Positions 1-32,000 of a stretch of 32,000 bases of DNA are shown in pieces. The position numbers and the translations under genes are program-made. Origin of the DNA: Candidatus Omnitrophota bacterium (lineage in GTDB: Bacteria > Omnitrophota > Gorgyraeia > Zapsychrales > JANLHA01); NCBI GenBank assembly GCA_963662715.1, contig OY759724.1:2880001-2912000 (forward strand), written 5' to 3'. Positions within the stretch are counted from its first letter, which is position 1. Every line of letters begins with the position of its first letter. The notes under the pieces are model-generated. The model had not been told where the DNA came from, did not search any database, and saw nothing but the letters and a program-made list of their open reading frames with translations.

Positions 1-487
1 AGGGTTTCGGTGACCACCGCATCCTGCAAAAAATACCGGCCTTTGTACAAAAATAAAATATTCATAACTGGTAGCTGTTGCCCCCCCTGTGCGGCTTTCT
101 GGAAATTTAAAGGCTCCGTTAACGTTAACAATAAACGGGCTGTTTTTCAGTGAATTCGCGGTGCCCTTGAACGGGAACTGTAAAGTGCGGGCATTAACTT
201 AAAGTTGATTTTATGATACTAAAAACAAAGACATTAAACTAGAACAAAATTTGCAATTTCAGCTCTTGCCCCTCCGCCGTGTTTCGCCTGGAAGAGTTTT
301 CCGTTATCACAACATAGTCGAGAAAAGCCTGGAAATAAAAAACAGAATCGCTTTTGCTATTAATATTTAGTATAATATTATGACAAATAAAAATTTTAAA
401 TATGATTCATCTAAAGAAATTATTTTCAAAGACATGAAGGATAGCGGCGATCCTAATAGCCAATGAGAGAGGAGAAATAAAGGTCAT

Positions 488-1660
488 ATGAAAATCACGG
501 GGCTAACTGTTTTAAAGCTGTTGTTATGGCTGTTTGTGTGTGTTTTGATTATATCTGCCAACGAATTCCTGACCCTGAATGATACAGACGAAGTCACTCC
601 GCAGGACCAGGCTGTTTTTAAATACCGCGAGGATTTTAAACAAAAGAAAATCCATGACCCGAAGAAGCTCCGGGAAATCCTGTACCAGCAGCTCAACCAT
701 AAAAATATTCGGGTGAGAATGAATGCTGCTGAAGTTCTGGGTGAACTCGGGGGGGCGGGTATCCTTGAGGACCTCTGGAACATCTATCTCAGTGACGGCG
801 GGCCTTCGATTAGAATCTCCGCTATTGCGGGTATTCTTAATCATGATACTCCGGACGGCTTGCCGTATTTGCTGCAATCTTTGTCCGATGAACACAAAGA
901 TGCCAGGAGGAAATCCTTGTACGGGGTCTCTATCTGGGGGGATGCTTCTCACCTGGACATCCTTGAAAAAATGTTCAACGAAGAGTCTGAGTATTTGAAC
1001 CGGATCGCCGTGGCTGCGGTCATGTACAACTTCGGGGACACGGAGAAAGCGGAATATATTAAAAATGTGCTGCTCAATGAACCCGGCATCGATGTGCGCA
1101 GATATACAGCCCATCTTCTGCAGGATTACCATATCGAGATAGACAGTCAGATCGTTGTAGAAGCCCTGCAAACGGAACAGGACCCTTATGTCAGAATATG
1201 GTTGTCGGCTCTCTTGGTCGAGCGGGGTGATCAAAACGCGCTGTCCTATATAAAGAATGTTTTATCCAGCAGTGATGTCCCGGCTTTAAAATCCTGCGCG
1301 GCCCAGGCCCTGAACGCTTTATGTGAGAGAGAGTTCGCCTATCCCTACTTGCTCGATCTTCTAAAAGCGGAAGATGCCGATGTCCGGGAAAGAGCGGTTG
1401 AAGACCTGGTGGATTTCATGGAATTTCCTCTGCTCCCGGTGCTGGGCCGGGTGCTGAAGGAAGATTCGAGTATTATTGTCCGAGAGGTCGCGGCCTGGGC
1501 CATGGGGGAAAGAAAAGAGGCCGCTGCTTTGCCGTACCTGGAACCGGGACTTTATGATGAAAGCGCTTTTGTCCGGACCGGTGTTGTTGCCGCCATTTAT
1601 AAAATTCTTACCAGCGAAGGCAAGAAGCCCCGTAACGACAGGATGTGCCATTCAAAATAA
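488..1660 (+). CDS. HEAT-repeat (PBS-lyase-like) protein with N-terminal signal/anchor helix
   Basis: Repeated HEAT signature (..VR..A...LG): NIRVRMNAAEVLGELGG, PSIRISAIAGIL, DVRRYTAHLL, DPYVRIWLSALL, DADVRERAVEDL, SIIVREVAAWAMGE, SAFVRTGVVAAI. N-terminal hydrophobic helix LLLWLFVCVLIISA. Purine-rich gagaggag upstream of the ATG. Confidence 0.75.
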   Translation: MKITGLTVLKLLLWLFVCVLIISANEFLTLNDTDEVTPQDQAVFKYREDFKQKKIHDPKKLREILYQQLNHKNIRVRMNAAEVLGELGGAGILEDLWNIYLSDGGPSIRISAIAGILNHDTPDGLPYLLQSLSDEHKDARRKSLYGVSIWGDASHLDILEKMFNEESEYLNRIAVAAVMYNFGDTEKAEYIKNVLLNEPGIDVRRYTAHLLQDYHIEIDSQIVVEALQTEQDPYVRIWLSALLVERGDQNALSYIKNVLSSSDVPALKSCAAQALNALCEREFAYPYLLDLLKAEDADVRERAVEDLVDFMEFPLLPVLGRVLKEDSSIIVREVAAWAMGERKEAAALPYLEPGLYDESAFVRTGVVAAIYKILTSEGKKPRNDRMCHSK

Positions 1661-1723
1661 ACATGGCGCATGAAGGAAAGAACGGCACGTGGAATTCTGT
1701 AACTTATGGAAATTTGAGGCCCC

Positions 1724-3232
1724 ATGAAACTCTCCTTAATTTTTAATCCGTTTTCCTATAAGGTTCATGAGGAAAATATAAGAGTCGTCCAGAAATATTT
1801 CGGACTGTTCCCGCCTTTGAGCCTCGCTTGGGTTGCTTCCATTGCCGAACAGGCGGGACACCAGGTTCAATTGGTTGATGCCCGCACTTTGAGACTTTCC
1901 ATGGAAGCCACGCTCGAAAAAGTCCGGGATTTTCAGCCGGACATCATGGGATTCATGATGACGACATATATGTTCCAGGACACGTTGCTTTGGATCAAGT
2001 TCCTTAAACAGCATCTAAATATCCCGGTTCTTATCGGCGGATACAATCTGAGAGTTTATCCCCGGGAGTCTCTTTCTCATCCGGAAATCGATTTTGGTGT
2101 TGTTGAACATGCGTATTACACCGTTCCCCGGCTTTTGGAAGAGCTTGAAAGCGGCCGGCGTGATTTCGATAAAGTGCCCGGCCTGGTTTATAAACGCAAC
2201 GGCCAGATCGTGGTCACGCCGCATCCGCAAAAAATAGAATTTGATAAGTTCCCCAACCCGGCCCGGCATCTTTTACCCAATGAGCTTTATGCGGAATTCC
2301 CTACGGAGCGGAGGAACTTTACCGTCATGGTGACATCTCTCGGCTGTCCGTATGGTTGTACATTTTGTGAGGCAGGCCAGACGCCGTACAATCCCCGTTC
2401 TCCGGAGACAGTGGTCGCTGAGATGGAAGAATGCTACCGGAACTACGGGATAAGGGAAATTGATATCTTTGATTATGAGTTTACGGGTATCCGCAACCGT
2501 GTCATGCGGATTTGTCAATTGATAAAAAAGAAAGAGCTGGATATTATCTGGGCCTGCCGTTCCCGGATTGATACCGTTGACCGGGAGCTTCTGAAAGAAA
2601 TGAAAGAAGCGGGATGCCGGCGAATATATTTTGGGGTGGAATCAGGCCGGCAGGAGCTCCTGGATAGAGTTCATAAAGGATATTCCATTGCCCAGATCAG
2701 GGACATTATCGCGGTGTGCTCTGATTTGGGTATCCGCACTCTGGGCTTCTTTCTTATAGGAGCTCCGGGGGATACCCGGGAAACCGTGAAGGACACGGTG
2801 GCCTTTGCAAAAACACTTGATTTGGACTATGTCCAGTTTTCCAAATGTCTGGCCAAACCGTTAACGCCTTTGTGGAAGGAGATGGTCGCCCAGGAAAAGA
2901 AGGATTATTGGCGGGACTGGATTCTGGGCCGGGAGGTGGATCGGGAGTTGCCCCGTCCGTGGACAGAATTAACAAATCAGGAAATAGACCGGTTGGCCCG
3001 CTGGGCGTACGTTTCATACTATGCCAGACCCTTTTTCCTCTGGAAGCATTTATGCAAAATAGCTTCGTTTTCTGAATTGAAAAGAAAAGTTTTTGCCTTG
3101 TTCGATATGGTTTTTAAACAGGAATCCTATTCTCGTCCGGATGCCCATTTCGTGGCTTTTAACGAGAATCCCGGAATGAAACTGACGAAATATCAGACGT
3201 CAAAGGGCTGCCCTGACGACGGGGGCTTATGA
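1724..3232 (+). CDS. B12-binding-domain radical SAM enzyme (class B-like)
   Basis: N-terminal Rossmann-like B12-binding-type segment FPPLSLAWVASIAEQAGHQVQLVDA ... VLIGGYN. CxxxCxxC cluster SLGCPYGCTFC (Cys codons about 2345-2368). YFGVESG motif. gagg upstream of the ATG. Confidence 0.9.
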   Translation: MKLSLIFNPFSYKVHEENIRVVQKYFGLFPPLSLAWVASIAEQAGHQVQLVDARTLRLSMEATLEKVRDFQPDIMGFMMTTYMFQDTLLWIKFLKQHLNIPVLIGGYNLRVYPRESLSHPEIDFGVVEHAYYTVPRLLEELESGRRDFDKVPGLVYKRNGQIVVTPHPQKIEFDKFPNPARHLLPNELYAEFPTERRNFTVMVTSLGCPYGCTFCEAGQTPYNPRSPETVVAEMEECYRNYGIREIDIFDYEFTGIRNRVMRICQLIKKKELDIIWACRSRIDTVDRELLKEMKEAGCRRIYFGVESGRQELLDRVHKGYSIAQIRDIIAVCSDLGIRTLGFFLIGAPGDTRETVKDTVAFAKTLDLDYVQFSKCLAKPLTPLWKEMVAQEKKDYWRDWILGREVDRELPRPWTELTNQEIDRLARWAYVSYYARPFFLWKHLCKIASFSELKRKVFALFDMVFKQESYSRPDAHFVAFNENPGMKLTKYQTSKGCPDDGGL

Positions 3233-4506
3233 TTTTTAGACCGATTCCAAGACAGAAATCTTCTAATTCCCTGAGCGACTTATGCCGTGTTTTTGAATTG
3301 ATGCGGGAGAAAGGTTTTTTTCAGGGCGAAGGCATCAGGGCGTTTGAAACAGAGTTCGCGCAGGCTTACGGCGTCAGACATGCCTTGGCGACGGGATCCT
3401 GCCGTTCGGCCTTCTCGCTGGCGCTTGATGCTTTAGGGATTCAAAGCGGGGACGAGGTGATACTGCCGGCCTTTAATATGCCGGCATTTCCAAAAATATT
3501 AAGATACAAGGGGATTAAACCGGTCTTTGTCGATATTCATGAAAGGACGCTTAATATTGACGAGACATTGATAGAGGAAAAGATTACCGCCCGGACCAGG
3601 GCCATTGTTGCGGTGCATTTGTTCGGCAACACGTGTCCCATGGACCGGATCATGACTTTGGCCCGAAAGCACCGGCTGGTTGTTATTGAGGACTGTGCCA
3701 ATGCTTTTAACACGCCGTATCAAGAACGTTTGGCCGGGACTTACGGTGACGTGGCGTGTTTTAGCCTGGGTTCGACAAAAGATATCCCCACATGGGGTGG
3801 CGGGGTCATTATTACGAATGATTCCGCCCTTTTCAGCAAATGCGTCGATCTGTATGAACGAAATTTTGTGTTCCCTTCTTGGACCGAAGTGACAAAAAAT
3901 CTTATTAAAGGAGCTTTGATGCAGTTGTTGTCATTGAAATTTTCTTATCTTCTGTTAATTTTTCCCATGAACCTTTTCTGTTCACTCGTTCATTTTGACC
4001 CTTTGGACTATGTGATTGAAGAGAAGGACCGGGAGATGAGTTGTCTTCCGCAAAAGAAATACACCAACTTTCAAGCGCTTATTGGAATAAACAAATTCCA
4101 AAAGAGCCGGTTTTTTCAGGAAAAGCGCGGCGCTAACGCCCGGATTTTAAACGACCGTTTGTCTGAATGCCCGGCCATTGTCACACCCGGGGTTCTTGAA
4201 GGCGGTAGCCACGCCTACTGGAATTATCCTCTGCTGGTCCCTTGCCGGAGGCCGTTTGTCCGGGCATTGTTACGGCACGGCATCGGGACAAAGACGATTG
4301 ACACTTATGACTGTAATGGATTGGATATCTTCCGGGAATACCGGCAGATGTGCCCCAAAACAGAAGAGGTGGCCCAAAAGATTTTGGTTCTTCCTGTTTA
4401 TCATCACTTGAATAAAAATGATGTGGAATTTATGGCCGCAATTCTTAAGAAGACATATTCTAAGCTGGCGCTCCAGGACCGGGGGGAGGGCTGCTCGGGG
4501 ACATGA
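3229..4506 (+). CDS. DegT/DnrJ/EryC1/StrS-family PLP-dependent aminotransferase
   Basis: FETEFAQAYGVRHALATGSCRSAFSLALDALGIQSGDEVILPAFN, VIEDCANAF and PLP-lysine context FSLGSTKDIPTWGGGVIITND. ATGA overlap with the upstream stop. Confidence 0.9.
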   Translation: MIFRPIPRQKSSNSLSDLCRVFELMREKGFFQGEGIRAFETEFAQAYGVRHALATGSCRSAFSLALDALGIQSGDEVILPAFNMPAFPKILRYKGIKPVFVDIHERTLNIDETLIEEKITARTRAIVAVHLFGNTCPMDRIMTLARKHRLVVIEDCANAFNTPYQERLAGTYGDVACFSLGSTKDIPTWGGGVIITNDSALFSKCVDLYERNFVFPSWTEVTKNLIKGALMQLLSLKFSYLLLIFPMNLFCSLVHFDPLDYVIEEKDREMSCLPQKKYTNFQALIGINKFQKSRFFQEKRGANARILNDRLSECPAIVTPGVLEGGSHAYWNYPLLVPCRRPFVRALLRHGIGTKTIDTYDCNGLDIFREYRQMCPKTEEVAQKILVLPVYHHLNKNDVEFMAAILKKTYSKLALQDRGEGCSGT

Positions 4507-6035
4507 ATGAAATGAATCTGAAAAACAGGCCTAAAATTCTGCTGCTGAGGTTATCGCCCGGTATTTATAAACATTCCCATCATCCCATCGGGCATCGGCC
4601 GCCCTATACGCTGAAATATATCGAAGCTTTGTTAAGGCAAGATCGGCACTGCGAGGTGAGGTTTATTGATCAGCGCGTTTCAAAGCTGTCGGTAACTGAT
4701 ATCGAAAAGGATATGAAACAATGGGGGCCGCAGTATGTTGTTTTTGATATTTCATCGTTAAACCTGGACATCAGTATAAAATTTTGTGAAAATATGACCC
4801 CTAAAAGCCCTTCCGCAAAGATCATAAGCCTTTGTGTCGGGCAATCGCCCAGCGCCGATATCCGCACTTTTAAAAGGCAGTACCGGCAGTTTGATTTTGC
4901 TTTGGCCGGCGAAGCTGAACTTGAAATCCATAAAATTCTTCAATGCCTTTATCAAGGCCGGTCCGTTGAAAATATTCAGCACATGTATCAACAGGAGGGG
5001 ACCGCCGATCGCCTCTGGACGGTGGAAGATCCTGATCAGATGCCTTTCCCGGAATATGACGGGGAATCGTTGAAAGGATATTCTTTTGTTTATCCCTTAA
5101 GAATGGCTCAGCGGATTATCTGGGGGCATATGCTGAGCAGCCGGGGCTGCCCTCATCAATGCGTTTTCTGTTCCCAGATCATGCGAGAAAGCTACGGGAG
5201 ACGCGTGCGCCTGCGGTCCGCATCTTCTGTCGTGGATGAGATGGAACACTTATTGGCCTCCGGGGCGAATGTCATCAGTTTTGATGACGATAATTTTACA
5301 AGTTCCCCTCAGCATGTGCAGTCTATCTGTGAGGAGATATTGCGCCGGAAATTAAAAATCCGCTGGATCGCCCATGCGCGCATTGATGAAATTAACGCCG
5401 ATCTCTTGAAACTTATGGGACACAGCGGTTGTGTTCTGTTAAGATACGGGATTGAAACAGCCAGTGAGAGAATCCTGCATGTGTTGCACAAGACCCGTGA
5501 GACATCTCTCTGGTTGAAAAAAGCCCGGGAAGCTGTCCTGCTCTCCCGACAGAACGGTATTTCTGTCGCATGTTTATTTATGATCGGATGCCCGAGTGAG
5601 ACACAGGAAGAGTTAAAGCAAACCATCCGGTTTGCTCAGGACATTAATCCGGACATTATCCAGGTGGCCTATTTTACGCCTTTTCCGGGTTCGCATTATT
5701 ATAAAATTTTCCGGGAAACGTTTTCCCGGTATAACGTGACACAGCTGTACCATTACAGTATCCCCAGTATCAATCTGAGTCACATGACGGAACGGGAATT
5801 CCGGTCGGCACAGAAATCGTTTTACAAAAGTTTTCTCCTGAGGCCGGCTTTTATCATAAATCATTTCCGGAAATACACTTTTTTTTACATGGCGAATCCC
5901 GATGTCTTTTTGAAATTGATTAAGGTTAAAAAACTGACTCAGCAGAGAGGCCCGTTATCTCCGGAGGCAGGATGCTTTGAAAAAACACCCGGAAGGTCCC
6001 CCGCGGTCTGTCAGGAGTTGAAAGAACAGCCCTGA
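4503..6035 (+). CDS. B12-binding-domain radical SAM enzyme
   Basis: N-terminal RPPYTLKYIEALLRQDRHCEVRFIDQ. CxxxCxxC SSRGCPHQCVFC (about 5148-5171). YGIETAS motif. ATGA overlap with the upstream gene. Confidence 0.9.
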   Translation: MNEMNLKNRPKILLLRLSPGIYKHSHHPIGHRPPYTLKYIEALLRQDRHCEVRFIDQRVSKLSVTDIEKDMKQWGPQYVVFDISSLNLDISIKFCENMTPKSPSAKIISLCVGQSPSADIRTFKRQYRQFDFALAGEAELEIHKILQCLYQGRSVENIQHMYQQEGTADRLWTVEDPDQMPFPEYDGESLKGYSFVYPLRMAQRIIWGHMLSSRGCPHQCVFCSQIMRESYGRRVRLRSASSVVDEMEHLLASGANVISFDDDNFTSSPQHVQSICEEILRRKLKIRWIAHARIDEINADLLKLMGHSGCVLLRYGIETASERILHVLHKTRETSLWLKKAREAVLLSRQNGISVACLFMIGCPSETQEELKQTIRFAQDINPDIIQVAYFTPFPGSHYYKIFRETFSRYNVTQLYHYSIPSINLSHMTEREFRSAQKSFYKSFLLRPAFIINHFRKYTFFYMANPDVFLKLIKVKKLTQQRGPLSPEAGCFEKTPGRSPAVCQELKEQP

Positions 6036-6082
6036 TAGCCGGGTGTTTTCATCCATCTGCCCATAAGACAAGCGAGTCCAGG

Positions 6083-7489
6083 ATGAAACAGATATATCTA
6101 TTGTATATTAATGCCGCCAGCGAAAGTTCCCTGGATTACTCGGGATTGCTGCAGACGAATTTATTAAAGGTTGTCCCGAAACTGGGGCTGCAGTATTTAC
6201 ACGCGGTATTGCATCAGCATGATTTTCCGGCTGTATTATTGGACCAGGAGATAGAACCTTTAACCCTTAAAATATTGTCTGATAAATTTCATGAACAGCC
6301 GCCTCTTTTCGTCGGGATTTATTCGTCGGAAAGGATCCGAAGCACGACGATCCGTTTTATTCAACAACTCCTGGCCGCCTGGCCGAGACTGATGATTATT
6401 GTCGGCGGGCCGGATTATTTCAGCTATGAAAGCTATCTTAAAGCCGGGTGCACCTTTGTCTGCCACGGGGAAGGGGAAAAAACAATTGTCGAAATAGCGA
6501 AATATGCCCGGGGCGAATTGGCCCTGGATGCCTTAAAAGGGGTTTATTACAGGAAAGGGACGGAGGTTGTCCGGACAGAACCGCAGGAGCTGATCGATGA
6601 CTTGGACCGGCTTCCGTTTCCCCGAAGAGAGCATCTTCACGCATACGCGGATTTTCATTATCTCGGCATGGTTAAGCCTTATGTGCACATGATAACATCC
6701 CGCGGCTGCGGCTGTTCCTGCAGTTATTGTTCGTCCCCTTATATCTGGGGCAGGCGGGTGCGGAGGAGAAGCATCGAGAATATCCTGGCTGAGATTGATG
6801 ATCTTGTCGGCCGATGCCAGATCCGCTATATCAGTTTTAAAGATGACCGGTTCTTTTCGAATTTGGCTTGGCTGAGGACATTTTGTCATGCTTTGATTGA
6901 AAGAAAATATTCGTTGCGTTTTAACTGCAGCGCCTGCCCGTCAGATTTTAAAAATGACTGGGAAGAGAAGATTGACCTGCTGAAGGCGGCCGGCTGTGAT
7001 GCCCTTATTTTGGGCCTGCAGTCAACAGACAAATCCATACTGCAGAAGATTCACCGTAATCCCGATGAAGTGGACTTTTTGAAGCCAGTTATCGCTTATG
7101 CGAATAAAGTCCGCCTTTTTACGATTGTGGAATTCATATTCGGGCTGCCGGGGGATACGGAACAATCGCTTCAGCAGACGATTTCGTACGTGATGAAGAT
7201 AAAGCCCTATTTTATCCAGTTCAACAGGCTGATGCTTTTTAAGGGGTCGGAGTTGAACGCTTTGAGGGAAGAGCCGGCGCCCTTTTGCGCCCTGACAACC
7301 CGGCAAATTAAAAGAATCATTTTAAAGGGATATCTGCGTTTCTATCTGCACCCGCAGGTTTTTTATAAAAATATCCGATATGTTTTGCGGCATAACCCCC
7401 GCTGGTTCGTGAACGCCCGGCGCGTGTGGTTATATCCCTTACTGCTCGGTTATAACTATTTTCACAGCATGAAAACTTTACATCGGTAA
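6083..7489 (+). CDS. B12-binding-domain radical SAM enzyme
   Basis: N-terminal VPKLGLQYLHAVLHQHDFPAVLLDQ and IIVGGPD. Cluster motif TSRGCGCSCSYC. LGLQSTD motif. Confidence 0.87.
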   Translation: MKQIYLLYINAASESSLDYSGLLQTNLLKVVPKLGLQYLHAVLHQHDFPAVLLDQEIEPLTLKILSDKFHEQPPLFVGIYSSERIRSTTIRFIQQLLAAWPRLMIIVGGPDYFSYESYLKAGCTFVCHGEGEKTIVEIAKYARGELALDALKGVYYRKGTEVVRTEPQELIDDLDRLPFPRREHLHAYADFHYLGMVKPYVHMITSRGCGCSCSYCSSPYIWGRRVRRRSIENILAEIDDLVGRCQIRYISFKDDRFFSNLAWLRTFCHALIERKYSLRFNCSACPSDFKNDWEEKIDLLKAAGCDALILGLQSTDKSILQKIHRNPDEVDFLKPVIAYANKVRLFTIVEFIFGLPGDTEQSLQQTISYVMKIKPYFIQFNRLMLFKGSELNALREEPAPFCALTTRQIKRIILKGYLRFYLHPQVFYKNIRYVLRHNPRWFVNARRVWLYPLLLGYNYFHSMKTLHR

Positions 7490-7494
7490 AATTC

Positions 7495-8415
7495 ATGAAC
7501 ATCGCTTTTATGAAAAAAACACAAATCCTCCTGGCCCCGGCTCTGACCGCGGTTATTTTCGTGATCCTGTTCCGCTATATTTCTCTGACGGAGGTCGTCC
7601 GGATAACGAAAAATTGCCATATCAATATCCTTTTGTGGACTTTAGTGGTCTCGGCAGGGTCAAATATTTATATCAATGCCTTAAGATTTCAGAATATTTT
7701 AAGGCAGCTGGGAATCCCTCTTTCGCTTTTCGAAACAATACTGATCAAAGGGGGCGGTTCGCTGTTTAAAGTTTTTATGCCGGCCCGCAGCGGTGAATTC
7801 GTCATGATGGCTTACCTGAAACGGGTGAAAGACCTGTCTTATATCCAGTCCTTTTTTCTGATCATATCCGAATACATTCTCAACCTTTCGGCGCTGATCC
7901 TTTTTTTTCTTACAGGCTTCTTGTGGTCAATCAACCAGCCTGCTGTGAACCGGCATACCCTGGCCATGATTATTATGTTCCCCACGGAAGAAAATCCTTC
8001 TTCCCGGGGATTCCGGGCCGTTTTTCATAAATGGCTTCCGGATATTAAAGACAACGTCAGCCTTTTCCGCCGATTATGTTTCCGGAAAACCATTATTTTT
8101 TATACGCTGCTGTATATGGGAGCTGAAGTGCTGACATTTTATCTGTTGGCACACGCCCTGAACATTTTTATTCCTTTCGGTATTGTTCTCATGCTGATTC
8201 CGGCAGCCTTTTTGCTGAGCAGCCTTCCGCTCACTTTGGGAGGGCTGGGCCTGAGAGAGTGCGCCGTATTGTTTTTATTTTCATCCTATGCCCCGGCAGA
8301 AGAGCTGTTGTCTTTGGGCGTTCTTTATTCTTTTGTTGAAAACCTTTTCCCTTTGCTGATTAACGGATCTCTGTCCGGTCTTTTTCTTTCCAGGTTATTG
8401 AAAGGGGAGCAATGA
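7495..8415 (+). CDS. Flippase-like polytopic membrane protein (lysyl-PG synthase TM-region / UPF0104-like)
   Basis: Multiple hydrophobic helices. C-terminal signature SLPLTLGGLGLRECAVLFLF, typical of the LPG_synthase_TM family as I recall it. Confidence 0.65.
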   Translation: MNIAFMKKTQILLAPALTAVIFVILFRYISLTEVVRITKNCHINILLWTLVVSAGSNIYINALRFQNILRQLGIPLSLFETILIKGGGSLFKVFMPARSGEFVMMAYLKRVKDLSYIQSFFLIISEYILNLSALILFFLTGFLWSINQPAVNRHTLAMIIMFPTEENPSSRGFRAVFHKWLPDIKDNVSLFRRLCFRKTIIFYTLLYMGAEVLTFYLLAHALNIFIPFGIVLMLIPAAFLLSSLPLTLGGLGLRECAVLFLFSSYAPAEELLSLGVLYSFVENLFPLLINGSLSGLFLSRLLKGEQ

Positions 8416-9404
8416 TAAGTTATAAAAAAATTTTTCCAATTGTCGGACATATTTTGGCCGCTAAGATGTGTCATATCCCGTGCCCCCTGGCGGTCCGCTG
8501 GGCGTTAACTTATCGGTGCAATCAGCAGTGTTTGTATTGCGGTATCCCGCACCGGAAGGATTACTATGAATTGGATGCGGCCGGTATTTGCCGTATGCTG
8601 GATGATTTTGTGCGCCTGGGCACACAATGGATTTCTTTCTCCGGAGGGGAGCCTTTGCTCCGGGACGACCTTCCTGCGATTGTGAAGCATGCGAAAAAGC
8701 GGGGTTTTTTTGTGACACTCAGTACGAACGGAAGACTGCTGCCGGAAAAAATCCGGGATTTGCGATGTGTCGACCGCATCAAAATAAGCCTGGACGGCCC
8801 TCAAGATGTCCATGACCGCATCAAAGGCCAAGGGTCTTTTCAAAAGGTCATGGAGGCTTTGGCCTTATGTCAGGAACAGGCTATCCCGGTTGCTGTGGAT
8901 TGTGTCATTTCGAAATTCAACGCCGATGTCATTGAGGAATGTCTTGGGATCGCTGAGGCCCGTCATATCCCGATATCCTTTCAGCCGGCGACGATAAGGC
9001 GGTTGCCCCGGGATGAGGAGGAGGATTATCTGGTGCCGGCGGATAAATACAGAACGATTATAGAGCTTTTAATTGCCTTGAAAAAGAAGGGAGCCCGCAT
9101 AGAAAACTCCGTGGCCGGGTTGCGCCATCTTGGGCATTGGCCTGTTCCTCGGTCTATCCCGTGTTCCATGGGATTATTAAGTTATAATGTGGAACCCAAC
9201 GGGATCATCGGGGCTTGCATCGATAAATCCTATATTTATGTGGGGCGGGATGAATCGCAAGGGCAGGAGTCCCTTCGGACAATCTTAAAAAACGCGAAGC
9301 CGCCGTCTTCTTGCCGGGAATGCTGGTGCGGAGCTATGGTGGAATTTAACCTGATAAATTCTTTCAACCTGGATGCTATTTTTAATCGCATGAAATATTC
9401 ATGA
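8412..9404 (+). CDS. Radical SAM enzyme with C-terminal SPASM/twitch-like Cys cluster
   Basis: ALTYRCNQQCLYCG (CxxxCxxC) and FSGGEPLL. C-terminal Cys pattern PCSMG...GIIGAC...SSCRECWCG. ATGA overlap with the upstream gene. Confidence 0.85.
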   Translation: MISYKKIFPIVGHILAAKMCHIPCPLAVRWALTYRCNQQCLYCGIPHRKDYYELDAAGICRMLDDFVRLGTQWISFSGGEPLLRDDLPAIVKHAKKRGFFVTLSTNGRLLPEKIRDLRCVDRIKISLDGPQDVHDRIKGQGSFQKVMEALALCQEQAIPVAVDCVISKFNADVIEECLGIAEARHIPISFQPATIRRLPRDEEEDYLVPADKYRTIIELLIALKKKGARIENSVAGLRHLGHWPVPRSIPCSMGLLSYNVEPNGIIGACIDKSYIYVGRDESQGQESLRTILKNAKPPSSCRECWCGAMVEFNLINSFNLDAIFNRMKYS

Positions 9405-9445
9405 TCCGGATTTTTATCCATTAGCGGTCTATAGCCGATATTCTT

Positions 9446-10660
9446 ATGTTAAAAAAGTTTCCTAAAAGAAATATTTTTATATCCGAAAAAGAAATAAAAG
9501 CGGTATTGTCTTTTCTGTTTCGTCCGCGAGTCAGGGCTGAAGATTTTGTCAGAAAGTTTGAAGATAATTTCAGTCGGCACATCGGGGTAAAAGAGGCTAT
9601 CGCTGTCGGCTCGGGCCGGTTCGCTTTGTCTTTAATCCTGAGATCCCTGGGAGTGCAAAGAGGCGATGCTGTTTTACTCAGCGCCTATAACTTTACCGGT
9701 GTGCCCGAATCGTTACGGCAGGAGGGGGTGGAGCCTCATTTTGTTGACGCCGATCCGTCAACTTATCAAATGAACATCGATCTGATCCCGCAAAAAATCA
9801 CTGAAAAAACTAAAGTTCTCCTGGCCACGCATCTTTTCGGGCAGCTATCCGACACGGACCGGCTGGCGGATCTGGCCCGGGAAAATCACCTCTACCTCAT
9901 AGAAGATGCCGCGCAGGCTTTGGGAAGCTTTTATAAAAACAGGCCGGCAGGAACACGGGCCGATATCGGGCTGTTCAGTTTTACGGGCAGTAAATTGCTT
10001 AATACGTCCTGGGGTGGGATGATCGTTACAAACAACGCAGACTTAGCCGGAAAGATCCGTCAGGAGTTGTCCCGTTATCCTGCTCTCGGCACAGCCCAGG
10101 CCGTTTTCTTCAGGGTGAAAACTTATGCCTATGCTTTGGCGACCCAGCGTGCTTTTTACAGTTATCTGGTCTATCCTCTGACGGTGTTGTTTTATTTGTG
10201 CGGTATTGACCTTTTTGCGGCTTATAAAATGTTTGACCGCCGGGTGTCTCCCTACAAGAGGAACGGGCTGAATAATTTGCAGGGGTATCTGGGCCTCGAT
10301 CAGATGGACCGGCTTGAACAGTTTATAAAAAAGCGGAAAGAGTACGCCGGCAAACTTCTGGCCCAATTGGCCCCTGCGATATCTTTGCAGAAAGGCCCCC
10401 CGGACGCCGACCCGTGTTATTTTATGATCCCCCTGAAAGCAAAACACAAGGGGGAGGCCTATAAAAAACTGCTCCTTAAAGGGATTGACAGCAATATTCA
10501 GTATGCGGCCGATTGTTCGGGATTGACAGGGGTTCATAATCCGTGCGCAGCGGATTTATCCCAACATATTTTAACGATGAATTTGCCTTTGCGCATGAGT
10601 GATCAGGATATAAATTATATGGCGCAATCCATAAATGATTTAAAAGATATGTTAGAATGA
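9446..10660 (+). CDS. DegT/DnrJ/EryC1/StrS-family PLP-dependent aminotransferase (second paralogue)
   Basis: FEDNFSRHIGVKEAIAVGSGRFALSL, LIEDAAQALG and PLP-lysine context FSFTGSKLLNTSWGGMIVTNN. Confidence 0.88.
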   Translation: MLKKFPKRNIFISEKEIKAVLSFLFRPRVRAEDFVRKFEDNFSRHIGVKEAIAVGSGRFALSLILRSLGVQRGDAVLLSAYNFTGVPESLRQEGVEPHFVDADPSTYQMNIDLIPQKITEKTKVLLATHLFGQLSDTDRLADLARENHLYLIEDAAQALGSFYKNRPAGTRADIGLFSFTGSKLLNTSWGGMIVTNNADLAGKIRQELSRYPALGTAQAVFFRVKTYAYALATQRAFYSYLVYPLTVLFYLCGIDLFAAYKMFDRRVSPYKRNGLNNLQGYLGLDQMDRLEQFIKKRKEYAGKLLAQLAPAISLQKGPPDADPCYFMIPLKAKHKGEAYKKLLLKGIDSNIQYAADCSGLTGVHNPCAADLSQHILTMNLPLRMSDQDINYMAQSINDLKDMLE

Positions 10661-10781
10661 AACGGTATAAATTTTTCAGCCTTAAAAAGTTTTATCTGAA
10701 AAATGCAAAAGCTGTTTGTCCGGGGGGCTTCCTTTCTCCGGGATATCCCATATGGATACAAAAGGCGGGTAACGGGAATTT

Positions 10782-12068
10782 ATGACTAAAAAAGTTGAAA
10801 TGATTTTTTTGTTCCTTTGCTTCCTGGGGGCATTTTATTTGCGCCTCCAGGCGTCCCTGAATGTTCCCTATGCTTCCGATGAAACTCTTAAGATCCGCGT
10901 CGCGAAAGAAATTAACTTAAAGAATTTTGAGCTCCCTTTGGGTAATGAAGAAACGCATAATGGCCCTTTGCTGCTTTATGTGATGAAGGCGAGCATGAGT
11001 CTTTTAGGAGAAAACAGAATGGGGGTGCGTCTTCCGTCATTGATTTACAGTTTATTGACTTTGTGGCTTTTATATGTTTTGGTTAAGGAATCCCTGGATC
11101 AAAGAACGGCGATGTTGTCTCTGATTCTGCTGAGCCTGAGTCAGCTTCATATCGGCTTTACAAGAATTGTCGATGAAAACGGCTTCCTGATATTTTTTGT
11201 TGTCCTGACGCTTTTATTTATTCAAAAAGCCTTGCATGCCGGGCAAAAAAGATATATTTTTTTCGCAGGTTTATCCTTAGGGATGGGAAGCTTGGTGAAA
11301 GGCACCATGCTGACGATCCTTCCGGGAATCCTTTTATATCTCTGGCTGTATAAAGGACACCGCCACCCTTTCTCCGGCAGAGATATTTTGCTGTTTCTTA
11401 TAACCTGTGGGCTTGTCGTGTCTCCCAGTGTTTATTGGGACATGACTCACGGTTATACGGATTTTAAATATCATCTGGATAAATCAGGATTTTTTGCCTT
11501 CAGTTTTATTTCTTTGGCCCTTTTTTTGGGGGAATTATTTATATGGAACTTGCATTACATCGATGAGATATCGCTGTCGCAAATCGTGTCTTATGAATAT
11601 CCTTTTTGCAACTGGCTTATGGGGTTGATCTGTTTGGCGGGGGCGACATACTTTCTGAATAACAGAAAGAACGGGTTTACGGATTTGCTGTTGTGGATTT
11701 TTTGGTCTAATTTTATTTTTTTCTCTCTGGTCAGGTCAAACTCGGGAGGGGGGGCGGCTTTTCATCTGGATAATTTCTGGTGGGCTATTGTGGCTGTTAT
11801 CCCGGGTTTTATCCTGGGGGGAGCCTTTCTTGCGGATTTATGCCGGAGATACAAACCTGTACGATATTTCATCCTCCCGTTGATACTGATTTATTTTGGG
11901 ATAAACGGCATAAGTTTTGTCCGTTTCCCGGCCCTTTGCTGGATCCCCAACGATCGGGTAAAAATTTTGGAATTAAGTAAGACAGCCCAAAAGTACCGGG
12001 AGGAAGGTTTGCGGGAGGAAGCTTTAAAGGTGGAGCAATATATCCAGGGCCGATACTATGGTTTGTGA
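10782..12068 (+). CDS. GT-C fold membrane glycosyltransferase, GT39/ArnT (PMT_2)-like
   Basis: Polytopic hydrophobic protein. It has an acidic motif in the first extracytoplasmic loop (PYASDET) followed by a long helix bundle, the typical PMT_2 layout. Confidence 0.65.
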   Translation: MTKKVEMIFLFLCFLGAFYLRLQASLNVPYASDETLKIRVAKEINLKNFELPLGNEETHNGPLLLYVMKASMSLLGENRMGVRLPSLIYSLLTLWLLYVLVKESLDQRTAMLSLILLSLSQLHIGFTRIVDENGFLIFFVVLTLLFIQKALHAGQKRYIFFAGLSLGMGSLVKGTMLTILPGILLYLWLYKGHRHPFSGRDILLFLITCGLVVSPSVYWDMTHGYTDFKYHLDKSGFFAFSFISLALFLGELFIWNLHYIDEISLSQIVSYEYPFCNWLMGLICLAGATYFLNNRKNGFTDLLLWIFWSNFIFFSLVRSNSGGGAAFHLDNFWWAIVAVIPGFILGGAFLADLCRRYKPVRYFILPLILIYFGINGISFVRFPALCWIPNDRVKILELSKTAQKYREEGLREEALKVEQYIQGRYYGL

Positions 12069-13611
12069 AACAAAGACAATCAACATTTGGGATAAAAAGT
12101 TTATTTCTTGGATAACCGTTCTGTCTTTCGGAGTGTATATGTTCGGGACATACATTTTGAGCGTTCTCAGCCGTTCTGCATTTTTTGACGTATCTCTCTT
12201 CGGATCAAGCCAGGAAAACCCTGTCACGACCGTCATAAGCTTTCTTGTTTTCGGGGCCGGGTTCCTTATGCTTTTCATCCTTCCCGGGTGGATTTTTTCT
12301 CTTCATTTCAAGAGGTTGAAAAGCGATATGACGGTGTTTCTCGCTGTCTCCCTGGCGGCAAGTGTTATCGGCTTAATTTTTTCTGTGACGGTTTATAAAA
12401 TCATCGGAGGGGAGACGTTAAACAGGACGAATTTTCTTGTGATATTGATCATGCTTCTGGGCGCCGGCTTGATTTCCTTACGGGCGCGGTTCCCCCAGCA
12501 TAAAAACGCTCCGGGAGTGGCCCGGGTTTCCCTGCCCCGCATATCCGCTGTTTTCGTTTTTATCCTGATCCCTTTAATATTTCTTTCAACCTTGGGCCAT
12601 AAACTTATAGACGGGAAACCGGTGTCTTTTGATTACAGTCAAGAGGCTGTCCTGGCCATCCCCTTAGGACATCAGTCAGACGCTCTGGAAACATTCGGTT
12701 TGGCGCATAGCCTCAAAGACCGTATCCTGCCTTATTGGGATTTGGAGTATGCCGACACTTTTGGCTTCGCCTTCACTGATCCTCCGTTGTATCCGTTTCT
12801 TTGTCTGTTTGCCGTATTGCTTTTTGGAGAAAGTTTTGCCACATTGTCTCTGATGTCGGCGGGGTTTATTATCCTTATGTTTTTGTTTGTTTGGGGACAG
12901 GGAACCCGTCCGTCTCCTCTGCGTTTTTTTATCAGCCTCATGTTTATGCTGTCATATCTATATTTTTTCCGAAACAATACTGTCGTTTTTGTGCTGCTTG
13001 AACATTTTTTTATGCTGCTGATATTCCTGACCTATATTTTCCTGTTGCGGGAAAACTACGGAATATTTTTTGTGTTCGCAACTTTGGCAACTTTGACGAG
13101 ATTTTACGGTATTTTTTTTGTGTTGCTGGGATGGGGGGCCTGGGCTTTATTCTATAAAGACCGCAGGGATAAATCGTTCTGGATTCTGTCCCGGTACGGT
13201 TTTGTCGTGGCCGGTATCCTTTCCGGCGTGGCTTTCATCGGGGTTTTGACCGGACACCTGGACACGTATCTAAAATGCATTTTAATCGAACACTTTAACA
13301 GGCTGGATTATTTTTCCGCACTGTCGGGCATTTATCCGGGAAACGTTGTCTCCCTGCCGGCAGCCTCCTTGCGCCAGGGCGTGCAATTCCTGGCCTGGTG
13401 TTTATATAGTACTGTATTTACGTTCCCGGTTCTGATATATTTCAGTAAGAGCAGAGAGGAAAATTTTTATTCATTTATCTGTCTTGTTTACTGTTTTCTT
13501 GTCGTTTCCAGTAAATACAGTTTGCCTAGATATGTTATCCCGATGCTGCCTTTGGTGGCCATGATTTTTGCCAGTAAAGTTGAGCGGTTCATGGGAGCCG
13601 CTCTTCCCTAA
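12058..13611 (+). CDS. Polytopic integral membrane protein, possibly GT-C-fold transferase or polymerase
   Basis: At least 10 hydrophobic segments throughout. Overlaps the upstream stop by 11 nt. No catalytic motif that I can name. Confidence 0.55.
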   Translation: MVCETKTINIWDKKFISWITVLSFGVYMFGTYILSVLSRSAFFDVSLFGSSQENPVTTVISFLVFGAGFLMLFILPGWIFSLHFKRLKSDMTVFLAVSLAASVIGLIFSVTVYKIIGGETLNRTNFLVILIMLLGAGLISLRARFPQHKNAPGVARVSLPRISAVFVFILIPLIFLSTLGHKLIDGKPVSFDYSQEAVLAIPLGHQSDALETFGLAHSLKDRILPYWDLEYADTFGFAFTDPPLYPFLCLFAVLLFGESFATLSLMSAGFIILMFLFVWGQGTRPSPLRFFISLMFMLSYLYFFRNNTVVFVLLEHFFMLLIFLTYIFLLRENYGIFFVFATLATLTRFYGIFFVLLGWGAWALFYKDRRDKSFWILSRYGFVVAGILSGVAFIGVLTGHLDTYLKCILIEHFNRLDYFSALSGIYPGNVVSLPAASLRQGVQFLAWCLYSTVFTFPVLIYFSKSREENFYSFICLVYCFLVVSSKYSLPRYVIPMLPLVAMIFASKVERFMGAALP

Positions 13612-13627
13612 ACCCCGGTCATTTAAA

Positions 13628-15103
13628 ATGAACTTTATTCGTAATATTATTCTTATTAGAGCGGGCTATCTGCAAAGGAAAAAATTCGAACATCCTCTGC
13701 ACTGTCCGCCGCCCTTGTCCCTGAAGTATGCCAAAGCCCTTCTGGAGACAAGCGGGGAATACAATGTTAAAATTGTCGACGGGTTGATCGACTGCGTGCC
13801 GGATGAAAACATCCTGAAGATGCTGTCTCAGTGGCCGGCACAATTTGTTTTTATTGAAATTGCTTCGCCGGCCAGCGAAAAGGGCCTGGCTTTATCTCAA
13901 AAGATCAGGAGCCAGTTCCAGGATATGGTTGTCGTGGCCGGAGGGTCGGATGTCAGTGAACGGTATCAGTTTTATCTGACGGCGAAGGACACTTTTGATG
14001 TCATCCTCCGCGGCGAATTTGAAAATGAATTAACCGTGCTGGTCAAACAGCTGCAAACAGCTGATAAGAAAGAAGATGTTCAAAAAATATACCTGGAAGA
14101 GAGAAACCGGCAGGTTTTGCTGGTCGAAGACCTGGATGTCCTGCCCTGTCTTGCCTGGACCAGGGCGGAATTAAAAAAATACCCTTATCGTTATCCTTTG
14201 AAATATGCCCGGCCGCTGTTGTCAGGTTATGTCTCGACTTCGAGAGGGTGCCGGCACGGGTGCACCTTCTGTTCGCCGTCAGTCCGCAAAAGTTATGGAA
14301 AAAAACTGAGGCTGCGGTCTGCTTCGCATGTCGTCGCAGAGATAGAATATCTGCAGACATTGGGTGTCAATCTTGTCTCTTTTGAGGATGATGATTTTAC
14401 CGGCAGCCGGGATCATTTACTTTCCATCTGTGAAGAGCTGATGAAAAAGAACACGAACATAAAATGGACCTGCCATGCCAGGATTGATGAAGTGTCCCCG
14501 GACATATTGAAAATTATGCGGCAGGCCGGCTGTATCTTAATTTTGTTTGGAGTAGAATCCGGTTCGCAGAACATTATACACACCCTGCATAAGAATTTTT
14601 CTGAAAGGGACTGGGGGGACCGGGCGCGGGAAACCTTCCTCAATGCAAGAGAGGCGGGTATCGCCACGTGCGCATTGTTCATGGTGGGGAACCCCGGTGA
14701 GACCCGCGATGATGTTAATGCCAGCATTCAACTGGCTTTTGACTTGCATCCGGATTTTATAAAAGTTCATAATTTCACGCTTTATCCCGGCTCAAAGGAT
14801 TACGGCCGATACCAGTCCCAGCATGCCCCGGTTCTTTCTCAGCATCATTATCTGCAGCCGATCATTAATGTGAGCTGTTTGACAAATACCGAATTAAAAA
14901 TTTTACAGCGGGAATTCTACCGCCGGTTTTTCTTCCGGGCCTCTTTTCTCATAAACCATACTTTAGGTTACGCTGTTTTTTATTTGCTGAATTGGCCGTG
15001 GAGCTTTAAGATGCTCGGAGAATTGTTGAGTTTTTTGTTCAGCAGGCATAAAAATGAGTCTCTTAAGGGGAACGACGCAGAGAATAGAAAAGGGGGGCTT
15101 TAA
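13628..15103 (+). CDS. B12-binding-domain radical SAM enzyme (close paralogue of 4503-6035)
   Basis: CPPPLSLKYAKALLETSGEYNVKIVDG and VVAGGSD. TSRGCRHGCTFC cluster. FGVESGS motif. The start is moved to the ATG at 13628 (MNFIRN...) because the track start at 13568 overlaps the upstream gene. Confidence 0.9.
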   Translation: MNFIRNIILIRAGYLQRKKFEHPLHCPPPLSLKYAKALLETSGEYNVKIVDGLIDCVPDENILKMLSQWPAQFVFIEIASPASEKGLALSQKIRSQFQDMVVVAGGSDVSERYQFYLTAKDTFDVILRGEFENELTVLVKQLQTADKKEDVQKIYLEERNRQVLLVEDLDVLPCLAWTRAELKKYPYRYPLKYARPLLSGYVSTSRGCRHGCTFCSPSVRKSYGKKLRLRSASHVVAEIEYLQTLGVNLVSFEDDDFTGSRDHLLSICEELMKKNTNIKWTCHARIDEVSPDILKIMRQAGCILILFGVESGSQNIIHTLHKNFSERDWGDRARETFLNAREAGIATCALFMVGNPGETRDDVNASIQLAFDLHPDFIKVHNFTLYPGSKDYGRYQSQHAPVLSQHHYLQPIINVSCLTNTELKILQREFYRRFFFRASFLINHTLGYAVFYLLNWPWSFKMLGELLSFLFSRHKNESLKGNDAENRKGGL

Positions 15104-15104
15104 G

Positions 15105-16988
15105 ATGACCGATTTTATGGGAATGCTGTCATGGGATAAAGGGCTAAAGGCTGGCACCCGCCAGAAAATTATGAAAAATGATGATGTCCCGTCCCCTGCC
15201 GGCATTGAGACAAATCTGAACGGAGGGGGAGCGTTTATCGGGGCGACAGGCTCTGTCGGAGCCCCCGGAACCTTCAGGGGCAAAGAGGTTCTGGGATACC
15301 ATGTGATGTTCAACGGGCAGTTATACAACACCGAGGAACTGTTCGCCGAAGGAGGAAGATCGGAAGAACGGCCCGCTTTGCCGAATCCTCCTGAACTTAT
15401 AGCCGCGATGTTCCGGAAATACGGGGAACAATGTTTTTTGAGACTGAACGGAGTCTATTCCCTGGCCCTGCTTGATCCGGGGCGCAGGCTGTTTTTTCTG
15501 GGGACAGGAAAACTCAATCCCCAGACGATTTACTATCTTTATCAAGAGGAATGTCTTTATTTTGCAGATAAAATTGAAACCCTGGTAAGAATATCCGGCA
15601 TGCCGCCGGAGCTTGACCATCAGTTCCTGCCCAAATATTTTGCGCACGGCTTTGTCCCCAGCCCGCACACATTGCTGAAAGGAATACGCAAAATACCCAC
15701 AGGAAGTTTTCTGCTTTTCCAGGAAGGCGGGCGGCTGTCTTTACAGCGTTACTGGGATATGCAATTCAGCGGGAAGGATGTCCCGGAACTCAGAGAAAAA
15801 GATTACAGCCGGAATATTTATAAAACATTGATCGACACCACCCGCAGACGCCTTAATATTGATTCAAGACTGGGCGTGTTTCTAAGCGGAGGTCTTGATT
15901 CCGGATCCTTGGTTGCGGTCCTCAGTCAGTTGAAAGAGGGAAAGCCCCTGCATACCTTTACGGCGATCTTTGACGAGAAATCCTTCAGTGAAGCGAATCA
16001 GGCCAAGACTGTCGCGGCTCATTTCGGCACGAAACATTTTGAAATCCTTCTGACCCCTGAAAAGGCTCTGGAGTTTGTGAGGCGCTTAATCGGGAAAATT
16101 GACGACCCGTTTTCTGACGATGATGTCATCTGCGGGGGGGTGCTGTCCCCGGTCGCCTCTGAGCATGTCGATGACGTTTTCCTGGGAGACGGCCCCGATG
16201 AATTATTGATGGGGTACCCGTCCCTTTTAGCTCATAAATTGTCCCGCATTTATGAAGCCGTTCCCGGGGCGCTCAGGAGAATTTTTGAGCGGGGGATGAA
16301 CCGCCTGCCTGTTTCTTATGAATATTGTGCGTTTGACGCGCGGTTCAGGCAGTTTTTAGGAGGCGTGGGCTACCCGGCGGAACTCCGCGACGCGGCATGG
16401 TGGGGCCCTTTCCCGCCCCAGAATCAACCCGGCCTTTTTCACAGGGATATTCAGGAAAACCTGAACTTTGAATACCGGCAGATTTATTCTGAGGCTTTGG
16501 AGGAAATAGCCCGGGGTAATGCACATGGGATCATAGAAAAGATTTTAACATTATACATTCGGTGCCTGGGTGAACGCTGGTTCATGAAATTGAATGCCGT
16601 GAGTCAAAGCACGTCCATTCATTTTAAACTGCCTTACCTGGATGACCGTTTTGTGGAGTGCGCCAATGCCGTCCCGAGCCGGTATAAACAGAAATCGAAA
16701 TATATTTTAAGAAAAGCGATGGAGACTGATTTGCCGAAGAGTATTTTATGGGGACGCAAAAGACCTTTCTTTGTCCCGTTGGCTCTGTGGATGAAGAATA
16801 ATTTCAGAACATTGATTTTGGATGTCCTGACGGAAACGAATGTCCTGAAAGCGGGGTTGAACTATTCTTATGTTTCTCATATGCTTCAGCAGCATTTCTC
16901 CGGGGAAGCGAATCATGCCAAACAACTGTGGAATATCTTTATTTATGTGGCATGGGCTATCCGCCTGCCCAAGTGGGGCCGGGACTGA
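15105..16988 (+). CDS. Asparagine synthase (AsnB)-family amidoligase lacking the N-terminal Cys nucleophile
   Basis: PP-loop GVFLSGGLDSGSLVAV. N-domain remnants MFNGQLYN and NGVYSLALLD. Starts MTDFMGM (no MCG) at the ATG 15105, right after the upstream stop and a gaaaagggggg SD. Confidence 0.87.
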   Translation: MTDFMGMLSWDKGLKAGTRQKIMKNDDVPSPAGIETNLNGGGAFIGATGSVGAPGTFRGKEVLGYHVMFNGQLYNTEELFAEGGRSEERPALPNPPELIAAMFRKYGEQCFLRLNGVYSLALLDPGRRLFFLGTGKLNPQTIYYLYQEECLYFADKIETLVRISGMPPELDHQFLPKYFAHGFVPSPHTLLKGIRKIPTGSFLLFQEGGRLSLQRYWDMQFSGKDVPELREKDYSRNIYKTLIDTTRRRLNIDSRLGVFLSGGLDSGSLVAVLSQLKEGKPLHTFTAIFDEKSFSEANQAKTVAAHFGTKHFEILLTPEKALEFVRRLIGKIDDPFSDDDVICGGVLSPVASEHVDDVFLGDGPDELLMGYPSLLAHKLSRIYEAVPGALRRIFERGMNRLPVSYEYCAFDARFRQFLGGVGYPAELRDAAWWGPFPPQNQPGLFHRDIQENLNFEYRQIYSEALEEIARGNAHGIIEKILTLYIRCLGERWFMKLNAVSQSTSIHFKLPYLDDRFVECANAVPSRYKQKSKYILRKAMETDLPKSILWGRKRPFFVPLALWMKNNFRTLILDVLTETNVLKAGLNYSYVSHMLQQHFSGEANHAKQLWNIFIYVAWAIRLPKWGRD

Positions 16989-17018
16989 AATAAAGATGTC
17001 TATGGGCAAGGGAGCCTC

Positions 17019-18317
17019 GTGAGCCGTATATTATTGTTAAAACCTTACTGGCCTTATCCTTACGGGAAGGGAGAGCATACATATAACCGTATCTGGGCGC
17101 CTTTGTCTTTATTGAACTGTGCCGCGATCCTTCAGCAGTCCGGACACCAGCCTTATATCTTGGATGCCCATGCCCTGCGCATAAAAGCGCGAAAGCTGCG
17201 GCCGTATTTACAGGGATTTGAAAAGATCGTTATTTCGTCTTCCTGTTTGGATAGATGGCAATGCCCCAACATTGATATCACGCCGTTTCTAGAGGCTGTG
17301 GAAAATCTCAAACAGGTCACCGCGGAATTTTATGTGACAGGGTATCACGGGACAAGGTGTCCTGAGGATATGCTCAGAAAGACGGGAGCGAAAGCGGTCA
17401 TCCGGGGGGAACCGGAATCCGTTATCCTGGATATTGCCAGCGGTAAAAGTCTTCAGGATATCCCCGGGATAACTTATGCCGGGCACAGCCGCATTGTTTC
17501 GAATCCTGACGCCTGTCTCCCGGATTTAAAAACATTACCCGTGCCGGCCTACCGTTTGTTAAACCCCCGGAAGTATTTTTACGAAATCTTGGGCGGAAGA
17601 TTCGCTTTGCTGGAATACAGCCGGGGATGTCAATACCAGTGCACATTCTGCAATAAGGTCATGTACGGTTCCGGATTGAGGCTCAAGTCTGCCCGCCAAA
17701 TGATCGAGGAAATCCGGACCGTCGTCGAAGAATGTCATTTCCGTTCCGGGTATTTTATCGATCTGGAATTCCTGTCCGACAGGGAAATGGTGGAGGATAT
17801 CTGTGATTTTTTTATAACCGAAAATTACGATTTCAGATGGTGCTGTCAGACCAGAGTTGACTCTTTGGACGGCGATATCCTGATGAAAATGAAGAAAGCC
17901 GGCTGCCAGCTGATTCATTTTGGGGTCGAAAGCGGCAAGCAGAAATTTTTAAATGAAACACGCAAAGGCTTTAAGCTGGACAGGGCCATGCCGTCAGTTA
18001 AACTCTGCAAAGATGCCGGGATAAAAACACTCGCTTTTTTTATCTTCGGATTTCAGGAGGAAACAGCCCGGGACAGGGCAGAGATACTCGAATACGCAAA
18101 GACTTTGGACACGGATTACGTCTCTTTTCATAAAATATTCCCTTATGCGCAGGATAATGGAAGTGTCCCGGAATTCCGGCCGGATGAAATAGACGCGTTT
18201 ATCCGTCAGGCTTTTTTGCAGTATTATTTAAGGCCGGCGTGCCTGAAAAAATTGGATTTTAATGTTCTGTTGCGCTCTGTGAGGTTGTTATGGGCCCGCA
18301 TGACCTCATTGTCGTGA
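17019..18317 (+). CDS. B12-binding-domain radical SAM enzyme
   Basis: WAPLSLLNCAAILQQSGHQPYILDA. YSRGCQYQCTFC cluster. HFGVESG motif. GTG start preceded by an aagggag SD. Confidence 0.87.
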   Translation: MSRILLLKPYWPYPYGKGEHTYNRIWAPLSLLNCAAILQQSGHQPYILDAHALRIKARKLRPYLQGFEKIVISSSCLDRWQCPNIDITPFLEAVENLKQVTAEFYVTGYHGTRCPEDMLRKTGAKAVIRGEPESVILDIASGKSLQDIPGITYAGHSRIVSNPDACLPDLKTLPVPAYRLLNPRKYFYEILGGRFALLEYSRGCQYQCTFCNKVMYGSGLRLKSARQMIEEIRTVVEECHFRSGYFIDLEFLSDREMVEDICDFFITENYDFRWCCQTRVDSLDGDILMKMKKAGCQLIHFGVESGKQKFLNETRKGFKLDRAMPSVKLCKDAGIKTLAFFIFGFQEETARDRAEILEYAKTLDTDYVSFHKIFPYAQDNGSVPEFRPDEIDAFIRQAFLQYYLRPACLKKLDFNVLLRSVRLLWARMTSLS

Positions 18318-18350
18318 CCTCTTTTAAAATACGGAATCAAGACAATATTG

Positions 18351-19964
18351 ATGAACGATGCGACACTAAAAAAATTTATTGCGGCGGCCGTTTTGCTGTG
18401 CATGACATTTTTGATCTTTTTTCATCTGGGACATTATGCTTTCTGGGATGACGAAGCTATCTGCGCTTTATTCGCCAAATCACTTTTTGAGCATGGGGAT
18501 ACGAGCGCTGTTTCAGGTCATAATCTGATTGCCTTCAATGACGGCCGGGAACTGGAAAATCTTCATCAAAGATATGTCCCCCCGCTGCAGTTTTATTTTG
18601 CCGCTCCCTTTGTCGGGCAGGGAGGAGGCTCGACCTTCATCGCCCGGTTCCCTTTTGCTGTTTGCGGTTTGCTGACGGTTGCCGTTATTTTCCTCTGGCT
18701 TTGGAGAAGCCGTGCTCCAGTTTATACCTGGCTTTTGATGTCAGCCGGGATATTGGGAAACGTTTCCTTTATCCTCTCCTGTCGGCAATGCCGTTACTAT
18801 GCCCTGAGCATGCTCCTGACTGTTCTTCTGGCATTTTTATATTATTTTAGAACCCCCAAAAAACAGACCGTTTTGGCCATGGCAGGCGTGTCCTTGTTGC
18901 TTTTAGCTTCCAATTATTTGTGTTACGCGGCTGTTATGGGATGTTTGATCATGCATGACATCATCTGGGGCAGGAAGAGGCATGCCTCCAGCCGCTCGGA
19001 TATTCTCCTTTTCTGGGGTATGCAGCTTTTCCTCGGGGGCCTCATTGTTTTGACGTATAATCCTTTGGGAAAAAATGTCTGGGATATCTCCTCGGATTCC
19101 TGGCTCAGGAACAGAACAGCTTTATTCTTCTGGAATTTTCGTGATTTGAACAGCTGTGAAATGGGCGTGGGGATTCTTATCGCTTTGTGCCCTTTTTTGT
19201 ATTTTTACAAAAAAGACCGCCGTTTCCTGCAGTGTCCCGCTCTTATTGTGACATATATTTTGATCGTATCGTTATTCACCCCGCACCCTTTTGATATGCT
19301 GTGGGTCGCTTTTGTCCGTTATTTGTGTCCCTTAATCCCGCTCTGTATCTATACGGCTGTGCTGGTTATCCAGACTTTATCCGGGCACAGGCGCTGGCTG
19401 CTCATTCTTCTGGCTTTTCTGGCCTTCGGGACCAATGTTTTGCACGGAGGCCCGTTGACCAGGGTCAAACGGCACACAGCTTTCAGCCATGCCGTCGCTC
19501 ACGGACATTTCCGTTCGACGTTTGTTGAATATTTCAATGAATTGTTGACCGCAAGGCCCAATCCGTATCAATTAGTTTCTGACTGGATTAATGGCAACCT
19601 GCAGACCGGGGATACGGTCTGGGTCGTGCCGGGATACGCCAATTATCCTCTTATGTTTCACGCCCCCAAGGTTGTATATGCCTGGCAGCTCACGGAAAAA
19701 CAAGGGCAGTTTTCGAACCTGCCGGATATTCATTTTAAAGGTGAGGAATGGCCTGATTACATTATCGCTTTCGGCCCGAACCTTCTGGATGTTTTTGCAT
19801 TCTTTGAAAATAAAGAGGAGGCCTTTCCCTATGAAATGATCGATCAGATAAACATTTTTTGGTCATCCTTGACCCGTCCGGAACTTTTTTGGCATTCATT
19901 CCGTGAGATTGAGAATTATTCCCTTGCGACGGAAGCCATTTATATTTTTAAGTTTTCAGAATAA
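18351..19964 (+). CDS. GT-C fold membrane glycosyltransferase, GT39/ArnT (PMT_2)-like
   Basis: First-loop acidic motif FWDDEA followed by more than 10 hydrophobic helices and a soluble C-terminal domain. ATG at 18351 is preferred to the TTG at 18348. Confidence 0.7.
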   Translation: MNDATLKKFIAAAVLLCMTFLIFFHLGHYAFWDDEAICALFAKSLFEHGDTSAVSGHNLIAFNDGRELENLHQRYVPPLQFYFAAPFVGQGGGSTFIARFPFAVCGLLTVAVIFLWLWRSRAPVYTWLLMSAGILGNVSFILSCRQCRYYALSMLLTVLLAFLYYFRTPKKQTVLAMAGVSLLLLASNYLCYAAVMGCLIMHDIIWGRKRHASSRSDILLFWGMQLFLGGLIVLTYNPLGKNVWDISSDSWLRNRTALFFWNFRDLNSCEMGVGILIALCPFLYFYKKDRRFLQCPALIVTYILIVSLFTPHPFDMLWVAFVRYLCPLIPLCIYTAVLVIQTLSGHRRWLLILLAFLAFGTNVLHGGPLTRVKRHTAFSHAVAHGHFRSTFVEYFNELLTARPNPYQLVSDWINGNLQTGDTVWVVPGYANYPLMFHAPKVVYAWQLTEKQGQFSNLPDIHFKGEEWPDYIIAFGPNLLDVFAFFENKEEAFPYEMIDQINIFWSSLTRPELFWHSFREIENYSLATEAIYIFKFSE

Positions 19965-20104
19965 CAATATGTTGATGTTGTTTTTGTCCGATATCTGATA
20001 TAAAACAAAAAATGCATGGTATCCTTGAATATATGAGGTAAAATTTAAGATTAGACTTGATAAAGATATCCTGGCGATATCCGTTGTATGATTTATGTGA
20101 ACAT

Positions 20105-20809
20105 ATGGACAGACAAGCCACCTCCATTTCGATTGTTCTTCCTGTTTTTAATGAGGCCGGTAATATTGAAACGACCATGCAGGAAACTGTGAACTTTTTT
20201 AAGCAGGAAAAATTTTTCCCCGAATATGAGATTATTATTGTTGATGACGGCAGCACGGATAATTCTCCCCGAGTCTTGGACGGGCTCTCGGGAAAAATCG
20301 AACGGTTGTCTGTTGTCCGGCATGCCCAAAATCGGGGCTACGGAGCCGCTTTAGTGACTGGAATAAAGAAAGCCCGGCATCCCTGGATTCTGCTCATGGA
20401 TGCAGACGGCCAGTTTAAAATCAATTCCATCCTGGACATGATCCCCCGCATGAACAGCTGTGATGTCCTTGCCGGTTACCGGCGGAAGAGAACCGATTCC
20501 CGGATAAGGATTTTGCTGGGGAAGACTTATACTTATCTTGCGTTTTTGCTTTTTAAAGTAAAATTAAAGGATATTAACTGCGGATTTAAACTTCTGAGAA
20601 AAGATATCATTGATATTGATGCCGTGAGTTCTCATGGCGGGGCTTTTTATACGGATTTTTTTATCAAGACCCAGAAAAAAGGCTGCCGGATTGAGCAGGT
20701 CCCGGTCGAACATTTCCCCCGTTTAAAAGGGAAACAGACCGGAGCGAGCTTCAAAGTTGTTTTGGCGGCGATGATTGATGTTTTTCGATTATTTTTTATT
20801 GATAGATAA
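20105..20809 (+). CDS. GT2 polyprenyl-phosphate glycosyltransferase (DPM1/ArnC/GtrB-like)
   Basis: SIVLPVFNEAGNIE, IIIVDDGSTDNS, RGYGAAL and LLMDADGQF (DxD) motifs. ATG 20105 gives a canonical N-terminus, whereas the track start 20057 is a TTG. Confidence 0.87.
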   Translation: MDRQATSISIVLPVFNEAGNIETTMQETVNFFKQEKFFPEYEIIIVDDGSTDNSPRVLDGLSGKIERLSVVRHAQNRGYGAALVTGIKKARHPWILLMDADGQFKINSILDMIPRMNSCDVLAGYRRKRTDSRIRILLGKTYTYLAFLLFKVKLKDINCGFKLLRKDIIDIDAVSSHGGAFYTDFFIKTQKKGCRIEQVPVEHFPRLKGKQTGASFKVVLAAMIDVFRLFFIDR

Positions 20810-20900
20810 TTTCTGCAAGATTGCTTACAATGTCTTTTGGGAAAACAGGGGCAGATGGCCTGTCCGTTAGAAAACGACCATCAATTTTAAAGAGTTTGTT

Positions 20901-22127
20901 ATGACGATAGGATTCATGCGGCGTATCGATTATTGGTTCGGGATCCCGGCGTGTTTTTTTCTTTCCATATTTCATGCCGTATTTAAAAAGCTGGCCCGTC
21001 CCAAACAGCCTCCGGCACCCATCAGAAAAATTCTCTTTTTAGAGCTGTCCGAGATCGGAAGCACCATCCTGTCTTATCCTGCCATCACCAAGGCCAAAGA
21101 GCTGTTCCCGGAGAGCGAGCTTTTTTTCTGGATTTTTGAATCCAACCAGGATGCTGTGCATGTCCTGAAAGTTATTGACCGAAAAAATGTTTTAACTGTT
21201 AGGACAAAAAATTTGTTCATCTCCGCAAAAGACCTGATAAACAATTTACGGAGGATCCGCAGAGAAAAAATCGATGTTGTCCTTGACTTGGAATTGTTTT
21301 CCAGGTTCAGTTGTGTTTTATCCTTCCTGTCCGGAGCCCCCCGCCGGGTCGGGTTTCACTCATTCGCCCAGGAGGGGCTTTATCGCGGGAATCTTCATAC
21401 GCACAGAGTCTCTTATAACCCTTACCAGCACATTTCCGTGAATTTTCTTTCTCTTGTCAGCGGGATCAATGCGCCGCTAGATCAAGTGCCCCTTGTCAAA
21501 GAATATTATGAAAAGAAGGGCTGCGATATCCTCCTGCCGAAGTTAAAATCAACGGGAGACGGGAAGAAAGCCATTTGGAAAAAGTTGAAACAGATTGCTC
21601 CGGATATTGACGAAAAGAAAACAATTGTTGTTATCCATCCCGGGATCAAGGAAGCTTTGCCTTTGCGCCAATGGGCCTTAGGCCACTATTTGGAACTGAC
21701 CCGGAGGTTGCTCCTGAATCCCAATGTCTTTATCGTTATGGCCGGGGTGCTTTATGAATCGCTGGATAAAGATATTGTCGAGCAGTTGCGTATGCCCCGT
21801 TTGATAAATCTAATAGGGAAGACCTCGATCCCGGAGTTGATTGATTTGTTCAACGTATCTGATATGCTGATCAGCCATGACGGCGGTATTATTCATATCG
21901 CGTCTTTAACCCCCGTTCATATCATTGCCCTTTTCGGCCCGGAGACGCCTTCCTTGTACCAGCCGTTGACAGACAATAAGACAATTTTATATCGGCCTTT
22001 GTCCTGCAGCCCTTGTTTAACGGCCTACAATCACCGGATTTCCATGTGCCGTGACAATCAGTGCGTTCGGGAGATTACTGTCGAAGAGGTTCTGGAAAAG
22101 GCTTTGTGTTCTTTGCCGGATGCCTGA
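20901..22127 (+). CDS. GT9-family glycosyltransferase (heptosyltransferase-like)
   Basis: C-terminal signature LISHDGGIIHIASLTPVHIIALFGPETP and overall GT-B-like length. aaagag lies upstream of the ATG. Confidence 0.78.
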   Translation: MTIGFMRRIDYWFGIPACFFLSIFHAVFKKLARPKQPPAPIRKILFLELSEIGSTILSYPAITKAKELFPESELFFWIFESNQDAVHVLKVIDRKNVLTVRTKNLFISAKDLINNLRRIRREKIDVVLDLELFSRFSCVLSFLSGAPRRVGFHSFAQEGLYRGNLHTHRVSYNPYQHISVNFLSLVSGINAPLDQVPLVKEYYEKKGCDILLPKLKSTGDGKKAIWKKLKQIAPDIDEKKTIVVIHPGIKEALPLRQWALGHYLELTRRLLLNPNVFIVMAGVLYESLDKDIVEQLRMPRLINLIGKTSIPELIDLFNVSDMLISHDGGIIHIASLTPVHIIALFGPETPSLYQPLTDNKTILYRPLSCSPCLTAYNHRISMCRDNQCVREITVEEVLEKALCSLPDA

Positions 22128-22454
22128 AAACGAACGGGGGAAGAAGCCTTTGCCGGGTAAAATTTGAATTCTTGGTGAAGAAATTTGGTGAAGGATTGTT
22201 GTTATTTCATTATTATCAGATGGTTATGAGAAAAGCACCGTATTGAACCGTAATGGTTGCATCATTTGCCTGTTAACAATTATACTTGTTATATATAGAA
22301 AAACGGATCCCCTGTTTTTCTGACACAGGATTTGAGGGCCGTGACGTGCTATTTCTTAATAGGAGAGAGGAAAAGGTTGTTTGCAATAAGCAAAAAACTC
22401 TTTGATTTTTCCTTTTACCCATGATTAAATAGAATATAGAATACAAAAAGTATA

Positions 22455-22569
22455 AATCTTAAGATTTTCCGTTTATCGTAGGGCAAATACCCAGTCTATC
22501 TTAAGTCACAGTAAGAATAATGACTTAATAGTTTATATAATAATTTGCAAAGTAAGATTTATATAATAA
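22455..22569. promoter_or_regulatory. Cluster of dyad and direct-repeat motifs in the AT-rich leader of the 22583 gene
   Basis: Perfect 12-bp palindrome aatcttaagatt (22455-22466). Inverted repeat ttaagtca-N12-tgacttaa (22501-22528). 12-nt direct repeat tttatataataa at 22532-22543 and 22558-22569. Confidence 0.3.
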
Positions 22570-22582
22570 GGGAGGAAATACA

Positions 22583-22855
22583 ATGTGGCACAATAAACTA
22601 TTTCGCTGGGCGATAATCCTCACGAGCCTGAACGTATTTATTGCGATGGGATTGTTCCTTGCCGGGCCGAAAGCCCCGGTACAAACGGTCACAGATGCCG
22701 ACGCCCAATGTGTGCGTTTCTATTTAGCCAGTTGTTCAGGAAACGGCTGTACACCCAGCTGCGGTGCTGGATCGGCGGTTAATACTGTTATTACCGGTTA
22801 CGTCAATGTTTACGGCGGACAGGCCCAGTACAGGACATCATTATGTTCACAATAA
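22583..22855 (+). CDS. Small (90 aa) membrane-anchored or secreted Cys/Gly/Ser/Thr-rich protein
   Basis: Strong SD aagggagg 6-7 nt before the ATG. N-terminal hydrophobic helix WAIILTSLNVFIAMGLFLAG. C-terminal CVRFYLASCSGNGCTPSCGAGS...SLCSQ with five Cys. Confidence 0.6.
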   Translation: MWHNKLFRWAIILTSLNVFIAMGLFLAGPKAPVQTVTDADAQCVRFYLASCSGNGCTPSCGAGSAVNTVITGYVNVYGGQAQYRTSLCSQ

Positions 22856-22878
22856 GCTGCTGATTTTTTATGCAGCTT
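22854..22878 (+). terminator. Weak stem-loop overlapping the stop codon of the small Cys-rich gene
   Basis: aagctgc (22854-22860) pairs with gcagctt (22872-22878), with a T-rich 11-nt loop. No downstream T-tract. Confidence 0.25.
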
Positions 22879-23057
22879 CAACGTCTTGCAGGAACAGTAA
22901 ATTTATTGATGTTGATTTTCTAAATCCACATCAATCTCTTCGGAAGAAGGTAATATTTCTTATATCTGCCCAATAGTTTTTTGCTAGAATACATGGGTTA
23001 TTGATATTATTCAACCCGATAATCCCGTTTATCGCCAGCCATTCCAGTCCTTCATAG

Positions 23058-24758
23058 ATGCCAAGGGAAAAGAAACCACTTTTAAATTTTCGCCGCTTTG
23101 ACTGGCAAAAAAATCCTTATATAAAATTTGGGGTCATAATATTGCTCATTGCCTGCGCCGCAGCTTTACGCATGTATCGTGTGAGCTATTACGATATGTC
23201 TTTTGAGGAAATCGGGACCGAGGTGTATACGTTCCAGAACTTAAACAGGATTTCCCAGGCAACAGGAATGTCCCAGTTTTCTCTGTTTTTCAAGAAAATG
23301 AAAAACGATCCCCATTCCAGTTTTTCTTATCTGTTGGTGTATTTCTTCAGCAAGGTGTTCGGTGACGGGAAGATATTAAGATATTTGTCCGTCATTTTCA
23401 GCCTCTGGGCATGCGTGATTTTTTACCGGCTGTCCCGTATGTTATTTCCCCCCCGGGTAAGCCTGTATTCAACAATGATCCTGGCCATTCATCCGTTCCA
23501 TATTTGGTATGCGCAGGAGGCGAGGATGTATGCGGCTATGACGTGGATCTCTTTGTTGGCGTTCTATGCTTATTTCAAGGCGCTGAACACAAATAAACTT
23601 GTCCCCTGGATGAATTTTGCTCTGGCAAGTTTGCTGGCTTTCAATTTCAGTTATTTTTATGGATTATGGCTTTTGGCTTCAAGTGCGCCTTTTTTCTTTA
23701 AAAAATACCGGCCTTTTTTAAAAAAATGGCTTTTTTCTGTTGTGTTCGTTTTTTCTGTGCAAATATTCCTCTATCCTGTTTTTTTAAGCCAGTACGGGTT
23801 CGTGAAACACAGTTTCTGGATCCCTATTCCTACCCCAGAAACGTTGTTTTGGACTTTCCGGGTTTTTAATTTAGGCTACACGTCCTCTTATCCACAGTAT
23901 CATTTAGCATTGTTCCTTTTTTCGTGTTTATTCGTGTTTGGGGCCTGCCGTTTGTATAAAAAAGACCACATTTTAACTGTAACGATATTAAGCTTTATTT
24001 TTTTCCCGATTCTTTCGGCCTTTGTTATTTCAAAACTTGTGGCCCCGGTTTATATTAACCGGCAATTGCTTATTTTTTCCCCTTTATATTATTTGTTCAT
24101 TGCCTACGGTATCGACCGCCTGGCCCGGAAAGAACTCCGCGTATTCGTGTTTTTATTCGTTATTCTGCTTATTTCCACATCTCTTTACAATTATTATGGC
24201 GGCTACATGTTTTATCATCCTTTCCGGGCTAATCTCCTGGGCGGCGTCTTCCCCAAAAAGAGATATCTGCATTTATTCGACTCTTTAATGAAAGAATTCC
24301 GCCCGCACGATATCCTGGTGGCCGGAGACCTGCAGTCTTATATCCTCCTGCGGTCGTATCTTTTGAAAAACGACAAGACATGTCCTGTTTCCGTTGACCA
24401 GTTAAGGTTCCTTTTTTATCCGGAAGATCTTTTCCGCTTTTCGCAGCGTTATTTAAAGATCAACAACCTTATTGAACAAATGCCTGAGAAAGAACTGTCG
24501 GAATTGCATGAATTCCAGTTATTTGAAAATGATACCCGCCGGTTAAGAAAAAGCGACCTGGAAAAGGAATCTTTCCGGCGCATATGGCTTGTTCTGGCCA
24601 GCTGGGAGCCCGAAAGGCAATTGAGCGCAGAAGCGGGTGTTTTGCATGTTAAGTTGGCAGAGCAGTATCGTTATGTCTCTTGGCAGCAGAACGACGGGAT
24701 ATTTGTGGAGCTTTTTTTGCAGGATCGCAGGGGGGGCGCCGGGGAACCTATCCCTTGA
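23058..24758 (+). CDS. GT-C fold membrane glycosyltransferase, GT39/PMT_2-like
   Basis: Polytopic protein. Contains HPFHIWYAQEARMYA, a motif I associate with PMT_2/COG1807-type transferases. C-terminal soluble domain of about 170 aa. Confidence 0.7.
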   Translation: MPREKKPLLNFRRFDWQKNPYIKFGVIILLIACAAALRMYRVSYYDMSFEEIGTEVYTFQNLNRISQATGMSQFSLFFKKMKNDPHSSFSYLLVYFFSKVFGDGKILRYLSVIFSLWACVIFYRLSRMLFPPRVSLYSTMILAIHPFHIWYAQEARMYAAMTWISLLAFYAYFKALNTNKLVPWMNFALASLLAFNFSYFYGLWLLASSAPFFFKKYRPFLKKWLFSVVFVFSVQIFLYPVFLSQYGFVKHSFWIPIPTPETLFWTFRVFNLGYTSSYPQYHLALFLFSCLFVFGACRLYKKDHILTVTILSFIFFPILSAFVISKLVAPVYINRQLLIFSPLYYLFIAYGIDRLARKELRVFVFLFVILLISTSLYNYYGGYMFYHPFRANLLGGVFPKKRYLHLFDSLMKEFRPHDILVAGDLQSYILLRSYLLKNDKTCPVSVDQLRFLFYPEDLFRFSQRYLKINNLIEQMPEKELSELHEFQLFENDTRRLRKSDLEKESFRRIWLVLASWEPERQLSAEAGVLHVKLAEQYRYVSWQQNDGIFVELFLQDRRGGAGEPIP

Positions 24759-24947
24759 CATGAATTTTCTTGAAATATATAATGCGAACAGTCCATAGGA
24801 TAATTTTTTCCTTTAATAATCTATAATTTGTGATATTTTGGTTTGAGCATCCCGGATACTCATTGTATGATCGCTGACGCTGCGGTGTACGGGTTAAGGG
24901 AAGGGCGTTAAAATTCTGTTTTTCCGTAACTGTAAAAGGGGAGCATA

Positions 24948-26927
24948 ATGAAACTGATCAAATTTCGTATCTATAATTACAAATCAATCATCGACAGCGG
25001 ATATTGTGACCTGTCCACGGATTTTACGATTCTTTTGGGAAAGAACGAGTCGGGAAAAACCGCGGTCCTGGAAGCCTTAAGGGATTTTGACAAACAGGTG
25101 GCGAATTTCCCGGAAGACGCTTTTCCTATCAGCGGTGATTATGAATCCCCGAAACTTGAAATGTGCTTTCAGGTTGATGAGGCGGAACTGGATGCGATTC
25201 AAGATTCAACGGGAATTAAATTGAAGGGAGCGCTCGCGGATTATCTCATTGAGAAAGGTTTGTCCCTGGAGAAAAACTGTACCGGCGAGTATTCTATTAA
25301 AGACGAGACCCTGCTTCGGTTATTAGATGAGGTGAACCAGGGCCAGCGTCACTATATCCGTAAAGAGGAAAAGAAGATAAGGGCGCTGTTGACGGGATAT
25401 TCGATCCCGGAGCTTGACCTGGAAGCCTCTGTCCCGGAAATCCAGGAACGTGTCCAGCAGCTATTCGTGACCATCAAATCCATTTTACCGCTGATCAAAG
25501 AGGAGGATATTCAGCAATCTGTTATAGAGGCTTTGCGTTTTATTAAGCAGGAATCCAAGGATTTATCGGAGCAGGAGAGTCAAGTCGATGCTAAGATGGC
25601 TTTTTTGGATAAAATTAAGGGCTTTTTGCCGCATTTTATTTTCTTTAACGAATTCAATGATATCCTGCCCTTTGAAATCCCCCTGCAGGAACTCAGCCGA
25701 AACCAGGCCGTGCTTGATTTTGCCAAGATTGCCCGTTTGGATATTGATAAAATTATCAACACGCAGGACACCCAGAAACGCATTAATATTCTGAACCATC
25801 ATTCTGCCGCTATCAGCGGGGAATTCCTGAATTTCTGGGGGCAGAACCAGATGGAGCTGATCATTCGTCCTGAAGGCGATAAACTGCTTTTCGGGGTCAA
25901 AGAGGCCAACAGGACGGAGCTGTTCAAAATCCAGCAACGAAGCAAAGGTTTTCAGTGGTTCCTGTCTTTCTATCTGAGGCTCAACAGCCAAAAAGGCGCC
26001 TCTAATGTCATTCTTATTGATGAGCCCGGGATGAACCTGCATGCCAAGGCCCAGAACGAAATTATAAAGGTCCTGGAGCATTTGACTCTGCACGGGAATC
26101 AAATTGTATTCAGCACCCATTCACCTTATCTTTTGGATGATCTTCGGCTGGACAGGATACGTCTTGTTCTTAAAGACCCGGCCAGCGGGACAGTTTTGGA
26201 GAGTAATTTAAGTATGGCTACCGACGATGAAACATTAACGCCTCTTATTTCCTTGTTTAAGCTGGGCCTTTCGCATCGTCTTTCCATGCTGGAAACCGGA
26301 AAAATAAATGTTATTGTTGACGGGCTTGCCAATTATTACTTCTTGGACGGGATGCAATGCTTTGATGAAAATGTCCCTTGGGCCGATTATCACTTCATCC
26401 CCGCTTCCGATATCTCTGAAATCCGGCAGATGGCGTCCTTGATGGTGGGCTCAAAAATGAATTTCCTGATTCTTCTGGATTTCAATCAGGATAGCGAAAA
26501 GCTTGCGAATATCCTGCAGGAAACATTGGGATTGGACGCGACACAGATTATCTTTATCAATGCCGCTCTTGATCAGAGAGTGGAGGACCTTTTTTCAAAA
26601 GAGGATTTCTGCAGAATTCTCATAGGCGAAGATCCGGACGAAGAAAGTACGCTGTCAAATTCGACTTATCTTAAGACGCACAATAAAAACCGTGTTTGGC
26701 TGGCGAAAAAATTTACGGATTTATCTCATAAAAAGGACAGGCTGCTTTTATCTCAGGAAACGTTATCTTCTTTCAGGCAGTTTATAAACCGTGTGTTCAG
26801 AAGCGGAGAAGATAATGCCCCACCTCAGGACAGGAAAGAAAAATCCTTGTTCTCAGAAATCAGGCGCTTTCCATTTTTCCCGAAATTCGGAAAACGGCCT
26901 GAACTTACACAAGACAGCAAAAAATAA
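24948..26927 (+). CDS. ABC/SMC-type AAA ATPase with C-terminal TOPRIM/DUF4435-like region (OLD / PARIS-AriAB-like)
   Basis: Walker A GKNESGKT. Signature-like QQRSKGFQWFLSF. Walker B VILIDEPG. H-loop FSTHSPYLL. Charged helical insert between Walker A and the signature. C-terminal INVIVDGLANYYFL ... FLILLDFNQDSEK. aggggag SD. Confidence 0.78.
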   Translation: MKLIKFRIYNYKSIIDSGYCDLSTDFTILLGKNESGKTAVLEALRDFDKQVANFPEDAFPISGDYESPKLEMCFQVDEAELDAIQDSTGIKLKGALADYLIEKGLSLEKNCTGEYSIKDETLLRLLDEVNQGQRHYIRKEEKKIRALLTGYSIPELDLEASVPEIQERVQQLFVTIKSILPLIKEEDIQQSVIEALRFIKQESKDLSEQESQVDAKMAFLDKIKGFLPHFIFFNEFNDILPFEIPLQELSRNQAVLDFAKIARLDIDKIINTQDTQKRINILNHHSAAISGEFLNFWGQNQMELIIRPEGDKLLFGVKEANRTELFKIQQRSKGFQWFLSFYLRLNSQKGASNVILIDEPGMNLHAKAQNEIIKVLEHLTLHGNQIVFSTHSPYLLDDLRLDRIRLVLKDPASGTVLESNLSMATDDETLTPLISLFKLGLSHRLSMLETGKINVIVDGLANYYFLDGMQCFDENVPWADYHFIPASDISEIRQMASLMVGSKMNFLILLDFNQDSEKLANILQETLGLDATQIIFINAALDQRVEDLFSKEDFCRILIGEDPDEESTLSNSTYLKTHNKNRVWLAKKFTDLSHKKDRLLLSQETLSSFRQFINRVFRSGEDNAPPQDRKEKSLFSEIRRFPFFPKFGKRPELTQDSKK

Positions 26928-27101
26928 TTATTTCTTTCTGTCTTCCTTTTGAATTTTTTTGTCTTTATTTATAATAAAATAAACTAATATTAATAATTAT
27001 GTTTACTTTTTTAAACATTTATTATAAAAATTAGACATTCATATTGCAAAAAAATACATATTTTTCTATTTATAAGTATAAGTTTGTAATAAATATTATA
27101 A

Positions 27102-27117
27102 TGGCACATTTATTGCT
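27102..27117 (+). promoter_or_regulatory. Sigma-54 (-24/-12) promoter
   Basis: TGGCAC-ATTTA-TTGCT is an exact match to TGGCAC-N5-TTGCW. It is embedded in very AT-rich DNA, 27 nt before the ATG at 27144 and just upstream of the aaggagg SD. Confidence 0.6.
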
Positions 27118-27143
27118 ATATATTTTGTTAAGGAGGAGTCAAC

Positions 27144-27779
27144 ATGAAAAAATATAGAGCCATTCTCATTATTTCTGTCGTTTTTTTTAGCCTTTTAGGG
27201 TCTGCTGCTGCGGAAGCCGGAACTTATTACGAATTTATTCCTAGTCCTGATGCAGATTTAAATGACTTAGACCATTACAGATATAGTTTGTGGGGCATAA
27301 CCTGGACCGTGCCCAGTAATGAAGAGATTGTCGGCGCCACTTTTTATATTGACGACATCAATAACTGGGCCAATGAAGACAATGATCAGCTTTTTATCGG
27401 ACTTTTAGACAGCGCTCCAGCAGGTGTGACCACGTATTATGACGGTCAGGGGACAAGCAATGCCATAGAAACATATGCCGCAAATCATAGTATCGAATAT
27501 TGGCATTTAGACACTTATACAGATATAAATGATTATCCGGGGCCAAGCGAGGATTATGATTATATCTTCGATGAAGATGATTTGGCTCAACTCAACAGTT
27601 TCATTATTGATGGCCTCTGGGGCTTCGGCCTGGATGCTGATTGTCACTATTGGAACAACGGTGTTAAGTTTGTCATAGAAACTTCTCCTGTTGTGCCTGA
27701 ACCGGGAACTCTATCGCTGACTTTGTTAGGTGTTCTTTCAGGTTTTGGCCTTCAAAAACGGCGGAAGACGCATAGTTGA
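27144..27779 (+). CDS. Secreted PEP-CTERM sorting-domain protein
   Basis: N-terminal signal peptide MKKYRAILIISVVFFSLLGSAAAEA. C-terminal VPEPGTLSLTLLGVLSGFGLQKRRK, which is the PEP motif, a TM helix and a basic tail. aaggagg SD. Confidence 0.85.
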   Translation: MKKYRAILIISVVFFSLLGSAAAEAGTYYEFIPSPDADLNDLDHYRYSLWGITWTVPSNEEIVGATFYIDDINNWANEDNDQLFIGLLDSAPAGVTTYYDGQGTSNAIETYAANHSIEYWHLDTYTDINDYPGPSEDYDYIFDEDDLAQLNSFIIDGLWGFGLDADCHYWNNGVKFVIETSPVVPEPGTLSLTLLGVLSGFGLQKRRKTHS

Positions 27780-28073
27780 CCTGCCGTTTTTCCCGCCACT
27801 CAACGTACCCTATCTTATAAAGTGAGCCGTGGCTCCCCATGCTTGCGATGGTGCGGTCGGACTCTAAAATATTATCCGCTTTCAAAACAGCCGATAGCAT
27901 AAATTTTCAGATGATTGCTTTATTTTTGATCCAATATAACGTATAATTTAGCAACACGCCCAATGGAGGCGTCACACCGGGGAATAAAAATATTCTTGAA
28001 TATTTTTTCGTGTTCCGGTCGTCATAGGCGGCCCGGCAAGTTTAACTTTTACAGAGATAGGGGATAACGACAG

Positions 28074-28385
28074 GTGGAAAACAATGTTCATTTAAAAAAA
28101 ACCCTCTGTGTTGCTGCCTTTTCTTCCGCCGTATGTTCTTGCGGCGCCTTCCTTATACAAACGCAGGCAAACAAAGCTACAAATGCTTGCAGCTATCTTG
28201 ATCCGATCACAATTGATATTGTCGCTTTTCTGTTCGGGCTTTTTCTGCTCATCGAAGGGCTGTGCGATATTTTCAAACATCGCAATAGTCTTGTCAAAGA
28301 ACAGCTCACGAGATGTTTCCGGATGAGTATCGGCTGCGGTATTCTGGTGATTCATACGATGCAGTTTATGCATAAGGGAGGCTGA
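28074..28385 (+). CDS. Small hydrophobic protein (hypothetical)
   Basis: GTG-initiated 103-aa ORF with 2-3 hydrophobic segments (LCVAAFSSAVCSCGAFLI, IVAFLFGLFLLIEGL). It competes with two overlapping ORFs of similar size, so the frame choice is tentative. Confidence 0.4.
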   Translation: MENNVHLKKTLCVAAFSSAVCSCGAFLIQTQANKATNACSYLDPITIDIVAFLFGLFLLIEGLCDIFKHRNSLVKEQLTRCFRMSIGCGILVIHTMQFMHKGG

Positions 28386-28444
28386 ACTCTTCCTGGAAGT
28401 TATTTCATCTCCTATGATTGAATTTTGAAATTTTTTTAAGGATC

Positions 28445-28873
28445 ATGTCTTCTATTCTCTTAAAAGTGCTTATCGTAGAAGATAATGCTGAACGCCAAAA
28501 AGTTCTCTGCCAGCTCTACAAAGATCATGCCTGGGTATTGGTGCATACGGCTGCACGGGCCATCAAGCTTCTCTCGGCCTTTCGTTTTGACCTGATTTCC
28601 CTTGATTATGATCTTGCGGGGGATGGAAAAGGCAGGGATGTCGCTTCTTATCTTGCGCAATCACCGCAACCGCACGGTAAAATTCTTATCCATTCCATGA
28701 ATGCCCCCGGGGCAGAAATCATAAAGGATTTATTACCGGAAGCCCAATACGTTCCTTTTTCCAGGATCATCAAGTCCAACACCGTTTTTAAAAAGATCCG
28801 GCAGGAATTGTCTCGGGGGATTGATATAAACTGGGATTATGTTTTCGGCCGTGAAGAGCCTCCTGCCGCATAA
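28445..28873 (+). CDS. Stand-alone divergent receiver (REC-fold) protein, cREC-like
   Basis: KVLIVEDN (beta1 acidic pair), DLISLDYDLAGDGKGRDVASYL and ILIHSMNAPGAEII. The conserved beta5 Lys appears absent (AQYVPFS). ATG 28445 is chosen over the TTG at 28418, and SD spacing is poor. Confidence 0.6.
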   Translation: MSSILLKVLIVEDNAERQKVLCQLYKDHAWVLVHTAARAIKLLSAFRFDLISLDYDLAGDGKGRDVASYLAQSPQPHGKILIHSMNAPGAEIIKDLLPEAQYVPFSRIIKSNTVFKKIRQELSRGIDINWDYVFGREEPPAA

Positions 28874-28996
28874 GCCTCGAGAAGGATTTTTCCATGACAA
28901 ATTCTTTATTATGCTTAATGATATGTGTTATAATAAAAAATTAATATGAATATTCTGCGTAAAGTCAAATTATTTTTAATACAAGGGACGACAATT

Positions 28997-29737
28997 ATGA
29001 CAGAACAAGATTTTAAAGAGACGGTTGGGAAACATATCGCTGTATTCATTGTTTCCGCGTGTTTGTTTTTCCTTATAGGGCGCTACATCGGACAAAGCAA
29101 ACAGCCTTTGCATGTAGCCGGGGAGTGGTATTTTTCAACGTACGACGTCAACGGTGTGCCTCTGGAAAAAATGATTGTCGCAACTTTTATTGAAGAACAG
29201 CCGAAGGTCATAAAATTTCTGGCCGCGAACAAGACTTACTCCGGGTATATCAAAGACAACATCATTAACGTCAGCAGCCCTTGTGCAGATGTTGAAGAGT
29301 GTCAGCTATCCGAAATCCAGGGGTCGCTCTCAAGAGGGGTTTTAAGCGGAAAGTGGCGCGACCTGAAAGATACAAGAGTTGTTGATGAGGGGACATGGAT
29401 AGCCAAACCCAAGGCGGCCGGTACGAACGAGAATGCGGTCATCCCGAAAATCAGCGGGAACTGGAAATTCAAATTTTATACCAGGAACGAAGGCCTGCAG
29501 TTACAGGTCAACACAATGATCTTTCAGGAAAAGCTCAAGATTTCCATGAAAGAGCCGCATAAATTTAGCGGATACGTTGTGGACAATACTTTATACGCCT
29601 GCGCGTTAACTCCCGCAGAATCTGAATTTATGGAGATAGAAGGCCGTATTAACGGGGATACTATGGTCGGAGAATGGTGGATCTATACCCCGGGAGAACC
29701 GGAAGAAGAGGGGACCTGGGAGGCCGAAAGATTATAA
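28997..29737 (+). CDS. Membrane-anchored protein with two tandem homologous domains of about 100 aa (hypothetical)
   Basis: TM helix HIAVFIVSACLFFLIGRYIG. Repeats share GEWYF/GNWKF, YSGYIKDN/FSGYVVDN, SGKW/VGEW and EGTWIAKP/EGTWEAER. aaggga SD before the ATG at 28997. Confidence 0.6.
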   Translation: MTEQDFKETVGKHIAVFIVSACLFFLIGRYIGQSKQPLHVAGEWYFSTYDVNGVPLEKMIVATFIEEQPKVIKFLAANKTYSGYIKDNIINVSSPCADVEECQLSEIQGSLSRGVLSGKWRDLKDTRVVDEGTWIAKPKAAGTNENAVIPKISGNWKFKFYTRNEGLQLQVNTMIFQEKLKISMKEPHKFSGYVVDNTLYACALTPAESEFMEIEGRINGDTMVGEWWIYTPGEPEEEGTWEAERL

Positions 29738-29916
29738 TATCCCTCTTTGATGGTTTTAACGCAGCGATCCATCCTGCAATCTTTGCGTCAGAAGAATGAA
29801 CATGCCGGCAATATCCTAATTATTTGTTATCAATTTATTGTGTTTTCAACTCGGGAAAGAGCGTGATCGCATTCGGGATAAATTGCGATTAAGCTCTTTT
29901 TATTATCGCGAAAAAA

Positions 29917-29936
29917 CCACGGCCATGAGGCCGTGG
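29917..29936 (+). repeat. Left-end subterminal hairpin of the IS200-type element
   Basis: ccacggcc-atga-ggccgtgg (8-bp perfect stem). It is part of the 24-nt repeat aaaccacggccAtgaggccgtgga, shared with the right end with 1 mismatch. Confidence 0.75.
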
Positions 29937-29981
29937 ATGAAGCGTTTCCGAGGTCTTGGTTGCGTATGATACAATGGGTGC

Positions 29982-30410
29982 ATGAGATATTTGAAGCAAG
30001 GACACACAGTTTACTATGCCAGATACCATATTGTCATTTGTACAAGATATAGGCGAAAGATATTGCGATGGGGTTCGGCGGAGTATGTCAAAAGATGCGT
30101 TTTGGGAGTGATGAGACGGTATCCTGAGATCATCATTGAAAAAGTAAATACAGATTTAGATCATATGCATCTTTTGGCATCAATTCCGCCGAAGATGGCT
30201 GTAAGTCATGCAGTAAATCTGATTAAGAGTAACACAGCAAAGCTGATGAGGCGGCGATATAAGTTTTTAGACAAGATGTATGTGAAAAAGGCAGGGATAT
30301 GGTCAGCAGGGTATTTTGTGTCAACGGTTGGAGCCGACGAAGAATCGATAAAGCGATACATCGAATATCAAGGCCGGGAAGACCGAGGACAAACGCAGAT
30401 AGAATTTTAG
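29982..30410 (+). CDS. tnpA: IS200/IS605-family Y1 (HUH) transposase
   Basis: YHIVICTRYRRKIL, HUH motif DHMHLL and catalytic-Tyr context WSAGYFVSTVG. Typical length of 142 aa. Confidence 0.92.
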   Translation: MRYLKQGHTVYYARYHIVICTRYRRKILRWGSAEYVKRCVLGVMRRYPEIIIEKVNTDLDHMHLLASIPPKMAVSHAVNLIKSNTAKLMRRRYKFLDKMYVKKAGIWSAGYFVSTVGADEESIKRYIEYQGREDRGQTQIEF

Positions 30411-30441
30411 CTGCGTTTGCACAGTCAAAATAGTTAAGAAA

Positions 30442-30461
30442 CCACGGCCGTGAGGCCGTGG
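30442..30461 (+). repeat. Right-end subterminal hairpin of the IS200-type element
   Basis: ccacggcc-gtga-ggccgtgg. Same orientation and flanks as the left-end hairpin. Confidence 0.75.
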
Positions 30462-30520
30462 AGTTTCATGGTTTGTCATCGGTTTTGGGGCATTCCATGC
30501 TCGTAAAGGCATGAAATTTT

Positions 30521-32000
30521 ATGAAGATAGCCTTTGTTAATGATTGGAGTCAGCAGATCGCCCTGCAGTATATCTTTGCCGTTTTAAAGAAACACGGCTA
30601 TGACGTGAAGCTTTTTACGGAACCCAACTTGTTTGACGATATATGGATTTCCATCCCTCCCCTGCATAAGATCCTGGATTTTCGCGAAGAAGTGGTCAGG
30701 AAACTTAAATTATATAATCCGGATTTGATCGGGATATCGGCCACAACGCGTACTTATGACTGGGCCTGTTATGTTGCCGAATCCATTAAGAAACACATGG
30801 ACGTGCCGATTATCGCCGGTGGCCTGCATCCCACGTTTGTCCCGGAAAGAGTCATCGAAAACCCCTGTTATGATATGCTCTGTGTCGGGGAGGGGGAGTA
30901 TCCTCTGCTGGAGCTCGTGCATAGCATGGAAAAGGGAACTGTGGATTATTCCATAAAAAACATCTGGTTTAAAAAAGACGGAAAAGTTATAAAGAATGAT
31001 ATCCGGCCGCTTATTGAAGATATCGATTCCATCCCTAACCCGGACATGGATGTCTACCTGGACAGCTATTCCTATCATACAAATTCTTACGTTATGAGCA
31101 CCCTTCGCGGTTGTCCTTTTTCTTGCAGTTACTGTTGCACATCGTATTATCATCAGCTGTATAAACTCAAAGGCCCGAGATTCCGCGTGCGAAGTGTCGA
31201 GAACGTCATTAAGGAACTGCTGGAAGTCAAAAGATTAAATAAGCGAACGCGGAAAATCATGTTTAACGACACCTGCTTCGGTTTTAACATCAAGTGGTTA
31301 AAAGAGTTCTCGAAGGAATATGCCCAAAAAATCAACATAGGCTTTTTTTGTGTCATGCACCCGGCGAGCATTACGGAAGAATCCATCGGATATTTAAAAG
31401 CCGCCAGATGCAGATGCGTGTCTTTGGGCATGCAGTCCTGGGAGGAAGACGTGCGGGTGAATTTGTATAATAGGCGGGTCAGCAATGAAGTCATGGAAAG
31501 GGCTGTTCAGCTCATTAAAAAAGCAAAGATGGAAGTGCTGTTGGACAATATTTACGGCCATCCCGGCTCGGATCCGGAAAAGTATATCCAATCGCTCGAC
31601 TTTTATACGCGCTGCAAGCCCACACGCAATTATTTTTACCGGCTGCATCATTTCCCCAAGACGGTTTTAACGGAAAAAGCGTATGCGAACAAATGGCTGT
31701 CGCACGGCCAGTATGAAAATGCCTTAGACGGCAAAGACTTGGGCACATTAAGGTATGAACCGGCCCAGGATGGTTCCTGTGCTCCCCAGGAAAAGATATA
31801 CAAGCAGATGCAGCTGTTGTTTATCCTTATCGACCTTGTCCCGGCAAGAGTCACTTATTATATTATCAAAAAAAGATGGTACAGGTTTTTCCCGGCATTC
31901 TTAAACTCGGCTCTTCTGACCATATGCCGCACATTAATCTCTTTTGACTTGGAGTCCTGCTACTTCCGTTCTATCATGTTTACCAGGTATTTTTATTTTA
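30521..32000 (+). CDS. B12-binding-domain radical SAM enzyme, 3'-truncated by the window edge (not in the supplied ORF track)
   Basis: My own translation from the ATG at 30521 is open to base 32000. It reads MKIAFVNDWSQQIALQYIFAVLKKHGYDVKLF..., then IIAGGLHPTF, then cluster STLRGCPFSCSYC (about 31110-31135), then SLGMQSW. The minus-strand ORFs listed here are its shadows. Confidence 0.85.
   Translation, partial: MKIAFVNDWSQQIALQYIFAVLKKHGYDVKLFTEPNLFDDIWISIPPLHKILDFREEVVRKLKLYNPDLIGISATTRTYDWACYVAESIKKHMDVPIIAGGLHPTFVPERVIENPCYDMLCVGEGEYPLLELVHSMEKGTVDYSIKNIWFKKDGKVIKNDIRPLIEDIDSIPNPDMDVYLDSYSYHTNSYVMSTLRGCPFSCSYCCTSYYHQLYKLKGPRFRVRSVENVIKELLEVKRLNKRTRKIMFNDTCFGFNIKWLKEFSKEYAQKINIGFFCVMHPASITEESIGYLKAARCRCVSLGMQSWEEDVRVNLYNRRVSNEVMERAVQLIKKAKMEVLLDNIYGHPGSDPEKYIQSLDFYTRCKPTRNYFYRLHHFPKTVLTEKAYANKWLSHGQYENALDGKDLGTLRYEPAQDGSCAPQEKIYKQMQLLFILIDLVPARVTYYIIKKRWYRFFPAFLNSALLTICRTLISFDLESCYFRSIMFTRYFYF

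Follow-up and report, generated by a model that had tools for sequence, protein, structure and literature searches.

A radical SAM-rich locus in an Omnitrophota bacterium with a possible role in envelope glycoconjugate modification

Gene content and layout of the locus

The window, by which we mean the whole stretch of 32,000 nucleotides analysed, contained a 23-kb array (positions 1724-24758) in which the ORF listing placed 16 genes, all on the + strand (Table 1). The earlier note, made from the letters of the DNA, had described one co-directional and partly translationally coupled array, and both features were confirmed: genes overlapped by 4 nt at 3229, 4503 and 8412 and by 11 nt at 12058, with 4-nt overlaps joining R1 (g1724) to the DegT gene g3229 and the LPG_synthase_TM gene to g8412. 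The remaining intergenic gaps were 5-121 nt, apart from a single gap of 930 nt (22128-23057). Pfam searches recovered six radical SAM proteins in the array, five of them of the B12-domain type. The two DegT aminotransferases, the AsnB-like ligase, the single ArnC/DPMS-type GT2, the flippase-like LPG_synthase_TM protein and the GT9, all of which had been named before, were found by Pfam as well, and four GT-C-type membrane proteins (two firm, two weak) completed the inventory. The sixth B12-type radical SAM protein expected at 30521 was also detected; genes for an OLD-like ATPase, a PEP-CTERM protein, a REC protein and an IS200 transposase lie between it and the array. At an assumed background frequency of 3%, finding seven radical SAM genes in a set of about 23 has a probability of P ~3.5e-6. 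None of the locus proteins reached a curated equivalog cutoff in NCBIfam, so we infer each specific chemistry considered below.

Upstream of R1, the segment 1..65 matched (blastx, blastn) the 5' end of a (-) strand Radical_SAM gene that precedes the HEAT gene in loci L003 and L007, and the HEAT-repeat gene stood at offset -1 from R1 in L003, L006, L007 and L024. The small ORF at 22583 had no homologue among the loci compared.

Table 1. Annotated features of the window, with the evidence for each assignment
Feature	Coordinates	Strand	Assignment	Evidence or remark
	1..65	-	divergent radical SAM gene, first ~21 codons	runs past left edge
	488..1660	+	HEAT-repeat protein, N-terminal hydrophobic segment	HEAT_2 118.5 bits
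g1724 (R1)	1724..3232	+	B12-domain radical SAM	Radical_SAM 85.7, B12-binding 55.3 bits
g3229	3229..4506	+	DegT-family PLP aminotransferase, coupled to R1	DegT 250.7 bits
g4503	4503..6035	+	B12-like-domain radical SAM, accessory	Radical_SAM 60.1; B12-binding 31.0 bits, sub-threshold
g6083	6083..7489	+	B12-domain radical SAM, accessory	Radical_SAM 66.2, B12-binding 43.1 bits
g7495	7495..8415	+	LPG_synthase_TM (MprF/HpnL-type 'flippase-like') membrane protein	PF03706 111.7 bits; core partner
g8412	8412..9404	+	radical SAM without B12 domain, reduced C-terminal Cys motif	Radical_SAM 95.7 bits; core partner
g9446	9446..10660	+	second DegT-family aminotransferase, hydrophobic insertion	DegT 201.2 bits
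g10782	10782..12068	+	GT-C glycosyltransferase, PMT_2/GT39-like	PMT_2 99.1, PMT 39.3 bits; firm
g12058	12058..13611	+	rare 13-TM membrane protein	AF2 + Foldseek; GT-C fold probable, weak
g13568	13568..15103	+	B12-like-domain radical SAM	Radical_SAM 75.1; B12-binding 29.0 bits, sub-threshold
g15054	15054..16988	+	AsnB-like adenylating amide ligase	Asn_synthase 198.3 bits
g17019	17019..18317	+	B12-like-domain radical SAM, accessory	Radical_SAM 67.5; B12-binding 24.6 bits, sub-threshold
g18348	18348..19964	+	GT-C glycosyltransferase, ArnT-like fold	AF2 + Foldseek; firm by fold
g20057	20057..20809	+	GT2, polyprenyl-phosphate sugar synthase type	Glycos_transf_2 106 bits
g20901	20901..22127	+	GT9, heptosyltransferase-family GT-B	Glyco_transf_9 64.6 bits; core partner
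	22583..22855	+	small ORF, 90 aa, signal/TM segment, Cys-rich tail	strong RBS AAGGGAGG; membership uncertain
g23058	23058..24758	+	GT-C-like membrane protein	weak PMT_2, 25.2 vs cutoff 26.1 bits
g30521	30521..32000	+	B12-domain radical SAM	Radical_SAM 66, B12-binding 63.7 bits; runs off window end

Enzyme families of the locus

Radical_SAM exceeded its Pfam gathering cutoff in g1724, g4503, g6083, g8412, g13568, g17019 and g30521, and each of these seven proteins held a single CxxxCxxC motif. A B12-binding-type domain had been proposed, together with this motif, for the five ORFs at 1724, 4503, 6083, 13628 and 17019 (13628 being the ATG of an alternative, in-frame start of g13568). The radical SAM part held for all five, whereas the B12-binding domain passed the gathering cutoff of 32.1 bits in g1724 and g6083 and stayed below it in the other three; counting g30521, three of the six B12-type proteins were above cutoff. 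Pairwise identity among these paralogues was only 20-36% (36% for g13568 against g4503), indicating that no recent tandem duplication produced them. HpnJ and/or BchE were among the top NCBIfam families for every B12-type protein, far below all cutoffs. HpnJ was the best or co-best family for g1724, g4503, g13568, g17019 and g30521, with its model scoring 97-174 bits across the B12-type proteins (cutoff 577.6), the highest value being that of R1. For example, BchE and HpnJ reached about 146 bits each with g4503, under their cutoffs; g6083 matched BchE, PhpK and HpnJ at about 120 bits, PhpK being ranked between the other two; and g17019 matched HpnJ (136 bits) and TIGR04295 (127 bits), both sub-cutoff. 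The cluster motifs of R1 and g30521 were CPYGCTFC (residue 208) and CPFSCSYC, respectively. The top PDB match of R1 was the diol dehydratase AprD4 (6fd2, E 3e-25), though g1724 scored 105 bits with the AprD4 family model, whose cutoff is 500. Within their class, HpnJ and BchE are among the enzymes that do not methylate (PMC9204698). The earlier note had suggested a heavily C-modified (methylated or rearranged) amino sugar; a 'heavily C-methylated' product was not supported, because the nearest relatives HpnJ, BchE and AprD4 are not methylases; half of the B12 domains were also sub-threshold.

The protein g8412 had been described as a SPASM/twitch radical SAM enzyme. Its radical SAM domain was clear, but Pfam gave no SPASM match, and the C-terminal cysteines (C251, C269, C301xxC304xC306) form a pattern compatible with a reduced SPASM/twitch domain. 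Its top PDB matches were BlsE (7vob, E 2.6e-11), then PqqE and SkfB, and DesII and BtrN were absent from the NCBIfam and PDB matches listed.

Both DegT proteins retained the catalytic Lys (SLGSTK in g3229, FTGSK in g9446). Relative to 7b0d, g3229 carried a hydrophobic insertion of about 50 aa, with a hydropathy peak at residues 236-254; the corresponding peak of g9446 lay at residues 241-259. The best PDB matches of g3229 included scyllo-inosose and 2-deoxy-scyllo-inosose aminotransferases. These matches, the resemblance of R1 to AprD4 and the pairing of DegT with radical SAM genes, which recalls BtrS/BtrN, DesI/DesII/DesV and AprD4, would suit a secondary-metabolite cluster with an aminoglycoside- or aminocyclitol-like product. 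Here, as in the AprD4(+AprD3), DesI-DesII-DesV and BtrN-BtrS systems, genes for radical SAM and DegT enzymes alternate. The enzymes of those systems belong to antibiotic pathways, and their substrates are soluble nucleotide sugars or pseudo-oligosaccharides. However, genes for a cyclitol synthase, for resistance or for export were not detected, such clusters do not typically contain four GT-C-type proteins, a flippase-like protein and a GT9, and the core described below is vertically widespread in several phyla, so that we regard a metabolite of this kind as very improbable.

The N-terminus of the AsnB-like protein g15054 (MSLLRG.../MTDFMGMLSW) contained no MC and apparently lacks the Cys nucleophile. 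Its top NCBIfam family was the XrtA/PEP-CTERM amidotransferase (255 bits vs cutoff 816.9).

An Arn-, Gtr- and PMT-like logic of GT2, flippase and GT-C transferase had been proposed for the locus, and it was borne out at the level of homology. The GT2 g20057 matched ArnC (9hwj, E 3.5e-14), DPMS (5mlz) and GtrB (5eke) best in the PDB, with PgfS, PpgS and ArnC each sub-threshold in NCBIfam. The AF2 model of g18348 (pLDDT 90.4, pTM 0.91; the database copy begins at 18393) had ArnT 5ezm as its best PDB fold match in Foldseek (E 1.8e-7, TM 0.57), followed by ALG9/12, STT3, DPY19 and Pmt4. W33, D35 and E36 of this protein were invariant, and some of its homologues carried PF13231 or the name GT39. 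Furthermore, one genome (P0048/L004) had an R1 orthologue fused to an ArnC/PgfS-like GT2. As to the three or four GT-C proteins that had been counted, g10782 (10 hydrophobic segments, an SDE motif following TM1) and g18348 were firm, and the other two were weak. The first of these, g12058, had no match in Pfam nor, by sequence, in the PDB, and only 13 homologues were found; its AF2 model (pLDDT 79.5) gave top Foldseek matches that were all GT-C (EmbA/B, ArnT, AftA, PglB; probability 0.96-1.0, E 0.05-0.2), so a GT-C fold is probable on this modelled, weak assignment. The second, g23058, had nine hydrophobic segments. About seven were counted in the LPG_synthase_TM protein g7495; LPG_synthase_TM is not known to flip polyprenyl-linked sugars. 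The GT9 g20901 had a hydrophobic extension at its N-terminus and a 4-Cys motif at its C-terminus, scored 77.5 bits with a WaaF-type model (cutoff 134.6) and matched 3tov and 1psw best in the PDB (about 35 bits).

A GT9 points to LPS. Together with the XrtA/PEP-CTERM likeness of g15054, a PEP-CTERM protein 2.4 kb downstream and a variable gene content around a conserved anchor, as in glycan loci, it could indicate a conventional surface-polysaccharide locus (O-antigen, capsule or PEP-CTERM-linked exopolysaccharide), in which unusual nucleotide sugars would arise in the cytoplasm by the action of radical SAM and DegT enzymes, with polymerase or ligase roles for the membrane proteins. We consider this distinctly unlikely: the Pfam search of the window found no Wzx, Wzy, Wzz, ABC exporter, initiating phosphoglycosyltransferase, nucleotidyltransferase or SDR dehydratase, the membrane proteins resemble GT-C transferases and not WaaL or Wzy, and the cytoplasmic glycosyltransferases comprise only one polyprenyl-P-type GT2 and one GT9.

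Conservation around R1

As the conserved anchor, R1 was matched in 174 species of the GTDB genomes. More than 120 sequence clusters shared 64-81% identity with it, and across phyla its identity was 62-81%. Close homologues came nearly all from environmental-sample assemblies of Omnitrophota, Elusimicrobiota, Auribacterota and Desulfobacterota, in agreement with the earlier guess of an anaerobe. Of the 32 loci in which R1 was flanked by 8 kb or more in each direction, 24 contained GT9, LPG_synthase_TM, GT-C or GT2 and 23 another B12 radical SAM gene; a GT2 was present in just 8 and a DegT likewise in 8, so each of these two was often missing from the core. Genes for LPG_synthase_TM, GT9, GT-C and GT2 lay beside g1724 orthologues in other phyla. 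Near R1 orthologues, GT9 was found in 24-31 loci (immediately upstream, at -1, in 14-18 of them), LPG_synthase_TM in 27 (directly downstream, +1, in 9) and relatives of g8412 in 14-29. Relatives of g30521 were found in 26 loci, 14 of them at +1, making this the B12 radical SAM type that most often immediately follows R1 in other genomes. PMT_2 ranked near the top of the R1-neighbour genes in two Pfam censuses, and relatives of g23058 (12 loci, offsets -2 to +2) often adjoined R1/GT9 elsewhere. The cross-phylum core consisted of GT9, R1, the 30521-type B12 radical SAM (Rb), the 8412-type radical SAM (rS), LPG_synthase_TM and GT-C, with the recurring order GT9 > R1 > Rb > rS > LPG_synthase_TM.

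Genes outside this dispersed core were lineage-specific; for example, g4503 orthologues (49-55% identity) occurred only in L003, L006, L007 and L004. The whole 23-kb array was kept only in three close relatives (L003, L006, L007), so neighbourhood conservation applied to the core and not to the array as one unit. In our reading the core is the evolutionary unit, of which the genome studied here carries an expanded, partly scattered version. The restricted occurrence of the full array, the dispersal of core genes here, the interruption of the locus by the 930-nt gap and an IS200/defence island, and the tandem GT-C batteries without R1 in L087 would also fit a juxtaposition of independent modules in a gene-dense, radical-SAM-rich region, radical SAM genes being common in Omnitrophota. 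However, several overlaps of 4-11 nt, the recurrence of this combination of families around R1 in several phyla and gene orders, and the fusion that ties R1 to GT2 make such a juxtaposition rather improbable.

In one clade of about eight loci (L023, L033, L035, L036, L045, L049, L074, L075) the sole partner of R1 was LPG_synthase_TM, the other genes being unrelated, a pairing that is also consistent with a lipid as the direct substrate. On this reading, R1 and the partner radical SAM enzymes would act on a membrane lipid or lipid A itself by alkyl-chain methylation, cyclisation or cross-linking, as GrsA/B, Hgm, Tes/Mss and ladderane enzymes do; LPG_synthase_TM would be the lipid-handling partner and the glycosylation genes a separate neighbouring function. 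The extreme conservation of R1 across phyla fits a universal lipid substrate, sub-threshold NCBIfam matches included HpnJ/HpnR and the radical SAM enzyme of ladderane lipids, and class B radical SAMs include many enzymes that modify lipids (PMC13459092; 10.1101/2023.10.20.563219). Nevertheless, one genome has R1 in fusion with an ArnC-like GT2, GT9 commonly precedes R1, DegT is coupled to it here and stands at +1 in 6 loci, AprD4 as its best solved relative has a sugar substrate, and the window holds no lipid-synthesis genes. We therefore think lipid remodelling unlikely.

Proposed pathway and comparison with known systems

On balance, we favour as somewhat probable an envelope glycoconjugate-modification locus in which a sugar on polyprenyl phosphate is flipped and transferred by GT-C enzymes, with tailoring by radical SAM enzymes in place of the usual NAD(P)- or O2-dependent ones. 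By homology, the GT2 g20057 would load the sugar onto polyprenyl phosphate. Tailoring may follow at the cytoplasmic face of the membrane, where, as we propose, the aminotransferases would receive their substrates from a radical oxidation, dehydration or rearrangement. Two pairs, R1 with its coupled DegT g3229 and g8412 with DegT g9446, could generate keto intermediates by AprD4-, BtrN- or DesII-like oxidation/dehydration and then transaminate them; the SDR 4,6-dehydratase of the conventional route is absent. The remaining B12-type enzymes might catalyse rearrangement, ring contraction or methylation, and the Cys-less ligase g15054 might form an amide. The LPG_synthase_TM protein g7495, from its family and context, would translocate the lipid-linked product, and g10782 and g18348, probably with g23058 and g12058, would transfer it to periplasmic acceptors, which may be LPS core, lipid A or secreted proteins. 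The GT9 g20901 may build the inner part of this LPS core or lipid A. The observation of the earlier note was confirmed in this analysis, and its interpretation was partly supported.

The locus resembles the Arn and Bordetella Lgm systems in its DegT, ArnC-like GT2 acting on polyprenyl phosphate, translocation step and ArnT-fold GT-C. It differs in the LPG_synthase_TM flippase candidate, six or seven radical SAMs, the AsnB-like ligase and four GT-C-type proteins. Membership of the Arn pathway was rejected, since ArnA, ArnD and ArnE/F are missing and no equivalog cutoff was reached (ArnB 135 vs 631, ArnC 62.5 vs 529, ArnT 27 vs 567 bits). Gtr, CsbB-GtcA-YfhO and PMT systems have the GT2, flippase and GT-C logic and enzyme folds in common with it, and the syntenic relative L003 encodes a YfhO-like protein. 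These systems use GtrA/GtcA as flippase where the locus has an LPG_synthase_TM protein; to our knowledge, they lack tailoring enzymes, and the hexoses or GlcNAc that they transfer are unmodified. The hopanoid module HpnI (GT2)/HpnK (YdjC deacetylase)/HpnJ/HpnL is similar in its GT2, class-B radical SAM and LPG_synthase_TM-type protein, HpnL belonging to that family, and L004 has GT2, YdjC (HpnK model 160 bits) and B12 radical SAM genes side by side. However, the window contains no squalene-hopene cyclase, other hpn gene or YdjC, and GT-C transferases, present here, are not part of the hpn system. In the mycobacterial decaprenyl-phospho-arabinose route a sugar is tailored on a polyprenyl carrier and then transferred by GT-C enzymes, with DprE1/E2 flavo/NADH enzymes and not radical SAMs for the tailoring. 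A likeness to this route (UbiA DPPR synthase, GT-C arabinosyltransferases) appeared in L005, where a decaprenyl-phosphate phosphoribosyltransferase (253 bits, above the cutoff of 234), three B12 radical SAMs and a DUF2079 membrane protein accompany the R1 orthologue, although the window itself has no UbiA gene.

HpnJ and calditol synthase Cds are precedents for radical SAM action on lipid-linked sugars (PMC13459092, PMC9204698). The substrate of HpnJ is a lipid-linked amino sugar (PMC13459092), and Cds, an archaeal radical SAM enzyme, turns a hexose that is bound to a lipid into a cyclopentyl head group (PMC13459092). By analogy, Cds offers a possible model for ring chemistry on a membrane-lipid-bound sugar, although it is archaeal and its substrates are GDGT lipids.

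A literature search found no publication on the cluster. The locus is composed of known families throughout, and its pathway and conserved core are not previously characterised. It joins standard machinery for envelope decoration with lipid-carried sugars to unusually many oxygen-independent radical enzymes, in an uncultivated anaerobe of the Omnitrophota.

Gene content and radical SAM enzymes

The 16 ORFs of the array (1724-24758) are all on the + strand, and start and stop codons overlapped by 4 nt at 3229, 4503 and 8412 and by 11 nt at 12058. The remaining intergenic gaps were mostly 5-121 nt, apart from a single gap of 930 nt. Window proteins were assigned to families with Pfam and NCBIfam. 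Seven of about 23 genes encode radical SAM proteins, a density far beyond chance (P ~3.5e-6, with a genomic frequency of 3% assumed). Furthermore, the left edge of the window holds the 5' end of a divergent radical SAM gene, the counterpart of which lies upstream of the HEAT gene in two related loci (L003 and L007), and the neighbourhood therefore has at least eight such genes. Rfam gave no match of any kind at its gathering threshold, and hence no cobalamin or SAM riboswitch, and the window has no tRNAs. Consensus scans for promoters and terminators gave 38 and 48 sites where ~28 were expected, which is uninformative.

Features of the window and their positions
Feature	Position	Strand	Assignment or remark
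Divergent radical SAM gene, 5' end	1-65	-	
B12-domain/radical SAM proteins	1724, 4503, 6083, 13568 (or ATG 13628), 17019	+	Pfam/NCBIfam
Sixth B12-domain/radical SAM protein	30521, continues past window end		Pfam/NCBIfam
Radical SAM protein without B12 domain	8412	+	Pfam/NCBIfam
DegT aminotransferases	3229-4506, 9446-10660	+	Pfam/NCBIfam
LPG_synthase_TM	7495	+	Pfam/NCBIfam
PMT_2	10782	+	Pfam/NCBIfam
Two multi-TM proteins	12058, 18348	+	No Pfam match
AsnB-like protein	15054-16988	+	Pfam/NCBIfam
GT2	20057	+	Pfam/NCBIfam
GT9	20901-22127	+	Pfam/NCBIfam
AT-rich gap, 930 nt	22128-23057		
90-aa ORF	22583-22855	+	Inside the gap
PMT_2, sub-threshold	23058	+	Pfam/NCBIfam
AAA_15/AAA_21 ATPase, 659 aa	24948-26927		Best PADLOC matches AbiLi, Old, AriA, PtuA, GajA
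PEP-CTERM sorting-signal protein	27144-27779		
cREC_REC receiver-domain protein	28418-28873		
IS200-type Y1 transposase	29982-30410		110 nt upstream of g30521

The earlier note had described six B12-type radical SAM proteins. Radical_SAM matches of 60-86 bits (cutoff 29.5) and the CxxxCxxC motif were indeed found in all six (g1724, g4503, g6083, g13568, g17019 and g30521), and each radical SAM protein has exactly one such motif. However, the B12-binding domain exceeded the Pfam cutoff of 32.1 bits only in g1724 (55.3), g6083 (43.1) and g30521 (63.7), and stayed below it in g4503 (31.0), g13568 (29.0) and g17019 (24.6); cobalamin use is predicted from domain similarity. Pairwise identity among these paralogues was only 20-36%, and none reached an NCBIfam cutoff. 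HpnJ and/or BchE were among the top-scoring NCBIfam families for every one, with PhpK between them for g6083, and the highest score with the HpnJ model TIGR03471 was that of g1724 (174.1 bits vs an equivalog cutoff of 577.6). HpnJ and BchE are class B radical SAM members that do not methylate (PMC9204698), and the closest solved relative of g1724 was AprD4 (E 3e-25), which dehydrates a sugar diol. A heavily C-methylated product, one of the two kinds named in the earlier note (methylated or rearranged), is not supported. g8412, which had been read as a SPASM/twitch radical SAM protein, is a radical SAM protein with five C-terminal cysteines (CxxCxC and two more), but PF13186 gave no match. The PF13186-bearing radical SAM proteins of two other loci (L001 and L004) are not of the g8412 type on the locus maps and so have no bearing on it. 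The closest solved relative of g8412 was the sugar-nucleoside decarboxylase BlsE; a BtrN-like dehydrogenase was considered and dropped, BtrN being absent among the PDB and NCBIfam matches listed.

A relative such as AprD4 brings to mind a cluster for an aminoglycoside-like metabolite. The array also encodes membrane transferases of the GT-C class, which by definition use polyprenyl-phosphate sugars as donors, and we consider such a metabolite cluster very improbable.

Glycosyltransferases and companion proteins

The GT2 protein g20057 (Glycos_transf_2, 106 bits) reached no NCBIfam equivalog cutoff. Its top PDB matches over residues 15-244 were ArnC (E 3.5e-14), DPMS and GtrB, and the predicted catalytic domain is nearest to the polyprenyl-phosphate glycosyltransferase subgroup (ArnC/DPMS/GtrB type). 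Where three or four GT-C proteins had been counted, two of the four candidates proved firm, g10782 and g18348. g10782 matched PMT_2 with 99.1 bits and has an SDE motif after TM1. More than 300 homologues were found for g18348, a few of them with PF13231 or the names GT39 or ArnT-like. An AF2 model built with 36 sequences (pLDDT 90.4, pTM 0.91) was searched against the PDB with Foldseek, giving ArnT (5ezm, E 1.8e-7, TM 0.57) at the top, followed by ALG9/ALG12, STT3, DPY19 and Pmt4. W33, D35 and E36 of its WDDE motif after TM1 were invariant in the 36 sequences, and the modelled fold identifies g18348 as a GT-C transferase. g23058 fell just short for PMT_2 (25.2 bits vs a cutoff of 26.1) and carries D..EE in its first loop. 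The weakest candidate, g12058, belongs to a very rare family with 13 homologues in a collection of 5.8 billion proteins, one of them a 443-aa paralogue from the same genome (P0133). The top matches of its model (pLDDT 79.5) were solely GT-C proteins (EmbA/B, ArnT, AftA and PglB; E 0.05-0.2), and a conserved acidic motif was not seen in the first extracytoplasmic loop; from the model, g12058 is a putative GT-C-like protein. The g12058 and g18348 family profiles gave no PDB match by sequence, and hhalign related the two families with just 17% probability. On another Omnitrophota contig (L087, 1045-9698), five GT-C genes stand in tandem (PMT_2, YfhO-like, PMT_2, a g18348 homologue and PMT+TPR), and after them come a DegT and an SDR gene. 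Large GT-C batteries seem typical of Omnitrophota.

Both DegT proteins kept the Schiff-base Lys. Relative to solved DegT structures, each has an insertion of ~50 residues between the large and small domains, within which lies the protein's most hydrophobic stretch of 19 residues (Kyte-Doolittle 1.7-1.8), and the same pattern was present in several relatives from related loci. The insertion may be a membrane-association element, with the enzymes working at the membrane surface. The AsnB-like protein g15054 scored 198.3 bits with Asn_synthase (PF00733) and 209.9 bits with TIGR01536 (cutoff 267.1), below equivalog level. A Cys nucleophile was not found after its initiator Met (MSLLRG...) or after the alternative Mets (MTDF and MGMLSW), so the glutaminase domain is probably inactive; the gene shares 50 nt with the preceding one, which leaves its true start uncertain. 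To judge from these residues, g15054 is better read as an ATP-dependent amide ligase, and a glutamine amidotransferase is less likely.

The GT9 protein g20901 matched PF01075 well (64.6 bits vs a cutoff of 22) but fell far below the models of heptosyltransferases II (77.5 vs 134.6), I (49 vs 185) and III (41.5 vs 170), and is by sequence a distant family member. ADP-heptose synthesis genes were not found among the recurrent neighbours of orthologues of R1, the anchor protein g1724. The protein has a hydrophobic N-terminal extension of ~40 residues and a C-terminal motif, C369xxC372...C383xxxxC388, which lies past the region covered by the alignments to the matched solved GT9 structures and looks like a metal site. 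The four-Cys tail prompted a comparison with TibC-like protein heptosyltransferases, which was rejected as the PDB search returned only 3tov and WaaF (35 bits).

The locus would work in the same mode as the three-component glycosylation systems Arn, Gtr, CsbB-YfhO and PMT, and resembles HpnI/K/J(/L) and calditol synthase in the radical step. It belongs to none of these systems, since all equivalog cutoffs were missed by a wide margin. The window proteins reached 134.8 and 116.3 bits with the ArnB model (cutoff 631), 62.5 with ArnC (529) and 27.4 with ArnT (567), and ArnA (UDP-GlcA decarboxylase/formyltransferase), the deformylase ArnD and the flippase ArnE/F were absent from the window by Pfam and NCBIfam. 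With the same models, squalene-hopene cyclase, HpnH, HpnG, HpnI and HpnK were undetected in the 32-kb window. Another rival reading is a conventional polysaccharide locus. Among the window proteins, Pfam and NCBIfam gave no family for Wzx, Wzy with a chain-length regulator, an ABC exporter or an initiating phosphoglycosyltransferase, and Pfam found no SDR 4,6-dehydratase of the conventional keto-sugar route; we regard a locus of this kind as quite unlikely.

Conservation of R1 and its neighbourhood

More than 120 database clusters, chiefly from Candidatus Omnitrophota, were 64-81% identical to R1. Source annotations gave a generic name or, in some cases, the wrong label YgiQ or BchE. In a GTDB scan of one genome per species, R1 relatives were present in 174 species. 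The best 80 of the 174 (62-81% identical) came from Omnitrophota, Elusimicrobiota, Auribacterota and Desulfobacterota, as well as from PVC/Chlamydiota bins and an Aminicenantes bin, and almost all were metagenome-assembled genomes. A single fixed unit of 23 kb is not supported. When all window proteins were compared with these loci, full synteny was confined to the closest relatives L003, L006 and L007 (HEAT, R1, DegT, radical SAMs, PMT_2, g12058-type, g13568-type, AsnB), and what recurs across phyla is a core of GT9, R1, the 30521-type B12 radical SAM, the 8412-type radical SAM, LPG_synthase_TM and GT-C. All core members are in the window, but scattered. Near R1 orthologues, the 30521-type protein occurred in 26 loci (directly downstream in 14), GT9 in 24-31 (directly upstream in 14-18), the 8412-type protein in 14-29 (downstream, most commonly in second position, 6-8 loci), LPG_synthase_TM in 27 (directly downstream in 9) and the g23058-type GT-C in 12; PMT_2 was found in 8/124 and 8/136 sampled neighbours. 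For example, L081 has the order GT9, R1, 30521-type, 8412-type, LPG_synthase_TM; L050 and L052 have the same minus GT9, and L077 runs GT9, R1, 30521-type, one unassigned ORF, 8412-type. Of 32 non-redundant loci that extend 8 kb or more to both sides, 24 had GT9, LPG_synthase_TM, GT-C or GT2, and 23 had another B12 radical SAM.

That unrelated modules were merely placed side by side is quite improbable too. For it, the full array is shared by close relatives only and an island interrupts the locus; against it, the core recurs in different phyla. The island, which separates g30521 from the array and has a lower G+C, carries an OLD/AbiLi-like ATPase, which by its matches is probably a stand-alone OLD-family defence nuclease, and PEP-CTERM, cREC_REC and IS200 genes, which suggest that the radical SAM locus was split by insertion. 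Within the 930-nt gap of the array, no pseudogene remnant was detectable against the proteins of neighbouring loci. The 90-aa ORF in this gap has a strong Shine-Dalgarno sequence (AAGGGAGG), an N-terminal hydrophobic segment and a six-Cys tail; none of the fetched loci has a homologue. A small secreted or membrane protein is one possibility, an acceptor substrate of the adjacent GT-C another.

Two loci link R1 to lipid-carried sugars. In L004, an R1 orthologue (10001-12211, P0048) is naturally fused to a GT2 domain with ArnC and PgfS as best matches. Further downstream, an ArnC-like GT2, a YdjC deacetylase (HpnK model 160 bits, cutoff 232.6) and an HpnJ-like B12 radical SAM are adjacent. GT2, YdjC and B12 radical SAM is the order of the chemistry that converts hopanoid-bound GlcNAc to a cyclitol ether (PMC13459092). 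L005, from Elusimicrobia, has an enzyme above the decaprenyl-phosphate phosphoribosyltransferase cutoff (253 vs 234) not many genes downstream of its R1 orthologue; next come three B12 radical SAMs and a DUF2079 membrane protein. The fusion, together with the polyprenyl-phosphate-type GT2, LPG_synthase_TM and the GT-C families and folds, supports the Arn/Gtr/PMT-like architecture proposed in the earlier note. The main rival is that R1 and LPG_synthase_TM as a pair remodel a lipid directly. In one clade (including L023, L033, L036, L049 and L075), R1 is followed by LPG_synthase_TM only, among unrelated genes such as Memo-like, purine nucleoside phosphorylase and exonuclease genes; elsewhere, R1 stands with GT9, GT-C and GT2 genes, and we hold direct remodelling to be unlikely. 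One source genome, MFD02416.bin.2.262, has two of the loci with only this pair (L033 and L036). In the literature, we found no description of the cluster or the R1 family. The radical-SAM-rich cluster of Elusimicrobia in 10.1101/765248, which has NifHDK paralogues at its centre, is not the same, and the Hbs/Mss lipid genes of Omnitrophota (10.1101/2023.10.20.563219) are SPASM-type AhbD relatives, not R1.

A proposed route and its meaning

The component families are all known; unusual are the number of radical SAM proteins, the missing conventional sugar-tailoring enzymes and the highly conserved, mis-annotated anchor, which occurs in several anaerobic phyla without cultivated members. Known envelope pathways tailor their sugars by NAD(P)-dependent dehydratases, epimerases and ordinary methyltransferases. 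A complete polyprenyl-phosphate-sugar/GT-C apparatus beside six or seven radical SAMs, with no conventional tailoring enzyme, suggests that amino or rearranged sugars are made here anaerobically, by radical chemistry. With slightly better than even confidence, we favour a radical-tailored sugar that is carried on polyprenyl phosphate, flipped and transferred by GT-C enzymes. From the family and fold identities, gene coupling, recurrent core and fusion established here, we infer the following steps. The GT2 would put the sugar onto polyprenyl phosphate, and radical SAM enzymes would generate keto intermediates by radical oxidation or dehydration in an AprD4-, BtrN- or DesII-like manner, to be transaminated by the coupled DegT enzymes. 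Other B12-type enzymes would rearrange, contract or methylate the sugar, and the Cys-less AsnB-like ligase would form an amide. The product would then be moved across the membrane by LPG_synthase_TM and attached to periplasmic acceptors by two to four GT-C enzymes. The association with GT9 points to the LPS inner core or lipid A as acceptor; secreted proteins are further candidates, since some of the GT-C enzymes are of PMT type and a PEP-CTERM protein is encoded nearby.

A bolder reading, which we offer tentatively and as rather doubtful, is that the core represents an undescribed pathway, widespread in uncultivated anaerobic phyla, in which a lipid-bound sugar becomes a new envelope head group by radical chemistry and R1 has a new radical SAM activity on polyprenyl-phosphate-linked substrates. 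The ring might, for instance, contract to an aminocyclitol in the manner of HpnJ/Cds, or the sugar might be dehydrated and transaminated with no NAD-dependent dehydratase involved. Being 62-81% identical across Omnitrophota, Elusimicrobiota, Auribacterota and Desulfobacterota, the R1 family is a defined and clonable target, and its characterization would provide a new activity for class-B-type radical SAM enzymes. If the proposal is true, the resulting decoration of LPS, lipid or protein would belong to a new class. Attachment to host cells is presumed for some Omnitrophota. Once characterized, the pathway would bring to light an envelope component so far unknown, which might serve as a lipid or glycan biomarker for abundant anaerobes that are uncultivated.

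Follow-up and report, generated by a model that had tools for sequence, protein, structure and literature searches.

Tandems of a radical SAM enzyme and an aminotransferase have so far come from a few antibiotic pathways, namely those of butirosin, blasticidin and mildiomycin, and desosamine. The logic of the desosamine pathway, in which DesI, DesII and DesV follow one another, is well established, and a radical SAM enzyme and DegT enzymes act there consecutively on one sugar. In the butirosin pathway the radical SAM enzyme BtrN, whose barrel is abridged, is partnered by BtrS, a DegT-family transaminase. A title cited in PMC11117688 names BlsE as a radical 1,2-diol dehydratase, and its homologue MilG is described in a preprint as providing a PLP aminotransferase with a 4'-oxo/3'-deoxy sugar (bioRxiv 10.64898/2026.02.25.707955).

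We analysed a 32-kb stretch of DNA (the window) in which the gene for a twitch-domain radical SAM enzyme precedes that for a DegT-family aminotransferase, here called DegT2; no literature specific to Omnitrophota radical SAM glycan clusters was found. We propose, with a probability of roughly 0.6, that these two enzymes carry out consecutive steps that aminate a sugar or cyclitol ring, a building block of the cell-envelope glycoconjugate made by their operon, and that they do so in place of the customary NAD-dependent reaction.

Organization of the locus

The gene pair and its surroundings are arranged as follows.

488 to 22127, + strand: the enclosing one-strand operon (ORF list and Pfam)
1724 to 4506, + strand: a second pair of radical SAM and DegT genes, with an HpnJ-like B12-radical SAM gene (1724-3232) overlapping DegT1 (3229-4506) (Pfam, NCBIfam)
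7495 to 8415, + strand: LPG_synthase_TM/flippase-like polytopic membrane protein, translationally coupled to the radical SAM gene (Pfam E = 6e-32)
8412 to 9404, + strand: twitch-domain radical SAM enzyme, 330 aa (Pfam Radical_SAM, PF04055, E = 4.5e-27)
9446 to 10660, + strand: DegT/DnrJ/EryC1-family PLP aminotransferase DegT2, 404 aa (Pfam DegT_DnrJ_EryC1, PF01041, E = 3.8e-59, 201 bits)

The preliminary description of this DNA had recognised a 330-aa radical SAM protein with a C-terminal cysteine cluster followed by a 404-aa DegT protein, and the open reading frames and Pfam bear this out; the gap between the genes measures 41 nt (9405-9445) and not the 42 nt given there. Both genes are real, with homologues at up to 57-59% identity and a GGGGAG ribosome-binding site before the radical SAM ATG at 8412; this ATG and the stop codon of the preceding flippase-like gene overlap in ATGA.

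Besides these genes and the two DegTs, the operon encodes a HEAT protein, five or more B12-radical SAM enzymes, a GT-C transferase (PMT_2), two unannotated polytopic membrane proteins, an AsnB-like amidotransferase, a GT2 with a C-terminal TM segment and a GT9. The B12-radical SAM enzymes resemble HpnJ (NCBIfam), the GT-C transferases show weak similarity to ArnT, and DegT1 retains its lysine (FSLGSTK) along with a hydrophobic insertion similar to that of DegT2. The pair formed by the B12-radical SAM gene and DegT1, and the core from the HEAT gene to AsnB, are syntenic in three related loci (L001, L207 and L210). With the Arn pathway (ArnA/ArnB/ArnC/ArnT) the operon shares a DegT aminotransferase, a small GT2 with a C-terminal TM segment, a GT-C and a flippase-type membrane protein. 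However, the window offers no equivalent of the NAD-dependent ArnA step, whose place is taken by radical SAM enzymes, and the operon has at least five additional B12-radical SAM enzymes.

The absence of a short-chain dehydrogenase (SDR) or 4,6-dehydratase gene from the locus, claimed at the outset, was upheld: a Pfam scan of the 32 kb, covering every ORF of at least 80 aa and the frame left open at the right end, detected no SDR/epimerase, 4,6-dehydratase or GFO-type oxidoreductase. There is no long open frame at the left end of the window, and an Rfam scan of the window gave no match. Outside the window, the 3.36-Mb genome could still encode an NAD-dependent enzyme that forms keto sugars.

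The twitch radical SAM enzyme

Two sets of cysteines define the putative metal sites of the 330-aa protein.

8517 to 8540, + strand: predicted radical SAM [4Fe-4S] site, C36-X3-C40-X2-C43 (invariant in 27 homologues)
9162 to 9323, + strand: twitch (half-SPASM) motif, C251-X12-G264-X4-C269 ... C301-X2-C304 (presumed to hold a single auxiliary Fe-S cluster)

Membership of the radical SAM superfamily is indicated by the CX3CX2C motif, the GGE motif for SAM binding and, in the AF2 model (pLDDT 88.8), a partial TIM-barrel core with six beta/alpha units. Among 27 homologues sharing 31-59% identity, C36, C40, C43, C251, C269 and C304 are invariant, as is the GGE motif (G78-G79-E80), while C301 and G264 are kept in at least 90%. 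The C-terminal cysteines lie in the contexts CSMG (C251), GAC (C269) and CRECWC (C301-C306). The last of these had been assigned whole to the auxiliary cluster; C301 and C304 are indeed conserved, but C306 is variable.

The enzyme had also been labelled Twitch/SPASM. The first half of the label is appropriate, as CX9-15GX4C and a later CX2C are conserved at the sequence level. The second half is not: Pfam SPASM (PF13186) gave no match on the 330-aa protein, and in place of the seven cysteines and two auxiliary clusters of a SPASM domain there are only four conserved C-terminal cysteines. The conserved signature, CX12GX4C...CX2C, therefore points to one twitch-type auxiliary-cluster site and not to a seven-cysteine SPASM domain; a weak profile match places its cysteines on the first half of the SPASM domain of CteB. 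Four conserved C-terminal cysteines in this pattern, as in redox-active twitch enzymes, count in favour of the amination proposal.

The DegT2 aminotransferase

DegT2 belongs to the fold-type I PLP family, as indicated by PF01041 and the SFxxxK lysine, and carries a subfamily-specific insertion.

9992 to 9994, + strand: codon of K183, in the motif FSFTGSK; this lysine, which forms the Schiff base with PLP, is invariant in an alignment of 29 DegTs
10079 to 10255, + strand: three-helix hydrophobic insertion of about 48 aa, at DegT2 residues ~212-270 (alignment and AF2 model)

The presence of Lys rather than His at position 183 argues for a transaminase and against a dehydratase of the ColD/E1 type. 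DegT2 falls in a tight Omnitrophota orthogroup at 39-57% identity, and among solved structures it is closest to perosamine synthase, to transaminases of sugars and of scyllo-inosose, and to ArnB; its solved relatives include 2-deoxy-scyllo-inosose aminotransferases (2c7t, E = 1.8e-30). Judged by its AF2 model (pLDDT 93.4), the enzyme keeps the standard sugar-aminotransferase fold, and Foldseek comparison with perosamine synthase, ArnB and PglE gave TMq values of 0.72-0.78, with ArnB at 0.78. In the alignment of 29 DegTs the insertion is common to every subfamily member, whereas ordinary DegTs are without it. In the model it forms helices at residues 216-233, 235-251 and 256-267, with a KD19 peak of 1.83 (range 0.6-2.3 across the subfamily).

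Genomic neighbourhoods and natural fusions

A search with a hand-built degenerate DNA pattern (FQP...NSxxGL[RK][HY]xxxWP) yielded 120 loci, whereas a contig scan with the generic motif [ST]GGEPLLRxD returned mostly PqqE/NirJ-type genes, with about 10 of 80 loci holding true full-length relatives. Clustered at 50% identity, the radical SAM family numbers about 500 clusters (496 representatives at E <= 1e-30). When single linkage was applied at 45% identity, most of the family stayed in one lump, from which DegT-linked clades were not separated.

The twitch gene is directly followed by DegT2 in all six orthologous loci, including one with an otherwise rearranged gene order (L209). In addition, we found two independent natural fusions with opposite domain orders, both involving the same radical SAM family. 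P0334 has the twitch radical SAM domain (residues 14-322, 37% identity) before DegT (362-727), and P0319 has DegT (24-398) before the twitch domain (421-728, 33% identity); each type occurs in several independent assemblies. A DegT is also fused to a different radical SAM enzyme in one locus (L084). Because relatives carry both enzymes in one protein, the twitch enzyme and DegT very probably work together, and the functional coupling of the twitch radical SAM enzyme and DegT2 is well supported. Fusion and adjacency are evidence of coupling and are silent on the order of the two enzymes.

In the wider twitch family the link is frequent yet not obligatory. Across 128 loci, DegT adjoins 28 of 167 family genes (17%) and lies within four genes in 54, so that 83% lack a DegT as direct neighbour and about two thirds lack one even within four genes. 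By a looser count, 32 of 192 twitch-labelled genes are DegT-adjacent, against 24.3 +/- 3.2 after within-locus shuffling of gene order, and 29 of 2000 shuffles reached the observed value. Supply of a ketone to DegT is therefore not the only role of the family. Tandem paralogues (44/167) and B12-radical SAM genes (35/167) are commoner neighbours than DegT; a flippase-like gene adjoins 18 of the 167.

These figures bear on the idea that the twitch enzyme tailors the same glycan or lipid intermediate in some other way, such as epimerisation, decarboxylation, contraction of the ring or formation of C-C or C-S bonds, and that the keto substrate of DegT2 comes from an enzyme whose gene lies elsewhere. 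The idea gains from the many family members without an adjacent DegT, from the fusion of a B12-radical SAM to a twitch domain (P0308), from SDR genes in some related loci (L086 and L208), and from the breadth of twitch/SPASM chemistry, since SkfB, MoaA and AbmM were all matched. Those SDR genes also weigh against the amination proposal, as does a DegT2 orthologue in L208 with no twitch gene within 10 kb. Nevertheless, the two independent fusions and the strict adjacency within the orthogroup favour consecutive steps, and the window encodes no alternative keto-forming enzyme. We regard such tailoring as rather unlikely and retain consecutive amination steps as the preferred reading.

Comparison with characterised radical SAM enzymes

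A comparison of profiles and structures, suggested in the preliminary description, brought out SkfB and CteB among the profiles, confined BtrN to a match of the core and gave BlsE as the best full-length fold. In Foldseek, BlsE (7vob) aligned with TM scores of 0.70/0.71 over 320 columns, and it was also the best single-sequence PDB match, at E = 2.6e-11 with only the core aligned. BlsE is the same size as our enzyme, and an orthologue fragment (P0253) carries CX13GX4C...CX2C, a spacing similar to CX12GX4C...CX2C. In the BlsE/MilG systems a PLP enzyme (BlsH/MilD) aminates the new ketone, and here too the radical SAM gene is followed by a PLP-family gene. Thus the fold and the twitch motif are those of BlsE and MilG, whereas sequence orthology and a nucleoside-antibiotic context are lacking: identity to BlsE is about 18%, similarity is confined to the radical SAM core, and hhalign of the family alignment against the BlsE orthologue fragment aligned the core alone, with a probability of 24%. 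The substrate of BlsE is a free nucleoside, cytosylglucuronic acid, and its gene belongs to a Streptomyces antibiotic cluster, whereas our gene lies in an envelope-glycan operon (GT-C, GT2, flippase-like protein) of an Omnitrophota-like genome, and no CGA synthase was found among the window ORFs.

The pair had originally been likened to BtrN and BtrS. That the two genes work as a unit, on a sugar-type substrate and not a peptide, is supported by the unbroken adjacency, the fusions, the lack of an NAD-dependent enzyme gene in the window and the lack of an RRE and of a conserved precursor peptide, and the radical SAM core, the presumed single four-cysteine auxiliary cluster and the DegT-family partner agree in outline with that system. 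Kinship with BtrN itself was not supported, its similarity being weaker even than that of BlsE: the family profile matched 4m7t over residues 27-117 only (E = 1.8e-6), BtrN was absent among the best 50 Foldseek matches, and its solved chain has ~270 residues, against 330 residues and a six-stranded core here. Nor did the window ORFs include a 2-deoxy-scyllo-inosose synthase or other aminoglycoside genes.

An order of the DesI/DesII type would instead have DegT1 or DegT2 make an amino sugar, from which the radical SAM enzyme deaminates or migrates the amine to leave a relocated ketone for the second DegT. Two DegTs and a single twitch enzyme are encoded in the window, several relatives show DegT-twitch-DegT arrangements (L002, L205 and L167/L200), fusions occur in both domain orders, and DesII is a fold match (8hzy, E = 5.5e-11). 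That match is weaker, however, with a TMq of 0.60 against 0.70 for BlsE, and DesII is larger, at about 490-510 residues. The pathway also requires an initial 4-keto-6-deoxy sugar, the product of a 4,6-dehydratase for which the window has no gene. DesII is not known to have an auxiliary (twitch) cluster, whereas the four twitch cysteines are conserved here. We consider this order improbable.

Could the enzyme be a maturase, similar to sactisynthases or anSME, acting on a ribosomal peptide or protein? The best PDB profile matches of the family are SkfB (E = 6e-29, covering the twitch cysteines) and CteB (E = 3.5e-26), SkfB and anSME recur with MoaA among the Foldseek matches, and many RiPP maturases appear among the sub-threshold NCBIfam matches. 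Against this, only about 25 residues precede the radical SAM core, leaving no RRE domain; the intergenic gaps of the operon are too small for a precursor; neighbourhoods are uniformly of glycan and lipid genes; the family includes DegT fusions; and every NCBIfam score is far under its curated cut-off. No conserved precursor peptide or small ORF was found in the operon's intergenic space or across 208 loci. The only cysteine-rich small ORF (22583-22855, 90 aa), 13 kb away with a signal-like N-terminus, was ruled out as a precursor, having no homologue in those 208 loci. A peptide-maturase role, which the preliminary description had offered as its alternative, is thus extremely unlikely.

Other sub-threshold NCBIfam matches were AhbC, NirJ, MoaA and HpnH, and the PDB matches of the family also included AbmM, MoaA and GDGT-MAS. 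These, the HpnJ-like B12-radical SAM enzymes of the operon and a GT2-YdjC-B12-radical SAM trio in related loci, similar to HpnI/K/J, would suit a cofactor- or lipid-directed enzyme like MoaA, NirJ/AhbC, HpnH or Tes/GDGT-MAS, with a nucleotide, tetrapyrrole or isoprenoid/alkyl chain as substrate. However, the scores are far under the family cut-offs (HpnH 57.7 against 225, MoaA 84 against 284), Pfam found no molybdopterin, haem or hopanoid-core genes near the twitch gene among the window ORFs, and the DegT fusions indicate a substrate bearing a carbonyl or an amine. Such a role is highly improbable.

Proposed function and implications

For the preferred reading, amination in consecutive steps, the following mechanism may be envisaged. 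SAM bound to the [4Fe-4S] cluster at C36/C40/C43 would generate a 5'-deoxyadenosyl radical, which would abstract hydrogen from a ring carbinol carbon. In one route, a BtrN-type dehydrogenation, the substrate radical would lose one electron to the auxiliary twitch cluster (C251/C269/C301/C304) and give a ketone. In the other, a BlsE-type 1,2-diol dehydration, the neighbouring hydroxyl would be eliminated and one electron returned, giving a deoxy-keto sugar. DegT2, with PLP on K183, would then convert the ketone to an amine. The radical chemistry may be a dehydrogenation (BtrN-like), a dehydration (BlsE-like) or a deamination (DesII-like). Since BlsE is the closest full-length structural analogue, dehydration followed by transamination is at least as likely as oxidation followed by transamination, and the predicted fold weakly favours dehydration.

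The hydrophobic helices inserted in DegT2, together with the flippase-like neighbour and GT-C transferases, suggest that this chemistry may be located at the membrane, with a lipid-linked intermediate as a possible substrate. The gene structures, motifs, folds, adjacencies and fusions are direct observations; the substrate, the formation of a ketone, the sequence of the two steps and their place at the membrane are inferences. More speculatively, Omnitrophota and some other anaerobes might possess an NAD-independent, radical SAM-driven route to amino sugars or aminocyclitols, operating at the membrane on lipid-anchored intermediates. The twitch enzyme, of a family not recognised before, would be complexed with a membrane-docking DegT subfamily, to which it is fused in some lineages, and, together with HpnJ-like B12-radical SAM enzymes, would replace the nucleotide-sugar dehydrogenase/dehydratase toolkit. 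This wider scheme is a tentative one, and we hold it to be doubtful as a whole.

In conclusion, the tandem logic known from antibiotic pathways is seen here in an uncharacterised radical SAM family, within operons for glycans or glycolipids of the cell envelope in an uncultured phylum. The natural twitch-DegT fusion proteins provide ready-made constructs for enzymology. If confirmed, the proposal would show radical chemistry at work in the primary biosynthesis of amino sugars by anaerobes and would supply glycoengineering with a new catalyst for tailoring sugars. It would also give a first functional handle on the surface-glycan loci of Omnitrophota, which are very rich in radical SAM enzymes.

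Coupling of the radical SAM and DegT genes

Both open reading frames of the preliminary description are present as claimed, separated by 41 nt and not by the 42 nt reported:

8412-9404, twitch radical SAM protein (rSAM), 330 aa
9446-10660, DegT2, DegT/DnrJ/EryC1 aminotransferase (Pfam, E 3.8e-59), 404 aa

The ATG at 8412 shares the sequence ATGA with the stop codon of the preceding gene and has a GGGGAG ribosome-binding site on its 5' side. The twitch rSAM matches Pfam Radical_SAM (E 4.5e-27), and all of its NCBIfam scores fall far under the curated cut-offs; the highest is to the PTO1314 family (107 bits vs a cut-off of 306), followed, again below cut-off, by AhbC, NirJ, MoaA and PqqE.

The pair lies in a one-strand operon (about 488-22127) that is syntenic with the orthologous operons of L001, L207 and L210. 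The shared order is HEAT, B12-rSAM, DegT1, B12-rSAM, B12-rSAM, flippase-like protein, twitch rSAM and DegT2, then GT-C, polytopic membrane protein, B12-rSAM and AsnB. The operon of L209 is otherwise rearranged (flippase-like, GT2, WbqC, B12-rSAM), as is that of L150, and twitch rSAM and DegT2 are still side by side there. The pair is therefore adjacent in 6/6 loci of the orthogroup.

Natural fusions within the same family are the strongest evidence for coupling. The protein P0334 (734 aa) begins with a twitch rSAM at residues 14-322, which shares 37% identity with that of the window, and continues with a DegT (362-727); in P0319 (737 aa) the DegT (24-398) comes first and the twitch rSAM (421-728) second. 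Neither has lost CX3CX2C, the PLP lysine or the twitch Cys, and each was seen in several independent assemblies. Since the fusions occur in both domain orders, they argue that twitch rSAM and DegT act consecutively on a single substrate, the two probably forming a complex. In a further fusion, P0308 (831 aa, encoded outside the window), a B12-rSAM is joined to a twitch rSAM; in another, from related locus L084 (12584-14770), the partner of the DegT is an unrelated rSAM that carries CX11GX4C. That the two genes are functionally coupled and act on a sugar-type substrate is well supported, and to this extent the BtrN/BtrS-like pairing proposed earlier holds.

Distribution and neighbourhood of the family

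The twitch rSAM family comprises 496 representative clusters (E<=1e-30; library of 1.84 billion proteins), mostly from Omnitrophota MAGs. Our wider census covered 167 family genes, spread over 128 loci. The loci were collected in a single genome scan, a single pattern scan of metagenomes and several look-ups of contigs, and neighbours were labelled by BLAST against annotated seeds.

Immediate neighbours of family genes in the census
Family paralogue: 44/167
B12-rSAM: 35/167
DegT: 28/167
Flippase-like protein: 18/167

A DegT gene was found no more than four genes away from 54 of the 167, DegT genes making up 5.7% of all genes in these loci. A short-chain dehydrogenase (SDR) gene was found within the same distance of 2/167, a count of low sensitivity because it rests on a single seed sequence. 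In a looser count of 192 twitch-labelled genes, 32 were DegT-adjacent against 24.3 +/- 3.2 expected when gene order was shuffled within loci, and 29 of 2000 shuffles reached the observed 32; the DegT-adjacent share of B12-rSAMs, for comparison, is 6.5%. The link of the family to DegT is real and enriched, though not obligatory. SDR genes are present in certain related loci (L086 and L208), and L208 has a DegT2 orthologue with no twitch gene inside 10 kb. A tailoring role, in which the twitch rSAM would not act consecutively with DegT2, is unlikely in view of the fusions and the adjacency of the pair.

Diversification of the family has given up to 4-5 paralogues in one locus. Tandem arrays of 3-5 copies per locus occur at several positions (L083, L115, L145, L160, L164 and L170), often interspersed with DegT, GDSL-lipase-like and AsnB-like genes. 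Omnitrophota loci L208 (5516-11221) and L083 (18084-20733) also contain GT2-YdjC-B12-rSAM trios, that of L208 adjoining the DegT2 orthologue and two SDR genes. These trios are similar to the hopanoid HpnI/HpnK/HpnJ cyclitol-ether module and, by analogy, might possibly serve cyclitol-type head groups.

Auxiliary cluster and fold of the radical SAM protein

In an alignment of 27 homologues (31-59% identity), C36, C40, C43, C251, C269 and C304 are invariant, and C301 and G264 are kept in at least 90%. Of the C-terminal Cys cluster noted earlier, C306, the last Cys of its "CRECWC" element, is not conserved. The retained positions therefore define the signature CX12GX4C...CX2C, a twitch (half-SPASM) site for one predicted auxiliary cluster and not a seven-Cys SPASM domain. 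The protein has no Pfam match to the SPASM model. A C-terminal profile weakly matches the twitch Cys to the SPASM domain of CteB, in its first half. A four-Cys auxiliary site would fit an electron-accepting or electron-returning role.

AF2 modelled the protein with confidence (pLDDT 88.8). In a Foldseek search against the PDB, SkfB and BlsE were the top two matches (each E ~3e-14), BlsE giving the best full-length fold match (TM 0.70/0.71, 320 columns); MoaA, SuiB, CteB, anSME, viperins and DesII ranked lower. BlsE was also best in a single-sequence PDB search (E 2.6e-11, alignment confined to the core), and a family-profile search placed SkfB (E 6e-29, twitch Cys covered) and CteB first. The supposed kinship to BtrN found no such support: BtrN aligned with the family profile over residues 27-117 only (E 1.8e-6) and is not among the best 50 Foldseek PDB matches.

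BlsE was originally reported as a decarboxylase, probably with two clusters (PMC3715490), and later, going by a title cited in PMC11117688, as a radical 1,2-diol dehydration catalyst. Its homologue MilG reportedly makes a 4'-oxo/3'-deoxy sugar that is then aminated by a PLP aminotransferase (bioRxiv 10.64898/2026.02.25.707955). The same twitch signature is seen in P0253, a fragment from the C-terminus of a BlsE orthologue. There, CX13GX4C is 132 residues beyond SLDG (125 for the counterpart in the window protein), and the later CX2C is a further 44 residues on (31 in the window protein).

DegT2 and its insertion

DegT2 falls in a tight subfamily of Omnitrophota proteins with 39-57% identity over full length, outside which identity is at most 34% and coverage is mostly of the N-terminal domain. 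K183 is invariant, and most of the fold is similar to perosamine synthase, ArnB and PglE. The remainder is an insertion of ~48 aa, shared by the DegT2 subfamily, DegT1 (the second DegT of the operon) and the fused DegTs, and not found in ordinary DegTs or in solved DegT structures:

10079-10255, DegT2 insertion, residues ~212-270, three helices, confident in the AF2 model
DegT1 insertion, residues ~225-270, hydrophobic

The insertion is hydrophobic, with a KD19 maximum of 1.83 in DegT2 and 2.2 in P0319 and a range of 0.6-2.3 in the subfamily; in most members it is not a clear transmembrane segment. It might serve as a lid for membrane docking or lipid binding.

Operon context

The operon also encodes an LPG_synthase_TM flippase-like protein, GT-C (PMT_2, ArnT-like) transferases, an AsnB-like amidotransferase, GT9 and a small GT2 with a C-terminal TM segment, together with:

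1724-3232, HpnJ-like B12-rSAM (174 bits to NCBIfam HpnJ, under the cut-off of 577)
3229-4506, DegT1
12058-13611, polytopic membrane protein, 517 aa, kept in syntenic operons
18348-19964, polytopic membrane protein, 538 aa

The first two form a second rSAM-DegT pair (1724-4506) with a 4-nt overlap, and DegT1 overlaps the following B12-rSAM by another 4 nt. Across related loci no protein is better conserved than the upstream B12-rSAM, which has 62-80% identity in L001, L003 and L086. The two polytopic proteins have ~10 hydrophobic segments each and match nothing in Pfam or NCBIfam; they are possibly new transferases of GT-C-like type, polymerases or ligases. Given the insertion of the DegTs and the membrane partners in the operon, we infer that the pair acts at the membrane or on a lipid-linked substrate.

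As described earlier, no SDR or 4,6-dehydratase gene occurs anywhere in the 32-kb window, nor does any other oxidoreductase gene. The alternative of a peptide maturase has lost ground: there is no RRE, and no intergenic space of the operon is large enough for a precursor peptide. The sole Cys-rich small ORF (22583-22855, 90 aa, between GT9 and the second PMT_2-like gene), with its hydrophobic N-terminus and Cys-rich C-terminal half, has no Pfam match and no homologue among 208 related loci. A peptide, cofactor or lipid role for the twitch rSAM is very improbable.

Further right in the window lie:

24948-26927, stand-alone OLD/AbiLi/AriA-like AAA_15-AAA_21 ATPase (PADLOC AbiLi E 4.6e-23, Old E 8e-23), just downstream of the glycan locus, which may be a defence gene
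27144-27779, PEP-CTERM-tagged protein
28418-28873, cREC_REC receiver-domain protein
29982-30410, IS200-type Y1 transposase
30479-32000, sixth B12-radical SAM gene, extending past the right end of the window

Proposed chemistry

The simplest chemistry for an rSAM and an aminotransferase would make the carbonyl first and transaminate it second. We put at about 0.6 the probability that the twitch rSAM forms a ketone which DegT2 aminates. Precedents for such partnerships are dehydrogenation in BtrN/BtrS, diol dehydration in BlsE/BlsH, and amination, radical deamination and renewed amination in DesI/DesII/DesV. The DesII-type order, with DesII itself among the lower fold matches, is distinctly improbable. 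If the twitch rSAM is ketone-forming, dehydrogenation, the oxidation suggested in the preliminary description, and dehydration are roughly equal in likelihood; resemblance in fold and motif tips the balance slightly towards a BlsE-like enzyme. The twitch rSAM family is uncharacterised, and while the pathway logic is known, its setting is new: an envelope-glycan operon of Omnitrophota-like anaerobes.
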